From: Candidatus Saccharimonadales bacterium
GTDB taxonomy: Bacteria; Patescibacteriota; Saccharimonadia; Saccharimonadales; OMJO01
DNA length: 64,000 nucleotides
NCBI GenBank assembly: GCA_035480035.1
Contig: DATIID010000008.1
Span: 9,721 to 73,720 of the forward strand
Reading direction: 5' to 3'
The notes under the pieces were generated by a model, which ran no database searches, was not told where the DNA came from, and saw nothing but the letters and a program-made list of their open reading frames with translations. This document shows, piece after piece, positions 1 through 64,000 of this stretch; positions within the stretch are counted from its first letter, which is position 1; every line of letters begins with the position of its first letter. The translations under genes were made by a program, and so were the position numbers.

Positions 1-83
1 CTTTGCCCATTCGGTGTTTGTCTAAGTTCGGGATCCCGAGTCAAGTTTCCCATTAAAATTACTTGGTTAAAACTACGTGCCAT
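1..83 (-). CDS. ssb: single-stranded DNA-binding protein, N-terminal fragment (gene runs off the window)
   Basis: Not in the ORF track because it is too short. The reverse strand from the ATG at 83 reads MARSFNQVILMGNLTRDPELRQTPNGQ, the canonical SSB N-terminus. AAGGAGG lies 7 nt upstream. The gene sits directly after rpsF, as in the conserved rpsF-ssb operon. Confidence 0.8.
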   Translation of the reverse strand, partial: MARSFNQVILMGNLTRDPELRQTPNGQ

Positions 84-172
84 ATGGCATCCTCCTTGTA
101 GGAACTAGGTCCCATTAATTATTGTATTTCTAAGGTACTCTTGGGCCAGTTGGCCTGTCAAGCATGAGGATT

Positions 173-562
173 TTACTCTTCTTCTTCGGTCTTTTCGTCA
201 TCGTCTTCACGCGGTTCACCGCGCTCAGCCGCCTTTTTGGCCTTTTCTTCCTTCAGCTTTTCAGCTTTGGCAATGGCCTTAAGGTCCGGCCGGACGATTA
301 GATAACGAATAACTTCGTCAGCAATGTTCAGCTCGCGCTCAACTTTACGCACGTTAAGCGTTGGCATTTCTACGGTGTAAAACACGTAGATAGCATGTTC
401 TTGCTTAGCAATTGGATAAGCTAGCTTGCGCTTGCCCCAATTGTCAGTGCTGACAATTTTACCGTCGTTGCTAGTGACAATCTTAGTCACTTTTTCCTCG
501 GCTTTGGATAGATCGACTTCCAAGTCCGGGTGATACAAGACGGCAATCTCATATTGAGCCAT
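173..562 (-). CDS. rpsF: 30S ribosomal protein S6 with an acidic C-terminal tail
   Basis: Full-length S6-like sequence (MAQYEIAVLYHPDL...KRKLAYPI...YLIVRP). GGAAGGAG Shine-Dalgarno upstream. Confidence 0.95.
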   Translation of the reverse strand: MAQYEIAVLYHPDLEVDLSKAEEKVTKIVTSNDGKIVSTDNWGKRKLAYPIAKQEHAIYVFYTVEMPTLNVRKVERELNIADEVIRYLIVRPDLKAIAKAEKLKEEKAKKAAERGEPREDDDEKTEEEE

Positions 563-633
563 CTAAACTCCTTCCTTTGGTCTCGGGCTACTCGCACAAG
601 TGGCAGTAACCTGAATTAGTTTGTAACCAAGCT

Positions 634-662
634 AGTATACGCTAATCACCCCTGTTGGTCAA
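634..662 (-). promoter_or_regulatory. sigma-70-type promoter for rpsF-ssb (TTGACC-N17-TATACT)
   Basis: On the minus strand, TTGACC is at 662..657 and TATACT at 639..634, with a 17-nt spacer. It lies about 70 nt upstream of the rpsF ATG. Confidence 0.5.
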
Positions 663-806
663 CTATATGGGTAGATGGAACACGTATCTGACTATCGACA
701 TAACTATCAATGCCATTAGAGCAACATACATCAAGTTAATACCGCCAGAAATCCAATACTCGGCGTCGGTCATTTTTGGTTTGTCTTTTTTGTCTTTTTT
801 ACTCAT
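663..806 (-). CDS. possible 47-aa small membrane protein (below the ORF-track cutoff)
   Basis: ATG at 806, 5 nt after the ftsK stop. It translates to MSKKDKKDKPKMTDAEYWISGGINLMYVALMALIVMSIVRYVFHLPI: a Lys-rich N-terminus followed by one hydrophobic helix. No homology is recognised. Confidence 0.35.
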   Translation of the reverse strand: MSKKDKKDKPKMTDAEYWISGGINLMYVALMALIVMSIVRYVFHLPI

Positions 807-811
807 TCTCG

Positions 812-3016
812 TTAACTTTCTTCAGTTTCTTCCTCATCTGGCATATCGCTGTAAACGTCATCTTCAGGTTCATCTTGACTAGTTCCGCCGCCAAAGACTT
901 CGTCAACACTACTGACTAAGACTTCGCGTGGTCGGGAGCCGTCGGCTGGGCCTACAATACCCTGTTCTTCCATGTTTTCTATTAAACGGGCGGCTTTACC
1001 GTAGCCAATCCGCAAGCGACGCTGCAGTAGACTGGTGCTGGCTTTGCGGGCATCAACTACTACTTTAACAGCATCACGGAAAATTGGTTCGTCACTACTG
1101 TCAATTTCCGCCACGATACCACCGCGACCATTAAGTTGCACTGGTTGGCTGATAATTTCATCGTCATAATTCGGTCCGCGTTGCATGCGGAGGAAGTCAG
1201 TTACCTTCTGGATTTCACTAGTTTCAATTAAGGCACCCTGGACGCGCTTTGGTTTCGGCATATCGGCCTTAGAAAACAGCATGTCGCCCATGCCGAGCAG
1301 TTTTTCGGCGCCAATCTGGTCAATGATGGTACGTGAGTCTACTTGGCTAGTCGTTGTAAAGGCGATGCGGGCTGGCACGTTAGCTTTAATTAGACCAGTA
1401 ATAACATCGACACTCGGTCGCTGAGTAGCAATCACTAAGTGAATACCCACCGCTCGAGCCTTTTGAGCAATCCGGACAATCAGGGCTTCAACGTCGCGAG
1501 CGGCCATCATCATCAGATCAGCCAATTCATCGATTACGATTACGATAAATGGCATGCCCTCGTCTTGTTTCTTCTGATTATATTCGTGAATATTCCGGCT
1601 TTTAGCTTCGGCCAGCGTGCGATAACGACGTTCCATCTCAGCCACCGCCCACTTCAAGGCACTAATGCACTTTTCCGGTTCGTTGATTACTTCAGTCAGC
1701 AAATGCGGAATATCATTATAAGGCGCTAACTCAACATGTTTCGGGTCAACCAGGATTAACTTCAAATCGCTTGGACTGTTACGGAATAACAAACTGGTTA
1801 AAATCGAGTTAATCATTACCGATTTACCAGAGTTAGTCTGACCGGCCACCAGTAAGTGAGGCATTTTGTCGAGGCTCGCCATGACTGGTTTGCCAGCAAT
1901 GTCTTTGCCGATGGCAATTTCTAGCGGATCAGTTCTTTCTTCCCAATCATCGCTAGCGAAGATACTGGCCAGTCGAACTGTGGCTGGCTTAACATTCGGT
2001 ACTTCGATACCGACGGCTTTTTTGCCCGGAATTGGTGCTTCAATCCTGATTGATTCAGCCGCCAAATCAAGCTCTAGGTTTTTGTCTAGGGCAGCGATTT
2101 TGGTCAATTTAACACCGGCCGGTGGCTTAATGGTGTACTGTGTGACACGCGGACCGACATTAGCGCCTTCCATCTCAACTTTGTAGTTAAAATTGTCGAA
2201 AGTTTCGCGAATAATGTCGGCATTGGCCTCAACATCACCGGCGTTAGCCTTGTCTTGTTTCTGATTTAACAAATCTACAGTTGGAAATTTCCAGTCTGGA
2301 TCGCTGGCCGTCGTCAAGGCCTCGTGGTTTTCGGTGGCGGCAAGTTTTTGGGCTGTATTACGGAAACTGCTCAACCTAGCATTGTCACCGTGTTCGACTG
2401 GCACACCTTCGTTTAGTTTAAATCCACCGTTATCGCCGCCAGCTTTGGCTTTCAAGTCAGCTAAATCGGTGTCTGGTTCTCGAGTTGATTTAAGCATGTC
2501 AAGCAACTTCATAATAACTTTGGGTGAAATACCAAAGGTTAGGAAGAATAATAGTACAGTTAGCACAAAAAACAGTAGTGAAGCTGGAATTTTATCCAGC
2601 GCTTGAAGCACCAGGTTACCGGTTAAAGCACCGACTTGGCCACCGTGGCCACCAGTAATTTGATTACCATTCTTAGAAGCAAACGTCACATGAAACCAGT
2701 TGCTAACCACCAGTAAAAAGCCGAGCATGCCGACCAGTTTATCAAGAGGAATATTGCGGTCTTCACTTATGAATTTGTGGATTCCAAAAAAGACTAGAGC
2801 AAGCGGCGTAAGATAAGCCGCCCAACCGAGAGCCCAGTAAGCACCTTGGAATAAACTCTTTGGTAAACTGCCGCCAGTGCCAAAACCACCAAGCAGTAAA
2901 AAGACAGCTAACACTATCATCAAAATTGCACCGGCTAGCGGCCAAAAAGCCGATTTCTTGTTAGTTTCGGTTTCGGCTTTTTTGCGTGGTTTTGTTTGTT
3001 TTTTCTTCTTTGCCAT
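812..3016 (-). CDS. ftsK: DNA translocase FtsK/SpoIIIE
   Basis: N-terminal TM helices, Walker A (GQTNSGKS) and the FtsK motor and gamma-domain pattern (LLQRRLRIGYGKAARLIE). Confidence 0.95.
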   Translation of the reverse strand: MAKKKKQTKPRKKAETETNKKSAFWPLAGAILMIVLAVFLLLGGFGTGGSLPKSLFQGAYWALGWAAYLTPLALVFFGIHKFISEDRNIPLDKLVGMLGFLLVVSNWFHVTFASKNGNQITGGHGGQVGALTGNLVLQALDKIPASLLFFVLTVLLFFLTFGISPKVIMKLLDMLKSTREPDTDLADLKAKAGGDNGGFKLNEGVPVEHGDNARLSSFRNTAQKLAATENHEALTTASDPDWKFPTVDLLNQKQDKANAGDVEANADIIRETFDNFNYKVEMEGANVGPRVTQYTIKPPAGVKLTKIAALDKNLELDLAAESIRIEAPIPGKKAVGIEVPNVKPATVRLASIFASDDWEERTDPLEIAIGKDIAGKPVMASLDKMPHLLVAGQTNSGKSVMINSILTSLLFRNSPSDLKLILVDPKHVELAPYNDIPHLLTEVINEPEKCISALKWAVAEMERRYRTLAEAKSRNIHEYNQKKQDEGMPFIVIVIDELADLMMMAARDVEALIVRIAQKARAVGIHLVIATQRPSVDVITGLIKANVPARIAFTTTSQVDSRTIIDQIGAEKLLGMGDMLFSKADMPKPKRVQGALIETSEIQKVTDFLRMQRGPNYDDEIISQPVQLNGRGGIVAEIDSSDEPIFRDAVKVVVDARKASTSLLQRRLRIGYGKAARLIENMEEQGIVGPADGSRPREVLVSSVDEVFGGGTSQDEPEDDVYSDMPDEEETEES

Positions 3017-3032
3017 CGCTGTTTATATTATA

Positions 3033-3326
3033 TCATTGTCCGGATGATTCTGGGCTCCGAAGTTTGGCCCGGCCATACTCGTGAGTATCGCGCACCAGTT
3101 CATCTTCCAACAGTAAAAATTCGTCTAAACTAATCTCGCCGGTTGTGACTGCCACACCCAAGTAAAAGCTGCGAAGCCTTAAATCATAAGGTACTTGGTC
3201 GTTTTCTGAATCCTTTCGAATTGATGCTTCGGTAATGAACCATGGTTCATCCGTCGGTACTTCAATATCATCGAATAAATCAGCTTTGGGATCGTAAACG
3301 TGACTGTTATCTATGGTTTCATCCAT
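3033..3326 (-). CDS. hypothetical acidic protein (97 aa)
   Basis: ORF with a canonical promoter placed directly upstream. No recognisable domain. Confidence 0.6.
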   Translation of the reverse strand: MDETIDNSHVYDPKADLFDDIEVPTDEPWFITEASIRKDSENDQVPYDLRLRSFYLGVAVTTGEISLDEFLLLEDELVRDTHEYGRAKLRSPESSGQ

Positions 3327-3332
3327 AACAAT

Positions 3333-3361
3333 ACTATAGCAATTATTACAACATTTGTCAA
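3333..3361 (-). promoter_or_regulatory. TTGACA-N17-TATAGT promoter with the -10 box 6 nt from the ATG (leaderless geometry)
   Basis: On the minus strand, TTGACA is at 3361..3356, the spacer is 17 nt, TATAGT is at 3338..3333, then 6 nt (attgtt), then the ATG at 3326. Confidence 0.55.
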
Positions 3362-3382
3362 TGTCGTGATGTCAATAAAAAA

Positions 3383-3402
3383 AGACCACAAGTATGAGGT
3401 CT
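3383..3402 (-). terminator. short hairpin plus U-tract, probable intrinsic terminator of the 3418..3636 gene
   Basis: The minus-strand RNA reads GAGACC-N10-GGUCUU followed by UUUUUU, just downstream of the stop at 3418. The stem is only 5-6 bp. Confidence 0.45.
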
Positions 3403-3417
3403 CTTTTTAACAAAAAT

Positions 3418-3636
3418 CTAAAGATTTTCGGTTGGTGCTACCGGAGCTGCTGGGTCAACAGGCATGCTACCATCGGATGGTGCATCGCCTTCTGGAGCTG
3501 GGCTCGGAGCTGGATCAGCGGCTGGTGCCGGAGCTGGTGCATCACCACCTACAGGTGGCATACCTACTCCTGGGTCCGCTGTTGGTAGACCTGCATCAGC
3601 TGGTGGTGTACCTGCGCTGTTATCGGCTGGATCCAT
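3418..3636 (-). CDS. hypothetical Pro/Ala/Asp-rich low-complexity protein (72 aa)
   Basis: GAAAGG lies about 10 nt upstream of the ATG and a terminator lies downstream. The strand matches its neighbours. The region is open in four frames because of GC-rich low complexity, so strand assignment rests on these signals. Confidence 0.5.
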   Translation of the reverse strand: MDPADNSAGTPPADAGLPTADPGVGMPPVGGDAPAPAPAADPAPSPAPEGDAPSDGSMPVDPAAPVAPTENL

Positions 3637-3715
3637 AATTTATGTACCTTTCTTAATTAGTTTAACTTCTTTATTTAAACAACTACCTTAATATACCCAG
3701 GATTTGACAGTTTGT

Positions 3716-4063
3716 CTAGGCGCTCACTAGGCTATCGGGTTTATCTGGTGTGGCGACTTCAGGCAACATTAGAGTTGGGGCCTGAACGTGTTCAAGCGTA
3801 GTTTCCGGAGTCGGATGCATTAGTAATGAAACTGGGGTGGCATCAATCTGAACAGGCTCAGCATTAAGTCCAGCTTGGATCATTGCTTCTTTGCCTATAA
3901 CCCGTTTTATCATTTCACCTTGTTCGCGTGAATGAAATCTAGCTTCTGATATGTCGCGAGCTTCATCTCTATTTAGGCCTACGGCAGCAACAAAAATGGG
4001 GTCGTTTTTGGAATTTAACCCAGAAAGTTGATGCGCGTTTGGGAAACTGTTGGGATCTTTCAT
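3716..4063 (-). CDS. hypothetical protein (115 aa)
   Basis: GAAAGGAA Shine-Dalgarno and its own promoter. No recognisable domain. Confidence 0.6.
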   Translation of the reverse strand: MKDPNSFPNAHQLSGLNSKNDPIFVAAVGLNRDEARDISEARFHSREQGEMIKRVIGKEAMIQAGLNAEPVQIDATPVSLLMHPTPETTLEHVQAPTLMLPEVATPDKPDSLVSA

Positions 4064-4124
4064 AGTTCCTTTCTTACTTAACGTCCAAGAATTATAGTAC
4101 TTTTTGTTTTAGGACAATATGAAT

Positions 4125-4153
4125 ATTCTAACAAATTATTGCGCTTATGTCAA
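4125..4153 (-). promoter_or_regulatory. TTGACA-N17-TAGAAT promoter for the 3716..4063 gene
   Basis: On the minus strand, TTGACA is at 4153..4148 and TAGAAT at 4130..4125. The -35 box abuts the RNase J stop codon. Confidence 0.5.
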
Positions 4154-6202
4154 TTACTGGACTTTATTTTCTTGTCCGAGTAACTTAGCCCGCAGTTCTT
4201 GGAAACGACGTTGTTGATCAGCCGCTAGATCTTCTGGCGATGGTTGTTTAGGTGCAACCACTTGCCCGTTTTGAGCCCTTTGTTGACTATTTTGGTCATT
4301 GCCATTGCCATTTGGCTTGCCACCACCAACGACATTTACAACTGGGATAACAATCGGGCTACGGCCAGTTTGTTCAAACAAGAAATGAGTCATATGATCT
4401 TTTAATTCGGCCTTGAACCGATCCAGATCAATCCGTTTAAAGCGCTGGCCAACTGCCCGCCGTAATTCGGCTCGGAAGTTGTTCATTAACTCCTCATTGT
4501 CTCTTATATATATGAATCCGCGAGTGATGATATCTGGACTGGTCAATAACTGGCCGGTCTTTTTATCAAGTGTCAAAACCACAGCTACCAAACCTTCTTC
4601 AGCTAACATCAGGCGGTCTTTAACAACCACATTACTGACCACGGCACCGGTTTGATCAACTAACAGACTGCCGTGCGGCACTTGGCCAGCATGTTCAATC
4701 TTGTCGGCGGTCAACATCAAGCTATCACCATTATTGGCTAGAATAACGTGATCGCGCGTCCAACCTTCTTCAATGGCTAGCTCGGCATGGTATTTACGGC
4801 GCAGAAATCCAGCATGAACTGGTATCACAAATTTCGGTCGAATAAGCTTAAGCATGTCACGCATCTCATCGCGACGAGCATGGCCTGACACGTGCAACGG
4901 ACCGCAACCATCTAGCTCATAGGTCGGGTGTCGAAACAAATGCAGACCCATCTTTGATAGACTATTACTTATCAGGTCGTAGCGAACCTCGTTGCCAGGG
5001 ATTGGCGATGAGCTAATCACTACCGTATCACCAGCTTTTAGTTTGATGTGTTTGTGTTCACCTTCACTCATACGCTGCAAAGCGGCGCCCGGTTCGCCCT
5101 GGCCGCCGGTACACATTACTAGTACTTTTTCATCTGGGAAATTGGAGATGTCACGCATGGCAACCATTGTGCCCTTTGGTACTTTTAAAATACCTTGACG
5201 GACAGCGATCTCGGCATAGCTCATCATGCTGCGACCATCAAAGGCAACCTTGCGGCCAGCTGCTACTGCAGCGTCGATAATCATTTGAATACGGTTCATG
5301 TTGCTCGAAAAAACTGCACAGAAGATTCGGCCGTGCGATTTGGCGATGACATCATGAAATGATTGCAATAGGGTGTGTTCGGTTGGCGTACGGCCTTCCG
5401 AGTCTGCATAACTACTCTCTGTGAGTAGTAATAGAACACCTTCGTCACCAAGTTGTTTCAGTCTATTGGTATCACTTGGCAGGTGATCCAGTGGTTCGGG
5501 ATCAAGCCGAAAATCGCCGGTGAAAATGATTCGGCCAACTGGCGTATCAATGCTGACCGAAGTGGCGTCCGGAATCGAGTGCGTGATACGGATTAGTTCG
5601 ATCATAAACACACCGACTTTGAGTTTCTCGTGATTGTCCATGTTCATAATTACCAGCTTGGGCGTGTAATGTTCGGTGCCATTAGGTACATCTTCAAAGC
5701 TTTTTTCGACAATTCCCAGGCTAAAGCGTGAGCCGTAAATTGGCGCTGGAAACATCGGTACAATGTGTTTCAAACCACCAATATGGTCCAAGTGTCCGTG
5801 GGTAACCACGTAGCCTTTAATTTTGTGGCGAATGGCTTCTAAATAGGTTGGGTCAGCAATTTCATAATTGATGCCGGGAAGATCAACGCCCAAGTTGTTG
5901 CCGCAGTCGACAATAATGGCATCGTTTTCATATTCTAAAATAGCTGTGTTTTTCTCGCCGACGTCATCTAAACCACCGAGGAAAGTCAGTTTGAGTTTGT
6001 TAAAGTCATCAACGATTACGTTGGCACGTTTTAATTTCTTAGTCTCGGCGCTGGCATATTCATTGACCAGTTTCTGGGCCATTTCGGAAGTCCGTTTTTG
6101 GGCACGAATAGCTGCCCCACGGCTGGCCCGTGGCGCCGCATGTGCACCTGGATTGGTCGGTCGAGTTGGTCTTGACTGATTGTTAGGTTGTTTGGGATTC
6201 AT
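4154..6202 (-). CDS. rnj: ribonuclease J (metallo-beta-lactamase / beta-CASP family) with low-complexity N- and C-terminal extensions
   Basis: HGHLDHIGG motif and the RNase J domain order. Basic N-terminal and Gln/Asn-rich C-terminal extensions. Confidence 0.9.
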   Translation of the reverse strand: MNPKQPNNQSRPTRPTNPGAHAAPRASRGAAIRAQKRTSEMAQKLVNEYASAETKKLKRANVIVDDFNKLKLTFLGGLDDVGEKNTAILEYENDAIIVDCGNNLGVDLPGINYEIADPTYLEAIRHKIKGYVVTHGHLDHIGGLKHIVPMFPAPIYGSRFSLGIVEKSFEDVPNGTEHYTPKLVIMNMDNHEKLKVGVFMIELIRITHSIPDATSVSIDTPVGRIIFTGDFRLDPEPLDHLPSDTNRLKQLGDEGVLLLLTESSYADSEGRTPTEHTLLQSFHDVIAKSHGRIFCAVFSSNMNRIQMIIDAAVAAGRKVAFDGRSMMSYAEIAVRQGILKVPKGTMVAMRDISNFPDEKVLVMCTGGQGEPGAALQRMSEGEHKHIKLKAGDTVVISSSPIPGNEVRYDLISNSLSKMGLHLFRHPTYELDGCGPLHVSGHARRDEMRDMLKLIRPKFVIPVHAGFLRRKYHAELAIEEGWTRDHVILANNGDSLMLTADKIEHAGQVPHGSLLVDQTGAVVSNVVVKDRLMLAEEGLVAVVLTLDKKTGQLLTSPDIITRGFIYIRDNEELMNNFRAELRRAVGQRFKRIDLDRFKAELKDHMTHFLFEQTGRSPIVIPVVNVVGGGKPNGNGNDQNSQQRAQNGQVVAPKQPSPEDLAADQQRRFQELRAKLLGQENKVQ

Positions 6203-6227
6203 TAGTTCTCCTTAAATTAATATTGTT

Positions 6228-6809
6228 TTAGTTAGTTTCGATAAGTTTGATGATGGCCGGAATTTTGGCGAAATCATCGATTAAAGTTTGGCGCATAGCA
6301 CCGTTATACAGTGCGGCCGCCGGATGGAATAGTGGCAAGTAGACTTGGCCCTTTAAGCGTTTAGGCTGGCCATGTACCGCTGAAATCTGCAGCTCCGGCA
6401 GAAAGCAATTTAAGCTATGTCGGCCGAGCGTAATGACGATTTTCGGCTGAATTATATCCAACTGAGCCTGAAGATAAGGTAAGAAAACTTCCTTTTCCTC
6501 CGGTAACGGATCGCGATTATTCGGTGGCCGATACTTTACGATATTGGTAATGTACACGTCTGAGCGCTTCAGTCCGATGGACTCGAGCATCTCGTTCAAG
6601 AATTTGCCAGCGGCTCCGACGAACGGTTTGCCCTGCTCATCCTCATTCTTGCCTGGTGCTTCACCGATTAGTACGATGTCAGCATCTGGATCGCCATCAC
6701 CAAAAACTAGTTGAGTGGCGGTCTTGGCCAGGTCTGGGCAGATATTATTTTTGATGATATCTGCCTTAATCTGATCAAGTAGATCTTGCTTAGTTTGTTT
6801 ACTTGCCAT
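6228..6809 (-). CDS. udg: uracil-DNA glycosylase, family 4
   Basis: GEAPGKNEDEQGKPFVGAAG (motif A) and FHPAAALYN (motif B). Confidence 0.9.
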   Translation of the reverse strand: MASKQTKQDLLDQIKADIIKNNICPDLAKTATQLVFGDGDPDADIVLIGEAPGKNEDEQGKPFVGAAGKFLNEMLESIGLKRSDVYITNIVKYRPPNNRDPLPEEKEVFLPYLQAQLDIIQPKIVITLGRHSLNCFLPELQISAVHGQPKRLKGQVYLPLFHPAAALYNGAMRQTLIDDFAKIPAIIKLIETN

Positions 6810-7008
6810 TTCGCTTAATTTGCACAGCTTTTATCAGAAATCTAGTGCTCAGGATTAGTAATAGGATGACAATGCCGTATTGGAATAGACTGCCGGTGTC
6901 GACAGCCCGCGTGAACATTAAATAGGCCAAAATTATGCCAATCACACCAGTTACGATGAGCGTTTTGGGGTCATCAGCTACTTGTTTAGTTGACGACAGC
7001 TTCGTCAC
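6799..7008 (-). CDS. small two-TM membrane protein (about 69 aa from the GTG; the ORF track starts at 7029)
   Basis: AAGGAG lies 5 nt upstream of the GTG at 7008. Two hydrophobic helices. It overlaps the pnp 3' end and the udg start. Confidence 0.5.
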   Translation of the reverse strand: MTKLSSTKQVADDPKTLIVTGVIGIILAYLMFTRAVDTGSLFQYGIVILLLILSTRFLIKAVQIKRNGK

Positions 7009-9139
7009 GATGACTCCTTTCTCGTTCAACGGCTTTCATGCTGAGCTGTAACCGGCCGCGATCATCAATGGCAACTAGTTTAACGGTTACTCGATCGCCT
7101 TCTTTGACCACATCGCTGGGTTTTTCAACCCGTTCTTCCTTCATTTCACTAACGTGAACAAGGCCTTCTTTGCCCGGCATAATTTCCACAAAAGCACCAA
7201 AGTCCAGTACGCTCACTACCCGACAATTTTCGTAAATTTTGCCGACCTCTGGATCGTCCGTAATGTTTTTTATCCATTGGATAGCTCCGTCGATTGATTT
7301 CTTGTCAGGGCTAGCAATGAAGACCGTACCATCGTCTTTGATATCAATTTCAGCACCAGTTTCAGCAATGATTTTATTAATCATTTCGCCACCTTTGCCA
7401 ATAACTTCACGGATTTTGTCCGGATTAATACTGATAGACTCAACCCGTGGAGCATATTCGCTCATTTCCTTACGCGGTTCAGATAAGGTGTCGAGCATGC
7501 TTTTTAAGATGAAAGCGCGGCCTTCTTTGGCTCGCATCAAAGCTTCTTTAAGTACATCGACGCTTAGACCATGGACTTTCATGTCCATTTGAAGAGCGGT
7601 AATGCCCTTCTCGGTACCTGCTACCTTAAAGTCCATGTCACCGGCAAAATCTTCGGCGTCAGCAATGTCACTTAATATAAAGACTTTGTCGCCTTCCTTC
7701 ATTAGACCCATGGCAATACCACTGACTGGCCGTTTGAGCGGTACGCCAGCATCCATCAGCGCCAAACAGCTGGAACAAGTTGCTGCCATACTGGTGCTAC
7801 CATGTTGGCTCATGATTTCGGTGACACTACGAATGGCGTATGGAAACTCCACTTCAGTCGGTAAAACCGCTGAAATCGCCCGCTCAGCCAAATAACCATG
7901 ACCAATTTCGCGGCGACCGGGACTACCCAATCGTTTAATTTCACCAACGGTGTAACCAGGTGCATTGTAATGGTGGAAATAACGACGTTCGCCGTCTCTT
8001 TCCATGGTGTCAATCATTTGCGAATAGCTTAACGGCGCTAATGTAACGACGTTCATAGCTTGAGTCATGCCTCTCGTAAACAAACTTGAACCGTGTGCAC
8101 GAGGCAAAATACCGACTTCACTCGACAGTGGTCGAATCTCGTCTAATTTACGGCCATCCGGACGAACATTTTCTTCTAAAATACCATTACGAACATCTTT
8201 GTTAGCGGCCACAGCAAAGGCTTCTTGATAAGCATTTTTAACTTCAGCAAAACCGTCACCCAGTTTCTCCTCAAAGTGAGCCATTAGATCTTGGCGAAGC
8301 TCGTGCATTTTAGCGTGACGCTCAGCGTATGGAGCCCGAATGTTTTTACCAAGCTTGCCTTTAAAGTACTCATCAACCTCTTTTTGAATGTCGGCTGGTG
8401 GCAAATCAAGTTCGAACTCCTGAGCTGTAACACTAACTTTCTTAACCAGTTCTTGCTGTAACTTAATGGCTGGTTGGATAGCTTTGTGAGCAAACTCTAG
8501 GCCGGCTACTACTTCATCTTCGGTAGCTTCGTTGGCACCAGCTTCGACCATCATGATGGCTGATTCAGTACCGGCTACAAACAGATCTAATTTACTGTTA
8601 TCCAGCTCTTCCAGGCTCATAAAGGCAGTTGGGTTGCCGTCTTTTAGACCAACACGTACACCGGCGACTGGACCTTCAAATGGTGCGCCGGTTAGCATTA
8701 GTGCGGCGCTCATGGCAATCATGGCGATAGCATCTGGCCGAAAATTAGGATCCAGGCTCAAAACCGTAGCTACACCTTGAACTTCGTGTCGATAACCCTT
8801 TGGCCAGAGTGGTCGAATCGGTCGGTCAATTAACCTTCCAATCAGCACCGCATCGTCTGATGGTCGACCCTCACGCTTAATATAACGACTGCCGCTAATC
8901 TTGCCAGCCGCGTAAAATTTCTCTTCATAATCAATACTCAATGGAAAGTAGTCAAAACCTGCTAATGAGTTCTGACTAACTTCAGCTGTGCCGAGTACAA
9001 CGGCGTCGCCGTATTTAGCCATGACCATAGCTGTGGTTCGAAAACCAACACGGTTAACTTCTAGTGTCAGTGTCTTACCACAAAACTCAGTGGTTACACT
9101 GATTATTTCTTTACCTTCGGGATTTATGGTTTTTCCCAT
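6986..9139 (-). CDS. pnp: polyribonucleotide nucleotidyltransferase (PNPase)
   Basis: Two RNase PH domains plus KH and S1. I prefer the start at the ATG at 9139 (MGKTINPEG), which has GAAAGGAA upstream. The ORF track starts at 9160. Confidence 0.97.
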   Translation of the reverse strand: MGKTINPEGKEIISVTTEFCGKTLTLEVNRVGFRTTAMVMAKYGDAVVLGTAEVSQNSLAGFDYFPLSIDYEEKFYAAGKISGSRYIKREGRPSDDAVLIGRLIDRPIRPLWPKGYRHEVQGVATVLSLDPNFRPDAIAMIAMSAALMLTGAPFEGPVAGVRVGLKDGNPTAFMSLEELDNSKLDLFVAGTESAIMMVEAGANEATEDEVVAGLEFAHKAIQPAIKLQQELVKKVSVTAQEFELDLPPADIQKEVDEYFKGKLGKNIRAPYAERHAKMHELRQDLMAHFEEKLGDGFAEVKNAYQEAFAVAANKDVRNGILEENVRPDGRKLDEIRPLSSEVGILPRAHGSSLFTRGMTQAMNVVTLAPLSYSQMIDTMERDGERRYFHHYNAPGYTVGEIKRLGSPGRREIGHGYLAERAISAVLPTEVEFPYAIRSVTEIMSQHGSTSMAATCSSCLALMDAGVPLKRPVSGIAMGLMKEGDKVFILSDIADAEDFAGDMDFKVAGTEKGITALQMDMKVHGLSVDVLKEALMRAKEGRAFILKSMLDTLSEPRKEMSEYAPRVESISINPDKIREVIGKGGEMINKIIAETGAEIDIKDDGTVFIASPDKKSIDGAIQWIKNITDDPEVGKIYENCRVVSVLDFGAFVEIMPGKEGLVHVSEMKEERVEKPSDVVKEGDRVTVKLVAIDDRGRLQLSMKAVERERSHRDEAVVN

Positions 9140-9302
9140 AATGTTTCCTTTCTGGAGCATGCGCTACAGGGTGCAAATATAAGACTTTCGCTTGTGCTTC
9201 TATGACAAGTCATATATCTGGTCTCTGCAGCTCATACCCTATCTAAGCTTTAATGTGCACAAGCTTGGCGTCTCTATTCAAGAGAAGCGTGGTCTGTACA
9301 AA

Positions 9303-9569
9303 TTATTTCCGAAGTCCAAGTTTTTTGACGAGTTTCAAATAAGCTGTGCTATCTTCTTCGGCTAAGTATTTAAGCAGTTTTTTGCGCTTACCAACCATCT
9401 GAACCAAACCCCGTCGAGCCATGAAGTCATGCTTGTTGGTCTTCATATGAGCCGTAACTTCAGCAATACGTTTGGTCAAAATACCAACCTGCACCTGAGG
9501 CGAACCGGTGTCTTCCTTCTTGGTTGCCAAATCGGCAATAACTGCCTTTTTATTCTCACTCGTTATCAT
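9303..9569 (-). CDS. rpsO: 30S ribosomal protein S15
   Basis: Full-length S15 (GSPQVQVGILTKRI...HDFMARRGLVQMVGKRKKLLKYL). Conserved rpsO-pnp pair. Confidence 0.97.
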   Translation of the reverse strand: MITSENKKAVIADLATKKEDTGSPQVQVGILTKRIAEVTAHMKTNKHDFMARRGLVQMVGKRKKLLKYLAEEDSTAYLKLVKKLGLRK

Positions 9570-9613
9570 ACTTCAGCTACATTCTAGCATACTTCTATCT
9601 GTTAATCAAGTGT

Positions 9614-10318
9614 TTATTGGACTGGTTGCTCTGGGCTTTGAGTTGAGTTGACACTTCCCAAAAGTTCGCTGAAAGCATTTAACTTATCAGTTACCGCTCG
9701 GGTATCCTTAAAACCATAGCCAATATCCGTACCATTAACCCTTACGTCACGCAAAGTAAGATAGTTAAAGCCTGGCGAAGGATCATACCTGTATTTAATC
9801 GCTAGCTTTTCATGCCCTATAAAACTATCGTGCTTAATAAATGCATCGGCGACATACATAGCTGTCAACGGACCAGGTATAGGTGGAGGATCATCATGAT
9901 GATTACGATGTCCATGGTGTTTATTTCGCTGGTCGTACCTGAATCGATAAATTTGAAGTTTAGGCTGATCGTCAGTCGTCACCTCTGGCAATTGTGGCAC
10001 TTCAAGTGGCGTAACTAACTTCTCAACTACTACTCTAGAATCATTAAATTCAGCTCGGCCCATGAGATAAGGGCTAAGACTGGAAAAATTATAATGTTTG
10101 GTATGCTCATCAGTTTCTGAAAGATTAGGAAGTTTAACGAATTCCGTACTTACATTGCCAACCTGCATTTGATCAAATAGAATTCGGCCCATTTGACTTT
10201 GCACGCCAATGGCTTTTCGTCTCAAGCCTTCTGACTCTTCTCTTAGGCGTTCCGACTCAGCGACTTGGGTTTTAAATTCATCAACTGATTCTTGGAGGTT
10301 TTGAGCAATTCTTTCCAT
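9614..10318 (-). CDS. hypothetical protein with a His-rich patch (234 aa)
   Basis: AAAGGAG Shine-Dalgarno. N-terminal coiled-coil-like segment and an NKHHGHRNHHDDPPP patch. No recognised family. Confidence 0.6.
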   Translation of the reverse strand: MERIAQNLQESVDEFKTQVAESERLREESEGLRRKAIGVQSQMGRILFDQMQVGNVSTEFVKLPNLSETDEHTKHYNFSSLSPYLMGRAEFNDSRVVVEKLVTPLEVPQLPEVTTDDQPKLQIYRFRYDQRNKHHGHRNHHDDPPPIPGPLTAMYVADAFIKHDSFIGHEKLAIKYRYDPSPGFNYLTLRDVRVNGTDIGYGFKDTRAVTDKLNAFSELLGSVNSTQSPEQPVQ

Positions 10319-10364
10319 AAGTCTCCTTTATCTAAACTAATCTAAATCCTCAAACTCTTTTAAG

Positions 10365-11048
10365 TCAAGCAGTAGCAATTAGGTTATTTGAGATTTTTTC
10401 GGCAGAAATATTTTCAACTTCAACAGCGTTTTTTATTGTGAAATCTCCGACTTGGGTGCGGCGGAGGTCACTCATATAGGCACCCGCGCCGAGTTTTTGA
10501 CCGATATCTTCTACCAGACTACGAATATATGTGCCGCTGGAAACTTTAGTAGTAAACTTCACGATTGGATATTTATAATCGGTAATTTTTAAGGAGTAAA
10601 TTGTGACTTGGCGAGGTTCTAATTTAACTTCTTTACCCTGCCTTGCCAGTTTGTAGGCCCGTTGGCCATTAACTTTTATAGCTGAGTAGACCGGTGGAGT
10701 TTGCTCGATTTGTCCGATAAATTGTTCAACCATCTTTTGAACTTCAGCTGGAGTTGGCTGATGAGTACTTATTTGAGTCTTCTCGCCTTCATCATCGCCC
10801 GTAGTGCTGGTTTCACCCAACTTCATAGTGACTTCATAGACTTTATCGAGCTTTGATAATTCAGTGGCCTTTTTGGTGTAACTGCCGACTAAAATCACTA
10901 ATAAACCGGTCGCTAACGGGTCTAGTGTGCCAGTGTGGCCAACTTTTACCTTTGTGCCAGTTAACTGACGAATAATTGACCGAGTCTTGGCCACCACATC
11001 AAAACTCGTCCACCCTTTCGCCTTATCAACCAACAAAACACCGTTCAT
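10365..11048 (-). CDS. truB: tRNA pseudouridine(55) synthase
   Basis: GHTGTLDPLATGLLVILVG catalytic motif and TruB length. Confidence 0.95.
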   Translation of the reverse strand: MNGVLLVDKAKGWTSFDVVAKTRSIIRQLTGTKVKVGHTGTLDPLATGLLVILVGSYTKKATELSKLDKVYEVTMKLGETSTTGDDEGEKTQISTHQPTPAEVQKMVEQFIGQIEQTPPVYSAIKVNGQRAYKLARQGKEVKLEPRQVTIYSLKITDYKYPIVKFTTKVSSGTYIRSLVEDIGQKLGAGAYMSDLRRTQVGDFTIKNAVEVENISAEKISNNLIATA

Positions 11049-11075
11049 AGACTACTAATTATAGAGGAAAATTTA

Positions 11076-12929
11076 CTAAAGGATTGGTGGGGCGAAGGGT
11101 TTAAGATCGCCAGGGTCAGGATTGGTTGCGCTATTGGCACTTGGCGGCATCATTGGCGGCGGAACAGGTGGCGGTGCACCAGGCGGTCCAATAGGACTAT
11201 TTGGAGTCGGTGGCTCATCGGATTGATCAATTGGTTTTTCTGGTTCTTCTGGCGCGTTAAATTGCGGCACACCCGAGCTATCGACAGTCATGCTTGGCAG
11301 TTCCGGCTCAGCCGGCTTCTCTTCGGTAGTTATTGCTTCTCCATCATGGCCAAGATCGAGATTTAACGGATTGGCATTGAGAGCGTCAATCGGCGGCAAT
11401 GGTGGTTGATTGGCGGCATCGGGCATAATCGTTTGACCGGCTGGCGGAATAAACGGTGCTGTTGGCACATTTTGCTGTGGCGCTTGAGGCGGTGCTACAT
11501 TAGTCGGCGCCGGATAATCAGTCGGTTTAATTGAACTATTGGCCACATAGACAAATGGCGTTGGAATTACTGGTGAGACGGCGTCGGAATTTGTTTTGGC
11601 CGGTTTTGACTGCTGATGCGGACTTTTAACAAATTGTTCCAGCTCAGCAAGGGTTGGCGGAACGGCATCAGGGTCGATTGCCGGTGTACCCCCAGGTGCT
11701 ACGGGTATCGTTGAGCCATCAGGCGCTTGAGTGGTAAACATATTGGCCGTCGTCATATCGGCTCCGGGCTGATTGTGACTAAGCATTGGCAATCGTGATT
11801 GTGCCATGCCGGCCGTAGCTTCGCTAGGTTGACTTAAGTTATCAGGTGCTGGATTAGTGGTCGCTTGAATCTGATCTTGCCACGGTAATGGCCGAACTAG
11901 ATAAGGATTGGCAGTTGGACGTGGTTGAACTTGCGGTATGGCACCACGTGGTGGTGCCATTGGTAGTGGCGCTGGTCCGCGTGGCAATGGTTCGGCCAAG
12001 GGTTGTGGTGCTAGTGCTGGCATGCCTTGAATCGGCGTTGATGTGACGTTATTGCCGTGGTCAATTTTACCGTTGTTATCAGGTAGTTTCTGGTCATGGT
12101 CAATTTTGACTGAGTTGCCTTCCTCGCCAGATACAGCAATCGATGGCTTGCCGGCTACGACACCCTGGTTATTGTGTAATGAAACAGGTTCAAGTTTGTC
12201 GGCCACTAACTGCTGATTAGCACCGGCCGACATTAATTTACCGCTGATATTCATGGTCGCTGCGCCGGTCTTGGAGTTTCGGAAACGGTCGGTTTCGGCG
12301 ACAATTCCAGTCAAAAAGGCGGTAGCCATTTGAGCATCCAGAAGATCGGGCTTGTTCGATATCAAACCAGAGATAAATACCACTGTTTCACACAGACTAC
12401 TGGACTGCGCATCAACCAAATTCATAGTGCCGACATCGCTGCCGGTATCGAGGTTAATTGAAATAATCGTAGCGTCATGCAAAATTCGGCCGTGAGCGGT
12501 AATCGCTTGATCAAGCTCTTCTCGCCGTTTGACGCCAAGCGCTACCACAGCATCAACATTGAAATCGCCTTGACTGAACTGCAAATCCTTTTGGTCAATC
12601 GATGTTCGATAAGGGGTAATAAATATTTTGACTAGTTTATCTTCAACTTTATAACGCAATTTATCGGCTTTGGATTTATCTAGCGCAATAATGAAATCGC
12701 GCAGACTGTCGGTGGTTCGCTCCAGGGTTTTTTCGGGTTCTAGAAATTCAAGAATTGATGGCACTGCCCCGCTGAAAACAGCGGTCGAGTGTTTGCCGAG
12801 CTTATTCAAAAGCAAAGTTAAACCAATCGCCGCTGACAGTTGGTCAACCGACGGGTCGTTACTGACCGTCACGAGGACGTTGTTAGCCTTTTTGAGACTA
12901 TCTGCAATCTGTGTTTTTAGATTGTCCAT
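11076..12929 (-). CDS. DHH-family (NrnA-like) protein with degenerate catalytic motifs and a roughly 370-aa Pro-rich C-terminal region
   Basis: The N-terminal 250 aa or so follow the NrnA/DHH-DHHA1 layout (GLTLLLNKLGK, FIIALD, GIVAETDRFRN). DHH motif I reads SNDPSVDQLSA and motif III reads INLD instead of DHH. The remainder is Pro/Ala/Gln-rich low complexity. Confidence 0.6.
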   Translation of the reverse strand: MDNLKTQIADSLKKANNVLVTVSNDPSVDQLSAAIGLTLLLNKLGKHSTAVFSGAVPSILEFLEPEKTLERTTDSLRDFIIALDKSKADKLRYKVEDKLVKIFITPYRTSIDQKDLQFSQGDFNVDAVVALGVKRREELDQAITAHGRILHDATIISINLDTGSDVGTMNLVDAQSSSLCETVVFISGLISNKPDLLDAQMATAFLTGIVAETDRFRNSKTGAATMNISGKLMSAGANQQLVADKLEPVSLHNNQGVVAGKPSIAVSGEEGNSVKIDHDQKLPDNNGKIDHGNNVTSTPIQGMPALAPQPLAEPLPRGPAPLPMAPPRGAIPQVQPRPTANPYLVRPLPWQDQIQATTNPAPDNLSQPSEATAGMAQSRLPMLSHNQPGADMTTANMFTTQAPDGSTIPVAPGGTPAIDPDAVPPTLAELEQFVKSPHQQSKPAKTNSDAVSPVIPTPFVYVANSSIKPTDYPAPTNVAPPQAPQQNVPTAPFIPPAGQTIMPDAANQPPLPPIDALNANPLNLDLGHDGEAITTEEKPAEPELPSMTVDSSGVPQFNAPEEPEKPIDQSDEPPTPNSPIGPPGAPPPVPPPMMPPSANSATNPDPGDLKPFAPPIL

Positions 12930-13006
12930 TTTTGTTTTTAATCCTCAGGGGTGAGTTTAGCATAAAAAACATAAGCTTGTCTACTGTTGTCAACTATTTT
13001 TGCAAG

Positions 13007-13027
13007 TGGTCAAATTTTGATTGACCA
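13007..13027. promoter_or_regulatory. 7-bp perfect inverted repeat TGGTCAA-N7-TTGACCA in the divergent intergenic region
   Basis: Read directly from the sequence between the DHH-like gene (minus strand) and rpsT (plus strand). Function unknown. Confidence 0.3.
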
Positions 13028-13105
13028 TTAACTCTTTGCATTATCTGTAATTTTAGGGTATATTTAGTCCCAGCATTTTTTAGTAAATTTAACTAGAGGA
13101 ACTAA

Positions 13106-13459
13106 ATGCCGATAATCAAGTCAGCTAAGAAGCGTGTGCGAGTGTCTCGAAAAGCCACCGTGCGAAACGTCAAAACGAAGCGATCGATCAAGACCGCTTT
13201 GAAGGCTTTTCAAGCTAAATCAACTGATGACAACCGCCGCCAAGTCCAAAGTGCCCTAGATAAGGCTGGCAAGAAAAACGTTATGCACAAGAATAAGGTT
13301 GCTCGTAAACAACGCCAGTTAGCGGCTCAAGCCAAAGCCGCCGGTGTTAAAATCGGTAAAGTAGCTAAAAAACCAGTCTCCGCCAAGCCTAAACCATCTG
13401 TCAAGAAGACTACAATCAAAAAACCTGCCACCAAAAAAGCTCCAGCTAAGAAAAAATAA
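13106..13459 (+). CDS. rpsT: 30S ribosomal protein S20 with a Lys/Ala-rich C-terminal extension
   Basis: MPIIKSAKKRVRVSRKATVRN is the S20 N-terminus. GAGGA Shine-Dalgarno. KKPATKKAPAKKK tail. Confidence 0.9.
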   Translation: MPIIKSAKKRVRVSRKATVRNVKTKRSIKTALKAFQAKSTDDNRRQVQSALDKAGKKNVMHKNKVARKQRQLAAQAKAAGVKIGKVAKKPVSAKPKPSVKKTTIKKPATKKAPAKKK

Positions 13460-13462
13460 TAA

Positions 13463-14392
13463 TCATTTTGCAGGATTAGTTAAGTTAAATAATAAGTTTT
13501 TTAACGCTTCGTCGGGGTCGATGGCAGTGGTTTTGAGCTTCTCATCCAGTTCAGTAACTTCAGTGATTAACTTCTTGAGCTCGACATAACTCAGTTTTTT
13601 AGCAATTGTTTGGTTTTTTTGAACGACATACGGATTAATCTTGGCTTGGCTAGCAATTTCGGCAACTGAGCGCTGACCGGCTGTTTTAACCACCGCCAAT
13701 ATATGTAACTGCCAAGCCAGCATACCCATGATATTTAATGGCTCGACTTTGAGCCTTCTCTGTTCATCATAGAGTTTAAGTGCTCGCTTGGGGTTGCCGG
13801 CAAAAGCCGCGTCAATCAGTTGGAAAATTGTGCTTTGTGGAGTTTCTTCAGTTAAAAGATCGATGGTTTGACGAGTAATTTTAGGATTATATTCCAGTAG
13901 CTTTTGCAATTCATTGAATAGCATTTGCTGATTCAAACCAACTCGCTCTACCAGATAATAAGCGTCGTTTGGTGACAGCTGACCGTCACGCTTTTGTGCT
14001 TCTTTGGAAAGCCAATTAGCTAGCTGTCGGGCATCGAGTTCATTACATTCGATAAACTCGGTCTTGGACTTCAAAAATTTATAATAACTGAGGCGCTTGT
14101 CTAATTTAGGCTCCACAATAATCAAATCTGTTGAGTCAGCTTGCCGGTCAAAAGCCTGTTTAAATTTTTCGGTAAAGTCTTTGTTGGCACCCGGACTTCT
14201 TAAAACCACTAGCTTTTTTGAAGCTAGAAACGGCAAACTCTCTATACTGTTTTGAATCCGGTCAAAGCTTATCTCTTCCCCGTCCAGCCGCTCAAGCGCT
14301 AAATCGCCATGTTCATCGACAAATTTTTTAACTAGCTGTTTGAGCCTGTGTTGAATTTCGAAGCTATTTGGTCCGGTCAGTGTGGTAATCAT
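13463..14392 (-). CDS. holA: DNA polymerase III subunit delta
   Basis: Delta-subunit pattern (LTGPNSF...ERLDGEE...LPFLASKKLVVLR...QLIDA). Confidence 0.85.
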   Translation of the reverse strand: MITTLTGPNSFEIQHRLKQLVKKFVDEHGDLALERLDGEEISFDRIQNSIESLPFLASKKLVVLRSPGANKDFTEKFKQAFDRQADSTDLIIVEPKLDKRLSYYKFLKSKTEFIECNELDARQLANWLSKEAQKRDGQLSPNDAYYLVERVGLNQQMLFNELQKLLEYNPKITRQTIDLLTEETPQSTIFQLIDAAFAGNPKRALKLYDEQRRLKVEPLNIMGMLAWQLHILAVVKTAGQRSVAEIASQAKINPYVVQKNQTIAKKLSYVELKKLITEVTELDEKLKTTAIDPDEALKNLLFNLTNPAK

Positions 14393-15273
14393 GACTTAAC
14401 CTTCTGGCATTTGGGACATAGGTGGGTGCCGCGTCCAGCGACTCGGATTTTGATGATGGTTGTGTCGCAGCGTGGACAGCCTAAACCATTGCGTCGGAAG
14501 ACTTTGGCAAAGCTTAAATAGCTGCCACGTTTACCATCAGCGTCAACATAATTGCGATCCGTTGAGCCGCCTTTTTCGATTGCTAATTTCAGTACATAGC
14601 GAAGTTGTTCAAATAATGTGTTCAACTTGCGTGGACCGATGTTTTTAACTAAGGTTTTAGGATGAATTTTAGCTCCCCAGAGGCTTTCATCGGCATAAAT
14701 ATTGCCGACTCCGGCAATCACCGATTGGTCCAAAAGTGCGGCTTTAACAACCGAATTTGGTCGCCTTTTCAGCCGCTCGGCAAAGTCTTTAGCCGTGAAA
14801 TCATCGGCTAAAGGTTCAGGTCCGATTTTTTTGAAAAAATCGATATTTGGTACTTCAGCCGTAGGAAGCAACCGCACCCAACCAAACTTCCGTTGGTCGT
14901 TAAAAAACAATTTGGCGCTGTCCTGCCGTTTTGCCAAGCTCAAAATTACATGTGTGGTTTTGTCTGGCAAGTCGCCGACCAATGAATTGTTCGGATGACC
15001 GGCTCCCCAGCGGTCTTTTTCACTGCGATAAACTAGCTGTCCCGTCATTTTAAGGTGGATTACTAGTGAATATTTACTGCTTAGCTCTATTAACAGAACT
15101 TTAGCACGACGTTTAACTAAGACGATTTTGGCACCAATCAGAAACTGCTCAACAGCCTCATTAGAATTAGGAAAACTTTTGGGCCAATCAAACCAGACAT
15201 CGGTAATTTTTTGACCGATAATCCTATTCTCCAGCCCACGACGAACTGTCTCAACCTCAGGCAACTCTGGCAT
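14389..15273 (-). CDS. mutM: formamidopyrimidine-DNA glycosylase
   Basis: MPELPEVETVRRGL N-terminus, H2TH, and the C-terminal zinc finger CPRC...CPKC. Confidence 0.95.
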   Translation of the reverse strand: MPELPEVETVRRGLENRIIGQKITDVWFDWPKSFPNSNEAVEQFLIGAKIVLVKRRAKVLLIELSSKYSLVIHLKMTGQLVYRSEKDRWGAGHPNNSLVGDLPDKTTHVILSLAKRQDSAKLFFNDQRKFGWVRLLPTAEVPNIDFFKKIGPEPLADDFTAKDFAERLKRRPNSVVKAALLDQSVIAGVGNIYADESLWGAKIHPKTLVKNIGPRKLNTLFEQLRYVLKLAIEKGGSTDRNYVDADGKRGSYLSFAKVFRRNGLGCPRCDTTIIKIRVAGRGTHLCPKCQKVKS

Positions 15274-15370
15274 AACTCTATTTTACAGTAGTGATCGTAT
15301 GTAAAATTACCTACAAACTCAGCAACTTGATATACTATTAACATTAGTTCGATACAATAAACGTTAAGAT

Positions 15371-15712
15371 ATGGCTACATCCAAAAATAAGACTAAGGTC
15401 AATGCCAGCAAAATTAAGCTTTACGGCCCGATCCCACGCACCCTTGGCACTCTGTTAACAGTATTGGTTGTCACTTCAATGTTTGGCTTAGTTGGCTATC
15501 GACAATTGCAGTCATCACATGCCCAAACGCTTCCAGGCTATTCAAACCAAGGTTCAACTCAACCAGTAACTTATCACTATACAGCCACTGCTGATCAGAC
15601 ACCGACGGCAAAATCTAGTTATCCGTCTAATTTCCAAACCCGCCTAATCTTTTTCAGCGCCTTAATTGTCGGTACAATCATTTTGATTTTTCTACTGCGA
15701 CTATGGGGTTAA
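15371..15712 (+). CDS. hypothetical protein with N- and C-terminal TM helices (113 aa)
   Basis: ORF with two hydrophobic segments. No recognised family. Confidence 0.55.
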   Translation: MATSKNKTKVNASKIKLYGPIPRTLGTLLTVLVVTSMFGLVGYRQLQSSHAQTLPGYSNQGSTQPVTYHYTATADQTPTAKSSYPSNFQTRLIFFSALIVGTIILIFLLRLWG

Positions 15713-15739
15713 CCCGTCCAAATCTTTTATAATACTAAT

Positions 15740-15979
15740 ATGGAAAGTTTAGGCGGTCTGCTTGGCCAGCAAAAATTTGTTGAGCCACCCGAAATAGCGG
15801 CAATTAAAGATTACGTGCAGACCAAGTATAAGTCGCCTGTTAGTATTAAAATCGGCGATAAACAGATTACCATTATCACAAGTAGTGCGGCGCTAGCCGG
15901 CACATTACGCTTAGAACTCCACACTCTTCAAGAACAGCTAAAAACAGAGAAAAAATTAATTATTAGGATTGGCAGTTAA
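15740..15979 (+). CDS. small conserved protein, possibly DUF721-like (79 aa)
   Basis: The C-terminal pattern ITIITSSAALAGTLRLELHTLQEQL resembles DUF721. TATAAT at 15728..15733 lies 6 nt upstream of the ATG. Confidence 0.45.
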   Translation: MESLGGLLGQQKFVEPPEIAAIKDYVQTKYKSPVSIKIGDKQITIITSSAALAGTLRLELHTLQEQLKTEKKLIIRIGS

Positions 15980-16180
15980 GTCGGTCACATCTATAGTTAC
16001 ATGATGACTAGCTTGCTCTGCGCCAAGTAAAGCCACTTCCCCCAACGGTCGAACTATGGTGTGTGGATCGTGCTTAAACTCTTCCAGATCGACTGTAGCG
16101 TCGACAATCATTGGGAAAGCCAATGGATCTTCAAGTTCATGACTGTCTGAAATCTGTTCAAATCTAAAGGTTGTTGACAT
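15956..16180 (-). CDS. hypothetical acidic protein (74 aa)
   Basis: AAGGAAA Shine-Dalgarno. Its 3' end overlaps the convergent gene. No recognised family. Confidence 0.4.
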   Translation of the reverse strand: MSTTFRFEQISDSHELEDPLAFPMIVDATVDLEEFKHDPHTIVRPLGEVALLGAEQASHHVTIDVTDLTANPNN

Positions 16181-16242
16181 GTTTGTTTTCCTTGCTTAAG
16201 GGTTAACTACATTTTTAGTCTAGGCCTACTACCGAAACTTTG

Positions 16243-16644
16243 TCAACCCATAAGCGGTTCTAACTCATTTTTCATCTGCTCAAAGTCATGATAAACAATC
16301 ACCTGCATACCGACTGCTCGAGCACCATCAGCCAAAGACTTCATATCGTCAATGAAGACACATTCCGACGGTTCTACCCCTAACTTCTGGCAAACGATTT
16401 GGTAAGCTTCAGGATCAGGTTTAGTGTAGCCGATTTCACTACTAGCCGCGGCAAAGTCAAAATACTCATCCTTCGGATGAGATTTATTAAAAATTTTAGC
16501 TAAGAAATCACGATCTATATTTGATAACATCGCTGTCTTAAATTTTGGCCGCAGTTTTTTTATATAATCGAGTAATGATTCATCAATGGCGCCATCAACA
16601 TAAATCACGCCAAAACAATCGAAAATAACCGCTTTTATCACCAC
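16243..16644 (-). CDS. HAD-superfamily hydrolase, compact (133 aa), minimal cap
   Basis: Motif I is VIFDCFGVIY, with MLSN, KPDPEAY and FIDDM following. GTG start. Confidence 0.75.
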   Translation of the reverse strand: MVIKAVIFDCFGVIYVDGAIDESLLDYIKKLRPKFKTAMLSNIDRDFLAKIFNKSHPKDEYFDFAAASSEIGYTKPDPEAYQIVCQKLGVEPSECVFIDDMKSLADGARAVGMQVIVYHDFEQMKNELEPLMG

Positions 16645-16658
16645 CTCAGTCTAACAAA

Positions 16659-17240
16659 TTATTGATCAAACACGCCGCCAGTAAAGTCAGCGTAATCAGT
16701 CAATTGCATTTGCATTAGTTCACGTACGGCTGGACCACTACCAGCAAATGGACCAATCGCAGCATCACAACTGGTACTCCAGGTATCACTAACCAGCTGG
16801 CCAGTGTCATCATAAAGCTGGTAAATATAGATATTACCACCAGCACAAACACCACGGTAATCAGTAATCGCGCTTGGGCGCTTTAAAGTGAAGCCAGTGC
16901 CATTAAGCGCACGAATGAAGTAAGTAAAGGCTGTTTGGTTATTTTTATAGTGTTTCTCTTTCTCAACAGTCTGGTTATAGCCATCTAGAACTGACATGCT
17001 ACGATCATCGGCACTTATCGTCATATTAATAGCCCGACGCTTCTCGTCACCGACAATCGGGCCAAGAGTAGTCACTGAAACGCTAGCATCTTTGTCCTGA
17101 TAATCTAACAGACTAATAACCTTATTCTTGGCAGTAGTCTTTTTAGTAGATTTACCACCAGGATGCGACACAATTACAGCAACGGCCACACATGCTAAGA
17201 CAACAATACCTAGGGCAACTCCAAAATACTTCGAATTCAT
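16659..17240 (-). CDS. membrane-anchored hypothetical protein (ORF track starts at 17249)
   Basis: N-terminal TM helix followed by an extracytoplasmic domain with Cys residues. The TATAAT box abuts the first ATG, so the ATG at 17240 (MNSKYFG) is the more plausible start. Confidence 0.6.
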   Translation of the reverse strand: MNSKYFGVALGIVVLACVAVAVIVSHPGGKSTKKTTAKNKVISLLDYQDKDASVSVTTLGPIVGDEKRRAINMTISADDRSMSVLDGYNQTVEKEKHYKNNQTAFTYFIRALNGTGFTLKRPSAITDYRGVCAGGNIYIYQLYDDTGQLVSDTWSTSCDAAIGPFAGSGPAVRELMQMQLTDYADFTGGVFDQ

Positions 17241-17249
17241 AACCAGCAT

Positions 17250-17278
17250 ATTATAGCATTATGTTAATGCTTTTGCAA
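17250..17278 (-). promoter_or_regulatory. TTGCAA-N17-TATAAT promoter, 9 nt upstream of the ATG at 17240
   Basis: On the minus strand, TTGCAA is at 17278..17273, the spacer is 17 nt, and TATAAT is at 17255..17250. Confidence 0.55.
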
Positions 17279-17294
17279 GTATAAAACCATCCTG

Positions 17295-18041
17295 CTAGCC
17301 CTGCCCGTCATCTGTTACGTTCCAATTATTATAACTAACACCTGGAATCGGTTCATTTGGGCGATTGTTAGCTCGAAAAGTTAGTGATATCCGATCATCA
17401 ATCACATTATCGACACGATGTTCTGGTCTTAAATCATGATACCAACTGCCGTGCAAAAAACCGCCTCTCAGAATTATCATGTCACCTGGCCCGACATACA
17501 GTTTTTTAGGTTCTTCGGTCTCATACATTCGGTGATAAATTTCAGCTTGACCGGATATGCTGGCTGACACGATTAAGCCTTGGTGTCTTTCATTATCTTT
17601 ATGCCAGGTCAGGCCGGTTTCACCCTGGTCATAACGCTGAGCCACGGCTTCATCAACTTCCCAATTTGCCAGCATCGGAAAAATACCATCTAGTGAATGA
17701 ACTAGCGATTTGGCCCTTCTAGCTAAACTAATAATGCCAATCTCGGCCTCACTATCAACATCAGTAAGTTGACTCATTTTAAGTGCGTAAGTACTGAAGT
17801 TTTGGGTGACTTCAATCCCACGCTGATTAACAAACTTTTGCCGTGCATCCAGCCATTCCACCGAGGGATTAGTTAGTCGACTATATAACTCTTGGCATTC
17901 GTCTTTAGAAATAGCGTTTGGGATGTATAAGACACCGCTGCCCTCTGGCTCTAGCTCGTCTCGAACCCTATCCAAAAACTGGGTTACTTCCAGCATAGAT
18001 TCGCCGGCCACCCGGTCTAAAAATTTACTTTCTCCAGCCAC
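17295..18041 (-). CDS. AlkB-like Fe(II)/2-oxoglutarate dioxygenase
   Basis: The HxD motif (WHKD), the distal His (PEHRV) and the RISLTFR motif match the AlkB signature (RINLTFR in E. coli). The start is uncertain: GTG at 18041 or ATG at 17996. Confidence 0.7.
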   Translation of the reverse strand: MAGESKFLDRVAGESMLEVTQFLDRVRDELEPEGSGVLYIPNAISKDECQELYSRLTNPSVEWLDARQKFVNQRGIEVTQNFSTYALKMSQLTDVDSEAEIGIISLARRAKSLVHSLDGIFPMLANWEVDEAVAQRYDQGETGLTWHKDNERHQGLIVSASISGQAEIYHRMYETEEPKKLYVGPGDMIILRGGFLHGSWYHDLRPEHRVDNVIDDRISLTFRANNRPNEPIPGVSYNNWNVTDDGQG

Positions 18042-18103
18042 ACCATCATTTTAATATTTTTGCCACTATGATACTAGAGGTAAATGTGTATTATAGTGAA
18101 ATC

Positions 18104-18664
18104 ATGACCAAGATTGATTTGGCTTTTAAGGCTTTGAAGCGCGTTAATTTCTTACCACCAACAGCTAAACTGTTGGCTGGTTTTGATATGCCCTTGTCAA
18201 TTGGCCACAGCCAAACTAACAGTCAGCCAACTACGGTGCATCGAATGCTTGAATGGCTAGACCCTCAGTCTGGTGATAAAATCCTGGACATCGGTAGCGG
18301 CTCCGGCTGGACAACTGCTCTACTAGCTCATATTGTTGGCCCCAAGGGACAAATTTACGCTGTTGAGCGAGTACCAGAATTAGTTGAGTTTGGTCGCAAA
18401 AATGCTACTAAAGCCGGTGTTAAAAATGCTGAGTTTTCCCAGTCAGGTAAAAAGTTTGGTTTACCCGAATACGCGCCCTTTGACCGAATATTGGTCAGCG
18501 CCAGTGCTGATAAGTTCCCTGCTGAGTTACTTGACCAACTCAAACCTGGTGGCAAATTGGTCATACCTGTCCAAAGCTCAATTTTAGAAGTTACAAAATC
18601 TAAAAATGGCCAAATCAAAACTAATGAACACCCTGGTTTCATTTTCGTCCCACTAATAAAGTAA
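18104..18664 (+). CDS. pcm: protein-L-isoaspartate O-methyltransferase
   Basis: ILDIGSGSGWTTALLAHIVGPKGQIYAVE SAM-binding motif. I prefer the ATG at 18104 (TATAGT at 18092..18097 lies 6 nt upstream). The ORF track starts at 18068. Confidence 0.9.
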   Translation: MTKIDLAFKALKRVNFLPPTAKLLAGFDMPLSIGHSQTNSQPTTVHRMLEWLDPQSGDKILDIGSGSGWTTALLAHIVGPKGQIYAVERVPELVEFGRKNATKAGVKNAEFSQSGKKFGLPEYAPFDRILVSASADKFPAELLDQLKPGGKLVIPVQSSILEVTKSKNGQIKTNEHPGFIFVPLIK

Positions 18665-18671
18665 CAAACTC

Positions 18672-19172
18672 TTACTTTTTGTGGGATTTTTCGTAGTCGG
18701 CAATGGCTTTGGCCACTTGGCCGTCAGACTTCATGTTTTCCCAAAGAGTTATGTTTTTTCGTTCAATCACCATTTTATCTTCGGGTGAATGCAGTTCCTT
18801 GCCCAATTTCGTTAGCGCTATTTGGCCAGCAATCGTTCCGTCAGGGTTAATATTGCCACTTTTTAAGTAATAAATATCCTCAAGCGTTAGTGTACTGGCA
18901 TCAACGTGTGTAATTTTGCCGAAGTAAACCTGATTATTGTTCAAAAACACGGCCTGGAATTCATTTTTGTCGATTTGGGCGGCAAAATATTTATTGGGTT
19001 GTTCAAGTTTAGTAACTCGGCTGTCTAGATCGTTAGCTAGACTCTTTACGGAGGTTATTTCTTTGACTAAATAACCAGCCAACACTAAAGATGCTATTAA
19101 TATTGGCAAAATTAGCGACTGAAAGTTAAACTTTTTCGATTTAGTTGATGAATTGGATGATGGTTGATCCAT
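18672..19172 (-). CDS. membrane-anchored hypothetical protein (166 aa)
   Basis: GAAGGA Shine-Dalgarno. One TM helix followed by a soluble domain (FQAVFLNNNQVYFGKI...EDIYYLK). Confidence 0.6.
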   Translation of the reverse strand: MDQPSSNSSTKSKKFNFQSLILPILIASLVLAGYLVKEITSVKSLANDLDSRVTKLEQPNKYFAAQIDKNEFQAVFLNNNQVYFGKITHVDASTLTLEDIYYLKSGNINPDGTIAGQIALTKLGKELHSPEDKMVIERKNITLWENMKSDGQVAKAIADYEKSHKK

Positions 19173-19201
19173 AATTTATTCCTTCATTAGTTAAATTTAA
19201 A

Positions 19202-19519
19202 CTAGGTTGACTCTTCCACCCTTATCAGAAAAATCCGATCTTCAAAACCACCTCGGCTAACGGCCCTCTCTTGTCGAACAGATTCCAAATGTTCACTGTT
19301 AAATCCATAAGCTACACTGATAGCGCCTATAACCTCTTGGACATCAGCTAGTTCTAACATGTTAGGATTATCTTTAAACTCCCGACTTTCTTCTTCTAGC
19401 TTATCTAATAAAGCTTGCTTATATTCATCTTTATTAAGTACCCGAGTAACAGGAGTATGGCCATCCGCTTCAATAATTTCAGGTATTCTGTCTCGAACTA
19501 ATTTGCCGTATTCTGTCAT
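19202..19519 (-). CDS. MazG-superfamily house-cleaning NTP pyrophosphohydrolase-like protein
   Basis: KLVRDRIPEII N-terminus and the E-rich helix pair LEEESREF...ELADVQEV, typical of this small MazG-like family. Its start overlaps the upstream stop (ATGA). Confidence 0.75.
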   Translation of the reverse strand: MTEYGKLVRDRIPEIIEADGHTPVTRVLNKDEYKQALLDKLEEESREFKDNPNMLELADVQEVIGAISVAYGFNSEHLESVRQERAVSRGGFEDRIFLIRVEEST

Positions 19520-20043
19520 AACAAAAAGGCTTTGCCGGTGTCGATCTCTTCTTTGACGGTGTCCATCAGCAATTTATTATTGAGCTTTAATTCTTGCCCA
19601 CCGCCGTTGATAACAATGTTTATCCATTTGTGCCCGGGATTTTCCTGCATTTCATAGGGCACTTTTTTATCATCCAAAATCAGCCGCGCGGCATCAAAAT
19701 TTGGAAACAAAAATTCGGCGTGTTCGAAACCGACGACGTCTTTGCCAGCTTTTTCAGGCCGTGGTTCCATAATCTCGACCCAACTAACTTCGCCAAAGCG
19801 ACCAATGTTGATTGAGCCATTAATCTGGACACTAGCCAACCGGCGTTTGTTCATAATAACAGATGTGATCTGGAAAGAGTGCGGCCTGAAAAGCTCAATA
19901 AGTCGGGCGAAATCGGCGCCATCCTTGCCCTTAATAGCCACGTGATCGGGCTTGTTAAACCATTCTTCAGGCAATTGATGAAGAGCCACAAACTTATTTA
20001 GCGCCCCGACATAGCTTTTGATTTGTTCTAAAAACTGCTCCAC
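19516..20043 (-). CDS. VOC-fold YecM-like protein (paralog 1)
   Basis: PDHVAIK...WVEIMEPRPEKAGKDVVGFEHAEFLFP parallels E. coli YecM (DHISLR...VELPWPGEKRYPHEGWEHIEIVLP). Confidence 0.65.
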   Translation of the reverse strand: MEQFLEQIKSYVGALNKFVALHQLPEEWFNKPDHVAIKGKDGADFARLIELFRPHSFQITSVIMNKRRLASVQINGSINIGRFGEVSWVEIMEPRPEKAGKDVVGFEHAEFLFPNFDAARLILDDKKVPYEMQENPGHKWINIVINGGGQELKLNNKLLMDTVKEEIDTGKAFLL

Positions 20044-20051
20044 ATTTCCCT

Positions 20052-20573
20052 CTAAATTCTCGTTGCCTTACGCATCGCCATTTCGTCCCAAACAATATTT
20101 TGGGTGGCTCTACTTGTCAATTTTACCTCTCGATCGTTACCAAAGCCAACCTCAATATAACTGCCAAAATCATGCTTACGTTTAGTAAACGGTATTTCTT
20201 TTTCGGTTAATTCGTCTTTGGTTTTGTCATAATCAACTCGGTAAAAGCCGACGTGATCTAAACCAATGCGATCCTGCCCCTTTGACTTTGGTTTTGGCTC
20301 TGAAATCCTCACCCAATCAATTGGGCCGAATGGCGGCAGAGCTATAGTGCCGAGCAATTCAGCTGTGGCAACCAATCGATCGTCACGTCTGACGGCGGTT
20401 ATCTCGTGTGACATCGGCCGAAATTTCTCAATTAACTTATTGAAATCATCTTCATCGGCCGCTTTTAAGGCAAGGTAATCCGGCATACGGTTGAAAACTT
20501 TTAGGCCAGTCTGGTGGCGAAAATCATTCAGTTCTTGAGCATAATCACCTAATTGTAGCTCTAGCTCTTTCAT
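20052..20573 (-). CDS. VOC-fold YecM-like protein (paralog 2; ORF track starts at the TTG at 20612)
   Basis: PDYLALK...WVRISEPKPKSKGQDRIGLDHVGFY aligns residue for residue with paralog 1. The ATG at 20573 gives the same N-terminal length. Confidence 0.65.
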   Translation of the reverse strand: MKELELQLGDYAQELNDFRHQTGLKVFNRMPDYLALKAADEDDFNKLIEKFRPMSHEITAVRRDDRLVATAELLGTIALPPFGPIDWVRISEPKPKSKGQDRIGLDHVGFYRVDYDKTKDELTEKEIPFTKRKHDFGSYIEVGFGNDREVKLTSRATQNIVWDEMAMRKATRI

Positions 20574-20618
20574 AGTTAACTCATAATAACACCTGTAAAA
20601 CCGACTAACCAAAAGCGC

Positions 20619-21185
20619 TTATTTGAAAATTTCTTCAAGTAGTTCCGGAAATTCCGGCGTTTTCATAGTACCAATTGTAAAATGGCCGTAATCGTGAAAA
20701 ATTCGGACATCCAAATTCGGTATTTCGGCTTTTAACTTTTTAAGCGAAGTCTGCATCTCTTCTTTGTCATTATCGGAGTGAAAAACAATTAAACTTTGAG
20801 TGCGTTTAACAAAGTCGGGGTCAATTTTAAAGTCAAAGAAATCTTTATCGCTTCTTTCGACATCAATCCAGGGAGCTACCAGCACAACTTTGCCAACCTT
20901 TAGTTTGGGATGTTCACTGAGATAGCGTACCCAGAAACCGCCGCCGCAACTGTGCCCTACTAAAATGGTTTCGGGCCCAATTTCAAACCGCTCGACTTCT
21001 TTAACCCACTCTTTCCAAACCGGTTGAAACGAAAACGGCACTTCGGGCGTAACCGCTGCAATGTCATGTTTAAGTAATTGGCTTTGTAGCCATGGCAGCC
21101 AGTGTGAGTTGCTCATACTCGGCCGATCCGGGTTGTAATATTCGGCTTTGCTTGGCCGCCCATGTAAAATAATCGCGTTTTTCAT
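20619..21185 (-). CDS. alpha/beta serine hydrolase, YdeN/RBBP9-like
   Basis: ILHGRP...WLPWL...LVGHSCGGGF nucleophile elbow, with the C-terminal His in HDYGHF. Confidence 0.75.
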   Translation of the reverse strand: MKNAIILHGRPSKAEYYNPDRPSMSNSHWLPWLQSQLLKHDIAAVTPEVPFSFQPVWKEWVKEVERFEIGPETILVGHSCGGGFWVRYLSEHPKLKVGKVVLVAPWIDVERSDKDFFDFKIDPDFVKRTQSLIVFHSDNDKEEMQTSLKKLKAEIPNLDVRIFHDYGHFTIGTMKTPEFPELLEEIFK

Positions 21186-21195
21186 TTCGCATTCA

Positions 21196-21771
21196 TCATA
21201 GCACTCTAATAATCTTATGGCGTGATAATAAAACTACAGTAAATATAAGATTTATGACGATTAAATATAAGGGGCTTGCTATAGCTGTAATTCTTGTACT
21301 AGTTGCTGCAAAAGACGCAAACACTGCACCTAGACCGGATAACGCAAATGTAATCCATGTTTCTTCATATGGTCTTTGCCAGGCATGTTTTAGTGTTGGC
21401 ATTGAGCCGATTAAGTCGATTGTTATACTAGCTAGCACAGCAATGGCTGGTGAGTTGAAAATGAACCACAAAATTAGACCAACTATTGCACCAAATTGAC
21501 ATGCAATATCAAACAACGCAAATTCTTTATTGCCGTATTTCAGACCCAAAATCACAACTGCTAGGCACTCAACGCTAGCTGATAAAGACAAAATTCCAGC
21601 TGCATATTGATGATCGCTTAAAGATGCTGCAGCTGAAATTCCACCTAATAAAGCCCAAGTAAACCACGAAACCACACGCGGTTTCGTCTTTCTTTTCAAA
21701 ATATCAACAATGTAAGGTAAAGTGGCCGAAATAGTAATAATACTACTGAGAATAATTAGAATTTGTCTCAT
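21196..21771 (-). CDS. polytopic membrane protein (about 6 TM), unknown function
   Basis: Hydrophobicity pattern only. The N-terminal LPYIVDILKRK is faintly PQ-loop-like. Confidence 0.6.
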   Translation of the reverse strand: MRQILIILSSIITISATLPYIVDILKRKTKPRVVSWFTWALLGGISAAASLSDHQYAAGILSLSASVECLAVVILGLKYGNKEFALFDIACQFGAIVGLILWFIFNSPAIAVLASITIDLIGSMPTLKHAWQRPYEETWITFALSGLGAVFASFAATSTRITAIASPLYLIVINLIFTVVLLSRHKIIRVL

Positions 21772-21794
21772 ATCGGACTAATCATAGCACTGGG

Positions 21795-22238
21795 TTAATT
21801 AAGCGCCCAGATGTTGTCGACGGCAAACACCGGCACAAGTAGCGGCATATCAAGCTGGCCTTCGTCAGGGTCATCGGGCTCAACCGGACGTAAAACTGTT
21901 ACATCAAATAAATCCAAACATAGTGAATTCAATGCCCGGCCAATGTGAACATAACGAACGGTCGAAAAGTGCCCTTTAACATCCATCTCACCAAATTGAA
22001 GACCGTCATAAACTTGCTCCTCAATCGTTAAGCCACGATTGAGGACAAAAGCGCTTGCGGTACGCAGTGCTACCCTGTTCATCCTGTAAGTTTCTTTCGG
22101 ATCGCCAAGTATATCAAGTGCATTTTGGGCAATTTCTTTGGCCATATCCGGTGGAGCGATAGTAATCGTTCTTTGGAGTTCCTGAGCCGTTCTTAAAACA
22201 TCATTAGCGATAAACAGTTTTGTTTCATCCACGTCCAT
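21795..22238 (-). CDS. hypothetical protein (147 aa)
   Basis: ORF with TATGAT 9 nt upstream of the ATG. No recognised family. Confidence 0.55.
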   Translation of the reverse strand: MDVDETKLFIANDVLRTAQELQRTITIAPPDMAKEIAQNALDILGDPKETYRMNRVALRTASAFVLNRGLTIEEQVYDGLQFGEMDVKGHFSTVRYVHIGRALNSLCLDLFDVTVLRPVEPDDPDEGQLDMPLLVPVFAVDNIWALN

Positions 22239-22253
22239 TTGCTCTTAATCATA

Positions 22254-22940
22254 TCAGAATAAGATTTGTAGAATTTGGGTATCGGGAGTTTGCTGATTGG
22301 CTAAATCATAAACAGTATTGACGTATCTATAGCCATTATTGACCATTTGACCGAACATGTAGCCTCTGTCGAGGCTCAAAGTCTCTGGGTTAATCGGATT
22401 CAATGCTTGCGGCTTATCACTGGGGTGACGGTACATCAATAGCCCAGCCAGTGCCACTTCTCGGTCACTCGTTAAAATAGCACTGACATGCCCGGGATTT
22501 GCCTCATTAATATTCTGGTATAACATCATGTCGCCCAAAGACGGTACTAAATGGCGCCTGTGCATGTGCCTAAATGGACCTTGACGCTTCTCAAAGACTT
22601 GATAGGTTTCAAAATCAACCAGAGCTTCGTCTGGAGCTTGATCCTCTGAGCTTTCCGGATGTGAGTGAAGCGTAAAAAGTATATCATCACGCATATGGTC
22701 GTCTTGATCATGAATGATTGTCTTCATTTCAAGTCTCTTAACCAGTTCACCGTCAAAATCTCCCCAATAATCACCGTATACTAATTCTGAAATTCTAAAA
22801 CCTAAACCCAATGAATAAACTGCAAAACCAGCCTCCATTTCGGCCTCTATGGTATGGTTAGCCACTTTGTGTAAGCTATCACCAAATTCTGGTGATTCAA
22901 CCAACTCAATAAGTAACTCTGGGTTCTCAAAGCTCGACAT
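22254..22940 (-). CDS. hypothetical protein, possibly a JAB/MPN-like metalloprotease fold with an insertion
   Basis: EAEMEAGFAVY, then LHSHPE, then VPSLGDMMLY, resembling E...HSHP...PSxxD but with about 37 aa inserted. TATAAT lies 8 nt upstream of the ATG. Confidence 0.55.
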   Translation of the reverse strand: MSSFENPELLIELVESPEFGDSLHKVANHTIEAEMEAGFAVYSLGLGFRISELVYGDYWGDFDGELVKRLEMKTIIHDQDDHMRDDILFTLHSHPESSEDQAPDEALVDFETYQVFEKRQGPFRHMHRRHLVPSLGDMMLYQNINEANPGHVSAILTSDREVALAGLLMYRHPSDKPQALNPINPETLSLDRGYMFGQMVNNGYRYVNTVYDLANQQTPDTQILQILF

Positions 22941-22992
22941 TAATGTATATTATAACATCTTAATGTTAATTGGTCAGGCCTCAATCATAGAA

Positions 22993-23970
22993 TCACTTAA
23001 TCCCGAGATTCCGGCGAATTCTGTCATGAATGGAGCGTGAACGACTTGGTCGAAAAGTCTTCCCTGTTAATCGTTCGTAAACTTGAACGTAACGCCGAGA
23101 CATTTCCTCGATAACATCAGGAGGAGGTTCGGGCATAGTTTCATCATTGTATGGGTCTGAGTGCTCCTGATACCACAATCTTAAAAATTCTTTGTCGTAA
23201 TATTCTTGTTCTGCTCCCTGTTCAAACTTATTGTGGTAATCCTCAGCTAGCCAATAGCGCGATGAGTCGGGAGTGTGTATTTCATCGATTGAAACAATTT
23301 TATCGTCCGGTCGACGGCCAAATTCATATTTAGTATCGACCAAAATCAAACCGCTACGCCGGGCCACTACATGACCAACGGCGTATAGTGCTCGAGCAAC
23401 ATCTTCAAGATATGTATATGTATTTTGGTCGGCTAAGCCAGTGCTAATTATTTCATCAGCCGTTAATGGGCGATCGTGCTCTTCAAATTTTGTAGTAGGT
23501 GTCACGACCGGTGCCGACAGCCGTTCGTTTTTTTGTAGACCATCGGGTAATAAAAAAGTACCAAAATCCCGTTCGCCGGCTTCATATTGCGGCCAAAGCG
23601 ACGTATTGGTGACACCAGTTATATAGCCCCGTACTACCATTTCTATTGGCAGCACTTCGAATTCTTTAGCTACCATGACATTTGGATCTGGATAACTAAC
23701 TGTTGCATCCTCAATAATCAACCTTGAATGAGTTTGCCAAAATTTAGTCAGCCGATTCACAATTTCACCCTTGTAAGGCACTTCGGTCAAATTGCGATCA
23801 AAGGCCGAGTAGCGGTCGGTGGTAATAAACGTCGCTAAACCATCTTTTTTATAAATATCCCTGACTTTGCCGACTGTTTTCTCGCCTAATTCTGGAAAAT
23901 CCGTTGATTCAAGGATAACAGCCGGATTAGAGCCCAAAAATTCTCTAGCACACGGCTCCGACTCACTCAT
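22993..23970 (-). CDS. purC: phosphoribosylaminoimidazole-succinocarboxamide (SAICAR) synthase, long form
   Basis: GKVRDIY...TTDRYSAFDR...PYKGEIVNRLTKFW...VDTKYEFG. Confidence 0.9.
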   Translation of the reverse strand: MSESEPCAREFLGSNPAVILESTDFPELGEKTVGKVRDIYKKDGLATFITTDRYSAFDRNLTEVPYKGEIVNRLTKFWQTHSRLIIEDATVSYPDPNVMVAKEFEVLPIEMVVRGYITGVTNTSLWPQYEAGERDFGTFLLPDGLQKNERLSAPVVTPTTKFEEHDRPLTADEIISTGLADQNTYTYLEDVARALYAVGHVVARRSGLILVDTKYEFGRRPDDKIVSIDEIHTPDSSRYWLAEDYHNKFEQGAEQEYYDKEFLRLWYQEHSDPYNDETMPEPPPDVIEEMSRRYVQVYERLTGKTFRPSRSRSIHDRIRRNLGIK

Positions 23971-23994
23971 CTCACTTTAATATAGCACCTTATC

Positions 23995-24813
23995 TCATGG
24001 TACGTAGGTTGGATCCCAACTAGAATGATAATTATCATCTAGCTGAGCTAGTGTCGTCCTGTCTATGTCGTCCAGTCTAAAATCAAAAATCTGAATGTTT
24101 TCCTTTATCCGACCCGGATTGCTGGACTTTGGCAAAACGACTAGGTCTTGCTCAACACACCACCTTAACATTATTTGAGCTGTAGATTTATTGTGTTTTT
24201 TGGCAATTGCCATTAGTGTTTCGTTGTTCATACTACGACCATGCACTAGCGGTGAGTAGGCCTCCACGACAATATCATTCTGCTTACAATAATCCAGCAG
24301 TTTTGGTTGCTGTAAAAACACGTGTATTTCAACTTGGTTTACAGCCGGTTTAACTTCACATTCATTTAACAACTTCTTAAGGTGGCGAATTGTGTAATTG
24401 CTAACCCCAATCGATTTTGCCCTACCAGAGCGATGAATTTCTTCCAGTTTTTTCCAGGCAGTATGCCGCAATTTCGTCACTGGAAAGTGTAAAAGCAGTA
24501 AGTCGACATAGTCAGTCTGGAGCTTCTCTAAAGATTTTTCAAAACTTGGGATAACTCGCGATGGTAGAAAATTATCAATTGAGATTTTGGTGGTTATAAA
24601 AATATCTTGGCGCTTTATATTGCTTTCTTTTATGGCCACGCCAACAAATTGCTCGTTAGCGTAGTACTGGGCAGTGTCAAAGTGCCGATAACCTGCTTCA
24701 AGCGCTACTTTAATAGCTTTCTTACACTCGGACTCGTCTTTAATTAGCCAAGTCCCCAACCCGATTTGTGGAATTTGTTGCCCGTTATTGAGTTTAAGAT
24801 TAGTCACTGCCAT
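23995..24813 (-). CDS. aldo/keto reductase (2,5-diketo-D-gluconate reductase-like)
   Basis: LGTW...GYRHFDTAQYY...HFP...IGVSNY...NQVE pattern. Confidence 0.9.
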   Translation of the reverse strand: MAVTNLKLNNGQQIPQIGLGTWLIKDESECKKAIKVALEAGYRHFDTAQYYANEQFVGVAIKESNIKRQDIFITTKISIDNFLPSRVIPSFEKSLEKLQTDYVDLLLLHFPVTKLRHTAWKKLEEIHRSGRAKSIGVSNYTIRHLKKLLNECEVKPAVNQVEIHVFLQQPKLLDYCKQNDIVVEAYSPLVHGRSMNNETLMAIAKKHNKSTAQIMLRWCVEQDLVVLPKSSNPGRIKENIQIFDFRLDDIDRTTLAQLDDNYHSSWDPTYVP

Positions 24814-24835
24814 TAAACTTCCTGATTCTCGTTAA

Positions 24836-27484
24836 TCAAAGTTCGCCCCAGTTTTTGCCAGTTGAGGCGTCGACGTCGAGTTTGACTGGTAGTTTATAGA
24901 CGGCTTCCATAGTTTCTTTCAGCATTTTTGCGGTATCTTCGGCCTTATCTTCTGGGCATTCGACAATTAAAGAGTCGTGGATTTGCAGTAAAATCTTGCA
25001 ATCATCACTCTGTAACTTTTTATAAACATCAATCATCGCCATTTTCATCAGGTCGGCTTCGGTACCTTGAATCGGCATATTTATTGCTTGGCGGTAAGCG
25101 GCCTCGCGAACCATGAAGTTGGACGAGTGAATGTCCGGGGTTGGCCGACGACGACCAAACAAAGTCTCGACATAGCCATCCTTTTCGGCCTTTTCACGCA
25201 AATGCTTCATGTAGTCAAGCAAAGGTTTACGCAGTTCAAAATATTTATCAATAAAAGCTTTAGCGGCAGCCATGGTCATGCCAGTCGCCACACTCAAACC
25301 ATGCGGGCTCATGCCATAAATTACGCCAAAATTAATCACCTTGGCGTCGCGGCGCATCTGTTTGGTAACTTCGTCTGGGTCACGATTGTAAACCTGGGCC
25401 GCTGTCATAGTGTGGACATCTACCCCGTCATTAAACATCTTGATTAACTCTTCGTCGTTAGCCAAATAAGCCGCTAAGCGTAGTTCGAACTGGTTGTAGT
25501 CAGCGCTGACTAGCATCTTGCCAGGGCTAGCCACAAAAGCCGTACGGATTTGCTTGCCAAGTTCAGTGCGCACCGGAATGTTTTGCAGGTTCGGATCATT
25601 ACTGCTTAACCGGCCTGTTGGCGCCACGGCAATATCGTAAGTGGTGTGCACCCTGGAATTTTCGTCAATCTGTTGTGGCAAAGTATCGACATAGGTGTTT
25701 TTGAGTTTGGTGTATTCGCGATATTCGGTAATCAAATTAATAATCGGGTGGGATTCCCGTAGTTTATCCAGCTCAGTGGCCGCTGTTGAGTAACCAGTTT
25801 TGCCTTTTTTAATCGACTTGGTATCAAGGTTTAGTTTGTTAAACAAAATATCAGCCAACTGGACTGGACTGCTGATGTTGAATTCTTGATTAGCATGCCC
25901 ATAAACCTTCTGTTCGATATCGCTGATTTGGTCAGCCAGCTGTTCACCCATAATCTCGAGATAACCACCGTCCAATCGAATGCCCTCTTTTTCCATGTCG
26001 GCAATTACTGGAATAACCGGCCATTCAATGTCTTTGGCTAATTTAGCCAGCTTAGGGATGACTTTAAGCTCTTCAGTTTGTTTCTTATATAAAGAATTAA
26101 TGACGGAGATAATTTCTGGTTCGAGGCCAATTAACTCAGTGCCGTCAAGTTCTTCAAAGCCAGCACCCTCGTAGCCAATTTCGACTTGGGCAAGTTCAGT
26201 TAAATTCTGCTCCCGGCGTAGTGAATTAAGTAGAAACGAGCCAATTTGAACATCATGTTCGACTGGCGGCATGTCCAAATCAAGCTCAATAAACAATTGA
26301 AGCGTTGATTTGACATCATAGCCGATTAACGACTTGTCTTTTAATGCAGTCTTTAGCGTTTGAGCAGCCGCCTGGTGGTCGATACTGGCTAGATCAATTA
26401 TAAAAACCCGCTTTTTCGGCTCGACGCTTAACGCAATTACCAGCGGATCTTTGCCGTGTTTACCAGCCGTGCGGCTATGGACAAAAACTTTGTCAGAGCC
26501 CGATAAGTCTAGTTGCTTGAGTTTATCAGCGGAATTTATATAAACGTTTTGGCCTAGATTATCAGGTTTAAATGAACTGTGATCGTCGGCTGGTTCCTGA
26601 ACTTTCATGATTTCAGGAAGTTGTCGTACAAGGCTACGAAATTCCAGTCGCTGTAATATATCGCGGATTTCTTCGGGGTTAGCTTTGCTGCCATCAACTT
26701 CCTTGAGATTAAGTTTGATCGGCGCGTCAGTCCAAATAGCACCTAGTTTTTTACTTAAATAAGCCAGGTCTTTGCCGGCCTCGAGTTTCTTGCGAGTAGA
26801 TTCTTTAGTCAATTCAAGATTGTCATAGACACCATCAAGAGTTTTGAACTCTTTTAGTAGTTCAATGGCGCCTTTTTCGCCAATGCCGGGTACGCCTGGA
26901 ATGTTATCTGAGCTGTCACCTTTTAAAGCTTTCAGGTCTAGAAATTGTTCTGGCGTAATGCCATATTTCAGGATAAAAGTTTCCGGACGAAACAGCTCGA
27001 TGTTGCTCAAACCCTTTTTCAGTGCATAGACGTGAACAAGTGGGTGAACTAGTTGCAGCATGTCTAAATCAGAGGTGACTAGTTGAGTCTCGATGCCCTT
27101 TTTTGTAGCTTGTAGTGCGAGTGTGCCCATAATGTCGTCGGCCTCATAATCGTCCAGCTCATAGAGTGGCCAGCCAAACGCTTGAAGCAATTCATGTAAA
27201 ATTGGCACTTGCTCGTAAAAGTCTGGTGGCGCCGGCTTGCGTCCAGCTTTATATTCCGGATAGAGCTTGAGTCGCTTGCGAATATTGGTTTTCGGTTTGT
27301 CCCAGGCTACACACACGTAATCCGGCTTTAGCCGTCGAAGTACTTCCAACGCCATGGTCGCAAAACCAAACACGCCGCCGGTTGGCTTGCCATCATTTGT
27401 ACTCAAATTGGGCATGGCATAATAGCCACGGTAAAAGACTGATTTTCCGTCGATAATAGCTAGTTTTTTATGCTCCGCCATCAC
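24836..27484 (-). CDS. polA: DNA polymerase I
   Basis: 5'-nuclease domain, then a 3'-5' exonuclease-like domain, then the family A polymerase motifs (DYNQFELR, RRDAKVINFGVIYG, QIHDSLIVE). Confidence 0.97.
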   Translation of the reverse strand: MMAEHKKLAIIDGKSVFYRGYYAMPNLSTNDGKPTGGVFGFATMALEVLRRLKPDYVCVAWDKPKTNIRKRLKLYPEYKAGRKPAPPDFYEQVPILHELLQAFGWPLYELDDYEADDIMGTLALQATKKGIETQLVTSDLDMLQLVHPLVHVYALKKGLSNIELFRPETFILKYGITPEQFLDLKALKGDSSDNIPGVPGIGEKGAIELLKEFKTLDGVYDNLELTKESTRKKLEAGKDLAYLSKKLGAIWTDAPIKLNLKEVDGSKANPEEIRDILQRLEFRSLVRQLPEIMKVQEPADDHSSFKPDNLGQNVYINSADKLKQLDLSGSDKVFVHSRTAGKHGKDPLVIALSVEPKKRVFIIDLASIDHQAAAQTLKTALKDKSLIGYDVKSTLQLFIELDLDMPPVEHDVQIGSFLLNSLRREQNLTELAQVEIGYEGAGFEELDGTELIGLEPEIISVINSLYKKQTEELKVIPKLAKLAKDIEWPVIPVIADMEKEGIRLDGGYLEIMGEQLADQISDIEQKVYGHANQEFNISSPVQLADILFNKLNLDTKSIKKGKTGYSTAATELDKLRESHPIINLITEYREYTKLKNTYVDTLPQQIDENSRVHTTYDIAVAPTGRLSSNDPNLQNIPVRTELGKQIRTAFVASPGKMLVSADYNQFELRLAAYLANDEELIKMFNDGVDVHTMTAAQVYNRDPDEVTKQMRRDAKVINFGVIYGMSPHGLSVATGMTMAAAKAFIDKYFELRKPLLDYMKHLREKAEKDGYVETLFGRRRPTPDIHSSNFMVREAAYRQAINMPIQGTEADLMKMAMIDVYKKLQSDDCKILLQIHDSLIVECPEDKAEDTAKMLKETMEAVYKLPVKLDVDASTGKNWGEL

Positions 27485-27565
27485 CTTTAATTATAGCGCT
27501 AACAGAGAAAATATGATATTCGGGTTTATTTGCTAACTTCGGTGACTGTTATACTGGAGTTATTC

Positions 27566-30379
27566 ATGGGTGAAGAACAAAAACAGCTAGCATATTACCG
27601 AATCGATCCTTCGACGGCTCTAAGTCAGCTTCAAAGCACCAAAGATGGGCTTGACCAGCAAGTAGTTACCGAGCGACAGGCGCAATATGGGTTCAATCGT
27701 CTTGTTGCTGGGCATAAAGAAACGTTTTTGCACAAATACTTGCGCCAGTACAAAGACTTGATGATTGTCCTGTTGATTGGCTGTGCTGTTTTGTCATTCG
27801 GTACCGGTGATTCACGGACTGGCATCGTCTTAATTGCAATAGTGTTATTTAACACGATCATCGGTTTTACGCAGGAGTTTAAGGCCGAAAAGCTGATGGA
27901 AAGTCTGGAGAAATTGGTTGTACCGGTTACCAAAGTGCTACGAAGCGGCAATTTGCAAGAAATCGCTTCGACCGAGTTAGTACCAGGTGACATTGTTTAT
28001 ATTGAAGCTGGTGATTCAGTGCCGGCTGACCTCCGTTTAATCGACGAGAGCGAGTTGGCGACCAATGACTTCGCTTTAACCGGTGAAAGTAACCCTAGCC
28101 GCAAATTCACACACGCTATTGAATCAGACGTCGAACTAGCCAACCGTCACAACTTAGTCTTTATGGGCACAACCGTGGCTATCGGCCAAGCCCACGGTTT
28201 AGTTATTGCCACTGGCATGCAGACCGAGCTCGGTCGAATTGCTAGCCTAAGCGAAGACACTGTCACCGACATTAGCCCGTTGCAACGTGAGATGAACAAC
28301 ATTGCCACACGTGTTACTCAAGGCACAGTGCTGTTGTGCGCCATTTTATTGCCAGTCGCTATGCGCTATGGCAATCTGCCGTTCAAGGGTGCTTTGCTTT
28401 TTGCTATCGGCATTGCTAGCTCAATTATTCCCCAAGGTTTGCCAGCTGAAATTAACACTGCCCTGGCCCAAGCGGCTAACAAGCTAGCCAAAGCTCGAGC
28501 CCTAGTTAAGAAGTTATCGGCTGTCGAAACGCTTGGCTCAACCACTATTATTTGTACTGACAAAACCGGCACACTAACTAAGAACCAAATGACTGTCGAG
28601 TCTCTGATGATTGGCTCCAATGTTTACTCGGTCAGCGGCAGCGGTTATGAGGCTAATGGTAAAATCAGTTTTAAAGATCAGCAAATTGGGCATGACCAGC
28701 TGAAAAAACTAGAATTATTTTTTGCTAACGGTGTATTTGCTAGCAACGCTCAAGTCAGTCCGCCGGACCACGAGCATTCGGTTTGGTATTGTCTAGGCGA
28801 TCCGACCGAAGGCGCGCTGATTACTCTAGCTAACAAGGCTGGACTCAACGCAAAAGAACTCGACGCTAGCCACGCAGAAATCAAAGAATTTCCGTTTGAC
28901 TCGGCTCGTAAACGTATGACCTCGATTCGAGAATATGACGGCAAACTATATGCTTTTATGAAAGGCGCTCCAGAAAACGTGCTTGAACGCAGCAGTCATA
29001 TTTGGGACCAAGGTAAAGTTAGCCCCCTCAAAAAAACCGACCATGAACAGATTATGGAGCAGCACAGCGACTGGGCCAATAACGCTATGCGCAATTTGGC
29101 TTACGCTTATAAAATTCTGCCGACTGACACAGATGTAAAGAAATTAAAGATGGATGAGCTCGAGCATGATATGATTTTTCTCGGTCTTGTTAGTATGATT
29201 GACCCGGTCCGTGAAGAAGTAGCCGAAGCTATGACTGCCGCTCATAAGGCACACATCAAAGTTTCGATTGTTACTGGCGATTTTGCACCGACGGCTCGAG
29301 CTATCGCAGCTAAAGCCGGTTTAGCGGAGAGAAAACAAGACATCGTCGTGGTTAGCGGCACTGAATTACGTACACTCGATGATGCGCGAGTTTTACAGTT
29401 GGTTCTTAGGGGCAGCATTATCTTTAGCCGAGTTAGCCCAGAGGATAAATTACGTATTGTTGAATTAGTAAAAAACAGCGGCCATGTTGTAGCCGTAACG
29501 GGCGATGGCATTAATGATGCACCGGCTCTAAAACGAGCCGATATCGGCGTGGCCATGGGTAAAACCGGTACCGACGTGGCTAAACAATCAGCTGACATTA
29601 TTTTGTTAGACGACAGTTTCCATACTTTAGTTGGCGCTGTCCAGCAGGGCCGAGTTATATTTCAAAACATTAAGAAAGGTACGCTGAGTTGTTTCACCAG
29701 TAACGGCGCCGAGTTGATCGTAAACTTGACCAGCCTGTTAACAGTGGTGGCCTTTCGTATCCCGCTTGCCCTAACAGTTATGGAAATTTTGGCGATCGAC
29801 TTAATTGCTGAATTATTTCCGATTGCCGCACTGGGTTGGGACCCAGCTGATAGCGAAGTCATGAGTGATTATCCACGCGATCCACATGATCATATTCTGA
29901 ACAAACGTTCGATATTGGATTTACTGTGGTGCGGCATCATTATCGGGGGCTTTGCTTTTACCAACTATTTATTGTTCTTCCGGCGGCACGGTGTAGCGGC
30001 TGGCAGCGTTGTTGCTGGTTCACAGCTACATATGAAGGCCACCGCTCTGACCTATCTAACTATCGTGTTGTGTCAGTTGCTCAACATTTTACAGCGCCGT
30101 AGTACCAATGGCTTGTTTACTCGTTACCAGTTTCATAATAAGCAGCTGGGCTTTGCCTTTTTAGCTTCCCTAACATGTGTCGGTTTTATTATTTATAATC
30201 CAGTGATTGCGCCGTACTTTGGTGCCGGGCCATTAGCACTAGTCGATTGGGCTTATGCGTTGGGTGCTGCAGCTTTATTCGTATTAATCCGTGAAGTCCA
30301 GCGAAATATAAACGTTAATCGTCCAAAAACTCACCCTCAAGAAAGTCGCCTAACCTCTGATACAATAGTCCAGGTATGA
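27566..30379 (+). CDS. cation-transporting P-type ATPase (type II, Ca2+/Mg2+-ATPase-like)
   Basis: ICTDKTGTLT phosphorylation site and VTGDGINDAPALKRADIGVAMG, with 10 predicted TM helices. I prefer the ATG at 27566 with GGAG upstream. The ORF track starts at the TTG at 27530. Confidence 0.95.
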   Translation: MGEEQKQLAYYRIDPSTALSQLQSTKDGLDQQVVTERQAQYGFNRLVAGHKETFLHKYLRQYKDLMIVLLIGCAVLSFGTGDSRTGIVLIAIVLFNTIIGFTQEFKAEKLMESLEKLVVPVTKVLRSGNLQEIASTELVPGDIVYIEAGDSVPADLRLIDESELATNDFALTGESNPSRKFTHAIESDVELANRHNLVFMGTTVAIGQAHGLVIATGMQTELGRIASLSEDTVTDISPLQREMNNIATRVTQGTVLLCAILLPVAMRYGNLPFKGALLFAIGIASSIIPQGLPAEINTALAQAANKLAKARALVKKLSAVETLGSTTIICTDKTGTLTKNQMTVESLMIGSNVYSVSGSGYEANGKISFKDQQIGHDQLKKLELFFANGVFASNAQVSPPDHEHSVWYCLGDPTEGALITLANKAGLNAKELDASHAEIKEFPFDSARKRMTSIREYDGKLYAFMKGAPENVLERSSHIWDQGKVSPLKKTDHEQIMEQHSDWANNAMRNLAYAYKILPTDTDVKKLKMDELEHDMIFLGLVSMIDPVREEVAEAMTAAHKAHIKVSIVTGDFAPTARAIAAKAGLAERKQDIVVVSGTELRTLDDARVLQLVLRGSIIFSRVSPEDKLRIVELVKNSGHVVAVTGDGINDAPALKRADIGVAMGKTGTDVAKQSADIILLDDSFHTLVGAVQQGRVIFQNIKKGTLSCFTSNGAELIVNLTSLLTVVAFRIPLALTVMEILAIDLIAELFPIAALGWDPADSEVMSDYPRDPHDHILNKRSILDLLWCGIIIGGFAFTNYLLFFRRHGVAAGSVVAGSQLHMKATALTYLTIVLCQLLNILQRRSTNGLFTRYQFHNKQLGFAFLASLTCVGFIIYNPVIAPYFGAGPLALVDWAYALGAAALFVLIREVQRNINVNRPKTHPQESRLTSDTIVQV

Positions 30380-30930
30380 AAAGAGTGATCGCCTTTGTTG
30401 GCATGCCAGGTTCTGGTAAAGGTACTTGCGCCAACTATTTGCACGAAAAATACGGTTGGCCCATGCTGCACTTCGGCAACATGGTTTACGACGAAGTCCA
30501 GCGCCGCGGACTAGATAACGTCAAAGATGAGGTGTTTGTACGTGAAGATATGCGCAATAAAGAAGGTAGGGCCGTGCTAGCCAAGCATATTGCCCGAAAA
30601 GCTTCTGAGTATTTTGATAAAGGGCCGGAAACCGTCGTCCTTGATGGGCTTTATAGTTGGTCGGAATACAAATACTTAGCCGAAACTTTTGGTGATCAGC
30701 TAACTGTCATTGCTATTGCCGCGCCCAAACAAGTTCGACGCCAGAGGGTATTTGATCGCAAAGATACTCATCGCAAATACACTATGCATCAGCTCGTGAC
30801 TCGTGAAATTGATGAGATAGAAACATTAGAAAAAGGTGGACCAATTGCCTATGCTGACTATACTATCGTTAACGACAGTAGTCCTGAAACCATGCTCGAT
30901 AAACTTGACTTAGTTTTAAAACTTTTCTAG
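30376..30930 (+). CDS. P-loop nucleotide kinase, archaeal UPF0200 / dephospho-CoA-kinase-like
   Basis: Walker A motif VGMPGSGKGT. The overall pattern follows archaeal UPF0200 proteins (...DGLYSWSEYKYL...IAIAAP...R...ADYTIVNDSS). ATGA overlap with the ATPase stop. Confidence 0.65.
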   Translation: MKRVIAFVGMPGSGKGTCANYLHEKYGWPMLHFGNMVYDEVQRRGLDNVKDEVFVREDMRNKEGRAVLAKHIARKASEYFDKGPETVVLDGLYSWSEYKYLAETFGDQLTVIAIAAPKQVRRQRVFDRKDTHRKYTMHQLVTREIDEIETLEKGGPIAYADYTIVNDSSPETMLDKLDLVLKLF

Positions 30931-31353
30931 CTCCTTGGCTGCAATTCGGGCAATCGCGCCGCCCAACGCTTTGGCACGGTCGGGACTACGGCTAATTCGC
31001 GTATACTCACTACCGTCAGAGTGTTGTCCATGAATTTCAACACTAGTACGAAGGTCACTATCACCGTCAGAGAAATGCGTTTTAGTAATTTTAGAAATGT
31101 AAGTTTTGTCAGTTTCGCCAATTGTTTTCTTTGCTTGGGCATTAATCCGTAAACGGTCGACATCCGGTTCAAAATCACTGATTAAGGTTATAGATGGGTA
31201 TCGGTCTTTGCCAATTCGTTCAATTTTATCACCGGTCGCTGGGTCAATATTTACCGCTAAGGCATGAGGCACCCCTTCAGCAACCTCTCGGGCTTCAACT
31301 ACTGGTTGAAGTTCAGGTTCATCGTGGACGGCTTCGTGGAGTAGATCTGACAT
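30916..31353 (-). CDS. hypothetical protein (145 aa)
   Basis: ORF only. No recognised family. Confidence 0.5.
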   Translation of the reverse strand: MSDLLHEAVHDEPELQPVVEAREVAEGVPHALAVNIDPATGDKIERIGKDRYPSITLISDFEPDVDRLRINAQAKKTIGETDKTYISKITKTHFSDGDSDLRTSVEIHGQHSDGSEYTRISRSPDRAKALGGAIARIAAKELEKF

Positions 31354-31423
31354 GATGTTTGTTTTAGATTAACACTTAGATACTATCATGCTTATGTATT
31401 TTTGTCAATTTTGTGGTTTTAGT

Positions 31424-31861
31424 TTATTGCATGGTTTGGGCTCGGGTTTCAGCCTTGACGGTCAGAAACGATACATGATCACGGTTGCGTTCAACCCGCC
31501 GCTGTTCCCGTCTAAGTCCAATTGATTTCCTAAACTCGTTTAGAGCCAATCCGCCAACTGCTATCGCTCCAAAATTACCCATTATTCTGGTCGGTGCTTC
31601 AATTGGCAGTTTAGTAAATACTTCCGCAGTAAGAGCTGCTGCCTCACCGACCACCAGGACAACTGCAAAATTAGCTACTTTACTAACAGACTGTCCGAAC
31701 TGAAATTGACGAAAATCACTAATGGCCTCGATTGAACGATCATATTTTTCGCCTTCGCCTCGTAAATATTCAATGTTATCGGCCAATATTTCCGGATGAG
31801 TTTGTTCAGCCATTCTGTCTAAGCGCTCATAGTAGTCTTTTTCACTGGTGGCATCGAGCAT
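31424..31861 (-). CDS. hypothetical protein with two central TM helices (145 aa)
   Basis: AGGAGA Shine-Dalgarno. Hydrophobic hairpin (ANFAVVLVVGEAAAL...FGAIAVGGLAL). Confidence 0.55.
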   Translation of the reverse strand: MLDATSEKDYYERLDRMAEQTHPEILADNIEYLRGEGEKYDRSIEAISDFRQFQFGQSVSKVANFAVVLVVGEAAALTAEVFTKLPIEAPTRIMGNFGAIAVGGLALNEFRKSIGLRREQRRVERNRDHVSFLTVKAETRAQTMQ

Positions 31862-31872
31862 TATCGTCTCTC

Positions 31873-33000
31873 CTATTTAATATAGTCATGCAGTTTTTTA
31901 GCGTCTTTGTGCTTACGCAGTTTGGCCAAAGCTTTGGCTTCAATCTGACGAATACGCTCTCGGGTGACGCTAAATTCTTGTCCCACCTCTTCTAGTGTAT
32001 GGCTTTTGCCATCTTCCAAGCCAAAACGTAGTTTCAAAATCTTCTGTTCCCTTTCAGTTAGGGCACCCAACATATCTTTAACGTGCTCTTTCAACAGTTG
32101 TCCGGTCGCCGATTCTTCCGGACTAATGGTGTCCTCGTCTTCGATAAAGTCAGCTAGCACTGAATCTTCGTCGTCATCGCGAACGCTGGCATCAAGGCTG
32201 GAAATATCCTGCTTAATTTTCATGATGTGCTCGACTTTATCGACGTCGATTTCCATAGCTTGGGCGATTTCTTCGTTGGTTGGTTCACGGTTAAGTTCTT
32301 GAGTTAGTCGACGTTGGGTTCGGAGCAATTTGTTAATTGTTTCAACCATGTGCACTGGAATACGAATAGTGCGGGCTTGGTCAGCAATAGCCCGGGTAAT
32401 TGCTTGGCGAATCCACCAAGTGGCGTAAGTACTAAACTTAAAGCCCTTGTCTGGATCAAACTTCTCAACGGCACGTAGTAAACCGGTATTACCTTCCTGA
32501 ATTAGATCAAGCAGGTCTAATCCACGGCCAACGTAACGTTTAGCAATCGAGACAACCAGGCGCATGTTGGCTTCGGCCATTTGATCTTTGGCTTTTTTAT
32601 CGCCAGCCACAACACGTTGTGCCAGTGCTAGCTCTTCCGCTGCAGTTAATAATGGAATTTTGCCAATTTCACGCAAGTACAAACGAACCGAGTCATCAGA
32701 AATGTCATCCAAATAAACCGGCACTTCTGGGACTTCTTCCTCTTCAGCTTCCTGGGCCCACTCGTCAGTAAATGACTCAGCATTTGGTTCGGTAAAACCA
32801 GAAATTTCAAGATTTAGATCGGCCAGCTCAGTATAGAGTTGGTCCAAAATATCAATATTTTCCGAGGTATCCGGAATTTCTTTAAAAATATCGCGTTGGT
32901 CAATCTTGCCGTCTTTTTTAGCTTTGACGACCAAATCATTCTTAGCTTGGACTAAAGCTGGATCAATATCATCATGAGTGGTGTTGTCTTCATCTGCCAT
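31873..33000 (-). CDS. rpoD: RNA polymerase primary sigma factor
   Basis: Regions 1.2 to 4.2 ([54 protein letters not shown]). Confidence 0.97.
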
Positions 33001-33009
33001 GATTTCCTC

Positions 33010-34749
33010 CTAATTATGAACTTTTAATAATTCATCGAGACTTTTAGCTTGCTCTAATAATTTGGCTGATTCGGTTTCATTAGAATCACGCAAAGCCTCG
33101 GTAATAGCTTTCTTTTTGGTTTTGACATAACTCTCTATCAAGCGAATCTGCAGTCGGGTGGCCTCGTTACGAAGCTCTAGTAGCCCGAGATCCTGATAGA
33201 GTTCCTCATACTGTAATCCTAAGATTTTAACATAATCCGCCAATGGTTTCAACTCTTTAGCCGGTTCACTAATCTTAAAGTCAGGATTGTTATGCAAATA
33301 TTCCAGCAAGGCTATGGCCTCCTCATCAGACATCATTTCGGCGGTTAGTTGGTTCAAATGATATCTTAGCGGTGGTTGAAATATGGAGATGGCTAATAAG
33401 TGATCTTGAGCCCTTTTATTCTCTAGGCGAGTTTTATTAATACTATTTTCGGTGACTTGGCGGGTTCTGTAGGTGGTACGGCCTTCTTTGATGGCCTTTA
33501 ATTCGTCCTTGATGGCATCTTCGCTATAGCCTAAAATCTTGGCGACTTTGGCAGCATACAAACCTTGTTCGCCGGCGTTTTCCAGCCGTTTTACCGAAGA
33601 CAACACGGCTTGCTTGAATTGGTCGCGGCCACTATAGGTCGAAAGGTCAGCTCGCTTTTCGTACTGGGCAATCAGCCAATCTTGAGCATCTTGGTTCTGG
33701 GTAATCGCACGGCTCCATAAGCTTGGATCTTTTTTGATCAATTCGTCAGGATCTTTACCTTCAACAATATCAATAATGCTTAAGTGAACACCAGTTTTAT
33801 GGGCAATTGGGATGGCCCGTTCGGTCGCCGCCAAACCAGCATCATCTTGGTCAAATGCCAAGCGAATATCATGGGCGAAGCGGCTGAGTGCCTTGAGGTG
33901 CATTTCAGTTATGGCGGTACCAGCAGTGGCTACAACCTCAGTTATACCAACCTGGTGACTAGCAATCACATCCAGATTGCCTTCGACGATAACAGCAAAT
34001 TTATTCTTACGAATGGCGTCTTTAGCCAGATGCAAACCAAATACGTGCCGACCCTTGTCGTACAGAAGCGTCTGTGGTGTGTTCAAGTATTTTGGTGCAT
34101 CAGGATTGTCTTCCAGCAGGCGGCCAGTAAAGCCAATCACTCTTCCCTGCGGATCCATTAGCGGAATCATAATTCGACCGCGAAACATATCGCCGCCGCG
34201 GTAACGATTGGTTACCAAGCCGGCCTTTTGCAACTCTTCATCCTTATAACCCTGCTTCTTAAGAAAATTAAGCAGAGCTACGCCAGTATTTGGGGCGTAG
34301 CCGATCTGGAAAGCCAAGGCCACTTCTTTGGAAAATTGACGCTTTTTAAGGATATATTCGAGAGCTTGGCGGTTTTTCGAAAAATGTGCCTGATAAAATT
34401 TGGCGCTTAGTTCATTAGCGCTATAAAGCCGTTCTTTTAATTTAGTATTGGACGAGCTGCGATTTTGATACTGGTCTAGGTCAACACCAGCTTTGCGCGC
34501 CAGAATTTCCAGAGCGCCACGAAAGTCGACGCCTTCCATTTCCATCACGAAACTAAACATGTTGCCACCATTGCCACTACTGAAATCGTGCCAAATTTGC
34601 TTGGCCGGACTAACCATTAGGCTTGGCGTCTTTTCATTGGTAAAGGGGCTTAGGCCGCGCATATTACTACCAGCACGCTTGAGCTGGACGTATTCAGCCA
34701 CGACGTCCTCAACACTCAACCGACCCTTAATATCCTCTACTGCATCCAT
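33010..34749 (-). CDS. dnaG: DNA primase
   Basis: N-terminal region, RNA-polymerase core and TOPRIM (VIVEGNLDVI). dnaG-rpoD pair as in the MMS operon. The N-terminal zinc-ribbon Cys residues are not obvious (SPFTNEKTPS). Confidence 0.93.
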   Translation of the reverse strand: MDAVEDIKGRLSVEDVVAEYVQLKRAGSNMRGLSPFTNEKTPSLMVSPAKQIWHDFSSGNGGNMFSFVMEMEGVDFRGALEILARKAGVDLDQYQNRSSSNTKLKERLYSANELSAKFYQAHFSKNRQALEYILKKRQFSKEVALAFQIGYAPNTGVALLNFLKKQGYKDEELQKAGLVTNRYRGGDMFRGRIMIPLMDPQGRVIGFTGRLLEDNPDAPKYLNTPQTLLYDKGRHVFGLHLAKDAIRKNKFAVIVEGNLDVIASHQVGITEVVATAGTAITEMHLKALSRFAHDIRLAFDQDDAGLAATERAIPIAHKTGVHLSIIDIVEGKDPDELIKKDPSLWSRAITQNQDAQDWLIAQYEKRADLSTYSGRDQFKQAVLSSVKRLENAGEQGLYAAKVAKILGYSEDAIKDELKAIKEGRTTYRTRQVTENSINKTRLENKRAQDHLLAISIFQPPLRYHLNQLTAEMMSDEEAIALLEYLHNNPDFKISEPAKELKPLADYVKILGLQYEELYQDLGLLELRNEATRLQIRLIESYVKTKKKAITEALRDSNETESAKLLEQAKSLDELLKVHN

Positions 34750-34837
34750 AGCTATAGCTTAAAGCTTTTGGTCATTGTGTCATAGCATAAGCAAGTCCGG
34801 CTTCAGCTAACTTTGGTCAACTGTTACAATAATGCTT

Positions 34838-35488
34838 ATGCCAGCAAATCAACCACCCCCCGCCCCACCGCCAGTCAGTGGTGGTCCAGCTAAACCACTT
34901 GATCCTTATGGCTTTTTAGCGCAACAGCCAGCAAAGAAAAAGGGTGGCATCGGGCCGAATTTACCATCTGGTAACTCCGTCGGGCAACGAGTTTTGGTAG
35001 TTTTGGGTATTATCGTTTTTCTAGTTGTTGCGGTCCTAATTTTCCTTAGTATTTTGAGTAGTGCTGGCAAGGAAAGCACAGCTGCCCTACTTGATGTTGT
35101 TAAAAAGCAAACCGAACTTATTCGAGTAGCCGACCTAGGTACACAAAAGGCCTCGCAAGACTCGACACAAAATTTAGCTTTTACTGTTAAGTATAGTCTG
35201 GAATCAGATCAGCCAGATTTGATTAGCGCCATAAAGGGCGCCGGGACCAAAGTTACTGAAGGTATTCTGAATTCCGGCCACCAAGCGAGCACCGATGCGA
35301 CATTGGATCAAGCCGAGCAAGATAACAATTACGACGCAGTCTTTATTAGGCTTTTAAACACGCAGCTACGCGACTATCAAGCGGCACTTAAGAAAGCTTA
35401 TGGTATTGCCAAAAGCCAAAAACTGAAAGCTTCAATCAACTCCGATTACGGTCACATCAACATCATTATCGGCGAACCGGCTAAGTAA
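34838..35488 (+). CDS. membrane-anchored hypothetical protein with a Pro-rich N-terminus (ORF track starts at 34832)
   Basis: PANQPPPAPPP, then a TM helix, then a soluble domain. TACAAT at 34825..34830 lies 7 nt upstream of the ATG at 34838. Confidence 0.6.
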   Translation: MPANQPPPAPPPVSGGPAKPLDPYGFLAQQPAKKKGGIGPNLPSGNSVGQRVLVVLGIIVFLVVAVLIFLSILSSAGKESTAALLDVVKKQTELIRVADLGTQKASQDSTQNLAFTVKYSLESDQPDLISAIKGAGTKVTEGILNSGHQASTDATLDQAEQDNNYDAVFIRLLNTQLRDYQAALKKAYGIAKSQKLKASINSDYGHINIIIGEPAK

Positions 35489-35490
35489 AA

Positions 35491-35835
35491 TTAGTCAAAA
35501 GTGGGGATGGCGTTCTTGTTGCCGACCACTAGGTCATAGCTGTGGCGAATCAAACCCTGGATTTCTTCCCAAGGTAATTGGCCGCTCAAAATGACAGTGT
35601 TCCAATGTTTTTTGTTCAAATGATAGCCTTCCATAACGGTCTCGTACTTATCGCGCAAAATTTTTGACAACAACGGGTCACACTTGAGGCTGATGCGCAC
35701 CGGATCGGTCTTTTCGGGAATTAAGGCAAACATCTTGTCTTTAACTTTATAAACTGCCACATCCTCGCCAAATGGATAATCCAGTTTGGCGTTCGGCATA
35801 CTCAAAACGTATTCTTCTACCTTTTTATGATTCAT
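35491..35835 (-). CDS. MmcQ/YjbR family protein
   Basis: YPFGEDVAVYKVKDKMFALI...HLNKKHWNTV is the YjbR-family signature. Confidence 0.8.
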   Translation of the reverse strand: MNHKKVEEYVLSMPNAKLDYPFGEDVAVYKVKDKMFALIPEKTDPVRISLKCDPLLSKILRDKYETVMEGYHLNKKHWNTVILSGQLPWEEIQGLIRHSYDLVVGNKNAIPTFD

Positions 35836-35843
35836 CAATTTGT

Positions 35844-36260
35844 TTAGAATCCTCCACCATCAAGTTCATCCAAAAAATTACTTACTTTAACTAATCCACT
35901 CAACTCAGTAACCATTTCACCTGCCACTCTCCCTAACTCGTGTCTTTGTATAAATGAAGAGTTTTGAAACGCGGGTATGGTTTCTAACTGCTTATTAACT
36001 ACATTCATAGTTTGCTCATGAAATTTTATTAGTCCATCAAGTAACGTGTGATTTATGGTTTCCTTACCGAATTTAACGGTCTTGCTGCCTCTTTCGAGTA
36101 TGCCGCATAAGTCCCTATCAAATTCAAGAGGTTCATTGCCTAATCTAATCCGATTTTCACTGCGTTCTCGGGATGCTCCTAATACGACATTGACCTCGTT
36201 CTCATTGACCAAAGTTACAATGTACCTCGAATTATCTTCGGGATCATCCTTAAGTTCCAT
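35844..36260 (-). CDS. hypothetical protein (138 aa), visibly AT-richer than its neighbours
   Basis: ORF with its own canonical promoter placed for a leaderless start. No recognised family. Ends in ...DELDGGGF. Confidence 0.6.
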   Translation of the reverse strand: MELKDDPEDNSRYIVTLVNENEVNVVLGASRERSENRIRLGNEPLEFDRDLCGILERGSKTVKFGKETINHTLLDGLIKFHEQTMNVVNKQLETIPAFQNSSFIQRHELGRVAGEMVTELSGLVKVSNFLDELDGGGF

Positions 36261-36267
36261 TAATAAT

Positions 36268-36296
36268 ATTCTAAAATTTTGTGGCTAAGCTGTCAA
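36268..36296 (-). promoter_or_regulatory. TTGACA-N17-TAGAAT promoter, 7 nt upstream of the ATG at 36260 (leaderless geometry)
   Basis: On the minus strand, TTGACA is at 36296..36291, the spacer is 17 nt, TAGAAT is at 36273..36268, then 7 nt, then the ATG. Confidence 0.6.
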
Positions 36297-36300
36297 AATA

Positions 36301-36957
36301 TTAGCAACGACCGCCCCAGGGTTGGTTGCCCCGTTCCTCATATAAATCAGTAGCCATTTTGTCCTGATCGGTCGGGGAAACCTGCGCCGGGTCTTGACCG
36401 ACCAAATCTGGCCGCCCATTGTTGGCGGCCACACTGTTCCAAGTTGATTGGTCAAACTGATAGGCGCCATGATAAACTCCGTCCGGCGAAACCGCTTGAT
36501 AGCCGCCAGCTGTATCAGATTCATGACCTCGCGTGCATGCCAAAAAGGCCTCAACATTGCCATTATAAGATGGGGTGCTAACGGAAGAACTGCTGTTCGA
36601 CGGTGGAACATAACTTTGATGGCTTTCATTAGCTTTAGCCGCAAAGACGGCTATGGCAAAACTAAACTTTAGACCATTTTCGACAGCTTCATCATAGACA
36701 TGCTTAAACCATTTAGCTTCGAGATTCTCTTTTTTAATCATGGCCAGTTTTTGCCAATGATCATAAAACTCCTGTGTCATTGCCGGGGCTTTATGAATCG
36801 GACTATTGTCTGATTCTGTCGTCGCCACACCCGCAACAGCACCCGCACTTAACAGTGTTGCAACCGTTGCCACACCAAGCTTTTTCCAGCGTTTGGGTTT
36901 GTTTGGCGGTTGTGATTCGATCGCCTCCGCCATCGGCGATGGGTAGATGTAATCCAT
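36301..36957 (-). CDS. secreted transglycosylase-like (resuscitation-promoting-factor-type) cell-wall hydrolase
   Basis: TM or signal segment followed by the C-terminal domain CTRGHES...GAYQFDQSTWNSV...PTDQDKMATDLYEERGNQPWGGRC. GGGAGG Shine-Dalgarno. Confidence 0.8.
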   Translation of the reverse strand: MDYIYPSPMAEAIESQPPNKPKRWKKLGVATVATLLSAGAVAGVATTESDNSPIHKAPAMTQEFYDHWQKLAMIKKENLEAKWFKHVYDEAVENGLKFSFAIAVFAAKANESHQSYVPPSNSSSSVSTPSYNGNVEAFLACTRGHESDTAGGYQAVSPDGVYHGAYQFDQSTWNSVAANNGRPDLVGQDPAQVSPTDQDKMATDLYEERGNQPWGGRC

Positions 36958-37147
36958 ACTCTACCTCCCATTTGCCAGCAATAGCAAAGCTGACCAGTTG
37001 ATGATAGAGATTCAAACCAATTGCGCATTTGCATGGGTTAGAACCCACTTTTGTAAGTGCTCCAATTTTCTTGAATATGCCACTCTGACTCGCACAGGTG
37101 ACGCTAATAGTTTAATTTAGACGGCTAATTTTATGCTGTGAGATATG

Positions 37148-37708
37148 TCACAGCTCGGTTTTACCCTTGAAATATTCGAGATAATGCTGCAGTTCGGCAA
37201 TCGACGCTTGGATATCGTCAAAAGCCCGATGAACCTCTTTTTTCTCAAAAACTTCACCGTATTTTCCCTGCATAAAGATTTTCCAAGCACTGACGTCGAG
37301 CATCCGGTAATGCAATCTTAAATCCAGGTTTTGCATCCATTGTTTGATAAATAAACGGTCGTTATAGATTGAGTTACCGGCCAGCACCGCCATTTCTTCA
37401 CCAAACTGTTCGCTAACCAATTTGACTAATTCCTGTTCGACCTCACTTAGCGGTTTACCACTATCGAGTTTGTCCAAAAACTCGTCGCGGTTTGATGGAA
37501 AATCGCGCCACCAGATGTTTTTTTGCATGCGCTCCAACACAACTTCCCTTTTTTGTTTGATACGTGATTCGTAACTGGCCAGAGTTTTGAAGTTAAAATC
37601 GGTAATCTCGACAGCTATTTCCAAAATGACGTCTTTGGCTGCTTCCAAACCGGTCATCTCTAGATCTACCCAGAGTAACTTGGTGGGCACAGTATTTTTA
37701 TCAAGCAT
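37148..37708 (-). CDS. orn: oligoribonuclease (DEDDh)
   Basis: LLWVDLEMTGL...ILEIAV...AGNSIYNDRLFI...HRAFDDIQASI. Confidence 0.9.
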   Translation of the reverse strand: MLDKNTVPTKLLWVDLEMTGLEAAKDVILEIAVEITDFNFKTLASYESRIKQKREVVLERMQKNIWWRDFPSNRDEFLDKLDSGKPLSEVEQELVKLVSEQFGEEMAVLAGNSIYNDRLFIKQWMQNLDLRLHYRMLDVSAWKIFMQGKYGEVFEKKEVHRAFDDIQASIAELQHYLEYFKGKTEL

Positions 37709-37715
37709 TGCCGCT

Positions 37716-37740
37716 AGTATATCAGCTAATGAGCTATAAT
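37716..37740. promoter_or_regulatory. back-to-back -10 boxes in the 38-bp divergent spacer (TATACT for orn, TATAAT for the M15 peptidase)
   Basis: Minus-strand TATACT at 37721..37716 lies 7 nt from the orn ATG at 37708. Plus-strand TATAAT at 37735..37740 lies 6 nt from the GTG at 37747. Confidence 0.5.
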
Positions 37741-37746
37741 TAACTC

Positions 37747-38463
37747 GTGAAAAAAGTCTATATTTTCGTCGCGCTGGTAGTCATTCTAATCTTTGCGGTT
37801 GGCTGGCGGGCGTACGCGCCGGGCTCATCAAATAGTTCAATTTTTGGCAATAAATCCAAATCTACCAAAACTACTACCAAAAAAATTTCACCGTCATTCA
37901 ATAAGAATAAACATTCGATTAGCGACCCTAGGAGTATCTGGATAGTTGTTAACAAACAGCGACCACTTAAACCAATTGATTACACACCGCTTGATTTAAC
38001 ACCGGTTGGCAACGGTCAACTTATGCGTAAAGAAGCGGCGGCGGCATTAGCTAATCTGATTGCGGCGGCGGCTGGACAAGGCTTAAAAATTACGGCGGAT
38101 AGCGGCTATCGGTCTTATGCCATTCAGGTAAGCGTTTATAACAATGAGGTTAGGCAGCACGGTCAGGCTGTGGCCGACAGCGAGAGTGCCAAACCAGGTT
38201 ATAGCGAACATCAGACCGGTTTCGCCGTTGATGTCGGGGGTGGTGGTTGCAACATCGAGGATTGTTTCGCCAATACCAAAGAGGGTAAATGGGTTGCTGA
38301 GCATGCCTATGAATACGGTTTTATCCTGCGCTACACGGCTGACAAACAATCAGTGACTGGCTACCGTTACGAACCCTGGCACATCCGTTATGTTGGCACC
38401 GAATTGTCCACTGAGATGAACAATGATGGCATCACTACGCTAGAGGAATTCTTCGGGCTTTAA
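37747..38463 (+). CDS. D-alanyl-D-alanine carboxypeptidase, M15B/VanY family
   Basis: SGYRSY...SEHQTGFAVDV...EPWHIRYVG zinc-binding and catalytic motifs. N-terminal TM anchor. Confidence 0.9.
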   Translation: MKKVYIFVALVVILIFAVGWRAYAPGSSNSSIFGNKSKSTKTTTKKISPSFNKNKHSISDPRSIWIVVNKQRPLKPIDYTPLDLTPVGNGQLMRKEAAAALANLIAAAAGQGLKITADSGYRSYAIQVSVYNNEVRQHGQAVADSESAKPGYSEHQTGFAVDVGGGGCNIEDCFANTKEGKWVAEHAYEYGFILRYTADKQSVTGYRYEPWHIRYVGTELSTEMNNDGITTLEEFFGL

Positions 38464-39047
38464 GCCTTACTGCGAGCGGCTGACAGCGCGTTTGAATACC
38501 AAGTTAGCTCATCAAGCAAATGCTCAATCGTGACATGTGGTCCATGTTCCTGACTAGTGATTGTTTTGCTCAAGTTTCCATCGTCATCAAAATTCTCACT
38601 GACTCGGTGAGTAAAAGCTATATTTGTCGAGATAGCCATACCTCTGACTTCAGAAATAATGTGCTTCAAATGCCCAGCTGCCCTGGCTCCACCGGCACCA
38701 CCGTGACTAACAATCGCGAATGGCTTTTTTTGAACTTGCCAGTCTAGATAGTCAAAGGCGTTTTTAAGAACTCCGGGAATCGAGTGGTTATACTCAGGTG
38801 TAACCACAATATAAGCATCCTGGTCCTGTAGTTTGTCCAGCCACTTTTTGGGGACACCGCTGAGGTTGCGGTTCGGATTAAACTTAGGTGAAATCGGTTC
38901 ATTGAAAAACGGTAACGGATATTCTCTGAGATCCAAATATTCTACTTCAAGGTCCTGGCGCTGTCTAGCAGTCTTAACGACCCACTCAGCCAGCCTTTCA
39001 GTTGCTCGGCCTTCTCGTATAGAACCTAAAATTATGCCTACTTTCAT
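38460..39047 (-). CDS. NAD(P)H-dependent FMN reductase family oxidoreductase
   Basis: MKVGIILGSIREGR...VVTPEYNHSIPGVLKNAFDYL. AGGAGA Shine-Dalgarno before the ATG at 39047. The ORF track starts at 39101. Confidence 0.85.
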   Translation of the reverse strand: MKVGIILGSIREGRATERLAEWVVKTARQRQDLEVEYLDLREYPLPFFNEPISPKFNPNRNLSGVPKKWLDKLQDQDAYIVVTPEYNHSIPGVLKNAFDYLDWQVQKKPFAIVSHGGAGGARAAGHLKHIISEVRGMAISTNIAFTHRVSENFDDDGNLSKTITSQEHGPHVTIEHLLDELTWYSNALSAARSKA

Positions 39048-39071
39048 ATTTTCTCCTAATCTTTTTGATGG

Positions 39072-39117
39072 TATACTTTGTATAGTATTGATAATACGCA
39101 CAATACTATACTTTGTA
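39072..39117. promoter_or_regulatory. probable HxlR operator: a 10-bp perfect inverted repeat flanked by an 11-bp direct repeat
   Basis: TATAGTATTG (39081..39090), then N10, then CAATACTATA (39101..39110). TATACTTTGTA occurs at 39072..39082 and again at 39107..39117. Located between the divergent FMN reductase and hxlR-like genes. Confidence 0.55.
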
Positions 39118-39121
39118 AAGC

Positions 39122-39457
39122 ATGAAAAAATTACTCTCGAATTCCACGGTTACTGAAGAAAAAGAAGGTTGTATTGCTAATTGCTTGTTGATTCTAGGTA
39201 ATAAGTGGACTGCCCTGATTCTGACAGAGCTGACCTCAGGCACAAAGCGTTTTACCGAAATCGAAAGACAGCTTGATGGTATCAGCCCACGTACCTTATC
39301 TCAACGGCTCGAAGATTTAGTTGGGCACAAGATAATTACTAAACAAAGCTTCGCCGAAGTACCGCCACGAACTGAATATGCCCTAACCCCTAAGGGTCGT
39401 GACTTTATACCAATTTTGCAGCAAATGGCTGATTGGGGCACCAAGTATACTGGTTAA
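39122..39457 (+). CDS. HxlR-family winged-helix transcriptional regulator
   Basis: [40 protein letters not shown]...EYALTPKG. Confidence 0.9.
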
Positions 39458-39852
39458 GGCTTAATCTCAGGCTTAAAATCTAAACAAACTGAGTTGATGC
39501 AATAGCGTTGGCCGGTCTTATCGGCTGGACCATCATCAAAGACATGACCAAGGTGGGCGCCACATTTAGAACAAACTACTTCAGTGCGGCTCATCCTCAG
39601 ACTATTGTCGGTCTCTAATTTTACGGCTCCAGTTTTGGCAACATCGTAAAAGCTTGGCCAGCCGCTGCCGCTGTCGAATTTGGTGTCCGAGCTAAACAAT
39701 TCCTGACCACAGTTAATGCAGGTATACATCCCATTGTCTTTGTTATGCAAGAATTTGCCAGTAAATGGTTGCTCCGTAGCTTTATCAAATAACACCCGCT
39801 TTTGTTCGTCGGTTAAATCAGTGTTTAGTTGTTTCGGTTTGTCAGAGCTCAT
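39454..39852 (-). CDS. msrB: peptide-methionine (R)-S-oxide reductase
   Basis: CINCGQELF...GWPSF...[16 protein letters not shown]...RYCINS. Confidence 0.95.
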
Positions 39853-40241
39853 TTTTTGGTCTTATCGAGTCGGTCTAATTTAAGCCGTTTAACCACAAAA
39901 TATACTATTGCCAAGATGATGATGAAGTTAATCAGGGCGTTCAGAAATGAACCGTAACTCAATGGGTTGGTGCATTTAGTACCAACTGATTTCAAGCACC
40001 ATGTTTTTTCAGCCAACTGACCACCGCCATACAGCATACCAGCCAGCGGATTAACCACATTTTGGACGAACGAATCGACTAAGCTCTTGGCCGCCAAACC
40101 AACGGTTAAACCAATGGCTATGCCAACCACCCCTTGCTCGCGGACAAAATTAACGAATCCCTGCAGCCACTTTGGCGCTTGAATCGCTGGTAAAACTACT
40201 ACTACTTGTCGACTTTCTGGTCTGCTCTTCTCTTCAGCCAT
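39849..40241 (-). CDS. mscL: large-conductance mechanosensitive channel
   Basis: [22 protein letters not shown]...VNPL pattern and size. Its stop overlaps the msrB start. Confidence 0.88.
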
Positions 40242-40300
40242 TGCTAAATACCTCTTAATCCACCATAAATAATGTTCTTATTTTACCACTTTGCTGTTAA

Positions 40301-41959
40301 TTACATTTTTTCTGGGGCATTAATGCTTAATAAGCCTAGGCCGTTTTTCAAAACATCGGCGTAAGATTTTACTAGTTTGATTCGAATCGTTTGCCGCTTG
40401 TCGTCAATTACCCGATTTTTTTCGTAAAAATGATTGAAAGTTTGGGCTAGTTCATACAAATAGGTGCAGATGTGGTGCGGCATTAATTCATCAACGGCTT
40501 TGTCGACAACTTCGGTAAATTCGCTAATTTTACGAGTCAAACTACGTTCGTCAGCCTGCAAATCGGTTGCTTTAGCTTCACCCGCTTTGGCCTTAGCTAA
40601 AATCGAACAAGCTCGGGCGTGAGCGTACTGCAAATATGGCCCGCTATTTCCCTGTAAACTAACCGATTCGTCGGGATCGTAGATAATATCAGCGCCCATA
40701 CGTTGCTTTAAAAAGGCGTATTTGACGGCGCCGAGTTCTACAGCTTCATCAGATTGCTCGCGAACTTTTTGGTTGGCTTTAGCCGCCGCGTCTAATAGGT
40801 CTTGAGCCTTCAAAACATTGCCTTTGCGGCTACTCATCTTAGTACCGCCAGCCAGTTTAATCATACCGTGGGTTAAATGAATCGTATTTTGGACCAGTTC
40901 GGGTTCAAATTGTTCAATACTTTTAAGTACCACTTTCATGTATTCAACAATGTCATTGCCAGTAATAACCACTGATTTATCAAAGTGGTAATCTTGCCAC
41001 TTGGCCATGATTAGGCCAACATCTTTAGCTTCATAAGTCGGCAAGCCTTCGGAATTGATGAAAACTCGGGTGTGCAAATCATAGCGTTCACCATCGAACA
41101 CTACCGCGCCGTCACTTTGCTTGTAGACACCGCGTTTAAGCTGTTGTTTAACGACCTTCAGACCAATTGGCGCCGTCTCGCTCTCGGGGTAATACTTCTC
41201 AAATTTAGTTCCTAGCTGTTCATAAAATTCATTGAAATAATCATAACTCCACTGTCGACAGGTCCAGTAAATTTTGGCAAAGTCCGAAGTTTTATCGTGA
41301 CTATCAAACAAGTCGTAAACTCGTTTATTGATCGATACGATGGCCCGTCGGGCATCGTCATTGTCTTCGTAGACGTCGTTGCCCTCGACATAACGCTGGC
41401 TGAGCCAATCGGCCCGCTCAATACTGCTGACTTTGGCCAGCTCATTTGGATTTTCGCCACCCAGTTTTTGAATAATCGCCCACATCGACTTAGCCACGTG
41501 CAGGCCAACGTCACCGCCAAAGTTAACGCGGTGGACTTCGGCACCAGCCGTTTCGAGCAAATTGGCAATGGCATCACCAACTACACTTGTATACAAATGG
41601 CCGGCATGGAGAACCTTAAACGGGTTTGGATCGGAATATTCTGCTACAGCAACCTGGCCTTTAAGCGACTGAGCAATTTTTTGGTCTAAAGATTTAAGTA
41701 GTGACTCATCACTCAGCCAAATATTAATAAAACCGGGTCCGGCGACCTCTGTTTTTTTGATAGCTGGGGATTTAATCGAAGCCGATAATTTCTCAGCAAT
41801 GATGCGAGGGTTTTGGCCCAATTTTTGGCCAAGCTGGAGTGCAACGTTGGTAGCATAATCGCCAAATTGTTCATCCGGACGCGTTAGGACTGGTTCGATT
41901 TTGATATCGAACAAATCTTGGCAAGCCCGCGCAATCGCCTGTTCAATCTCTGTCTTCAC
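40301..41959 (-). CDS. argS: arginine--tRNA ligase
   Basis: Class I HIGH-type motif (NPFKVLHAGHLY), anticodon-binding DALR domain, terminal M. Confidence 0.97.
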   Translation of the reverse strand: MKTEIEQAIARACQDLFDIKIEPVLTRPDEQFGDYATNVALQLGQKLGQNPRIIAEKLSASIKSPAIKKTEVAGPGFINIWLSDESLLKSLDQKIAQSLKGQVAVAEYSDPNPFKVLHAGHLYTSVVGDAIANLLETAGAEVHRVNFGGDVGLHVAKSMWAIIQKLGGENPNELAKVSSIERADWLSQRYVEGNDVYEDNDDARRAIVSINKRVYDLFDSHDKTSDFAKIYWTCRQWSYDYFNEFYEQLGTKFEKYYPESETAPIGLKVVKQQLKRGVYKQSDGAVVFDGERYDLHTRVFINSEGLPTYEAKDVGLIMAKWQDYHFDKSVVITGNDIVEYMKVVLKSIEQFEPELVQNTIHLTHGMIKLAGGTKMSSRKGNVLKAQDLLDAAAKANQKVREQSDEAVELGAVKYAFLKQRMGADIIYDPDESVSLQGNSGPYLQYAHARACSILAKAKAGEAKATDLQADERSLTRKISEFTEVVDKAVDELMPHHICTYLYELAQTFNHFYEKNRVIDDKRQTIRIKLVKSYADVLKNGLGLLSINAPEKM

Positions 41960-41983
41960 TGTTTAAAGTATAACAAAAGGAGC

Positions 41984-42664
41984 TTAATCGCTTTTGATAG
42001 CTCGGACAAATTGCCAGGCCACCAAATAAACACTACCGATTAGCGCAAAAAAGGTAGCGGTGGTGACAAACGCTTGTGGATGGGCGCCTGGGTTAATGAT
42101 GCGATCCGATACATCAAACAAAATACCGGCTGGATTAACAATCACATCCCAGGTATTCCAACGTAAATAACGGCCTAAATAAATGGCAAAGCTCGAGGCA
42201 AACAAAGTTAGCCCAATCAATACGTAGGCAGTTCTGGCTTTGAGCCGCTTAACCAGCTGTTTATGAACCACAAACACGCTCGCCAAGCCGCTAACAAAGC
42301 CATTGAAGCTGAATGACAATAGCATAACCACGTCATATAGCACGGTAGCTTGACTTGATAATGGTAAGTGAATTAAATCAGTCGCCAGGTAAAAACTATT
42401 TGGTAAAAAACCTAACCATACGACAGTTAGCAGCATGGCTTGCCAGCTTAACCACGAATGATCGTTCAAATAAGTTTTTAAAATCATGGCAAAAAACAGT
42501 GCCAACCATGCTAAGAACAAATTCCAAACCAAAAAGCCAAAATCAGTTGAACTGTTGGCGACCATTTTTATTAGCAATAAGCCAATGCTAACAGCGTTAC
42601 TGATAATCAGAGCTGTCAGAATTCCACTGTATCGCCCATTCAATTTGGCGAATGCGCGCCCCAT
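41984..42664 (-). CDS. DUF1361-family integral membrane protein
   Basis: WNLFLAWLA and LGFLPNSFYLATDLIHL match the DUF1361 signature as I recall it. Confidence 0.65.
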   Translation of the reverse strand: MGRAFAKLNGRYSGILTALIISNAVSIGLLLIKMVANSSTDFGFLVWNLFLAWLALFFAMILKTYLNDHSWLSWQAMLLTVVWLGFLPNSFYLATDLIHLPLSSQATVLYDVVMLLSFSFNGFVSGLASVFVVHKQLVKRLKARTAYVLIGLTLFASSFAIYLGRYLRWNTWDVIVNPAGILFDVSDRIINPGAHPQAFVTTATFFALIGSVYLVAWQFVRAIKSD

Positions 42665-42707
42665 AACCGCTTAAGTATAGCATCTAACAGATTAGGCCAT
42701 AACATCG

Positions 42708-42713
42708 TATAAT
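42708..42713 (+). promoter_or_regulatory. TATAAT -10 box 6 nt upstream of the ATG at 42720 (leaderless geometry)
   Basis: cgTATAATataggcATG read directly. The -35 region is weak. Confidence 0.45.
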
Positions 42714-42719
42714 ATAGGC

Positions 42720-43346
42720 ATGCAAATACTGGATTCGATTCGTGATCTGGTCCGATCAGTTATGAAAAGCCTGGCTAAGGCTTTGAATAGTTTAACGGGT
42801 GGCAGTTTAAGCCCCAACACCGTAACGATTGTCGGGTTGTTGGCTCATTTACCGATTGCCTACTTGATAGCGACCCGGCATAATCTGCGAGCCGCTGTTC
42901 TATTGGTCATTTTTGGATTGTTTGATACTTTGGACGGCGAACTGGCACGTCTTCAGAAGCGTGATAGCGCTGCCGGCATGCTACTAGACGCCACGACTGA
43001 TCGATTCAAAGAAGTCATGCTCTACACTGGTGCCGCCTACGCCATTGCTGGCAGCGGTCGACCATTGATGGCCGGTTGGGCAGTGGTAGCTTGCGGGGCT
43101 AGCCTGTGCGTCAGTTACGTTAAGGCTAAGGGTGAAACCGCAGTTGCTAAAAGTCATTTGAGCGTTAGCGAAATCAACCGACTGTTTGCTGATGGCTTAA
43201 TGCGCTTTGAAGTGCGGATGACCATTTTGGTCATCGGCCTACTTAGTAATCGCATTATTTTAGCTATCGTAGTAATCGCTGTGTTTTCATCGCTCACTGC
43301 AATTAATCGCCTGGTAAATATAAGCACCAAGCTCAAAGATGTTTAA
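42720..43346 (+). CDS. CDP-alcohol phosphatidyltransferase family protein
   Basis: Complete D-x2-DG-x2-AR-x8-G-x3-D-x3-D motif (DTLDGELARLQKRDSAAGMLLDATTD). Multi-TM. Confidence 0.9.
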   Translation: MQILDSIRDLVRSVMKSLAKALNSLTGGSLSPNTVTIVGLLAHLPIAYLIATRHNLRAAVLLVIFGLFDTLDGELARLQKRDSAAGMLLDATTDRFKEVMLYTGAAYAIAGSGRPLMAGWAVVACGASLCVSYVKAKGETAVAKSHLSVSEINRLFADGLMRFEVRMTILVIGLLSNRIILAIVVIAVFSSLTAINRLVNISTKLKDV

Positions 43347-43992
43347 AGTCGACTTGCACACTCACTCCACGGCTTCGCCGGACGGTGGTATTTCAATTGA
43401 TCATTATCAAAAAGCGATTGACGAAAAATTACTCGATGTGGTCGCCATAACTGATCATAACCAGATAGAATTTGCGTTAAAGATTAAGAAACTACTGGGC
43501 GACCACGCGATTGTCGGTGAAGAAATTATGACAACCGAAGGTGAAATTATCGGCCTTTTCTTAAGTCAAATCATCCCGCCTGGCCTTAGCCCTCAGGAAA
43601 CAGTTCAGCAGATTAAGGCTCAAAAAGGCTTAGTTTATATTCCTCACCCATTCGAAACAATACGCCATGGTTTGCATCCGGAAATTATTGAAAGTTTAGT
43701 CGAGCAGATTGATATAATCGAAATTTATAATGGTCGGGCCTTCGCTCAAGACCGTAGTTCGCAAGCTGTGGTTTTTGCTAAACTCAACCAATTAATCGGC
43801 GTGGCCAGCAGTGACGCTCATGGTTATTTGGGTCTGGGCAAGACTTATACAGGGGTCAGCCATATGCCTGACAATGTTAATTTGCTTGAGCTCTTATCAA
43901 GTGGTACGCCAATTGTTAGCAACCCTGGTCTCCGCGAACTACTTTATCCAAAGTTTCATCGTCTAAGAAAAAGGATTAAAAAAGACAGATGA
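43339..43992 (+). CDS. PHP-domain metal-dependent phosphoesterase
   Basis: DLHTHS, ITDHN, GEEI, IPHPF and SSDAHG, the full set of PHP metal ligands. It overlaps the upstream stop by 8 nt. Confidence 0.85.
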   Translation: MFKVDLHTHSTASPDGGISIDHYQKAIDEKLLDVVAITDHNQIEFALKIKKLLGDHAIVGEEIMTTEGEIIGLFLSQIIPPGLSPQETVQQIKAQKGLVYIPHPFETIRHGLHPEIIESLVEQIDIIEIYNGRAFAQDRSSQAVVFAKLNQLIGVASSDAHGYLGLGKTYTGVSHMPDNVNLLELLSSGTPIVSNPGLRELLYPKFHRLRKRIKKDR

Positions 43993-44531
43993 ATAGTCTA
44001 TGGTCAGACATATTTTGGGCGTTTTGGTTTTTCTTGCCAGCCGGGGTGGCCAACATGACACCACCAATCGCAAACAAAATTCCCTTATTAGCCAAGTGGA
44101 ATACACCGATGGATTTTGGTAGATCATTTCGCGGCAAACGCATTTTTGGCGACAACAAACGGTGGCGCGGGCTAGTTTTCGGCACGCTCATGGCAGGTTT
44201 GGTCGGTGGTTTTGAATACTCGTACTTAGTGGCACTCGATGCCGGCCATTTAATCGCTACCTTCGTACTTTTAGGCATATTAATGGGGCTGGGTGCATTA
44301 ACAGGCGATGCTATCGCTAGCTTTTTTAAACGACAACTTAAGATTGATTCCGGTAAAAGCTGGTTCCCGTTTGATCAAACCGATTATATTATCGGTGGCA
44401 TTTTGTTTAGTTATCCGGTATTCCACTACACCGTCCGACAAATGGTACTTATTCTAAGTATTTATTTTGGCCTACATCTGTTAATTGCCTATATCGGCTA
44501 TTTGCTAAAGTTCAAAGACCGTCCGATTTAA
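43989..44531 (+). CDS. CDP-archaeol synthase (CarS, DUF46) family membrane cytidylyltransferase homolog
   Basis: TPMDFGRSFRGKRIFGDNKRWRG and GDAIASFFKRQL follow the CarS/DUF46 pattern, with about 5 TM helices. ATGA overlap with the PHP gene. Confidence 0.75.
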   Translation: MNSLWSDIFWAFWFFLPAGVANMTPPIANKIPLLAKWNTPMDFGRSFRGKRIFGDNKRWRGLVFGTLMAGLVGGFEYSYLVALDAGHLIATFVLLGILMGLGALTGDAIASFFKRQLKIDSGKSWFPFDQTDYIIGGILFSYPVFHYTVRQMVLILSIYFGLHLLIAYIGYLLKFKDRPI

Positions 44532-44974
44532 CAAATTTGCTTAGCTGGATGCTCGACGTAGCTTGGAACACCTTCTTCACTGCAAGCTTCGCTTAAGCGA
44601 GCGCCGTCAAAAGTTAGAACCAAGCTATTAGGATCATTTGGATCTTTTTGGCATTCCATCTCGCCCAGTTTGTTAACGCTGTCATCATTGTACAAATCAG
44701 GACTGGAATGATCGCGAATACCTAAACCTCTAGCGGCAAGTTTTTGATATTCCAGCAATTTGTAGGGATCGGTAGCAGATCGATAGTTAGGGCTAGAAGG
44801 ATCCGTGGTAACAGTGATGTCGCTGGCTAAACCATTACAAACCGTAACTTTGTTACCGCGACCACTACCAAAAGTAGTACAAGCCGTGGCGCCTAAACTC
44901 AAAAGGCCAACCATTGTCAACGCTTTGACTTTTTTCGCTACATTAGGGTTATCACTAAAAATTTCTGAATGCAT
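44528..44974 (-). CDS. probable secreted protein or lipoprotein (148 aa)
   Basis: GAGGTG Shine-Dalgarno. The signal-like segment ends in LGATAC, a possible lipobox. Four further Cys residues. Confidence 0.55.
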   Translation of the reverse strand: MHSEIFSDNPNVAKKVKALTMVGLLSLGATACTTFGSGRGNKVTVCNGLASDITVTTDPSSPNYRSATDPYKLLEYQKLAARGLGIRDHSSPDLYNDDSVNKLGEMECQKDPNDPNSLVLTFDGARLSEACSEEGVPSYVEHPAKQIC

Positions 44975-45027
44975 AACACCTCAGTTATAAAGTTTATTAT
45001 ATACTATCTGCACTCTTTTTTCAATGA

Positions 45028-45759
45028 TTATTTTGATTCGGCTTTCACAAAACACTCTAGGCACAACATTGATTTCAGCATGTCGTCTGGCGTGTTTTTA
45101 ATCATGGCTTCAGTCTGTGACGGCATGGCTTTTAGGGCTTGGTATTTTTGGTCAATTACCCGCTCTGGCAAATCATAGGCAATATCACAATCTTTGGCCT
45201 TGCGGGTTGGTGGTTTGTCGATATTGAAGTAAATATCAAATTTCTTGTCGGCTTCGATCATGTATTTTTGGTAATGGTCTTCTTCTTCGATAGTGTGGTA
45301 CACCTTGATATCTTTGCCTTCTGTCGCTAAGTCCACCCATTTAGAGACAGTTTGGTGATCAGTATGGCCGGTAATGCCGTCTGGCCCAAAAGTCAATATG
45401 CTGTCGGGCTGATATTTTTCAATTAAGTCTTTGATTTTGGCGACAGCTTCCCTGGTCTGCACACAATTACATAAACCATCTTGGTAATTTAGCCAGTAAT
45501 GATCTGTAATACCAATCTTCTTCAAAGCAGCTTGCATTTCTTTAGCGCGAATTTCGCCAAGTTTGGCGGCTGGCCAACGGCTTTCGTCCTGCACGCCAGC
45601 CTCGCCTTTAGTGGCTGTGATACAGACAACCTGTTGGCCATTTTTAACAGCAGTGGCCATGATACCGGCCGATGTGAATGATTCGTCGTCCGGATGAGCC
45701 CAGACCGACATAATTGTGCCCAATTGTTTAATGTCGTCTGGCGAGGTAATGCGGGCCAT
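45028..45759 (-). CDS. PIG-L/LmbE family N-acetylglucosaminyl deacetylase
   Basis: VWAHPDDESF and GHTDH motifs. Confidence 0.85.
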   Translation of the reverse strand: MARITSPDDIKQLGTIMSVWAHPDDESFTSAGIMATAVKNGQQVVCITATKGEAGVQDESRWPAAKLGEIRAKEMQAALKKIGITDHYWLNYQDGLCNCVQTREAVAKIKDLIEKYQPDSILTFGPDGITGHTDHQTVSKWVDLATEGKDIKVYHTIEEEDHYQKYMIEADKKFDIYFNIDKPPTRKAKDCDIAYDLPERVIDQKYQALKAMPSQTEAMIKNTPDDMLKSMLCLECFVKAESK

Positions 45760-45762
45760 GAT

Positions 45763-46326
45763 CTAGCCAGCCTTCCGCCCTACCAATGCTAAAAATTTAG
45801 TTTGGAGTGTGGCCGATTCTGGTACATCAACGGGTTTGCCAAACAGTCCGCTTTTGGCAAACCGGTCTTTTCGTGGCAAGACATAATCGTACATGGTCTT
45901 TAATACTTCAGGTTCAAAAATCAGATTGCAATTAATACTTTGCCCAACGTCCCAACCATGAATCATCATGTCGCGAGCCATTTCATCGATATAGTCAAAC
46001 ATTGACACATCGCCATAAGACAAATGGGCAGTTGCTTTGGAATCAGCTTTTTCAACTGCCGCTAAAGCATTATGACTAGCCCGGTCCCAAGCGGCTTGAA
46101 TATCTTTGCCAAGTAAATCGCCGTCAAAACGGTCGCCAACTTCTTTTACAGTTTTACCTTCAGCAATTTCTGGTAGCCACATCAGTTCATAAACCATATG
46201 GCCAACCAGATCGTGCAAGTTCCAATCAGTGCACGGCGTGTCATTAGTTAATTGGTCGTCTTGCACCAGCCGAACGCAATGTTCGGCCTGTGATAATGAG
46301 TGACGAAATAACTCTTTGGGGTCCAT
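45763..46326 (-). CDS. DinB-fold, mycothiol-dependent maleylpyruvate-isomerase-N-terminal-domain family protein (TIGR03086-like)
   Basis: TPCTDWNLHDLVGHMV signature. Size and C-terminal pattern fit the actinobacterial TIGR03083/03086 group as I recall it. Confidence 0.7.
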   Translation of the reverse strand: MDPKELFRHSLSQAEHCVRLVQDDQLTNDTPCTDWNLHDLVGHMVYELMWLPEIAEGKTVKEVGDRFDGDLLGKDIQAAWDRASHNALAAVEKADSKATAHLSYGDVSMFDYIDEMARDMMIHGWDVGQSINCNLIFEPEVLKTMYDYVLPRKDRFAKSGLFGKPVDVPESATLQTKFLALVGRKAG

Positions 46327-46385
46327 AAATAAACTCCTAAACTAATTACATCATACCACCTCTGTCGAGAAGTGTAACCGTTTGG

Positions 46386-47417
46386 TTAGTTGTTAAGTTC
46401 TTTTTTGAATTTCTCAACCAGTTCGACTGGTGTTGGGTCAACGTTTTCGAGTAGCCCTAAGTAAATACTGGTAAAGTCACCGAGTACCGAAGTCCACAAG
46501 ACTTGTTCAAGTGGCGTTTTGCCCTCGGCATTCACCACTTCCGGATCAGGCCGTAGGCCAGATAGCATCCGTCCGGTTATGTCGAATCGCTTGGCAACAC
46601 GCGGATTATCGAGGCTGCTTCTTAGGTCAACTGTGCAATACGGCTTATCGAGCGGTTGTGAGCTCCAGCCGATGAACTCATTGTGGCTGATCTCTGGGAA
46701 TTGATTCCACCAAGCAATGTGCTTGGCATTTTCGTTAATACAAATTTTCCACTTCAATGCTACTGGGGCTAACAGTGGACCGGCGTAAACGACCACACTT
46801 TTAGCGACCATTTCCCTGGCCAGTTGCTTGGCTTGATTTTTGGAAGAGGGTACCGTCGCCAGCCAGTTTTTGATTTCGCCGCTTAGCCAATGGCCGGCTT
46901 CAATTAAAATTGATTGGCTGTTATGCGGAATCAAGCCCAATCGTTCGAACAATTGAATATAAGCTGCTAAGAAATAAAATGTCGCCATTCTGGGCTGTGA
47001 AGCTGCGGGTATAACAAATAAGGCATGGCTGTGTTTCTTGGCTAATTCGCTTAATTTGCCGCCATTACTCATCACCGTAATCTGGGCACCACGTTTCTCG
47101 GCTTCAGCTAGAGCGGCTAGAGTTTCTTCGGTATTACCAGAGTAGCTGGAGGCAATGAACAAGGTATTTGGACCGACGTATTTTGGCAGTTCGTAATTGC
47201 TGACTACTTCAAATGGCAAACTTAGCCCAGGCCAACTTTTTAGATATAAAGCTGGCCAGCCAGAACCGCCCATGCCACCGACAACAATATTGCTGATATC
47301 GTCCTTTTGTTCAAAAACTGCATCAAAATTATGATTCAGCTGAGCTGGTTGTTTTTCAGCAACACCCAAAGCGTCGCTGAGGTCGTGGTTGTGGATGTAT
47401 TTTAAATCGTCTAGCAA
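46386..47417 (-). CDS. bifunctional phosphoglucose/phosphomannose isomerase (SIS, archaeal/CPR type)
   Basis: Two SIS-like halves and SYSGNTEET. TTG start with a GGAGGG Shine-Dalgarno. Confidence 0.85.
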   Translation of the reverse strand: MLDDLKYIHNHDLSDALGVAEKQPAQLNHNFDAVFEQKDDISNIVVGGMGGSGWPALYLKSWPGLSLPFEVVSNYELPKYVGPNTLFIASSYSGNTEETLAALAEAEKRGAQITVMSNGGKLSELAKKHSHALFVIPAASQPRMATFYFLAAYIQLFERLGLIPHNSQSILIEAGHWLSGEIKNWLATVPSSKNQAKQLAREMVAKSVVVYAGPLLAPVALKWKICINENAKHIAWWNQFPEISHNEFIGWSSQPLDKPYCTVDLRSSLDNPRVAKRFDITGRMLSGLRPDPEVVNAEGKTPLEQVLWTSVLGDFTSIYLGLLENVDPTPVELVEKFKKELNN

Positions 47418-47499
47418 AATTACCCTCCAAAAAACGTTTATGTTTTTCGTGACATATCATATACTATAAACGAAATACCATTAAAGGGGGTGAAAATAA

Positions 47500-47973
47500 A
47501 TGTTTGGCAAAGATGATGATAGCCAAGACCAGCCGGCTACCCAAGATTCGGTGCAGCCTTCATTTGGGCAAACCATAACAATGCCGGCACCAACAACCGA
47601 TAATTCTGCCGCCACCGACGAAGTTGCAACCAGTCCAACAGTGCCTGCAGACGATAACAATGAAAATGTAACGACGGAGGACAATGTGGCAGACGACGCT
47701 TCAAAAGCCGCTGCAGCCAGTGGCAATGATGATTTACTAAAGATTAAACAATCGGCTCTTCAAAACCTAGCACCGCTAGTTGGCCAATTAGATCAAACCC
47801 CTGAAGAAAAATTTAAAACAACCATGATGATGATTCAGGCTGGTGATGACGCCACGCTAATTCAGACGGCTTACGATACGGCTAATCAAATTACCGACGA
47901 AAAAATCCGGGCTCAAGCCTTACTCGATATTGTCAACGAGATCAATTACTTCACTCAGCAGCACAACAGCTAG
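47500..47973 (+). CDS. hypothetical acidic protein with a disordered N-terminal half (157 aa)
   Basis: AGGGGG Shine-Dalgarno. C-terminal helical domain (EEKFKTTMMMIQAGDD...RAQALLDIVNEINYF). Confidence 0.6.
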   Translation: MFGKDDDSQDQPATQDSVQPSFGQTITMPAPTTDNSAATDEVATSPTVPADDNNENVTTEDNVADDASKAAAASGNDDLLKIKQSALQNLAPLVGQLDQTPEEKFKTTMMMIQAGDDATLIQTAYDTANQITDEKIRAQALLDIVNEINYFTQQHNS

Positions 47974-47977
47974 TTAG

Positions 47978-48409
47978 CTAGTCGTTGCCTTGAGGACCGG
48001 TGTCAACCAGACTTGGATTAGTGGTAGTGATTGGAGCTGGAGTAGGTTTTGGTTTGGGAGTTGGTTTAGTTGTGTTAGCCGCTTGCTGACTGACTTGGCC
48101 GTTATTAGAATTCGATGGTTCACTTGTGTCACTTGTAGAGTTGCTTGAATTACTTGCGGAAGATTGGGTCTCGGTCTTAGTTTGATTTTTGGTTGCGACT
48201 TGCGGAGTTTGATTTTTCTTATGATGTGAGCGGTAGATACCTCGACCACCAAAGAACGCACCCAGAGCCACACCAACGGTAATAACTAAAGTAGCAAAAG
48301 CTAGCAGCCAGGCAATGCCAACCCGTTCACGATGCTCGGCTTGATAATATTGATGCACCTCTGGCGGCATGCCAGTTTCATCGACTTCATTGTTTTGTAA
48401 TGGTGACAT
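47978..48409 (-). CDS. membrane-anchored hypothetical protein with a Ser/Thr/Asn/Pro-rich ectodomain (143 aa)
   Basis: Promoter and Shine-Dalgarno upstream. One TM helix. Confidence 0.55.
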   Translation of the reverse strand: MSPLQNNEVDETGMPPEVHQYYQAEHRERVGIAWLLAFATLVITVGVALGAFFGGRGIYRSHHKKNQTPQVATKNQTKTETQSSASNSSNSTSDTSEPSNSNNGQVSQQAANTTKPTPKPKPTPAPITTTNPSLVDTGPQGND

Positions 48410-48427
48410 AAACTCCGCAATTCTCCA

Positions 48428-48471
48428 CCTTTATGTAAAGGTATAATAGTATATTATGAGCTTTTTTGCAA
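48428..48471 (-). promoter_or_regulatory. TTGCAA-N17-TATTAT promoter followed by the 14-bp palindrome CCTTTATGTAAAGG
   Basis: On the minus strand, TTGCAA is at 48471..48466 and TATTAT at 48448..48443. The palindrome at 48428..48441 covers the predicted transcription start. Confidence 0.45.
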
Positions 48472-48485
48472 GCTTACAAACCATG

Positions 48486-48908
48486 TTAACCTTCGGGTAG
48501 AGCGTCAAACTTTAAGTTTAGCTGATCGGTAACTCCACATATCTCAAGGGTACGTTTTAAAGTTGGATCTAGATTTCTAACGCTAAAATCGACGCCCATA
48601 CTTTTACATAAATTAGTTGTGTCTAAGAGCAGTTTTACAGTTCGGCTATCAACAAAAGTTAGTGCACAAGCTTCGAGCTCAAGGCTGTCGCCAGGCTGAC
48701 TATAAAGATGGAATCGATCGAGATAGTGGCTTAACGTTTGAGCTGACTCCAAATTTAATGCACCATAAACCATAAAAGTCGTCCGGTCTGGTTCGACTGA
48801 AATAAACAGTTCGGAATCTTCCCGACTCTCTGTTAAAGCTATAGATTCATTTGGCCCAGTCGATCTGAGTGGACTATCTTCAAAATTTTCACCAAATTCT
48901 GTCATCAA
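48486..48908 (-). CDS. STAS-domain protein (anti-sigma-factor-antagonist-like)
   Basis: The C-terminal 100 aa show the SpoIIAA/STAS pattern (LELEACALTFVDSRTVKLLLD...LKRTLEICGV). No partner kinase or phosphatase is nearby. Confidence 0.6.
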   Translation of the reverse strand: MMTEFGENFEDSPLRSTGPNESIALTESREDSELFISVEPDRTTFMVYGALNLESAQTLSHYLDRFHLYSQPGDSLELEACALTFVDSRTVKLLLDTTNLCKSMGVDFSVRNLDPTLKRTLEICGVTDQLNLKFDALPEG

Positions 48909-48954
48909 GCAAATAATACAACAATATTAAAATTTTGCAAGGTGTGCTAGAGTA

Positions 48955-49863
48955 GTGATGATTACTATGTCAGAAACTTTAGATCAATCGGCGTTCGCCG
49001 ACGAACTTAGACCAGCAGTAGAAAGATTGTACGATAGACATCTAGAAGTTGCCCGCCCATGGTCAGCTTACGATGTTATTGATTGGAGCCAAGCTGAAGG
49101 GTTTGGCGACAAGCCTTGGTCACCAAGTGACTATCCCTTAAATGAAGCTGCGCGAAGTTCTGTTGTTGTCAATCTATTAACTGAAGACAATGCTCCTTAT
49201 TACACCCATCTTATAAAGTCCGTAACCCCCAAAGACCATCCTCTCCAAACCTGGAATAATCAGTGGACGATGGAAGAAGGACAACACTCATACGCTATTA
49301 GAACATGGGCGCATTTATCACGAGCCGTTGATCCTGACGAATTGGAAGCTGGACGCAGAACTCAAATGGCAGGAGGTGTCGTCCCCCAACCTGAAACATT
49401 AGCCGATATGCTTGCTTACGTGCCCTTCCAAGAGAAAGCTACTCAAATAGCCCACAGTAACACTGGTAGCCATCTTCCTAGAGAAGATAAAACCGGTCGA
49501 AAGGTATTGGCATTGGTGGCGGGTGATGAAACGAAACACTACAATTTTTACCGCGATGTGGCAGGCTCAGCTATAGAAGTAGATCCTTCGGCTATGGTAA
49601 TCGCTATCTCCAGTCAAGTCAGGGGTTTCGCTATGCCCGGTACTGGCATCCCGGGATTCAAAGAGCATGCCGATAAAATTGCCAAGGCTGGCATTTACAA
49701 CTTGAGCCATTTCAAAGAAAAAGTTGTCGAACCGACCCTTGAAGCTTGGGACATAAAAAATGTCGAGGGGCTGAACGATGAAGCTGAAGTTGCGCGCGAT
49801 AAATTATTTGCGTTTGTCGAAAAAGTAGGCAGAGTTGCCACTCGACTGGGCCATACGTCTTAA
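48955..49863 (+). CDS. soluble acyl-ACP desaturase family di-iron protein (DesA-like)
   Basis: LLTEDNAPYY, MEEGQH (ExxH) and GDETKHYNFY (ExxH), the di-iron ligand pattern of PF03405. The start could instead be the ATG at 48958 or 48967. Confidence 0.85.
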   Translation: MMITMSETLDQSAFADELRPAVERLYDRHLEVARPWSAYDVIDWSQAEGFGDKPWSPSDYPLNEAARSSVVVNLLTEDNAPYYTHLIKSVTPKDHPLQTWNNQWTMEEGQHSYAIRTWAHLSRAVDPDELEAGRRTQMAGGVVPQPETLADMLAYVPFQEKATQIAHSNTGSHLPREDKTGRKVLALVAGDETKHYNFYRDVAGSAIEVDPSAMVIAISSQVRGFAMPGTGIPGFKEHADKIAKAGIYNLSHFKEKVVEPTLEAWDIKNVEGLNDEAEVARDKLFAFVEKVGRVATRLGHTS

Positions 49864-49945
49864 AAACTAGTAGTAGTTGAACATTTGACAATATGCCAAT
49901 TTGCTAAGGCAGTGCTAAACTAGAATTCAAACGTGGAGGGTAACC

Positions 49946-50998
49946 ATGGACAATCAGCCTACCCTTTGGGGTAATGAAAACGCTGAAGATTTCAGACGAT
50001 CACTCGAATTACAAAACTTTGGGCTGATCAGGCATGGGCTTAGCTTGGACGAAATTGACGAAGCTGCTGCTGCTTACGCAAACTTTACCGATAATTTACC
50101 TGATCCACCGCTAGAACTCGTCGAAGCCATGATACCTAGAGGAGATGATCCAAAAGTAGTTGGTGATCTTCTCGATAATCTTGACTACGATCAAGACGAT
50201 CCCGATAAATATGAGTGGCACAAATACCGTACCAACTACCCGGAATTTGCCAAACCTGGTGGATATACTAATCGTTCTCTGCAAACCGAGGCACTATACA
50301 AAGTTCGTGGTATTACAGTAATAGATGACCCAAAGGAGTTTTACCATTTTCACCCAACTAGTACAGTTAGCATGAATGAGATCCACCGAGAGCGCGGCTG
50401 GGGATCATTACCGCCCGAAGTTGACCAGTTACACGCTAAGTTAATGCGTATTCACAACGCCGGTGCTGACGCAACTCGATTTGCTTATCAAGCACTTGAG
50501 GACACTCACCCAGAAATTCTACCCAAACACTTCGGCCCTAAAGATGTCCATAGCAGTCCGCTGAGGGTTTTACTTTATCATCGCGATCTGAGCGAGCCGC
50601 TCTTAAGCACCAAAAAAGATGATCAACCGCTAGCCGGAGCGCATACCGACAAAGCCGCTTTTACTATCCAGGTCGCTGAAAGCCACCTAGGGCTATGGCT
50701 CAACGATGAAAGCCAGTTTATTGATCGTGAACCTGAATTTGCCGTAGGATTTGCCGGCAAAACTTTAAACCGCCCTAGTGCTTACCCTGAAAGCACAGTT
50801 AACCCAGGTTGGCACGGTGTTAAAAACAAACCAGAAGCTTCACGCGGTCGTCAGCTCCATGGTCAAAATGCAGCTCGAACAGCCATAATATTTTTTGCTA
50901 ATTCTTTGTTAGCCGGTACGGTTTTGGATAAAGCTGAAACTCATACTAGGCCCGATGAATTAGTTGATAACCTTTTGCCTGACGAAGCTGTCGCTTAA
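49946..50998 (+). CDS. 2OG-Fe(II) oxygenase superfamily protein (IPNS-like core)
   Basis: AHTDKAAFTIQ...GLWL (HxD), then GWHGV (distal His), then RTAIIFF (Arg). GGAGGG Shine-Dalgarno. Confidence 0.6.
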   Translation: MDNQPTLWGNENAEDFRRSLELQNFGLIRHGLSLDEIDEAAAAYANFTDNLPDPPLELVEAMIPRGDDPKVVGDLLDNLDYDQDDPDKYEWHKYRTNYPEFAKPGGYTNRSLQTEALYKVRGITVIDDPKEFYHFHPTSTVSMNEIHRERGWGSLPPEVDQLHAKLMRIHNAGADATRFAYQALEDTHPEILPKHFGPKDVHSSPLRVLLYHRDLSEPLLSTKKDDQPLAGAHTDKAAFTIQVAESHLGLWLNDESQFIDREPEFAVGFAGKTLNRPSAYPESTVNPGWHGVKNKPEASRGRQLHGQNAARTAIIFFANSLLAGTVLDKAETHTRPDELVDNLLPDEAVA

Positions 50999-50999
50999 T

Positions 51000-51200
51000 C
51001 TAGGAGCTGCTGCCGATTAAACGGCCAAGCTGCTTAGCGGTTTGTTCACGACGTAGATATTCATCCAGCTCAACGATTTCGTAGCTAGAAAAATGTCTTC
51101 GCGTTTCCAGTGAACCGTCTGACGGCATTACCAAACTTACATTTTCGTTCGAAGGAGCCAATTCATCAATTGGCTTTTGGTCTTGTTCAAATTCACCCAT
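51000..51200 (-). CDS. hypothetical small protein (66 aa), weakly supported
   Basis: ORF only, downstream of groEL. No Shine-Dalgarno or promoter recognised. Confidence 0.3.
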   Translation of the reverse strand: MGEFEQDQKPIDELAPSNENVSLVMPSDGSLETRRHFSSYEIVELDEYLRREQTAKQLGRLIGSSS

Positions 51201-51238
51201 GTTTATGCTTACGTTTAATATTTTGTATATTACACCGA

Positions 51239-52885
51239 CTACATGCCCATGTCCATGCCGCCCATGCCACCACCTGGCATAGCCGAACTAGAAGCTTTTT
51301 CAGGTACATCAACTACCAACGCACCCATAGTCATCGAAGTACCGGCAATTGAGACGGCATTTTGAATTGCTTCACGCGTTACCCGCACTGGGTCAACAAT
51401 ACCATTGGCTTTAAGGTCGACTAATTTGGTTGGGTTAGTAACATCGATGCCGTGACCGATTTTAGCCTTCTTAACTTGGGGTAACCACTCATCGGCATTC
51501 TCACCAGAGTTTTCCATTAAAATTCGAAACGGTTGTTCTAGAGCCTTTTGCAGTAGAGTACCGCCAGTCGAGAGTGAATCTTGGCCTTTTAGCTTAAGGT
51601 TGGCTAAGTTGACTAGTGTCACCCCGCCACCCGGTACAATACCTTCATCGAGAGCAGCTTTAACGGCCGCCACCGCGTCATCAACACGGAATTTCTTCTC
51701 TTCAATTTCAGTTTCGGTGGCTCCACCAACTTTAATTACTGCAACTTTGCCATTCAGAGCAGCTCGTCGCTTCTCCAGATTTTCGCGGTCATATTCGCTA
51801 GATGCGGCGTCGATTTGAGCATTGATTTGCTTAACTCGGGCGGCCACAGCTGAAGCTTTACCACCACCTTCAATAATGGTGGTTTCGTCTTTGTTGACAA
51901 TTACCTTTCGAGCACTACCTATCGCATCTAGGTCGGCTTCTTCAAAACTAGCACCAGTGTCTTCGCTGATAACGATTCCGCCTGTCAAAATAGCAATATC
52001 TTCCAATATTTCTTTGCGTCGGTCGCCAAAAGCTGGAGCTTTGATGGCAATGGTATTAAATACGCCTTTCAGACGGTTCAAAATAAGTGTACCTAGAGCT
52101 TCCCCGTCAACGTCTTCAGCAATTAACACCAAATCCTTTTTACCAGCTTGGGCTAATTTTTCCAATATTGGTAAAAACTCTTGCACCGAACTTATTTTTT
52201 TGTCGGTGATTAATATGGCAGGTTTGTTGTAAACTGCTTCCATACGAGTAGTGTCAGTCACCATGTATGGGCTGACAAAGCCACGATCAAAAGTAAAGCC
52301 TTCGACAACTTCACTTTCCATAAGGAGGCCTTGGCCTTCTTCGACTGTGACTACGCCTTCTTTGCCAACTTTATCGATAACATCAGCGATTAAATCGCCA
52401 ATTTCCTTATCACCAGCTGAAATGGTGGCTACTTCAGCGACTCGCTTTTTGTTGCTCTTAATGTCTTCACTCATGCCCGACAGTTTGGCAATCACATCTG
52501 CAGCGGCCGTTTCCAAACCCTTACGCAACTGTATTGGGTCGTGGCCAGCAGCGATCAATTTATTGGCTTCGTTCAAAATGTGGTAGGTCAAAACTGTGAC
52601 AGTAGTGGTACCATCGCCAGCGACGTCGTTCATTTTGTTAGCGGCTTGTTTGATCAGTTCAGCACCGACGCTATAGCCAAGTGTTTCGTCATCAACGTCT
52701 TCAATTTCAACGCCTTTGGCCACCGTTACGCCGTCGTGAGTAATCGTTGGTGAACCATAACTCTTGCTGATAATAGCGTTGCGGCCCTTTGGACCCATAG
52801 TCGTTTTAACAGCATCATATAAAATTTGCGCCCCACCCAAAACCCGCTTGCGGGCATCATCATCATAAAAAACTTTTTTAGCCAT
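51239..52885 (-). CDS. groL: chaperonin GroEL
   Basis: Full-length Cpn60 with a GGM-rich C-terminus. Confidence 0.98.
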   Translation of the reverse strand: MAKKVFYDDDARKRVLGGAQILYDAVKTTMGPKGRNAIISKSYGSPTITHDGVTVAKGVEIEDVDDETLGYSVGAELIKQAANKMNDVAGDGTTTVTVLTYHILNEANKLIAAGHDPIQLRKGLETAAADVIAKLSGMSEDIKSNKKRVAEVATISAGDKEIGDLIADVIDKVGKEGVVTVEEGQGLLMESEVVEGFTFDRGFVSPYMVTDTTRMEAVYNKPAILITDKKISSVQEFLPILEKLAQAGKKDLVLIAEDVDGEALGTLILNRLKGVFNTIAIKAPAFGDRRKEILEDIAILTGGIVISEDTGASFEEADLDAIGSARKVIVNKDETTIIEGGGKASAVAARVKQINAQIDAASSEYDRENLEKRRAALNGKVAVIKVGGATETEIEEKKFRVDDAVAAVKAALDEGIVPGGGVTLVNLANLKLKGQDSLSTGGTLLQKALEQPFRILMENSGENADEWLPQVKKAKIGHGIDVTNPTKLVDLKANGIVDPVRVTREAIQNAVSIAGTSMTMGALVVDVPEKASSSAMPGGGMGGMDMGM

Positions 52886-52904
52886 GTGTCATTCTCTCCT
52901 TGTT

Positions 52905-53168
52905 TCAGACCACTTTGAAATAAACTTCTTCTTCTTTCATGTAAACATATTCGGCATTGTCGATTTTGACTGGTGACGAATAGTTGGAATAGAAGATTTG
53001 ATCGCGTACTTTGACCTCTTTAACGTCTTTGCCAACCGCTACAACCTCAGCCATTTTGACATCTTCTTTGGCTGACTCAGGCAGATAAAAACCGCTGGCA
53101 GTTTTGGCTGTTGATTCAATTTTTTTGGCGACAATTTTATCACCAAAGGCACTTATTTTCTTGGCCAT
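52905..53168 (-). CDS. groS: co-chaperonin GroES
   Basis: Cpn10 pattern. I prefer the ATG at 53168 (MAKKISAFGDKIV) with GGAGG upstream. The ORF track starts at 53195. Confidence 0.95.
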   Translation of the reverse strand: MAKKISAFGDKIVAKKIESTAKTASGFYLPESAKEDVKMAEVVAVGKDVKEVKVRDQIFYSNYSSPVKIDNAEYVYMKEEEVYFKVV

Positions 53169-53234
53169 TGTTTCCTCCGAATTTAACTTTCCCAAGTAAG
53201 CGAATTAATGGTCCTCGCAACTACCATCAATCCA

Positions 53235-53261
53235 TTAGCACTCAATGTAGCAGAGTGCCAG
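53235..53261. promoter_or_regulatory. CIRCE element (HrcA operator) upstream of groES
   Basis: TTAGCACTC-N9-GAGTGCCAG against the consensus TTAGCACTC-N9-GAGTGCTAA. The left arm is perfect and the right arm matches 7 of 9. Confidence 0.8.
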
Positions 53262-53322
53262 CGTTCAGTCAAGATAGTTGCTTAGGTGTGCTACAATTTA
53301 GGATGAGAAAATTTAAATAAAT

Positions 53323-54231
53323 ATGGTTACGATTAACAAAACAGTCATGATGTCCGGCGCCGATTATTTCAGTGACGAGTTTGCTATAAATGCTTACATG
53401 AACAGTCGCGTCAAGATTGATGTCGACAAAGCCAAGGCCGAGCACGCCGCGATCAAACAAGCCATGATTGATGCTGGCATAAATGTTATTCAAGTACCAC
53501 CGCCGCAGGGGTGTCAAGACGGTGTTTACACCGCTAACTGGGCGCTTTGCCGTGGCGATAAAGCTGTAATGTCTGCCTTACCCAACAAACGCCAAGCCGA
53601 ATCTCCTTATGCCGAAGCTGCTCTCAAAAACCAGGGCAAAACGATTATTCGGTTGCCGGTGGATGCTCGCTTTAGTGGCCAGGGCGATGCCTTACCCTTT
53701 GGTAAATTCTTATTTGCTGGGACTAATTACCGCACCGATTTTTCAGTTCATGCCTACCTTCAACACCATCTGGAGTACAAAGTTATCAGCTTGCAAACCA
53801 TTCCTAAGCGTAAATGGTTTGGCTATGGTGCCCGCATCGTAAACAGCGTAACTGGCTGGCCCGACAGCTATTTCTACGATATTGATCTGGCTATCGGTGT
53901 TCTAGACGACAATACAATCGCCTATTGTCCGGAGGCTTTTGTGCCGTTTAGCCGTCGTTTGCTGGCCGATTTGCCAGTCCGTAAAATCATCGTCTCACGG
54001 GGTGAAGCGACCAAAGGTTTTGCTTGCAATCTAGTCTCGACAGGTGAAACGGTCATCATGAGTGCTCATGCGCCAAAACTCAAAGCCGAAATTGAAAAAC
54101 TGGGCTATAAGACTATCACTCCAGCCGTAACTGAGCTTGGCAAGGGCGGCGGCTACATCCGCTGCACAACCTTAACCTTAGACAACGCCATTGCAGACAC
54201 AGCCACCGCCACTGCCACGGCTACTACTTAG
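53323..54231 (+). CDS. amidinotransferase-fold enzyme (DDAH / arginine-deiminase-related family)
   Basis: C-terminal GKGGGYIRCTTL contains the catalytic Cys motif of the guanidino-group-modifying superfamily. Ends in a TATATATATT low-complexity tail. Confidence 0.75.
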   Translation: MVTINKTVMMSGADYFSDEFAINAYMNSRVKIDVDKAKAEHAAIKQAMIDAGINVIQVPPPQGCQDGVYTANWALCRGDKAVMSALPNKRQAESPYAEAALKNQGKTIIRLPVDARFSGQGDALPFGKFLFAGTNYRTDFSVHAYLQHHLEYKVISLQTIPKRKWFGYGARIVNSVTGWPDSYFYDIDLAIGVLDDNTIAYCPEAFVPFSRRLLADLPVRKIIVSRGEATKGFACNLVSTGETVIMSAHAPKLKAEIEKLGYKTITPAVTELGKGGGYIRCTTLTLDNAIADTATATATATT

Positions 54232-55256
54232 CGTGGTCGTCTTGGATCTTCTTTAGGTGGTGTAAGTTGTCTTTTAGCAAGCTTAAATTCATCAAAGTCA
54301 TCAAAACCATTTAAGCGTACAGCTCTTGAATCAAAATCTTTCTCATCACGTTTAATCGAAGGTACGACTAAAACTTTGTGTTCACGAACATCTTGACCAA
54401 GTTGGACCATCTCTTTTCTAAGTTGTGCGCTTTTAGGGTCAAAACCCGGCAGAGTTGTACTTAAAAACCAAGCACCCAGACGTTGTCGGGCACTGTTTGA
54501 TTGGCGAGAGCGTCGTTCATCACGATTAGCGACTCCACGGCCCAGCTGACTGTTTTCTTGATACCAGACTGGTAAATCAGCGTTGCCGGTAGCACTACCC
54601 TTCTGAATAACGCCTTTCATCCAGTGGCTTGTAGCAATATCGGCCCTGGGGAAAGCTCTTTTCATAAATTTCTCTGCGATTGTCAACGTACGACCAGATG
54701 AATAAACTTCATCGACCACTAGAACGGTTTTATCATCAAGTTCGGTTGGTCGACGGTCAATTTCTGGAGTTAAACCATGGGTTAATTCTTTACCATCAAC
54801 AAAGATTGAACGTAAACTTCTAATGATACTTTGGTCAACATGGTCAATGTCAACAGCACCTTGACCGTGTGGGTCAATTGTATTAATCCACTGTTCACGA
54901 TCTATGTTTAGAAATCGAAATTCCGGTAGTTCTGGTACATTACCGTCTTCATCTGCGGCTAAAGTTGGCCACAATTCCTTCGTCAACCAAGATACTGGCC
55001 GAGCCGACTTATCCAACCAAATAACATAGTCTGGCTTTTTAACTTCTTCTTCACCGGTTTCATGATTTGTAACTCTAACACCCTCGGTCATTTGACGTAT
55101 TAATTCGTCAGTTAGTGAAACATATTGAGTGTGTAACTCTTCGCTGCTTTTCATGCTCCCATCGGTCCGACGATGGGCCACTAGGAGTTCATAGTCACTG
55201 TGTGGTTGTGGCTCAATTTCAGGACTCGACTGAGGTGAAAATGCTGTTTCGGGCAT
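54228..55256 (-). CDS. hypothetical protein with a phosphoribosyltransferase-type PRPP-binding motif
   Basis: VLVVDEVYSSGRTL matches the PRTase PRPP loop. The rest is unrecognised. Confidence 0.55.
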   Translation of the reverse strand: MPETAFSPQSSPEIEPQPHSDYELLVAHRRTDGSMKSSEELHTQYVSLTDELIRQMTEGVRVTNHETGEEEVKKPDYVIWLDKSARPVSWLTKELWPTLAADEDGNVPELPEFRFLNIDREQWINTIDPHGQGAVDIDHVDQSIIRSLRSIFVDGKELTHGLTPEIDRRPTELDDKTVLVVDEVYSSGRTLTIAEKFMKRAFPRADIATSHWMKGVIQKGSATGNADLPVWYQENSQLGRGVANRDERRSRQSNSARQRLGAWFLSTTLPGFDPKSAQLRKEMVQLGQDVREHKVLVVPSIKRDEKDFDSRAVRLNGFDDFDEFKLAKRQLTPPKEDPRRPR

Positions 55257-55303
55257 ATCCTTATTTTAGCATAAATTCTTATGTTTTACAATATTATTGC
55301 TTA

Positions 55304-56626
55304 CTAGTTAACTAGAGTACGTGAACGAAGCGCTTGGTGGGCTTGTTCGATTTCATTCCATGGGTGTTCACCATCAGCATGTTCAATAGTTTTTTCGTGA
55401 CCCTTTCCCAATAATAACACCGTGTCGCCAGTTTTGGCACGGTTGATGGCAAATTGAATTGCTTGTGGTCGATCGTGAACCAAGAACAGGTCTTTGTCTT
55501 GGACTTTGCCGGATCTCTCTGCCCCGACGGTAATATCTTTCATAATGTCGGCTGGATTTTCTTGGCGATCGTCCTCTTCGCAAACAATCACTTCATCGGC
55601 GTATTTGCCCGCAATTTCACCCTGCAAGGGTCGCTTGGTTATATCGCCACCACCTAGACTGCCAAAAAGCGCAATAATTTTACCTGTGGTCATCGGTTTC
55701 ATATCTTTAAATAACTTCTCAAAACTGTCAGGAGTGTGGGCATAGTCAACTATCACTTTGAAATCCTGACCTTCGTCAATTGGTGTCATCCGGCCTTCCA
55801 CTTCTTTTAAGCTCGCAATGCCCTGCTCAATTTGGTGGCGGCTAAGGCCAATTACCACACCAACAGCAGCGGCAGCCAAAGAGTTTTCGATATTGAAACT
55901 ACCGGGCAAATTGCACTTAATTCGGAGCTCTTGCGGTTCCGCCTTGGGTTGTACCAACATCGCCCGATATTCACTGCCAGTCGGTGTTTGATGAATATCA
56001 GTGGCTCTTAAATCACCACTGTTAATTCCGTAAGTAATGGCTCTCTCAATATCGTTTTTGAATAGTCCAGCACTGGGATCATCGGCGTTAATCACACCAA
56101 CGCGTAAGCCATTACGGTTTTTGTTAGCCAGCTTGAATAATTTACGCTTGGCATCGCGATATTTCTCAAAAGTACCGTGATAGGCGATATGTTCGTGCGT
56201 AACATTGGTCATGACCGCGACGGAAAATGGCACGCCCCAGGTGCGGTGCTGGGCTAAGCCTTGAGAGGTTGTTTCCAAAACTACCCAGTCGACCCCCTGC
56301 TCTTTCATCCACTTCAAACGCCGCATCAGTTCGGGCATCGGCTGACTGGTCATGTGGTGCACTTGCTGATGAATGTCCTCGTTAACACCGTAGGCAACCG
56401 TGGTCATCAAGCCGCTTTTAAGCCCAGCTGACCTGAGCATCTGATGAATCATAAAACAAGTTGAGGTTTTGCCGTTGGTGCCAGTAACACCAATAACTTT
56501 TAAGCCCTTGCCCGGGAAACCGCTGATGGCATTGTACAAAATCCCCTCACCCATGTGACCATATGGCTCAATCACCGGAAAAACACTTTTGGGAATAACT
56601 TTTTTAACGACTGTTCTGACGCCCAT
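55304..56626 (-). CDS. murE: UDP-N-acetylmuramoyl-L-alanyl-D-glutamate--diamino-acid ligase (MurE)
   Basis: GVTGTNGKTST P-loop and the Mur ligase middle and C-terminal domains. The canonical DNPR motif is replaced by EDDRQENP, so substrate specificity is unclear. I prefer the ATG at 56626. The ORF-track start at 56719 would overlap tsaD. Confidence 0.88.
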   Translation of the reverse strand: MGVRTVVKKVIPKSVFPVIEPYGHMGEGILYNAISGFPGKGLKVIGVTGTNGKTSTCFMIHQMLRSAGLKSGLMTTVAYGVNEDIHQQVHHMTSQPMPELMRRLKWMKEQGVDWVVLETTSQGLAQHRTWGVPFSVAVMTNVTHEHIAYHGTFEKYRDAKRKLFKLANKNRNGLRVGVINADDPSAGLFKNDIERAITYGINSGDLRATDIHQTPTGSEYRAMLVQPKAEPQELRIKCNLPGSFNIENSLAAAAVGVVIGLSRHQIEQGIASLKEVEGRMTPIDEGQDFKVIVDYAHTPDSFEKLFKDMKPMTTGKIIALFGSLGGGDITKRPLQGEIAGKYADEVIVCEEDDRQENPADIMKDITVGAERSGKVQDKDLFLVHDRPQAIQFAINRAKTGDTVLLLGKGHEKTIEHADGEHPWNEIEQAHQALRSRTLVN

Positions 56627-56638
56627 ATCTAGAGATAC

Positions 56639-56646
56639 AGTATACT
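56639..56646. promoter_or_regulatory. palindromic AGTATACT giving a TATACT -10 box on both strands in the 27-bp murE/tsaD spacer
   Basis: Plus-strand TATACT at 56641..56646 lies 7 nt from the tsaD GTG at 56654. Minus-strand TATACT at 56644..56639 lies 12 nt from the murE ATG at 56626. Confidence 0.4.
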
Positions 56647-56653
56647 TGGTTTT

Positions 56654-57715
56654 GTGAAAATATTGGGAATTGAAACTAGTTGTGATGAAACTGCTGCCGC
56701 TGTGATTGAAGACGGCCACAAATTACTATCCAATGTTGTGGCCAGTTCAATGGATTTGCACGCCATTTACGGTGGTGTAGTGCCGGAAATTGCGGCGCGT
56801 AGTCATATTGAATCAATCATGCCGGTTATTGAAGAAGCTCTCCAAACTGCCAAATGCCAGTGGTCAGACATTGATGGGATTGCCGTCACTCAAGGTGCTG
56901 GATTAGGTGGTTCCCTGTTAATTGGCGTTTTAACGGCTCGAACTCTAGCCATTATCAAAAATAAGCCGCTTTACGCTATCAACCACGTTGAGGGTCACCT
57001 CTACGCTAACTTCTTAACCAAAACGGCTCTAAAGGGCTATAAATTGCCAACGGACGCACCGAAATTCCCCCTGCTTGGCCTAATTGTTAGCGGTGGTCAT
57101 AGCCAACTGGCTTATTTCAGAAACCACTTTGACTATGATCTGCTCGGGCAAACTGGCGACGATGCAATCGGTGAAGCTTTTGATAAGGTCGCTAAAATTC
57201 TGGGCCTGCCCTACCCTGGCGGCCCAAGCATCGGCCAAAAAGCCCTCGATGGTAATCCTCATAAATATCTGTTGCCAAAAGCCAAGATGACCGAAAAGTA
57301 CGACTTCAGCTTTAGTGGCTTAAAAACCGCTGTTTTAAGGCTGGCTCAAGCCGAATGCGGCAAATCATATGATTTCCCCTCGTCTAAGCTATCTGATCTG
57401 TTATCTGAGGCTCAGAAAGCCGACATTGCGGCTAGCTTTCAATACACTGCAATTGAAACGGTAGTTGATAAAACTGTTAAAGCTTTTGAAGAATTTAAAC
57501 CTAAAAGTGTCATCATCGGCGGCGGCGTAGCTAGTAGCCCAGAATTACGTCGTCAATTATCGCTTCGACTCTCCTTGCCTATCAGTTACACTGACCCCAA
57601 ACTGTGCACTGACAACGGTGCCATGATCGCCACTCTTGGCTGTTTTAAAATGAAACTCAAACAACCCACAGCCGACCCTCACAAACTCGATATCGCTCCT
57701 AACCTATCTATGTAA
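56654..57715 (+). CDS. tsaD: tRNA N6-adenosine threonylcarbamoyltransferase
   Basis: KILGIETSCDETAAAV N-terminus, HVEGHL, SGGHS. GTG start. Confidence 0.95.
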   Translation: MKILGIETSCDETAAAVIEDGHKLLSNVVASSMDLHAIYGGVVPEIAARSHIESIMPVIEEALQTAKCQWSDIDGIAVTQGAGLGGSLLIGVLTARTLAIIKNKPLYAINHVEGHLYANFLTKTALKGYKLPTDAPKFPLLGLIVSGGHSQLAYFRNHFDYDLLGQTGDDAIGEAFDKVAKILGLPYPGGPSIGQKALDGNPHKYLLPKAKMTEKYDFSFSGLKTAVLRLAQAECGKSYDFPSSKLSDLLSEAQKADIAASFQYTAIETVVDKTVKAFEEFKPKSVIIGGGVASSPELRRQLSLRLSLPISYTDPKLCTDNGAMIATLGCFKMKLKQPTADPHKLDIAPNLSM

Positions 57716-57851
57716 TGTTTACTACTATTGTCAATATTGACCTCTGTTGTATCTCTGTTATGCTTATAGGGTAACACAAACATTGGGCAACATATCCGGC
57801 GGGACGGATCGTACTTCCAAACAAAAGTGTCAGTAACAGGGAAGCGCAGAG

Positions 57852-57889
57852 GGTTTTCACACGAAAACCTTGTGTGTTTTTGTGTTTTT
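57852..57889 (+). terminator. hairpin GGTTTTC-ACAC-GAAAACC followed by a T-rich tract (terminator of tsaD or of an sRNA, or an attenuator of valS)
   Basis: 7-bp stem at 57852..57869, followed by TTGTGTGTTTTTGTGTTTTT. Confidence 0.5.
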
Positions 57890-57967
57890 CATGTGAAAAG
57901 AGAACAGATTAGAATTCAAGCCTCAAAGGTGATATGCTGGGGCTATTGTTGAGGCAATATAACAGAT

Positions 57968-60526
57968 ATGAAGTTACCTAAAGTTTATCAATCAGAACAA
58001 TACGAGTCAGACATTTACAAGAAGTGGGAAGAATCCGGTGCTTTTGAGCCAACTAACAGAGGCAACGATGGCATCTACAGTATTGTCATGCCACCGCCGA
58101 ACGCTAATGGCGACCTGCATATTGGCTATGAATTAACAGCTGCGTTAGAAGATATTGCCATTCGCTATCACCGGATGAAAGGCGAGAAAACACTACTAAT
58201 ACCTGGAGCCGATCATGCTGGTTTTGAAACTCAGGTAGTGTACGAAAAACATTTGGCCAAGCAGGGCAAAAGCCGGTTTGATTACAGTAGGGAAGAGCTA
58301 TACCAGCAAATTTGGGATTTCGTGGCCAAAAACAGAGGTAATTTTGAATCACAGATGCGTAAAATGGGTGTCAGCTCGGATTGGTCACGCTTCACCTTCA
58401 CGCTTGATGAAAAGATCATTAAAACGGCCTATAGAACATTCAAGAAAATGTGGGATGAGGATTTAATCTACAGAGGCGAACGGTTAGTCAACTTCTGCAC
58501 ATTTCATGGCACCTCTTTCTCAGATATTGAGGTGGTTTACCGCGAAGTTGCTGGCCATCTTTGGTACATTAAATATCCGCTAACTGATGGCAGCGGTCAC
58601 CTTGCAGTTGCCACTACCAGGCCGGAAACCATGCTTGGCGACACGGCGGTAGCTGTTAATCCCAAGGACGTACGTTATACCAAATTTGTTGGCAAAACTA
58701 TCAAACTACCCCTGACACACCGCGAAATTCCGATTATTGCTGACGAGTTTGTGGACAAAGATTTTGGCACTGGCGCTGTAAAAGTCACACCGGCTCACGA
58801 CCCGAACGATTATGACATGGGCATGCGCCATGACTTGCCGTTTATTTCCGTAATCGATTACGAAGGCAAGATGACGGCCCATGTACCGGAAGTCTACCGC
58901 GGTTTAGATGTTAAAGAGGCCCGGCATAAAGTTGTCGAAGACTTGAAAGAGCAGGGCTTTTTGGAGAAAGTTGAAGACCATCAGCACAGCGTTGGCCACT
59001 GTTACAAGTGCGATACGGTGATTGAACCACTACTTAAAGATCAGTGGTTTGTCAGCATGAAACCGCTGGCCGAACAGGCTATCAAAGCATTGAAAGCCGA
59101 CAAAATTGAATTTTATCCCAGGACCAAGCTTCAACAATCAATTACATACCTAGAACAAATCCGCGACTGGAATATAAGCCGTCAAATCGCTTGGGGTATC
59201 CCAATTCCAGCTTTTCAAAATGTCGATAACCCCGACGATTGGATTTACGACGAACGGGTTGACCAAGAAACAATTGAAGTCGATGGCAAGACTTACCGCC
59301 GTGATCCCGACGTGTTTGATACTTGGTTTAGTAGTGGTTCCTGGCCCTATTCGACGCTCGACTTTCCAGACGGCACTGACTTCAAAGAATTTTACCCGCT
59401 GAGCCTCATGGAAACTGGCGGTGAAATTTTGTATCAGTGGGTCTGCCGCATGATTATGCTGGGTCTATATAACACTGGTGATGTACCATTTAAAGCAGTT
59501 TATATTCATGGCTATGTCATGGCTGAAGACGGCTCCAAAATGAGCAAGTCGATCGGCAATGTCGTTGATCCAATGCCAGTGATTGAACAATACGGCTCGG
59601 ACGCTTTGCGCATGGGTATTGTTGCCGGACGCTCAGCGGCAGTGAACCGCGGTTATGATTCGCGAAAGGTTGAAGAAGCCCGCAATTTCGCCAACAAGTT
59701 GTGGAACATAGCGCGTTTTATTGAAGGCAAAGTCGACAATTTAAAATTCGGCATAGAACCACAACCTAAAACGATTGCTGATGACTGGATATTGCATAAA
59801 TTACAACAATTAACAGAGGTGGTGGGTGAATATTTAGACAGTTATCGGTTTGCTGAAGCTTACAAGGTTTTGTACCACACGGTTTGGGATGATTTAGCTG
59901 ACTGGTACATTGAAGCTTCTAAAACCAAGACTAATAGCAGTATTATAGCTTTTGCTTTAGAGACGGTTTTGAAAGTCGCTCATCCATTTGCACCATTTGT
60001 AACTGAAACAATTTGGCAACAACTTGGCGGCGATAGTTTGTTGATAGTTAGTCCTTGGCCAAAAGTTGAGTTCGTCAAGTCAGCTGGGGTTAAAGATTTT
60101 GAAGAGGTTAAAACTATTGTTGAAGAAATTCGTTATATCACAACTAGCATGAAACTAGCTGGTGTCAGCCTGCATTACAATGATGAGCAGTTTATCGCTG
60201 ACAATGCAGATCTTATAAAATTATTGGCCAATTTAAAGAGTGTAACAGAGGTAAAAGAGGGTAGGGGGTTAAACTTAACCAGCACTTCGCACAGTGTTTG
60301 GCTGGACATTGATGAGCAAACGGCTAAAGCTTTCGTGGCCCAACTTGCCGATAAAAAAGCCGAGCAGGGCAGGGTGGTTAAAATGCTCGAGGACAGACTC
60401 AAGAATAACAGCTATGTCCAAAACGCACCCAAAAATATTGTTGATCAAACCAAAGCCCAGCTAAAAGAAGCTGAGGAGTTATTAGCCAAAATCAGTGCCG
60501 AGCACGAGCGCTTCGCTAAGCACTAA
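57968..60526 (+). CDS. valS: valine--tRNA ligase
   Basis: PPPNANGDLHIGY (HIGH) and KMSKSIGN (KMSKS), editing domain, C-terminal coiled coil. Confidence 0.97.
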   Translation: MKLPKVYQSEQYESDIYKKWEESGAFEPTNRGNDGIYSIVMPPPNANGDLHIGYELTAALEDIAIRYHRMKGEKTLLIPGADHAGFETQVVYEKHLAKQGKSRFDYSREELYQQIWDFVAKNRGNFESQMRKMGVSSDWSRFTFTLDEKIIKTAYRTFKKMWDEDLIYRGERLVNFCTFHGTSFSDIEVVYREVAGHLWYIKYPLTDGSGHLAVATTRPETMLGDTAVAVNPKDVRYTKFVGKTIKLPLTHREIPIIADEFVDKDFGTGAVKVTPAHDPNDYDMGMRHDLPFISVIDYEGKMTAHVPEVYRGLDVKEARHKVVEDLKEQGFLEKVEDHQHSVGHCYKCDTVIEPLLKDQWFVSMKPLAEQAIKALKADKIEFYPRTKLQQSITYLEQIRDWNISRQIAWGIPIPAFQNVDNPDDWIYDERVDQETIEVDGKTYRRDPDVFDTWFSSGSWPYSTLDFPDGTDFKEFYPLSLMETGGEILYQWVCRMIMLGLYNTGDVPFKAVYIHGYVMAEDGSKMSKSIGNVVDPMPVIEQYGSDALRMGIVAGRSAAVNRGYDSRKVEEARNFANKLWNIARFIEGKVDNLKFGIEPQPKTIADDWILHKLQQLTEVVGEYLDSYRFAEAYKVLYHTVWDDLADWYIEASKTKTNSSIIAFALETVLKVAHPFAPFVTETIWQQLGGDSLLIVSPWPKVEFVKSAGVKDFEEVKTIVEEIRYITTSMKLAGVSLHYNDEQFIADNADLIKLLANLKSVTEVKEGRGLNLTSTSHSVWLDIDEQTAKAFVAQLADKKAEQGRVVKMLEDRLKNNSYVQNAPKNIVDQTKAQLKEAEELLAKISAEHERFAKH

Positions 60527-61374
60527 TCTTCTAGCTCTAACGCGCTACGGACCCGATCAGTTGATTCACCTACCCGATAATCATCAAACCATAGCACGTG
60601 CCAGCCCATTTTTTCAGCAGCCATTAAATTAGCCCGCGAATCGTCAACCAGCAAGATTTCGTCTGCCGGAACACCGGCCTTTTTCTGGGCAATTTCATAG
60701 ATTTCTGGCTCCGGTTTAATGGCTCCTACCTCTGAGGAATCAACAATTACGGTGTAGCTCACGTTTGGTAATTTCTCTCGGGCAAACAAGGCACTTATGA
60801 AGCCGGGCATAATGTTGCTTAACAGGCCAACATGGTAATTTTCGGCCGCCCAAGCTACCAAAGGCTGCATTTCATCAATGGCATCGACAGCATCCAGGTA
60901 ATAGGCCTGCCAATCAATGGTTTTGATACCCAATCGCTCGGCGAAAGCCTTATCAAATTCATCAACACTCATTTTGCCACGGCAAACCGCGTCGTTGTTG
61001 TGCCAAAAAGTTGATTCAATCACGTCAGCCGGGGCGCCAGTATCTTCGGCCAATCTGGTAAAAGCTCGGTGGAAAAAGCGTACCAAACAGCCATTGATAT
61101 CAAAATAGATGAAGCGAATGCCGCTTTTAGAGCGCTTTTTGAGTGAGCTGGCAGAATTAGTCGGTTCGCCCATTAACTCGCTTAGACTCACCCCTAAAGC
61201 GCTGGCGATACTTTGAATTGTAAAAATAGACGGTGATTTAATGGCGCCACGTTCAATCTTGGCCAAAGTTGAGTAGCTGAGACCAGCCTTTTGACAGAGC
61301 TGCTGCTGAGTTAAGCCAGCCTTTTTTCGGGCATTTTGTAGACCACGACCTAAACTGACTTCGTCTATACTCAT
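60523..61374 (-). CDS. fusion protein: XRE-family HTH domain plus HAD-superfamily hydrolase domain
   Basis: N-terminal LTQQQLCQKAGLSYSTLAKIERG (HTH_3), then the HAD motifs FDINGCL, LLSN, KPEPEIY and LVDDS. I prefer the ATG at 61374. The ORF track starts at the TTG at 61410. Confidence 0.75.
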   Translation of the reverse strand: MSIDEVSLGRGLQNARKKAGLTQQQLCQKAGLSYSTLAKIERGAIKSPSIFTIQSIASALGVSLSELMGEPTNSASSLKKRSKSGIRFIYFDINGCLVRFFHRAFTRLAEDTGAPADVIESTFWHNNDAVCRGKMSVDEFDKAFAERLGIKTIDWQAYYLDAVDAIDEMQPLVAWAAENYHVGLLSNIMPGFISALFAREKLPNVSYTVIVDSSEVGAIKPEPEIYEIAQKKAGVPADEILLVDDSRANLMAAEKMGWHVLWFDDYRVGESTDRVRSALELED

Positions 61375-61454
61375 TAACCCTATGATACTAATTAAACAGG
61401 TTAAATCCAAGCAAAACTAGCACTAAACGGCTAGTTTGGTTATTTTGGTTTTGC

Positions 61455-61649
61455 TTATTTATTCCACCACTCAGGCAGCAGGGCTAGGATGCCAAGGATC
61501 AATAGGTAGCAAACAACGAACGAAACCCCAGCAATGGTACCGGCAGTTCTAACATCTGATGATGTTGAACGCATCATTTTGGTGTACATCCATGTAGAAA
61601 AGCCAAAGCTTATAATCCCGCCGATTGTTAAATTCTGACTGCTAAACAT
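61455..61649 (-). CDS. small two-TM membrane protein (64 aa)
   Basis: TATGAT at 61661..61656 lies 6 nt upstream of the ATG at 61649. Two hydrophobic helices. Confidence 0.5.
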   Translation of the reverse strand: MFSSQNLTIGGIISFGFSTWMYTKMMRSTSSDVRTAGTIAGVSFVVCYLLILGILALLPEWWNK

Positions 61650-61672
61650 AAGCTCATCATAACATTAAGTGG

Positions 61673-62065
61673 CTAAAATGCTAATCGTTTGGCAATCTCG
61701 GCCAGAGCAGGGTGATCCGGTTCGGCCGTCATATCAACAATCGTTCGGTATTGTTGAAGTGTATCGAAGGGAAAAACGTGAATATGAGCATGTGGCACAT
61801 CGAGTCCAATCACATGAATACCAACTCGTTTGCGACCAAGAACGGCTTTTTGGCGCTTCGCAACCTTTTGAACAGCTGCCCAAACTGCGACATAGTCTTC
61901 ATCTTTTAGATCTTGAAATTCATCAACTTGAGCTTTGGGCACCACTAAAACGTGGCCGGGTTGGATCGGATGAATATCTAGGAAGGCGATGGTCTTATCG
62001 TCTTCATAAACTTTGTGAGCTGGAATTTCACCTTTGATAATCTTAGTGAACACGCTATCTTCCAT
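61673..62065 (-). CDS. HIT-family (histidine triad) nucleotide hydrolase
   Basis: FTKIIKGEIP...VPHAHIHVFP (HxHxHxx). Confidence 0.9.
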   Translation of the reverse strand: MEDSVFTKIIKGEIPAHKVYEDDKTIAFLDIHPIQPGHVLVVPKAQVDEFQDLKDEDYVAVWAAVQKVAKRQKAVLGRKRVGIHVIGLDVPHAHIHVFPFDTLQQYRTIVDMTAEPDHPALAEIAKRLAF

Positions 62066-62131
62066 AATTTTAGTCTGTCATTCGATTAAATTTGTTGCAA
62101 GTTTTTGCAGGCCATGCTTTACAATACGCTT

Positions 62132-63244
62132 ATGCACATTCTGCGCAAAATTACGCTCTGGTTTACTAGTGCAGTTTTTCGCTTCTTCCTCCTGACGACT
62201 GCCATTGTCGGCACGATAGTTATGTTATTTGGGACACCTATTCACATCAAACAAATCCTTAAAGATAACGATGTTTACAGTAACTTCGTTGACGGCATTA
62301 TCGCTGATGCTCGCAAAAGCCCAGACGCCAAATCAAACGATTCGTTCCCAATCAACGACCCAGTGTTCCAAAAAGCCATCAAAAGTTCATTTACACCGGA
62401 GTTTTTGCAAACCAGTACCGAAAATGTAGTCGATGGCACTTACCATTGGCTAAACGGCAAGACAGCCGAGCCGGACTTTAGGATCGATGTTTCTGGGCCA
62501 AAGAAGAAATTTGCCAATGCAATTGGTGATTATGCAGTTACGAAATTAAGTGCTTTGCCTATTTGCAATCGGCAACAGCTGCGCCAACTACAGTTGGCCG
62601 GCGGTACAATTGATCCCTTTAGCGCAACTTGCCGCCCGCCCGGTTTTAATGTAGCTGACCAGAAAGCCAAAGTAGTAAGTAAAATCCTGAGCGACAAAGA
62701 TTTCCTAAATAAAAGTGTCATTACAGCTAATTCTCTGAAGAAAGATCAGGGTGACCAGAACTTTTTCGAAGACAAAAGAATTATTCCAAAAGTATACGGT
62801 TGGATAAATATTTCGCCATTTATCATGGGTGTAATCTTGTTACTGCTGGCTACGGCTATTGTATTTCTTCACGAAACCAAGCGAAAGGGTTTACGAAGTG
62901 TGGGCCTTCGGTTAACTGAAACCGGGGTATTTCTAGGAGTTGTCGGCTTAATAACAGCAATTCTTTACCGAAATGCCAGCAAACCGGATGGTCCAATTGG
63001 CAAAGCAATTGGTAGTAACAGTTTCCAGCAAACGATTTCTAAAGTATTGACTGCTTTTGTACAGCTATTCAACGCTCGACTGGTAGTCTTTGGCCTAATA
63101 TATATCGTCATCGGTTCAATTATTTTGGTTTATCTGTATCTTAGTCGAGATAAAAATCCGACAGCATCAAAACCAACATCTACTTCTAAGCCACCAACTC
63201 CACCACTAACATCAACTAAACCGACCAAGGTTAAAGTTCAATAA
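62132..63244 (+). CDS. membrane protein, unknown function (ORF track starts at the TTG at 62105)
   Basis: An N-terminal TM helix, a large loop and three C-terminal TM helices, with a Pro/Thr/Lys-rich tail. TACAAT at 62120..62125 lies 6 nt upstream of the ATG at 62132. Confidence 0.6.
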   Translation: MHILRKITLWFTSAVFRFFLLTTAIVGTIVMLFGTPIHIKQILKDNDVYSNFVDGIIADARKSPDAKSNDSFPINDPVFQKAIKSSFTPEFLQTSTENVVDGTYHWLNGKTAEPDFRIDVSGPKKKFANAIGDYAVTKLSALPICNRQQLRQLQLAGGTIDPFSATCRPPGFNVADQKAKVVSKILSDKDFLNKSVITANSLKKDQGDQNFFEDKRIIPKVYGWINISPFIMGVILLLLATAIVFLHETKRKGLRSVGLRLTETGVFLGVVGLITAILYRNASKPDGPIGKAIGSNSFQQTISKVLTAFVQLFNARLVVFGLIYIVIGSIILVYLYLSRDKNPTASKPTSTSKPPTPPLTSTKPTKVKVQ

Positions 63245-63624
63245 TTTGGCCGGGGCAAGCGTTTGTAGCCAAATCTTTGCTTGCTCCGACGACGACTAGA
63301 GGCACCAGCGTTTAGGCGAAGAGCTCTAGCGAGCGCTTCTGATTCACGAATGCTGACTCCTTCTTCATCGAGTGGTCGGCTGACTACCGCACGTTTGTCT
63401 ACTTTATCTGACTTGTCTACATCATCTGTTAGAGCAATTTTCCCTATGATAATAATTGACTCGTCAGCGTCAAATGCTTCTGCATCAACGATTTCTGATA
63501 GTTCGCGCTGATGTTCAAGTGCTTCGACTTCAGGCATAATTTCATCATATAAATCGGCAGGCACTGCTTCACCAGGAAACCTAATTTCAATGCCATTAGT
63601 AAACTGTGGACCTTGTTCGGCCAT
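63238..63624 (-). CDS. hypothetical acidic protein with a basic C-terminus (128 aa)
   Basis: AAGGAG Shine-Dalgarno 9 nt upstream. No recognised family. Confidence 0.55.
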   Translation of the reverse strand: MAEQGPQFTNGIEIRFPGEAVPADLYDEIMPEVEALEHQRELSEIVDAEAFDADESIIIIGKIALTDDVDKSDKVDKRAVVSRPLDEEGVSIRESEALARALRLNAGASSRRRSKQRFGYKRLPRPNY

Positions 63625-63688
63625 AATATAAATCTCCTTACTTGAACGGATTATAACAAACGAGAAATGCTTACGTTTTCAGAATAAT

Positions 63689-63778
<90 letters not shown>

Positions 63779-63832
63779 GCATAACGGTTTTTAGTTTACA
63801 GCTTGCCCTGTTATTCCCCAAGAAAAAAACTC

Positions 63833-63861
63833 TTGACGTAGTATACATCCTGTAGTATACT
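63833..63861 (+). promoter_or_regulatory. TTGACG-N17-TATACT promoter containing a 9-bp direct repeat GTAGTATAC
   Basis: TTGACG at 63833..63838 and TATACT at 63856..63861. GTAGTATAC occurs at 63838..63846 and 63852..63860. A second TATAAT lies at 63867..63872. Confidence 0.45.
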
Positions 63862-63875
63862 GCGGGTATAATACT

Positions 63876-64000
63876 ATGATTTTAGACAAGTATGAACAAA
63901 CTTTACTTAACGGCTGGGAGGATACCCATAAGCAAAGCCAGCTGACTCTATGGATCATGTTGGCACTTAAGCATGGGCCCAAGCACATGAATGCAATCAA
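63876..64000 (+). CDS. N-terminal fragment of a possible PadR-like winged-helix regulator (runs off the window)
   Basis: Not in the ORF track. From the ATG at 63876 it reads MILDKYEQTLLNGWEDTHKQSQLTLWIMLALKHGPKHMNAI. The L-x-L-x-I-L-x-L-x3-P-x-H/Y pattern resembles PadR N-termini. Confidence 0.35.
   Translation, partial: MILDKYEQTLLNGWEDTHKQSQLTLWIMLALKHGPKHMNAI

Follow-up and report, generated by a model that had tools for sequence, protein, structure and literature searches.

Extended -10 promoter motifs abutting start codons point to leaderless or near-leaderless mRNAs in Saccharibacteria

About 30 of the roughly 77 genes (approximately one third) in a 64,000-nucleotide stretch of DNA, hereafter the window, carry a -10 box 6-9 nt before the start codon and have no Shine-Dalgarno (SD) site. 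The window derives from a Candidatus Saccharimonadales metagenome-assembled genome (MAG; Saccharibacteria/TM7; Patescibacteria/CPR, class Saccharimonadia) with 44% GC. The consensus before these starts is TGnTAtaaT, with the last T of the hexamer 6-9 nt from the start codon and a -35 element that is weak or absent. The position of the hexamers is non-random and far above chance, and a -10 box abutting a start codon that lacks an SD is an established hallmark of leaderless mRNAs. Most probably, extended -10 sigma-70 promoters give rise here to leaderless or near-leaderless mRNAs alongside a second, SD-led gene set, a reading favored by every available computational test. By curated tally, the window holds 18 sites with N6-N7 spacing, 12 with N8-N9 spacing, four short-leader variants and about 27 SD genes. 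In the literature, we found no paper describing a leaderless architecture for Saccharibacteria or CPR, and a preprint on the TM7x transcriptome contains no analysis of transcription start sites or UTRs.

Within the window, a strict hexamer was defined as TAnnnT with at least two of the three middle positions matching TATAAT, and was scored at spacers of 6-9 nt before mechanically chosen first starts. Twenty-one of 78 genes were positive, versus 2-5 genes in each of the other 4-nt offset bins and six in the reverse-complement control at spacer 6-9. An earlier preliminary description of this DNA had named AT-rich background as the competing source of such hexamers; 2000 dinucleotide shuffles yielded a mean of 2.64 (sd 1.57, maximum 10), placing the observed count at z = 11.7. 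A scan free of gene models, in which the hexamer is followed by an ATG or GTG that opens an ORF of at least 60 aa, returned 11, 9, 3 and 10 cases at distances (d) of 6, 7, 8 and 9 nt, over a background of about 2.6 per offset. Unbiased 6-mer enrichment in the -20..-1 region recovered exactly two families, AGGAG and TATAAT/TATACT. With the identical pipeline, 0 of 42 annotated starts in 50 kb of E. coli K-12 were positive. The extended TGn is present in 19 of the 34 window sites; -35 elements are mostly poor, and a perfect TTGACA-N17 occurs at two sites (3326 and 36260), both exactly as previously reported. Five window sites use GTG as the start codon. Leaderless GTG is poorly translated in E. 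coli and is used by mycobacteria.

Across Saccharibacteria, 1338 ORFs from 80 other species show conservation of the motif together with its placement, its promoter-type traits and its exclusion of SD sites. Hexamer counts at d = 6, 7, 8 and 9 were 78, 67, 42 and 41 over a background of about 13, and fell to 6-8 at d = 3-5. This depletion at 2-5 nt leaves a sharp lower edge at 6 nt, as would follow from a requirement that transcription not begin downstream of the start codon. The sense strand was enriched 4.2-fold versus 1.6-fold for the reverse complement (80 loci). TG at -15/-14, which was not part of the selection, reached frequencies of 0.60 (T) and 0.59 (G) versus 0.24 and 0.31 in background hexamers, A at -9 reached 0.89 versus 0.56, and a weak TTG was visible at -35 to -33. 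Ahead of SD-led genes, groES among them, an identical motif lies at a distance of 19-30 nt, which leaves a promoter as its only possible role. These features support identification of the hexamer as a sigma-70 -10 element, neither AT-rich noise nor a ribosome-binding site. Both -10-proximal and SD signals occurred in seven genes versus about 69 expected, a near mutual exclusion, and ATG is the start codon in 91% of -10-proximal genes.

Which of the two signals a gene carries is kept per gene family across 30-70 species despite diverging flanks. With TAnnnT scored at N6-10, tsaD was -10-proximal in 45 of 47 species (SD in 1/47) and argS in 31 of 32 (SD in 0/32). The reverse holds for groES (0/72 -10-proximal; 66/72 SD) and PGI (3/60 -10-proximal; 40/60 SD).

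All 11 sites that the preliminary description placed at N6 or N7 proved exact in hexamer and spacing, and no SD core of 4 nt or longer stands at usable spacing before any of the sites. About a dozen sites were absent from it (starts 15273, 16641, 18041, 41959, 48905, 55256, 61374, 11048, 20573, 30376, 39122 and 42664). On the minus strand, the N6-N7 class includes a full-consensus promoter abutting its start, TTGACA-N17-TGcTATAGT-N6-ATG, before a 97-aa hypothetical protein (3324-3361), and TTGACA-N17-TAGAAT-N7-ATG before a 138-aa hypothetical protein (36258-36296). The same strand carries TAAAAT-N6-ATG at an Fpg/Nei-type DNA glycosylase (15271-15285), TGtTAGACT-N6-GTG at a HAD hydrolase (16639-16653), TGtTATACT-N7-GTG at the arginyl-tRNA synthetase gene argS (41957-41972), TATTAT-N7-ATG at a STAS-domain protein (48903-48918; start 48905 is that of HSX45248.1), TGcTAAAAT-N6-ATG at a phosphoribosyltransferase-domain protein (55254-55268), TATCAT-N7-ATG at an HTH-HAD protein whose start lies 36 nt inside a mechanical TTG ORF (61372-61387), and TGtTATGAT-N6-ATG at a 64-aa ORF (61647-61661). 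Two minus-strand genes have plus-strand partners: a 2OG-Fe(II) oxygenase with TAAAAT-N6-GTG (18039-18053) diverges from pcm, which has TATAGT-N6-ATG (18092-18106), and an RNase T/Orn-type exonuclease with TGaTATACT-N7-ATG (37706-37721) stands back to back, across a 38-nt spacer, with a VanY D-Ala-D-Ala carboxypeptidase preceded by TATAAT-N6-GTG (37735-37749). Further plus-strand sites are TATAAT-N6-ATG at a 79-aa ORF (15728-15742), TGtTACAAT-N7-ATG (34825-34840), TATAAT-N6-ATG at a CDP-alcohol phosphatidyltransferase divergent from 42664 (42708-42722), TATACT-N7-GTG at tsaD (56641-56656) and TACAAT-N6-ATG (62120-62134). Purine runs are found in three spacers (GAGGTG at 16641, AAGGA at 55256 and AGGG at 61374), too close to the start for an SD role.

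Wider spacing was claimed for seven sites, six of which are exact; at the seventh, TATAAT stands at N5 to the GTG at 27484 and at N8 to the adjacent ATG (27481) of polA (27479-27495, minus strand). The other minus-strand N8-N9 sites are TATAAT-N9-ATG at truB (11046-11063), TGcTATAAT-N9-ATG (17238-17255), TGtTATTAT-N9-ATG (20571-20588; 173 aa, the start agreeing with the Logan gene call), TGcTATGAT-N9-ATG at a serine hydrolase (21183-21200), where the upstream gene's TGA stop lies within the hexamer and the intergenic gap is 10 nt, and, at hypothetical proteins, TGcTATGAT-N9-ATG (21769-21786), TGaTATGAT-N9-ATG (22236-22253; 15-nt gap to the upstream gene) and TGtTATAAT-N8-ATG (22938-22954), followed by TGcTATATT-N8-ATG at purC (SAICAR synthetase; 23968-23984) and TGcTATACT-N9-ATG at a DUF1361 protein, the divergent partner of 42720 across 55 nt (42662-42679). 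The plus strand adds TATACT-N9-ATG at an HxlR-type regulator (39107-39124) and TGaTACAAT-N9-ATG at an AAA/adenylate-kinase-like gene (30361-30378), whose hexamer lies inside an upstream ATPase ORF; translational coupling could be an alternative there because that ORF overlaps the start by 4 nt. Short-leader variants are TGaTATAAT-N10-ATG at ftsK (3014-3032, minus), TGcTAGAAT-N11-ATG without SD at rpsO (S15; 9567-9586, minus), TATACT-N12-ATG at the probable true start (56626) of a Mur ligase gene (56624-56644, minus), the -10 of which overlaps that of tsaD in the palindrome AGTATACT, and TGtTATACT-N10-ATG (27566) at a P-type ATPase (27550-27568, plus), which is ambiguous because GGAG also stands 6 nt before the ATG. 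N8-N12 spacing would imply leaders of 1-5 nt, not strictly zero.

The SD-led class includes S6, S20, RNase J, PNPase, RpoD, GroES/EL, MscL and PGI. Three of its previously named members are borne out by their SD sites, AAGGAG-N5-ATG at rpsF (173-578) and at rnj (RNase J; 4154-6218) and GGAGG-N5-ATG at groES (53168), and further window genes such as groEL (AAGGAG-N10-ATG at 52885; both chaperonin genes within 52883-53185), rpsT, rpoD and mscL belong with them. The rpoD gene (AGGAGG-N5-ATG; 31873-33015, on the minus strand like rpsF, rnj, groES and groEL) encodes a primary sigma-70 with regions 1.2, 2, 3 and 4, by which TGnTAnnnT would be expected to be recognized.

The leaderless or near-leaderless interpretation first offered for these genes is supported by the agreement of motif features, spacing edge, SD exclusion and ortholog conservation; from these we infer the position of the transcription start and the mode of translation. 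The sigma-70 holoenzyme would initiate 6-8 nt downstream of the hexamer, so that mRNAs from N6-N7 sites would begin with the A or G of the start codon and those from N8-N9 sites 1-3 nt before it. The resulting mRNA would have neither a 5′ UTR nor an SD, and ribosomes would load directly on the 5′-terminal AUG or GUG. The second set, about 27 genes, would use a classical AGGAG SD on leadered or polycistronic mRNAs.

A rather improbable alternative, which overlaps this explanation rather than excluding it, is that the hexamers are real but secondary internal promoters, with most protein made from read-through polycistronic transcripts via SD-independent initiation, termination-reinitiation or 70S scanning and only a small leaderless share. 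Across the compared species, 118 of 226 -10-proximal genes follow a co-directional neighbor (median gap 41 nt), and in the window the genes of the 20573-23970 run are separated by 10-54 nt. Terminator-like sites are not enriched (24 vs 19±4), with no intrinsic terminators in the spacers before co-directional -10-proximal genes. Since these short gaps hold no terminators, the ORFs behind them probably lie within read-through transcripts as well. However, incidental placement leaves the 6-nt limit and the 2-5 nt depletion without a reason, the spacing to the start codon is kept in the tsaD and argS orthologs, and many sites belong to divergent first genes with no co-directional gene upstream (18041/18104, 37708/37747, 42664/42720 and 56654). 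It is quite unlikely that TAnnnT, rather than being a promoter, guides translation of leadered mRNA independently of an SD, for example in the manner of the A/U-rich S1 or standby sites of GeneMarkS-2 group B genomes. The hexamer does sit at the usual ribosome-binding-site distance in place of an SD, and the anti-SD is absent in some CPR lineages, although only in a Parcubacteria subgroup (PMC9297842); the abundance of SD genes here indicates a functional anti-SD. The T-A-n-n-n-T pattern, the TG at -15/-14 and the TTG at -35 are all RNA polymerase recognition features, and the motif found upstream of SD-led genes cannot be a ribosome-binding site.

Mis-assigned start codons, with true starts downstream behind an in-ORF SD on normal leadered mRNA, are less probable still. 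Several hypothetical proteins have unverifiable N-termini and weak SD-like cores precede downstream candidates at 36212, 17996, 11033, 22865 and 30385, but these cores are just 4-5 nt and badly spaced. TsaD begins at its conserved MKILGIE N-terminus (M-K/R-I-L-G-I-E), in ArgRS, PolA, Orn and S15 the Pfam domains start between residues 4 and 12, and PGAP (GeneMarkS-2+) chose the -10-proximal codon in 5/5 cases tested. Four starts had been proposed as corrections: 18104 (HSX45209.1, 186 aa), 34838 (HSX45227.1, 216 aa), 62132 (HSX45262.1, 370 aa) and 17240 (HSX45207.1, 193 aa). All match NCBI nr proteins; they represent agreement with GenBank rather than new corrections, because the PGAP annotation of the MAG already uses them. 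Chance, by which AT-rich spacers and upstream stop codons yield TAnnnT near starts, is effectively refuted. The reverse complement is mildly raised at d = 6-9 (91 vs about 56 expected, 80 loci), which suggests some local AT-richness or a divergent-promoter effect, but none of the 2000 shuffles exceeded 10, and neither the strand asymmetry, the TG, the ortholog conservation nor the E. coli result fits this account.

The window architecture is that of GeneMarkS-2 group C, the leaderless type known from Actinobacteria and Deinococcus and defined by a Pribnow box that precedes the start by 6-8 nt (PMC6028130). In Actinobacteria (M. tuberculosis, M. smegmatis, Streptomyces and Corynebacterium), such boxes precede a quarter to half of transcription units (PMC6028130); there too, -10-led genes lack an SD while other genes have one, and both ATG and GTG serve as 5′-terminal starts. 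Unlike these, the Saccharimonadia are absent from the group C lineages named in the main text of that paper, and their promoters are mainly of the extended -10 (TGn) type. Around half of the Saccharibacteria sites, moreover, lie 10-55 nt behind a co-directional gene, so that the last stretch of the preceding gene contains the promoter, and the sites are not confined to operon-first genes. Deinococcus deserti and Deinococcus-Thermus likewise combine many genes whose -10 abuts the start with an SD class (de Groot 2014, as cited in PMC6028130), verified, as represented there, by dRNA-seq and N-terminal proteomics, whereas statistics and comparative conservation carry the present case. Archaeal leaderless mRNAs (group D) also begin at the start codon, and their promoter keeps a constant spacing to the ORF, but there TBP/TFB recognize a TATA box/BRE at about -26, versus a bacterial sigma-70 hexamer at -12 to -7 here. 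Bacteroidota and other FCB bacteria (group B) share the many genes without SD; their motif stands on all genes, operon-internal ones included, on leadered mRNA, whereas that of Saccharibacteria is a promoter with TG and -35 that alternates with a strong SD class. As in the extended -10 (TGnTATAAT) of E. coli and Gram-positive bacteria, TGn accompanies the -10, the -35 is weak and the window RpoD has sigma region 3; the motif itself is no different, and it is the position with respect to the start codon that sets the present case apart.

Hexamers resembling TATAAT stand 6-9 nt before start codons in the window well above chance, and the preliminary observation of this -10-proximal pattern is confirmed. 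Long ORFs that do not overlap made up the gene set, each with the first ATG, GTG or TTG past the upstream stop as its mechanical start, so that start choice was blind to the motif. A strict hexamer (TAnnnT with at least two of the three middle bases as in TATAAT) lies at a spacer of 6-9 nt in 21 of 78 genes, against 2-5 genes in each other 4-nt offset bin and 6 of 78 for the reverse-complement motif. Shuffling each 40-nt upstream region 2000 times with dinucleotides preserved gave 2.64±1.57 (maximum 10; z = 11.7 for the observed 21). Admitting every candidate start within the first 25 codons raises the count to 29 of 78, with 4-11 in other bins. A gene-model-free scan, which counts a strict hexamer followed by an ATG or GTG opening at least 60 codons, returned 11, 9, 3 and 10 cases at spacers (d) of 6, 7, 8 and 9 nt versus about 2.6 elsewhere. 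The identical pipeline found 0 among 42 annotated starts in 50 kb of E. coli K-12. Since the hexamers clearly exceed both the shuffles and the other offsets, an AT-rich background does not account for them.

For each of the 18 starts listed in the preliminary description, 45 nt of upstream sequence were extracted, and hexamer and spacing are as described in every case except 27484, where TATAAT is N5 from the GTG at 27484 and N8 from an ATG at 27481. Both instances of TTGACA-N17 (3326 and 36260) are exact, and no Shine-Dalgarno (SD) core of 4 nt or more is suitably spaced at any of the listed sites. The apparent coexistence of two initiation modes also stands: about 27 SD genes lie beside the -10-proximal genes, and unbiased 6-mer enrichment over positions -20 to -1 yields two families alone, AGGAG-type and TATAAT/TATACT.

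Genes are densely packed in the window (GC 0.42-0.46), with intergenic gaps often of 10-60 nt. The N6-N7 class comprises 18 starts (3326, 15273, 15740, 16641, 18041, 18104, 34838, 36260, 37708, 37747, 41959, 42720, 48905, 55256, 56654, 61374, 61649 and 62132), the N8-N9 class 12 (11048, 17240, 20573, 21185, 21771, 22238, 22940, 23970, 27481, 30376, 39122 and 42664) and a short-leader class, N10-N12, four (3016, 9569, 27566 and 56626); about 15 genes carry neither signal. TGn directly precedes the hexamer in 19 of these 34 sites, a consensus -35 is present in only 2 of the 34, and GTG starts occur at 5 of the 30 -10-proximal sites. By Pfam, the SD class includes rpsF, rpsT, RNase J, PNPase, rpoD, groES/groEL, mscL and PGI, and SD would appear to mark highly expressed genes. 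The -10-proximal class includes tsaD, argS, polA, truB, purC, pcm, an Orn-type exonuclease, VanY, ftsK and regulators, along with many small hypothetical proteins. One ORF (63651-63848, 65 aa) with TATACT at N5 to its ATG was left out as spurious; it overlaps tRNA-Ser(CGA) at 63689-63778 on the minus strand (ARAGORN and Rfam).

The pattern extends to other Saccharibacteria. A genome-contig scan seeded with PurC (22993-23970) gave no confirmed relatives, and GroEL (51239-52885, minus strand) was used instead; its next relatives are Saccharibacteria, 80-84% identical. Among GTDB species representatives this seed recovered 80 Saccharibacteria species loci, each of at most 21.6 kb, with 1338 ORFs of at least 100 aa under mechanical first starts. 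Strict hexamers number 78, 67, 42 and 41 at d = 6, 7, 8 and 9, and 22 and 24 at d = 10 and 11; they fall to 8, 6 and 6 at d = 3, 4 and 5, with about 13 at other offsets, and the reverse-complement motif is nearly flat. Such a sharp lower limit at 6 nt, with depletion at shorter spacers, is in keeping with a transcription start site (TSS) barred from falling downstream of the start codon. The two signals largely exclude each other, a -10-proximal hexamer and an SD occurring in one gene 7 times versus about 69 expected.

Lineages differ in how much they use the pattern. When any candidate start is allowed, for which the control level is 7-12%, the window has a -10-proximal fraction of 37%; the relatives have 26% where GroEL is at least 79% identical, 24% at 75-78%, 15% at 70-73% and 19% at 68-69%. 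A sub-lineage (loci L060 and L062-L066; GroEL about 72% identical, GC 0.44-0.55, about 0.54 overall) shows 10%, which is control level (7-11% in its controls), and its SD share is 49%. Lineages of the class therefore differ in their use of the two initiation modes.

At the level of gene families, ortholog N-termini were aligned by tblastn. TAnnnT at N6-10 precedes tsaD in 45 of 47 species (SD in 1 of 47) and argS in 31 of 32 (SD in 0 of 32); for groES the figures are 0 of 72, with SD in 66 of 72, and for PGI 3 of 60, with SD in 40 of 60. TATACT and TATAAT are the dominant hexamers in the orthologs, and the flanking sequence is otherwise divergent. By these alignments, the predicted initiation mode is kept per gene family over the whole class. 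The DDAH-like gene at 53323 (plus strand) has TACAAT 27 nt upstream and a leader with no clear SD in the window, while 18 of 24 orthologs (L003-L082) carry TAnnnT at N6-10; from this difference in hexamer distance the gene seems to have changed from one of the two arrangements, leaderless and leadered, to the other.

Several origins of the hexamer can be weighed. One is derivation from the stop codons of upstream genes (TAA/TAG). The T at -10 is at background level (0.74 vs 0.73), and together with the dominance of TATACT/TATAAT in the orthologs this led us to reject a stop-codon origin. An RNA signal is the other candidate. In genomes assigned by GeneMarkS-2 to group B, one non-SD motif precedes all genes, operon-internal ones too, on leadered mRNA; here, in contrast, groES has the hexamer in 0 of 72 species and the flanks are of promoter type. 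These flanks were read from 242 hexamers at d = 6-9, pooled from the window and the 80 relatives, with identical hexamers inside genes as background. At unselected positions, T at -15 reaches 0.60 and G at -14 reaches 0.59, versus 0.24 and 0.31 in the background; A at -9 is 0.89 versus 0.56, and a weak TTG is seen at -35 to -33. They bear the signature of an extended -10 element, which would be read by sigma-70 region 3, and the RpoD encoded in the window carries regions 1.2, 2, 3 and 4. SD-led families such as groES and PGI have the identical motif 19-30 nt upstream of the start (in the window, for example, at 4063, 44974, 46326 and 63624), a distance that leaves a promoter as its sole possible role. 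At the sequence level, the TG at -15/-14, the TTG at -35 and the strand specificity thus mark the hexamer as part of a promoter and not as a signal in the RNA. A generic two-hexamer -35/-10 scan of the window gave weak enrichment (53 vs 38.8±5.4) and was set aside as evidence because the putative promoters are of the extended -10 type and poor in -35.

By experiment, an mRNA counts as leaderless if its primary 5' end, mapped by dRNA-seq, Cappable-seq or 5'-RACE, coincides with the start codon or leaves a 5' UTR no longer than 5 nt, and if N-terminal proteomics or ribosome profiling places the start of translation at a 5'-terminal AUG or GUG. For promoters of the kind proposed here, RNA polymerase would initiate 6-8 nt past the hexamer, so that transcripts of N6-N7 sites would begin with the A or G of their start codon and those of N8-N12 sites 1-5 nt before it; ribosomes would then load on the 5'-terminal start codon. 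Start codons of the -10-proximal genes are mostly AUG, as is expected of leaderless mRNAs: 220 of the 242 (91%) are ATG, 17 GTG and 5 TTG. The N-termini of TsaD, ArgRS, PolA and Orn are anchored by homology, which lends indirect support to initiation at their start codons. The start of TsaD, for instance, is fixed by its conserved MKILGIE N-terminus, a type that is universal to our knowledge and that in E. coli reads MRVLGIETSCDET, so a tsaD transcript from the TATACT 7 nt upstream would have a leader of about 1 nt or less.

This architecture matches GeneMarkS-2 group C, the leaderless-promoter genome class, in which 25-50% of transcription units have a Pribnow box at a distance of 6-8 nt from the start (PMC6028130). 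The motif lies about 6-8(10) nt before the start in a substantial fraction of genes, 21-29 of 78 versus 2.6-6 expected, and SD is absent there while present elsewhere, as seen in the 27 or so SD genes and the overlap of 7 versus about 69. According to the main text of that paper, many Actinobacteria and Deinococcus-Thermus genomes belong to group C, which is rare among Proteobacteria and Firmicutes (PMC6028130). A study of CPR ribosomes limits anti-SD loss to a Parcubacteria subgroup (PMC9297842), consistent with the strong SD class in the window. A full-text search for papers linking leaderless mRNAs with Saccharibacteria, TM7, Patescibacteria or CPR returned incidental reference-list co-occurrences only, and a TM7x transcriptome preprint contains no TSS, UTR or promoter content. 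PMC12641261 makes use of 188 TM7x TSSs; the literature search turned up no further TSS data for any Saccharibacterium. The pattern is real and conserved, and its proposed mechanism is ordinary, well known and already implicit in the NCBI pipeline.

The same holds for start annotation. Four starts moved in the preliminary description are identical to NCBI nr proteins of this metagenome-derived genome (MAG) by exact-sequence look-up: 18104 (HSX45209.1, 186 aa), 34838 (HSX45227.1, 216 aa), 62132 (HSX45262.1, 370 aa) and 17240 (HSX45207.1, 193 aa). They are right in that they agree with NCBI's annotation (PGAP), which already has them, and so are not new; 48905, a start added here, likewise matches HSX45248.1 (139 aa) exactly. 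Logan calls carry longer forms with starts at 18068, 62114 and 17249, and Prodigal-type callers thus misplace several starts in this genome. Prodigal is the caller in most CPR MAG studies, so Saccharibacteria N-termini, signal peptides and small-protein calls may be systematically off. PGAP's leaderless-aware model finds the -10-proximal starts; its GeneMarkS-2 component models leaderless genes explicitly (PMC6028130).

In the group C pattern, leaderless genes come first in their operons. Upstream neighbours of -10-proximal genes are divergent in 108 cases and co-directional in 118, the latter with a median gap of 41 nt, and operon boundaries are not definable from sequence alone. Terminator-like sites do not help to define operon ends, as they are not enriched in the window (24 vs 19±4). 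In the co-directional run 20573-23970, the putative promoters lie in or just past the last codons of the preceding gene, and no terminators were found between its genes. The gene at 21196-21771 has its TGA stop inside the TATGAT (21195-21200) of the next gene (start 21185), 10 nt away. Read-through transcripts probably coexist with the predicted leaderless ones. Three consecutive genes of this run (21185, 21771 and 22238) have TG(c/a)TATGAT-N9-ATG in common.

Among divergent genes, a Mur ligase gene (probable ATG start at 56626, minus) and tsaD (GTG 56654, plus) are separated by 27 nt. The palindrome AGTATACT between them offers a TATACT -10 on both strands (56639-56644 and 56641-56646), and 56624-56656 resembles a minimal bidirectional promoter. 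The idea that the palindrome is conserved as a bidirectional element was rejected: of 17 relatives in which the two genes likewise diverge, only 4 have GTATAC, which makes it a local feature. Other divergent pairs with back-to-back putative -10-proximal promoters lie at 37706-37749, 18039-18106 and 42662-42722; their spacers are 38, 62 and 55 nt, so the -35 region of each promoter overlaps its partner's -10 or start region.

A broader reading, which as a whole we consider doubtful, is that one minimal extended -10 promoter per gene largely supplants the operon-plus-SD layout in Saccharibacteria. Each promoter would overlap the final codons of the gene before it, follow directly on them, or stand back to back with another in a divergent spacer of 27-62 bp. 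Monocistronic leaderless mRNAs would make most non-abundant proteins, and the choice between leaderless and SD initiation would set the expression level in a way that is specific to each gene family and conserved. That setting would vary by lineage, from about 37% -10-proximal genes in the window to control level with 49% SD in one sub-lineage. If so, leaderless initiation would be a streamlining strategy of ultrasmall CPR genomes, and the trait might be shared with, or matched to, Actinobacteria hosts and Terrabacteria relatives.

The pattern is of use for annotation and for genetic tool design in Saccharibacteria, which have only recently become genetically tractable. TGnTATAAT-N6/7-ATG is a candidate native expression unit, and SD-led cassettes may represent the high-expression class, an aid to construct design. 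A deep-branching, genome-reduced lineage would also join Actinobacteria and Deinococcus-Thermus among leaderless-rich bacteria, with bearing on the evolution of initiation mechanisms and on a possible tie between leaderless initiation and the reduction of ribosomes and genomes.

Two further loci deserve mention. A 389-nt non-coding gap (3327-3715), unusually long for this genome and with no Rfam match, lies upstream of the strongest consensus promoter of the window, TTGACA-N17-TGcTATAGT (3333-3361); its sole content is a Gly/Ala-rich 75-aa ORF (3464-3691) on the opposite strand. The genes dnaG and rpoD adjoin (31873-34749, minus), as in the classical macromolecular-synthesis operon. dnaG lacks both a clear SD and a strict -10-proximal hexamer, and rpoD carries a perfect AGGAGG-N5-ATG, 10 nt past the dnaG stop.

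Follow-up and report, generated by a model that had tools for sequence, protein, structure and literature searches.

The locus studied here belongs to a metagenome-assembled genome of a Candidatus Saccharimonadales bacterium and lies within a 64-kb window, the whole stretch of DNA that was analysed. It holds three consecutive genes and a promoter-like site in front of them:

42684-42713, plus strand: promoter-like site (CTAACA, 18-nt spacer, TATAAT)
42720-43346, plus strand: ORF1, 208 aa, PF01066, integral-membrane class I CDP-alcohol phosphotransferase (CAPT)
43339-43992, plus strand: ORF2, 217 aa, PF02811 and PF13263 (PHP_C), soluble PHP-family metal-dependent phosphoesterase
43989-44531, plus strand: ORF3, 180 aa, PF01864, integral-membrane CarS-like protein

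A sequence-only reading of this DNA had described three plus-strand ORFs chained by overlaps of 8 and 4 nt, with a TATAAT box 6 nt before the first of them. Coordinates and overlap sequences are confirmed: ORF1 and ORF2 share ATGTTTAA at 43339-43346, ORF2 and ORF3 share ATGA at 43989-43992, and the box is found at 42708-42713, with 6 nt between its end and the ATG of ORF1; the motifs quoted for the three proteins are also all present in the sequence. Since the -10 box is so close to the ATG and no Shine-Dalgarno sequence occurs upstream of this start codon, the transcript is probably leaderless. The trio probably constitutes a single, translationally coupled operon. A perfect TATAAT stands 6-11 nt from the transferase start codon in eight of the 11 Saccharibacteria loci examined (this window counted), and across the genome starts with a close TATAAT are over-represented (23/61 genes, compared with 4-8/61 for control bins). 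In the 28 species loci with all genes on the same strand, the CAPT-PHP and PHP-CarS junctions mostly measure -8 to +5 nt. These tight junctions and the recurring TATAAT imply that the arrangement is more than a product of chance. Recent horizontal transfer of the trio was rejected, as its GC content (0.449) equals that of the window (0.444).

ORF1 matches PF01066, the family proposed for it from the letters, with 45.4 bits (cut-off 22), and carries the class I CAPT signature D1xxD2GxxAR...GxxxD3xxxD4 across TM2-TM3. Residues D69, D72, G73, G86, D90 and D94 are invariant among 22 homologues and A76 is conserved in at least 90% of them; the window protein has R77. Two further residues, R166 and R197, are invariant among the homologues and align in profile comparisons with R155 and R195 of Mycobacterium tuberculosis PgsA1 (MtPIPS). 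[quoted passage not shown] In agreement with this, the closest solved relatives of the ORF1 family profile are mycobacterial PgsA1/PIPS (111 bits for the M. tuberculosis enzyme) and the Renibacterium PIP synthase. Among NCBIfam models, the best matches are archaetidylinositol-phosphate (AIP) synthase (NF040950, 93.6 bits) and PIP synthase (NF045883, 84.3 bits), both below the equivalog cut-offs of 180 and 170 bits, respectively, and the BT1523-type model reaches only 61 bits for a cut-off of 350. By the NCBI criterion ORF1 is thus a divergent relative and not a PIP synthase equivalog. Nevertheless, on its residues and profile it is most likely an enzyme of the PIP synthase type, predicted to convert CDP-diacylglycerol and L-myo-inositol-1-phosphate into PIP and CMP.

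ORF3 falls, as had been proposed, into PF01864 (112.5 bits, cut-off 22) and matches no other family better, the similarity to PF01148 being partial (26.6 bits, profile positions 169-235 only). Its residues 10-178 align with residues 9-172 of Aeropyrum pernix CarS (5GUF; E = 1.2e-14), that is, over the full length, and the motifs FLPAGxAN, PxD, GxxKxxRG, GALxGDxxxSFxKR and DQxD are invariant. NCBI automatically names it CDP-archaeol synthase, and the model for CDP-2,3-bis-(O-geranylgeranyl)-sn-glycerol synthase (NF003114) gives 138.3 bits, just under its cut-off of 148. The CdsA signature (PROSITE PS01315, S-x-[LIVMF]-K-R-x4-K-D-...-H-G-G-x-D-R-x-D) has no match in the 64-kb window, nor in the 1.1 Mb made up by the window and the loci, and by the criteria of this signature and of a full-length PF01148 match ORF3 is not a CdsA. 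It is most likely a putative CarS-like cytidylyltransferase, predicted from its sequence to use CTP and phosphatidic acid to make CDP-diacylglycerol and PPi. We infer that a CarS-type enzyme acts here in the place of CdsA, the signature check covering 64 kb of this genome.

The choice of phosphatidic acid as predicted substrate draws on gene context. In Levybacteria, a lipid kinase of the DAGK_cat/YegS type lies directly upstream of the CarS-like gene: in one locus (L039) 4-nt overlaps join the genes for PHP, the YegS/DgkB-type lipid kinase and CarS, and the kinase is also present in L032, L033 and L037. This context and the lack of detected ether-lipid genes argue for phosphatidic acid as the putative substrate of ORF3. 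Two other readings of this protein have to be weighed. Yeast Dgk1 and dolichol kinase are CTP-dependent lipid kinases of the CTP-transferase superfamily, and the weak PF01148-superfamily match would agree with ORF3 being such a kinase, making phosphatidic acid or polyprenyl phosphate, with CDP-diacylglycerol coming from a CdsA encoded elsewhere. However, the full-length alignment to solved CarS, the retained motifs and the lack of a CdsA signature in the 1.1 Mb make this highly improbable, and a second kinase would be redundant, since Levybacteria already place a separate one right before the CarS-like gene. Alternatively, ORF3 might keep the archaeal preference, the operon then producing archaetidylinositol-type ether lipids from isoprenoid phosphates either self-made or derived from archaea. 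Purified archaeal CarS prefers DGGGP to phosphatidic acid (reviewed in PMC9385802), ORF3 misses the equivalog cut-off for archaeal CarS by less than 10 bits, and both ORF1 and the Levybacteria transferase score higher with the AIP synthase model than with the bacterial PIP synthase model. We nonetheless give this possibility hardly any credit: a scan of window proteins found no GGGPS, DGGGPS or isoprenoid genes, kinases of the DgkB/YegS type are linked to the pathway, and the host Actinobacteria on which cultivated Saccharibacteria grow (PMC10633639) make acyl phosphatidylinositol (PI) (PMC6031116). The previous statement that the window lacks fatty-acid genes nearly holds, the exception being an acyl-ACP-desaturase-family gene at 48955-49863.

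ORF2 matches PF02811 at 29.9 bits (cut-off 26.4), again the family anticipated, as well as PHP_C (PF13263). The full set of PHP metal ligands (HxH, D, H, E, H, H, DxH) claimed for it is indeed kept, with H7, H9, D15, H40, E61/E62, H103, H113, D159 and H161 invariant in 29 homologues. Its AF2 model (pLDDT 88.6) retrieves PHP structures with a Foldseek probability of 1.0 and query TM-scores of 0.60-0.71 for the top non-polymerase matches, the nearest solved folds being RNase AM and Cv1693 with bound AMP and phosphate; such a model-based fold search gives ORF2 a generic PHP assignment only. A single-sequence search of solved structures found no match and a profile search reached 22.6 bits at best, so ORF2 has no characterised close relative. 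Its sequence contains no transmembrane segment, but it ends in a strongly basic, Patescibacteria-specific C-terminal helix (9 K/R in the last 22 residues). Given its position in the operon and the fusions described below, ORF2 is most likely a predicted PIP 3-phosphatase, converting PIP into PI.

The sequence-only reading had proposed a survey of the trio across CPR genomes, and the arrangement turns out to be widely conserved. Counting one genome per species, the PHP and CarS-like genes are adjacent in 41/41 Patescibacteria loci (those with the downstream flank present) and the transferase gene is adjacent in 39/42, three species having the PHP-CarS pair alone. Several of these loci carry further genes, which would supply missing steps. 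In the Levybacteria locus L039, the gene for inositol-phosphate synthase (MIPS) adjoins the CAPT gene, divergent from the PHP, kinase and CarS genes; MIPS also adjoins the trio in L019 and L040, and in a Saccharibacteria locus (L020) the trio stands next to a CAPT::DAG-kinase fusion. Neither MIPS nor a lipid kinase or PimA-like gene occurs in the 64-kb window itself. Among Saccharimonadales, MIPS is common and its conservation is high. The cultured oral Saccharibacterium Southlakia has a lone, non-essential CAPT, its annotation tables give no match to “CDP-archaeol”, and PHP-domain matches fall on a 5'-3' exoribonuclease and on DNA polymerase III alpha; its Tn-seq data have therefore no bearing on the trio.

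On the basis of the ORF1 arginines and the MIPS context, the alcohol phosphate of the head group can be named, as a prediction, inositol-1-phosphate. The commonest bacterial pathway of such shape is that of PgsA and PgpA, and it would be matched here if ORF1 used glycerol-3-phosphate (or a different alcohol phosphate) and ORF2 were a PGP-type phosphatase, the product being phosphatidylglycerol. Consistent with this are the lack of MIPS in the window and the scores of ORF1 under the PIP-synthase equivalog cut-offs. We nevertheless regard phosphatidylglycerol as a very unlikely product, because ORF1 has no match to the PgsA model at E<=0.01, its relatives in L071 and L033 score only 31-36 bits with PgsA against 91-153 bits with the PIP/AIP synthase models, both inositol-phosphate arginines are invariant, and MIPS is adjacent in three Patescibacteria and seven Thermoleophilia loci in addition to being widespread in Saccharimonadales.

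The Thermoleophilia/Gaiellales loci bear directly on the role of the PHP protein. All seven combine a PIP synthase gene, MIPS and a fusion of a GT4 glycosyltransferase with a PHP domain (GT4::PHP), and no CarS-like gene is found nearby. PimA is the only solved match of the GT4 domain, and a weak one (64 bits in the PDB search); NCBIfam MshA models match it weakly as well (33-60 bits, cut-off 462). We have not adopted an identification of this GT4 as PimA itself, PimA being its closest solved match and the MshA matches falling far under their cut-off, and an MshA2-type role, dephosphorylating GlcNAc-inositol-phosphate, may apply in this lineage. The Thermoleophilia PHP domains are no closer to those of Patescibacteria than the Chloroflexi ones are.

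A different function of ORF2 deserves attention here. ORF3 and ORF1 might produce PIP while the PHP protein hydrolyses the PPi set free by ORF3, degrades CMP or other nucleotides, or regulates flux as a CDP-diacylglycerol/phosphatidic acid phosphohydrolase. The PHP-CarS adjacency is steadier than that of PHP and CAPT (41/41 against 39/42, with three species having only the former pair), so that a PHP role serving CarS is conceivable; the most similar solved folds, those of RNase AM and of Cv1693 with AMP and phosphate, belong to phosphoesterases of nucleotides or RNA, and the Gemmatimonadota homologues come after coaE. Yet the Thermoleophilia fusions have PIP synthase and MIPS as neighbours and lack a CarS-like gene in their vicinity, indicating that the PHP association follows the inositol branch and not CarS. 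Moreover, a pathway with a PIP intermediate needs a phosphatase and the conserved cluster offers no other candidate. We therefore judge these alternative activities unlikely and retain PIP as the predicted substrate of ORF2.

Taken as a pathway, the trio would equip an already available diacylglycerol backbone with a phosphatidylinositol head group by successive CarS-like, PIP synthase-type and PHP steps, a reading to which we assign a probability of roughly 60%. The CarS-like ORF3 would first form CDP-diacylglycerol from CTP and phosphatidic acid, a job done by CdsA in other bacteria. ORF1 would then combine CDP-diacylglycerol with L-myo-inositol-1-phosphate, yielding PIP and CMP, the inositol phosphate presumably being provided by the inositol-3-phosphate synthase (MIPS) widespread in Saccharimonadales. 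Finally the soluble PHP metallophosphatase ORF2, which its cationic C-terminal helix would tether to the membrane, would take off the ring phosphate of PIP to give PI. The general logic suggested from the letters alone, namely CTP activation, transfer to an alcohol phosphate and dephosphorylation by the PHP enzyme, is thus supported by the conserved operon and by the gene context of relatives, which supply missing steps: MIPS and a lipid kinase in the Levybacteria cluster, and a GT4 with PimA as its closest solved match in Thermoleophilia. The analysis establishes which families the proteins belong to, that residues for catalysis and substrate binding are conserved, and how the operon and its surroundings recur in relatives; from this we infer which lipid ORF3 acts on, what ORF2 dephosphorylates and that the backbone is scavenged from a host.

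The proposed chemistry is that of the mycobacterial and actinobacterial PI pathway (CdsA, PgsA1, PIP phosphatase, PimA), which also passes through PIP. As in mycobacterial PgsA1/PIPS, to which its family profile is closest, ORF1 keeps the catalytic aspartates and both inositol-phosphate arginines, and the Thermoleophilia relatives bring together in one cluster the genes for PIP synthase, MIPS and the GT4 that has PimA as its sole solved match. By contrast, the CDP-diacylglycerol source is here predicted to be of the CarS family instead of CdsA, a PHP protein is the candidate for the phosphatase step, and the window lacks patA, pimA and Nudix operon partners. The archaeal archaetidylinositol pathway (CarS, AIP synthase) employs the same two families, ORF3 belonging to PF01864 and ORF1 having AIP synthase as best NCBIfam model. 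It differs in that our host is a bacterium without visible ether-lipid genes, that DgkB/YegS-type kinases point to diacylglycerol and that both ORF1 and ORF3 score below the archaeal equivalog cut-offs. In Bacteroides thetaiotaomicron, BT_1522-BT_1526 follow the same logic of clustered MIPS, PIP synthase and PIP phosphatase, shown genetically there (PMC9246714); however, the phosphatase BT_1525 is PgpA-annotated, not PHP, and the cluster has no CarS-like gene. In Pfam and NCBIfam searches ORF2 matches PHP families only and not PgpA, such that, if it is the PIP phosphatase, it would be a non-homologous replacement of BT_1525. With the solved PHP phosphoesterases (RNase AM 7UG9/9ETK, Cv1693 2YB1, TM0559 2ANU, histidinol-phosphate phosphatase) ORF2 shares the fold and the metal-binding His/Asp/Glu residues, but the similarity is marginal (22.6 bits at best), and ORF2 is shorter (217 aa), bears the cationic helix and sits in a lipid operon; none of these relatives is reported as acting on a lipid.

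The scheme bears on how Patescibacteria, devoid of lipid synthesis, build and tailor their membranes. A compact route from diacylglycerol or phosphatidic acid to PI would mean, if true, that they rebuild head groups themselves and take only the acyl backbone from the host, the Levybacteria version comprising five clustered genes. Part of this is already known, through automatic annotations and through the 2018 prediction of PI synthesis in soil Saccharibacteria (PMC6031116): for 'T. rhizospherense', Starr et al. proposed that scavenged diacylglycerol-3-phosphate is converted to CDP-diacylglycerol, PI and PI mannosides, so the re-heading of scavenged lipids is their earlier proposal. In the accessible text of that study, the transferase is read as a one-step PI synthase and the activator as a generic phosphatidate cytidylyltransferase, while a PIP intermediate, a PHP phosphatase, the CarS family and the operon all go unmentioned. 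The architecture with CarS in place of CdsA and a PHP phosphatase appears to be undescribed, and our literature search turned up no specific report of CarS in Patescibacteria or of a PIP phosphatase of the PHP type.

For mycobacteria and archaea, the literature calls the enzyme converting PIP to PI “as-yet unidentified” or “long-sought” (PMC4634129; PMC9385802; bioRxiv 10.64898/2026.07.15.738315), and the AIP phosphatase of archaea is likewise unidentified (PMC9385802). The sole genetically assigned PIP phosphatase is the PgpA-annotated one of Bacteroides (PMC9246714), and a mycobacterial candidate proposed in July 2026, EphE, is of the alpha/beta-hydrolase type (bioRxiv 10.64898/2026.07.15.738315). 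The trio and the Thermoleophilia GT4::PHP fusions nominate an unrelated PHP-family enzyme as candidate. The pathway would also provide, if true, the first functional role for a bacterial CarS-family enzyme, with implications for how sharp the CdsA/CarS split is in the lipid divide. In a bolder version, the CarS-type enzyme would have kept or widened an archaeal-style range, an inositol head group would be placed on any scavenged lipid phosphate, ester or isoprenoid ether, and the PHP protein would be the shared missing PIP/AIP phosphatase; although we see this as a long shot, it would mean that the bacterial/archaeal lipid divide is crossed in nature by enzymes that an operon encodes.

Beyond Patescibacteria and Thermoleophilia, the PHP homologues have varied neighbours, including ExoVII, PrsW and a formyltransferase. 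The Chloroflexi ones (33-43% identity) occur in heterogeneous surroundings without inositol or lipid genes, and in three Gemmatimonadota loci coaE precedes the PHP gene. The wider family is thus not uniformly tied to PI, and its use as a whole as a marker of the PI pathway was rejected. Some homologues do have a neighbour in common with the Bacteroides cluster, next to which an LPG_synthase-type gene (BT_1521 homologue) is noted: in an Ardenticatenaceae genome the PHP gene follows an LPG_synthase_TM gene, and in Sporomusa an LPG_synthase_TM gene is followed by the PHP gene and then by a GT87 (PimE-family) gene.

Three plus-strand ORFs form a compact trio, found exactly at the coordinates, and with the overlaps and upstream TATAAT box, described by the sequence-only reading:

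42720-43346, plus strand: ORF1, CDP-alcohol phosphotransferase (CAPT), 208 aa
43339-43992, plus strand: ORF2, PHP phosphoesterase, 217 aa
43989-44531, plus strand: ORF3, CarS-like cytidylyltransferase, 180 aa

The overlap is 8 nt between ORF1 and ORF2 (ATGTTTAA) and 4 nt between ORF2 and ORF3 (ATGA). The three family assignments of that reading, chosen beforehand as the point on which it could fail, held in a Pfam search: ORF1 matches PF01066 (45 bits), ORF2 PF02811 (30 bits, with PHP_C also matched) and ORF3 PF01864 (112.5 bits, with only a weak match to PF01148). Gene linkage was observed in 80 loci from a PHP-alignment scan, one genome per species, whose ORFs were searched with profiles made from the window proteins. 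In the Patescibacteria set, which is chiefly Saccharibacteria but includes Levybacteria and unclassified members, a CarS-like gene adjoins the PHP gene in 41/41 loci with the downstream flank present and the transferase in 39 of 42, three species having PHP-CarS alone. Junctions within the trio lie mostly between -8 and +5 nt (28 same-strand loci), and clustering of all neighbours left the trio's three families as the only ones common to the entire set. One Saccharibacteria variant (L024, 6819-9313) has the order CarS-CAPT-PHP, with a second CAPT paralogue after it. Three loci from MAGs labelled Limnocylindria/Limnocylindrales and Gammaproteobacteria (L004, L007, L032) carry a Saccharibacteria- or Levybacteria-type trio with PHP identity of 48-62%; these contigs are probably mis-binned.

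The trio had been read as a lipid head-group module for CTP activation, transfer and dephosphorylation, its head group left unnamed. The ORF1 residues, the operon conservation and the gene context in relatives support this reading and refine it to an inositol-lipid operon. The top NCBIfam models for ORF1 are archaetidylinositol-phosphate synthase and phosphatidylinositol phosphate (PIP) synthase, and no PgsA model matched in that search. With a profile of 22 homologues, the best solved relative is M. tuberculosis PgsA1 (111 bits), followed by the PIP synthases of M. kansasii and Renibacterium. In PIP synthases, the phosphate of inositol phosphate is bound by two arginines (R153/R191 in RsPIPS, R155/R195 in MtPIPS) kept in all these enzymes (Clarke et al., PMC4634129). 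R166 and R197 of the window protein align with them and are invariant in the ORF1 family, as are the catalytic aspartates. ORF1 is no generic transferase; the model ranking, the solved relatives and the invariant arginines together point to L-myo-inositol-1-phosphate as most probably its alcohol phosphate. Its product would then be PIP, whose conversion to phosphatidylinositol (PI) requires a phosphatase.

ORF2, to which an identical PHP protein is on record from a Candidatus Saccharimonadales MAG, keeps ten candidate metal-ligand residues (H7, H9, D15, H40, E61, E62, H103, H113, D159 and H161) invariant across 29 homologues. Its AF2 model is confident (pLDDT 88.6) and the fold matches PHP phosphoesterases; since no close sequence relative was found among solved proteins, it represents an uncharacterised PHP subfamily. 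The protein has no membrane segment. Its C-terminal helix, in which 9 of 22 residues are Lys/Arg, may serve as an anchor to the anionic membrane surface; by tblastn, this cationic region is matched in nearly all Patescibacteria loci and only some others.

ORF3, already named CDP-archaeol synthase at NCBI, aligns over its whole length with Aeropyrum CarS, retains their common motifs and scores 10 bits under the archaeal equivalog cut-off. No ether-lipid genes were found in the 64-kb window. In relatives, a DgkB/YegS-type kinase is paired with the CarS-like gene, which argues for phosphatidic acid (PA) as the ORF3 substrate; archaeal CarS disfavours PA in vitro (PMC9385802).

In a Levybacteria locus (L039), a candidate LysR-type regulator (assigned from sequence alone), inositol-3-phosphate synthase (MIPS) and CAPT lie on one side, and PHP, a YegS/DgkB-type lipid kinase and CarS, with a 4-nt overlap each, on the divergent side. 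The same kinase sits between PHP and CarS in L032, L033 and L037. MIPS also adjoins the trio in L019 and L040 and occurs widely in Saccharimonadales, with very high conservation (at least 84% identity to the L019 protein among the best 120 clusters); neither a MIPS gene nor a CdsA signature was seen within the window. Two fusions also belong to this context:

5625-7316 of Saccharibacteria locus L020, minus strand: 563-aa CDP-alcohol transferase::DAG-kinase-catalytic-domain fusion, next to the trio
about 6780-8700 of each 16-kb locus (L055, L070, L071, L074, L077, L078, L082): GT4 glycosyltransferase::PHP fusion (620-630 aa), 3' of PIP synthase and MIPS

The latter seven loci are from Thermoleophilia/Gaiellales. 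The only solved sequences matched by the GT4 domain were PimA, the PI mannosylation enzyme, and the fusion is a candidate for catalysing both steps from PIP via PI to PIM1 in Actinomycetota. The GT4 partner is weakly PimA-like, with no clean separation from MshA-like enzymes; either way, the inositol-ring phosphate removed by the PHP domain would be the same. In Sporomusa the PHP gene is flanked by LPG_synthase_TM and GT87 (PimE-family) genes, and the LPG_synthase_TM-PHP pair recurs in an Ardenticatenaceae genome. Chloroflexi PHP homologues at similar distance have unrelated neighbours, and in three Gemmatimonadota genomes (L047, L075, L080; PHP at about 8000) the gene lies directly 3' of, or is read through from, the dephospho-CoA kinase gene coaE, which suggests a different role there. 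The PI role of the PHP family is therefore lineage-specific at best.

Family membership, conserved residues and gene linkage are established for the trio; from these we infer the substrates of all three enzymes as follows: ORF3 would convert PA and CTP to CDP-DAG, with PA formed from DAG by the lipid kinase where one is present; ORF1 would join CDP-DAG and Ins-1-P into PIP; and ORF2 would dephosphorylate PIP to PI. The trio would be the known PI pathway with two non-orthologous enzyme replacements. PI synthesis via PIP is already known in mycobacteria and Bacteroides, but the Bacteroides PIP phosphatase is PgpA-annotated (PMC9246714), whereas the candidate here is a PHP protein. Outside Bacteroides this phosphatase has been described as unidentified (PMC4634129; PMC9385802), and EphE was proposed for mycobacteria in July 2026 (bioRxiv 10.64898/2026.07.15.738315). 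For a soil Saccharibacterium, a route from scavenged lipid (PA to CDP-DAG to PI to PIMs) was predicted by Starr et al. 2018 (PMC6031116), whose passages on it name neither the PIP step nor a PHP enzyme nor the CarS family. According to a 2024 perspective, no mechanisms of lipid uptake or breakdown have so far been identified in Patescibacteria. No published description of a PHP/CarS/CAPT operon was found in the literature searched.

The remainder of the window consists of ordinary bacterial housekeeping genes. Several other features lie near the trio or bear on lipids:

41984-42664, minus strand: DUF1361 integral membrane protein, divergent from the trio, 55 bp from ORF1
44528-44974, minus strand: 148-aa ORF with lipoprotein-like N-terminus LSLGATAC
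45028-45759, minus strand: PIG-L family deacetylase, just downstream of the trio
45763-46326, minus strand: DinB/MDMPI_N protein, adjacent to the PIG-L gene
48955-49863, plus strand: acyl-ACP desaturase family gene (PF03405, 180 bits)

PIG-L, the GlcNAc-PI / MshB / BshB deacetylase family, is also found next to the trio in 12 Saccharibacteria loci as well as in Levybacteria L033; its substrate could be a GlcNAc-inositol compound, either a GlcN-PI-type glycolipid or mycothiol-related. A DUF1361 gene lies within about 2 kb 5' of the trio in 22 loci, every one Saccharibacteria-type, and is absent near it in Levybacteria loci; this proximity may reflect lineage synteny, not a functional link. The lineage of the window genome is thought to lack fatty-acid synthesis, and among all fetched loci the desaturase gene occurs only on its own contig. 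The 148-aa ORF, without family match, is convergent with ORF3, their stop codons overlapping in TTAA (44528-44531), and was found only in contigs of the window's organism.

The perfect TATAAT (42708-42713) ends 6 nt 5' of the ORF1 ATG, and that codon has no Shine-Dalgarno sequence upstream. The box belongs to a promoter-like site, CTAACA-18-TATAAT, and most of the Saccharibacteria orthologues examined also have a TATAAT closely 5' of the transferase start. Leaderless-type starts are habitual across the genome: a -10-like hexamer ends 4-12 nt 5' of the start codon in 23 of 61 window genes, while the other 9-nt bins upstream give 4-8 of 61. A similar number of genes (24) instead carry a Shine-Dalgarno-like sequence. 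Examples of leaderless-type starts are:

42708-42713: TATAAT of ORF1
upstream of 41984-42664, 40301-41959 and 24836-27484, all minus strand: further leaderless-type starts

A separate run lies elsewhere in the window:

19516-22940, minus strand: six consecutive small ORFs, 147-228 aa

For most of these no family match was found; one is of serine-hydrolase/alpha-beta-hydrolase type, one is weakly YecM-like, and three have TATGAT 9 nt 5' of the start.

Follow-up and report, generated by a model that had tools for sequence, protein, structure and literature searches.

A predicted soluble di-iron desaturase inserted beside an unrelated 2OG-Fe(II) oxygenase gene in a Saccharibacterial genome

Introduction

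The described proteins closest to the first of the two genes considered here are the acyl-ACP desaturases of plant plastids (viz. the castor delta-9 18:0-ACP enzyme, structures 1afr and 1oq4, and the ivy delta-4 enzyme, 2uw1) and the M. tuberculosis protein DesA2 (1za0), a representative of the actinobacterial branch among the bacterial members of the same family. Desaturation of acyl-ACP requires the presence in the cell of ACP, AcpS and a loading enzyme, and these desaturases take two electrons from ferredoxin or flavodoxin. For the second gene, the relevant described proteins are T7H (5c3p-5c3s), SO_2589 (3on7), CC_0200 (3oox), IPNS and DAOCS. In the IPNS-like/DOXC group of 2OG oxygenases, an R-x-S motif serves in binding of the 2OG C5 carboxylate.

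Those Saccharibacteria that are in culture are known to have Actinobacteria as their hosts. Soil Saccharibacteria reportedly cannot synthesise fatty acids, obtain lipids by scavenging and can live aerobically (PMC6031116), and CPR bacteria without lipid synthesis nevertheless have ordinary membranes (PMC7242380). Both fatty-acid synthesis and the ACP-processing machinery are often missing in Patescibacteria (PMC7242380, PMC12455944), although acpP is present in some of them (PMC12455944). In the parasitised host, saturated fatty acids are found to accumulate (PMC10939385). The portion of the literature reached by our search contained no paper joining an acyl-ACP desaturase with Patescibacteria, and the inspected matches for Saccharibacteria together with desaturase were irrelevant.

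An earlier note on the DNA described here (a stretch of 64,000 nucleotides, referred to below as the window) proposed that it carries an oxygen-dependent pair consisting of an acyl-ACP desaturase and a 2OG-Fe(II) oxygenase. The features of this locus are as follows.

46386..47417, minus strand: PGI/PMI gene, conserved backbone (PF10432, E 4e-41)
47500..47973, plus strand: o47500, conserved backbone
47978..48409, minus strand: o47978, small low-complexity protein, conserved backbone, left edge of the variable site
48486..48908, minus strand: orphan STAS-domain gene (PF13466 and PF01740, E about 6e-7), variable insert
48955..49863, plus strand: predicted soluble di-iron desaturase of the acyl-ACP type, 302 aa when read from GTG
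49864..49945, plus strand: spacer of 82 nt that contains a ribosome-binding site (GGAGGG, 49935-49940)
49946..50998, plus strand: predicted divergent 2OG-Fe(II) oxygenase of the IPNS/T7H type, 350 aa
51239..52885, minus strand: groEL, conserved backbone, right edge of the variable site
52905..53195, minus strand: groES (Cpn10 Pfam match), conserved backbone, right edge of the variable site

Results and discussion

The desaturase and its relationship to known enzymes

In a Pfam scan, the desaturase is matched by PF03405 (FA_desaturase_2), the family that also holds the plant enzymes, with an E value of 7.9e-53 and a score of 179.8 bits against a cut-off of 22.7 bits. Residues 16-298 of the protein cover positions 7-307 of the 325 in the profile, which makes this a full-length family match. 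The NCBI annotation, in which the protein has 298 aa, implies a start four codons downstream, at the ATG at 48967. The motifs TEDN (residue 76), EEGQH (107), FQEKAT (158) and DETKH (191) supply the six canonical di-iron ligands (E, ExxH, E, ExxH), viz. E77, E108, H111, E160, E192 and H195. These ligands are invariant in 24 aligned homologues, they align with the ligand motifs of the castor and ivy desaturases, and all six of them are common to the plant enzymes and the protein described here. The AF2 model (pLDDT 86.2, pTM 0.87) matches 2uw1, 1oq4 and 1afr in Foldseek with TM 0.78-0.80 across about 320 columns, and it thus has the helical-bundle fold of the solved desaturases. Based on its sequence and model, the protein is predicted to be a soluble di-iron enzyme of the acyl-ACP desaturase family that is capable of catalysis. 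The identification made in the earlier note, as well as its proposal that the di-iron site is intact, is therefore borne out by the family match, the six ligands and the fold.

Despite these shared characteristics, the protein is only ~20% identical to the plant desaturases and its N-terminus is shorter. Further, the residues beside the ligands, which lie in the second shell, differ in the Saccharibacterial clade of this family, where EEGQH and FQEKAT are found in place of the EENRH and FQERAT of the plant enzymes. The best relative among solved structures, as judged from sequence, is DesA2 (E 1.4e-21, compared with 1e-16 for the plant acyl-ACP desaturases; Foldseek TM 0.83, target-normalised). 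However, the identity to DesA2 is about 22%, and the closest relatives overall are not the mycobacterial proteins but enzymes of the Acidimicrobiales type (e.g. P0081, P0083 and P0090). These are 53-58% identical, they align over their full length (about 300-310 aa) and they have all of the ligands in common with the described protein, but unlike it they carry the signature NLPYY, EENRH and FQERAT and are encoded in genomes of 60-70% GC.

Insertion of the desaturase into a conserved backbone

The gene order PGI-o47500-(o47978)-oxygenase-groEL-groES is found in five related loci (L001, L003, L004, L006 and L011), in none of which a desaturase is present at this site. The order PGI/PMI-o47500 is repeated in L003, L004, L006, L011 and L016. 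Homologues of o47978, whose product, as read from its sequence, is likely membrane-anchored, lie directly upstream of the oxygenase in L001 as well as in L006; in L016 the homologue is upstream of the desaturase region. The groEL gene, whose product shows 74-87% amino acid identity to those of L001, L003, L006, L011 and L016 (and 66% over a partial copy in L004), follows immediately after the oxygenase in the five loci named first and after the desaturase in L016. The last-named locus is that of the closest relative; it carries the desaturase in the corresponding position and it lacks the oxygenase. The DNA homology between the window and L016 breaks exactly around the STAS gene and around the oxygenase.

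The STAS gene is divergent from the desaturase, from which it is separated by a 46-nt gap. It is missing from all related loci, with an unrelated 134-aa ORF in its position in L016 and none within 10 kb of the oxygenase in the 15 oxygenase loci, and a search of 5.8 billion proteins for its homologues recovered only itself. Its GC3 is low (z -2.2). The STAS gene and the desaturase are an insertion into a conserved backbone. The earlier note had regarded the region from 44.5 to 51 kb as one accessory region. This is not the case, as the conserved backbone comprises PGI, o47500, o47978, the oxygenase and groESL, and the LmbE/DinB genes and the STAS-desaturase genes are two separate insertions into it. 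An origin of the insert from a mobile element was considered and rejected, as there are no notable flanking direct or inverted repeats, no nearby tRNA and no integrase or transposase, and the STAS gene has no PHROG match. The possibility that the STAS gene was transferred together with the desaturase was likewise rejected, since this gene is an orphan, Acidimicrobiales-type desaturase loci lack a STAS gene and a different gene is found in L016.

Origin of the desaturase

The Saccharibacterial desaturases form a clade of seven sequences with 100% neighbour-joining (NJ) bootstrap support, which is present at at least three loci and whose members are 57-67% identical to each other; a partial eighth member comes from a metagenome. 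For three of the loci (L017, L018 and L019), the assignment to Saccharibacteria was made from the tblastx similarity of the surrounding genes, together with GC content, and not from marker genes. Among the 80 loci listed in a JGI metagenome search, L060 alone belongs to this clade. The nearest outgroups, among the best 120 matches, are mostly Acidimicrobiales where they carry names, and the others lie on contigs of 60-75% GC. The actinobacterial affinity suggested in the earlier note thus agrees with the tree. The homologues of the donor type are solitary genes located near lipid genes (MMPL, GDSL lipase, carboxyltransferase and AMP-binding).

The desaturase gene has a GC content of 0.465 and a GC3 of 0.393, both equal to the window mean, and due to this the transfer should be an old one. 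A recent transfer is ruled out, since the composition is ameliorated and the clade is deep. The branching suggests that the gene was horizontally acquired long ago, apparently from an Actinobacteria-like donor, and that the donor group was likely a high-GC actinobacterial lineage of the Acidimicrobiales type. However, because the tree is distance-based (NJ), made from the best 120 matches and without a true outgroup, the donor is identified only approximately.

The oxygenase family

When searched alone, the oxygenase gives no Pfam (E <=0.01), NCBIfam or PDB sequence match. In its 28 homologues H233-x-D235, H290 and R311 are invariant, and the AF2 model (pLDDT 89.6) gives as its best Foldseek matches T7H (5c3r, E 9e-10), followed by 3on7, 3oox, IPNS and DAOCS with weaker values. 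There are 171 PDB matches at E <=1e-3, and all 50 of those listed are of the 2OG/IPNS type; their alignments cover 315-380 columns at a TM of about 0.5 and correspond to a jelly-roll core and an N-terminal alpha/beta domain. Although the fold match to T7H, SO_2589, CC_0200, IPNS and DAOCS is full-length, the identity is 11-18% and TM only about 0.5. A profile of the family matches 3on7 (E 5.6e-4) and T7H (0.017) with the ligands aligned, and the more distant relatives, labelled in JGI as 'isopenicillin N synthase-like dioxygenase', give only sub-threshold matches to PF03171 (E 2e-4) and PF14226 (E 3e-3). The genomic context of one such distant relative (P0216) was uninformative.

The HxD...H triad aligns with the HTD and VHRV of T7H, and R311 aligns with the Arg of its RYS. 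However, the position of the Ser is occupied by Ala (R-T-A in this protein, R-W-A in the family consensus), so that the motif is R-x-A in place of the usual R-x-S. Y211 is also invariant in the 28 homologues and it may be the usual Tyr partner of the 2OG-binding Arg. Two N-terminal motifs, KPGGYTNRS and DDPKEFYHF, are invariant in this family and peculiar to it. The assignment in the earlier note of this ORF as an IPNS-like 2OG oxygenase is upheld by the invariant triad and Arg and by the full-length fold, whereas the long unrecognised N-terminal half that it described is the ordinary IPNS-type N-terminal domain, as the Foldseek alignments span 320-350 columns. All 15 genome loci of the oxygenase are Saccharibacterial, and from the sequences and the model it is concluded that this is a divergent IPNS/T7H-type family that appears to be restricted to Saccharibacteria.

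Proposed explanation and its alternatives

All 78 non-overlapping ORFs of at least 60 aa in the 64 kb window were scanned with Pfam, and among them no ACP, AcpS, ketoacyl synthase, FabA/Z/G/I/D, PlsX/Y/C, Fak or acyl-ACP synthetase was found, nor a ferredoxin or flavodoxin. An NADPH-dependent FMN reductase is encoded at 38460..39101. The earlier note was thus right that genes for fatty-acid synthesis are lacking in the window, and its remark that an ACP-type desaturase is odd here fits what has been reported for the lineage (PMC6031116, PMC7242380, PMC12455944). The organism, a tiny parasitic bacterium of soil, is probably unable to make its own fatty acids. As published accounts describe Saccharibacteria as scavengers of host lipids that have no fatty-acid synthesis, the desaturase most likely acts on scavenged chains, and its role is likely the desaturation of these.

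The explanation that we favour, with a probability of roughly 60%, combines an independent, native oxygenase with a competent desaturase of old, foreign origin that acts on scavenged chains. The ancestral position of the oxygenase would have been between the gene for the small membrane protein and groEL. Long ago, an ancestor within Saccharibacteria would have taken the desaturase from an actinobacterial lineage of high GC that resembled the Acidimicrobiia, and the gene would have settled in the variable spot upstream of the oxygenase in the common ancestor of the source genome and L016. In a first step, scavenged saturated acyl chains would be attached to a carrier, which in the canonical case is ACP, by an acyl-ACP synthetase or by a route of the Fak/PlsX type. 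With O2 and with two electrons supplied by a small redox protein, the desaturase would then introduce a cis double bond into the chain, by which means the epibiont could tune the fluidity of its own membrane in oxic soil.

An alternative that must be given some weight, although it is a good deal less probable than the above explanation, is that the desaturase is active but no longer acts on ACP-bound chains; instead it would use scavenged chains in another form, such as acyl-CoA, acyl-phosphate, a free fatty acid or a lysolipid, as an adaptation to a cell that depends on its host and lacks FAS II. To our knowledge, no member of PF03405 uses a non-ACP substrate, and this speaks against it. The frequent loss of fatty-acid synthesis and of ACP processing in Patescibacteria (PMC7242380, PMC12455944) and the lack of an ACP gene among the 78 ORFs are in its favour, but acpP does occur in some of these bacteria (PMC12455944). 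The clade also has its own signature beside the ligands, and the clade-specific changes to EEGQH and FQEKAT might mark a switch to a non-ACP carrier.

The same substitutions can also be read as signs of degeneration. The earlier note had raised the possibility that this is a non-catalytic, DesA2-like protein, i.e. a structural or regulatory protein or a relic, and the top PDB sequence match to M. tuberculosis DesA2, together with the window's lack of an ACP or ferredoxin gene, is in line with this. However, the K-D-N of DesA2 aligns with E77-D-N of the protein described here, so that the first ligand, a retained Glu in this protein, is replaced by a Lys in DesA2. In addition, the six ligands have remained invariant even though the members of the clade share only 57-67% identity, and the model superposes over its full length on the catalytic plant enzymes. 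In view of these observations, a loss of catalytic function is unlikely.

Still less probable is the interpretation, implied in the earlier note, that the desaturase and the oxygenase work together as an O2-dependent pair or operon with a single lipid as their common substrate, e.g. by desaturation followed by hydroxylation. The two genes are on the same strand, with the start of the oxygenase exactly 82 nt past the stop of the desaturase, and in a consensus scan of the spacer neither a terminator-like nor a promoter-like site was seen, so that read-through transcription from the first gene into the second may occur. Further, as the earlier note stated and as follows from their families, both enzymes depend on O2. 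However, the oxygenase has its own strong ribosome-binding site, its synteny with groEL extends to genomes without the desaturase, and a desaturase is present within 10 kb in none of the 15 oxygenase loci in other Saccharibacteria. Conversely, the oxygenase is absent from all five other desaturase loci of the Saccharibacterial clade (L016, L017, L018, L019 and L060), including L016, where the desaturase is kept at the same site. The two genes are therefore not a conserved two-gene unit, and they are side by side by an accident of insertion. As the oxygenase is an unrelated native gene, it will be incorrect to interpret the two as a working pair; there is no conserved linkage, an outcome that the earlier note itself had named as refuting its proposal, the pair interpretation is largely refuted, and the adjacency of the two genes carries no functional information. 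Lastly, an assembly or binning artefact, in which actinobacterial DNA was fused to a Saccharibacterial contig, can be dismissed almost entirely. The actinobacterial type of the nearest non-CPR relatives is in its favour, but Saccharibacterial syntenic genes flank the desaturase on both sides on a 181,602-bp contig (a length taken from the database entry for a 100% identical protein), the independent assembly L016 shows the same arrangement, and the GC and GC3 of the gene equal the window mean whereas the contigs of the donor type are 60-75% GC.

Significance

Neither the desaturase nor the oxygenase represents a novel type of system. The oxygenase constitutes an unannotated 2OG-oxygenase family restricted to Saccharibacteria. 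The desaturase provides a concrete test of whether ACP-based handling of acyl chains survives in the absence of FAS II. It is a tentative suggestion that a small clade of soil Saccharibacteria, a group assumed to obtain its membrane lipids in finished form from hosts, has long kept a working desaturase, with which it edits stolen acyl chains either through a minimal ACP salvage without FAS II or, which would be the more novel route, by means of a switch of the enzyme to a non-ACP carrier. If the desaturase is active, then some Saccharibacteria would be remodelling host lipids with O2 rather than using them unchanged, and this would bear on how ultra-small epibionts build their membranes and adapt to oxic soil, as well as on the flow of genes from donors of the actinobacterial type to the parasite.

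Identity of the two enzymes

The two genes under consideration are as follows.

48955..49863, + strand, desaturase, 302 aa
49946..50998, + strand, oxygenase, 350 aa, starting 82 nt past the desaturase stop and preceded by a GGAGGG ribosome-binding site

The desaturase matches PF03405 (FA_desaturase_2) with an E-value of 7.9e-53, nearly the whole profile being covered, and its closest solved relative is M. tuberculosis DesA2 (1za0, E 1.4e-21), followed by the plant acyl-ACP desaturases (E ~1e-16). The motifs quoted for it in the earlier note were all located, and with FQEKAT they supply the full canonical di-iron ligand set, viz. E77, E108/H111, E160 and E192/H195 in a pairwise alignment to the ivy enzyme (TEDN at residue 76, EEGQH at 107, FQEKAT at 158 and DETKH at 191). 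This set is unvarying in an alignment of 24 homologues. It was also suggested earlier that this might be a non-catalytic, DesA2-like protein. However, DesA2 has K-D-N opposite the E-D-N of the window protein, and due to this difference the latter resembles the catalytic desaturases more closely than the atypical DesA2; the DesA2-like idea is not supported. Structure prediction agrees with the assignment, as the AlphaFold2 model (pLDDT 86.2, pTM 0.87) superposes on the castor, ivy and Thunbergia desaturases with TM 0.78-0.80 over ~320 columns. What is unusual about the window desaturase, a new member of a known family, is its host lineage.

The oxygenase by itself has no match in Pfam, NCBIfam or the PDB sequences, and a search of 5.8 billion proteins gave only 53 homologues, all named ones being called 'hypothetical protein'. 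In 28 aligned homologues, H233-x-D235, H290, R311, Y211 and E245-S-H247 are unvarying, as are two N-terminal motifs (KPGGYTNRS and DDPKEFYHF). The family profile matches PDB entry 3on7 (E 5.6e-4) and a thymine dioxygenase (E 0.017); in its alignment with T7H, the HTD of the latter falls on H233/D235, VHRV on H290 and the RYS motif on R311, although the R-x-S of 2OG oxygenases is replaced by R-x-A in the window protein. An AF2 model (pLDDT 89.6, pTM 0.88) gave 171 Foldseek matches in the PDB at E <=1e-3, and the best 50 of these are all 2OG-Fe(II) oxygenases of the IPNS/DAOCS/T7H/plant-DOXC type. The identity given to this protein in the earlier note is confirmed. Its 'long unrecognised N-terminal half', however, is the N-terminal domain of the IPNS/DAOCS/T7H-type fold, since the alignments span 315-380 columns. 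Searching 1.84 billion representatives with the profile retrieved 32 close members and then ~170 shorter relatives, some of which reach PF03171 and PF14226 below threshold or carry the JGI name 'isopenicillin N synthase-like dioxygenase'. P0324, a distant relative, carries a long stretch of pentapeptide repeats fused at its C-terminus (468 aa; PF00805, E 2.5e-30). The window protein is an unannotated, lineage-restricted outlier among the IPNS-like 2OG oxygenases, and most likely a 2OG-dependent hydroxylase-type enzyme with a predicted small-molecule substrate. A second 2OG-Fe(II) oxygenase, AlkB-like (PF13532, E 1.3e-12), is encoded at 17295..18041 (- strand); this gene, taken with others of the window that encode PCMT, Fpg, MsrB, an FMN reductase and an HxlR regulator, fits an O2-exposed lifestyle.

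Linkage of the two genes and history of the site

The genes surrounding the pair are listed below.

46386..47417, - strand, PGI/PMI gene
47500..47973, + strand, ORF
47978..48409, - strand, small-protein ORF
48486..48908, - strand, STAS ORF
51239..53195, - strand, groEL and groES

The earlier note regarded the desaturase and the oxygenase as an 'oxygen-dependent pair'. However, a scan with the oxygenase alignment of 185,579 species, each represented by a single genome, found 15 loci (13 titled as MAGs of Saccharibacteria or Saccharimonadales and the other two just as 'bacterium'), and tblastn detected neither the desaturase nor the STAS protein within 10 kb of the oxygenase at any of the 15. 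The desaturase clade described below occurs at three or more different loci, none of which, the window apart, includes the oxygenase, and the co-occurrence of the two genes across related genomes thus shows no conserved linkage. The only consistent neighbour of the oxygenase is groESL (5/15 genomes). The order PGI, the 47500 ORF, (the small-protein ORF), oxygenase, groEL, groES is common to the window and five loci (L001, L003, L004, L006 and L011), and due to this conserved order the oxygenase is a native gene adjoining groESL.

In the window, the STAS ORF and the desaturase lie between the small-protein ORF and the oxygenase, an interval of only ~200 nt in L001 and L006. The closest relative of the window, L016 (groEL 87% and PGI 76% identical), has a desaturase at the equivalent position, 67% identical to that of the window, with groEL directly after it and no oxygenase in the intervening 3696..3763. 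In place of the STAS ORF it has an unrelated 134-aa ORF (2335..2739) without Pfam or PHROG match. DNA homology between the two is interrupted exactly around the STAS ORF (48472-49009) and around the oxygenase (49807-51244). The replacement of the STAS ORF and the missing oxygenase in L016 make the interval between the small-protein ORF and groEL a hotspot of gene turnover. In the simplest history, the oxygenase would be ancestral at the site, the desaturase would have entered in an ancestor shared by the window genome and L016, and the oxygenase would later have been lost in L016. The 'pair' arose by chance, through an insertion. The site where the desaturase entered bears no repeats, tRNA or recombinase.

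Among 5.8 billion proteins the STAS protein detected only itself. Its gene is anti-sigma antagonist-like, has low GC3 (z -2.2) and is oriented divergently to the desaturase, with a gap of just 46 nt. Several Saccharibacteria have a conserved copy of the small-protein ORF (low-complexity, rich in Thr/Ser/Pro/Asn) upstream of the oxygenase; its weak PHROG matches (Zot-like toxin, E 1.8e-4) probably reflect composition only.

Origin of the desaturase

In a neighbour-joining tree of the top 120 homologues, the window protein forms a clade of seven with P0055 (L016), P0060, P0056 (L019), P0058 (L017), P0061 (L018) and P0057 (100% bootstrap), within which it groups with P0055 and P0060 (90.5%). The contigs bearing these genes have 43-48% GC, and their neighbours resemble genes of Saccharibacterial loci (a sortase, a cation-efflux gene and a gene like window ORF 21196..21771). 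The last of these, L017 7928..8491, adjoins the desaturase and is 41% identical to the window ORF, which is part of a run of similar-sized ORFs (175-191 aa) at 19516..21771. A search of metagenomes by clade-specific peptide patterns yielded only one further locus, L060, in synteny with L017 (DUF2207 and pheT). The remaining close homologues are 52-59% identical, lie on contigs mostly of 60-70% GC and have NLPYY, EENRH and FQERAT, whereas the clade has NAPYY, EEGQH and FQEKAT. Those that are named are mostly Acidimicrobiales (a few are labelled Acidobacteria), which bears out the actinobacterial affinity proposed earlier; in two such genomes it stands alone, next to MMPL and a GDSL lipase in the first and to a carboxyltransferase and an acyl-AMP ligase in the second. 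The window desaturase (GC 0.465, GC3 0.393) equals the window mean, and no compositional break is seen at the two genes (window GC ~0.44-0.46). The clade support, the high-GC Acidimicrobiales-type relatives and the window-like composition indicate that the gene was transferred once, long ago, from a donor of actinobacterial type and that selection has kept it for a long time since.

The LmbE/DinB genes and the lipid head-group cluster

42720..44531, three-gene lipid head-group cluster (CDP-alcohol phosphatidyltransferase, PHP-domain protein, CarS-like/CdsA-like cytidylyltransferase)
44528..44974, 148-aa unknown, lying with LmbE and DinB between the CarS-like gene and PGI
45028..45759, LmbE/PIG-L deacetylase, best resembling BshB2, Mca and MshB with scores under their cut-offs
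45763..46326, DinB/MDMPI (TIGR03086, 106 bits vs 83-bit cut-off)

The region of 44.5-51 kb was earlier taken as one accessory block. However, comparison with L006, where the interval between the CarS-like gene and PGI is only ~820 nt, places LmbE/DinB (44.5-46.3 kb) in an insertion of its own, and a thiol-metabolism-type pair seems to have entered at 44528..46326 in a second insertion, separate from that of the desaturase. The head-group cluster is conserved and syntenic in L006. Its CarS-like gene matches PF01864 (CDP-archaeol synthase family, E 3e-32) and, more weakly, CTP_transf_1; an archaeal-type enzyme in a lipid-scavenging bacterium may merit separate attention.

Lipid context and proposed role

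Soluble PF03405 enzymes act on an ACP-held acyl chain, using two electrons from ferredoxin and O2 activated at the di-iron site to form a cis double bond. With both identities confirmed, the O2 dependence of the two enzymes stands. A Pfam scan of every non-overlapping ORF of >=60 aa in the 64-kb window (78 in all) found no ACP, ketoacyl synthase, FabA/Z/G/I/D, PlsX/Y/C, Fak, acyl-ACP synthetase or ferredoxin, in agreement with the earlier remark that fatty-acid synthesis genes are missing here; partners for the ACP carrier or electron donation are likewise absent from the window. That the clade uses a carrier other than ACP is an alternative, though an unlikely one. An ACP-type desaturase remains odd in this host, as soil Saccharibacteria are reported to have no fatty-acid synthesis, apparent lipid scavenging and possible O2 respiration (PMC6031116), and CPR bacteria, though they lack lipid synthesis, have membranes of the ordinary kind (PMC7242380; see also PMC12455944). 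Transfer of acpP into Patescibacteria has been described (PMC12455944), and saturated fatty acids accumulate in an actinobacterial host parasitised by TM7x (PMC10939385). Most likely, scavenged saturated chains would first be loaded on a carrier and then be desaturated by this enzyme, which would give the epibiont its own control over membrane fluidity in oxic soil. Our literature search found no paper pairing an acyl-ACP desaturase with Patescibacteria. The desaturase is not a new system. It is a gene gained horizontally long ago and kept since, and what this implies for CPR lipid biology can be tested.
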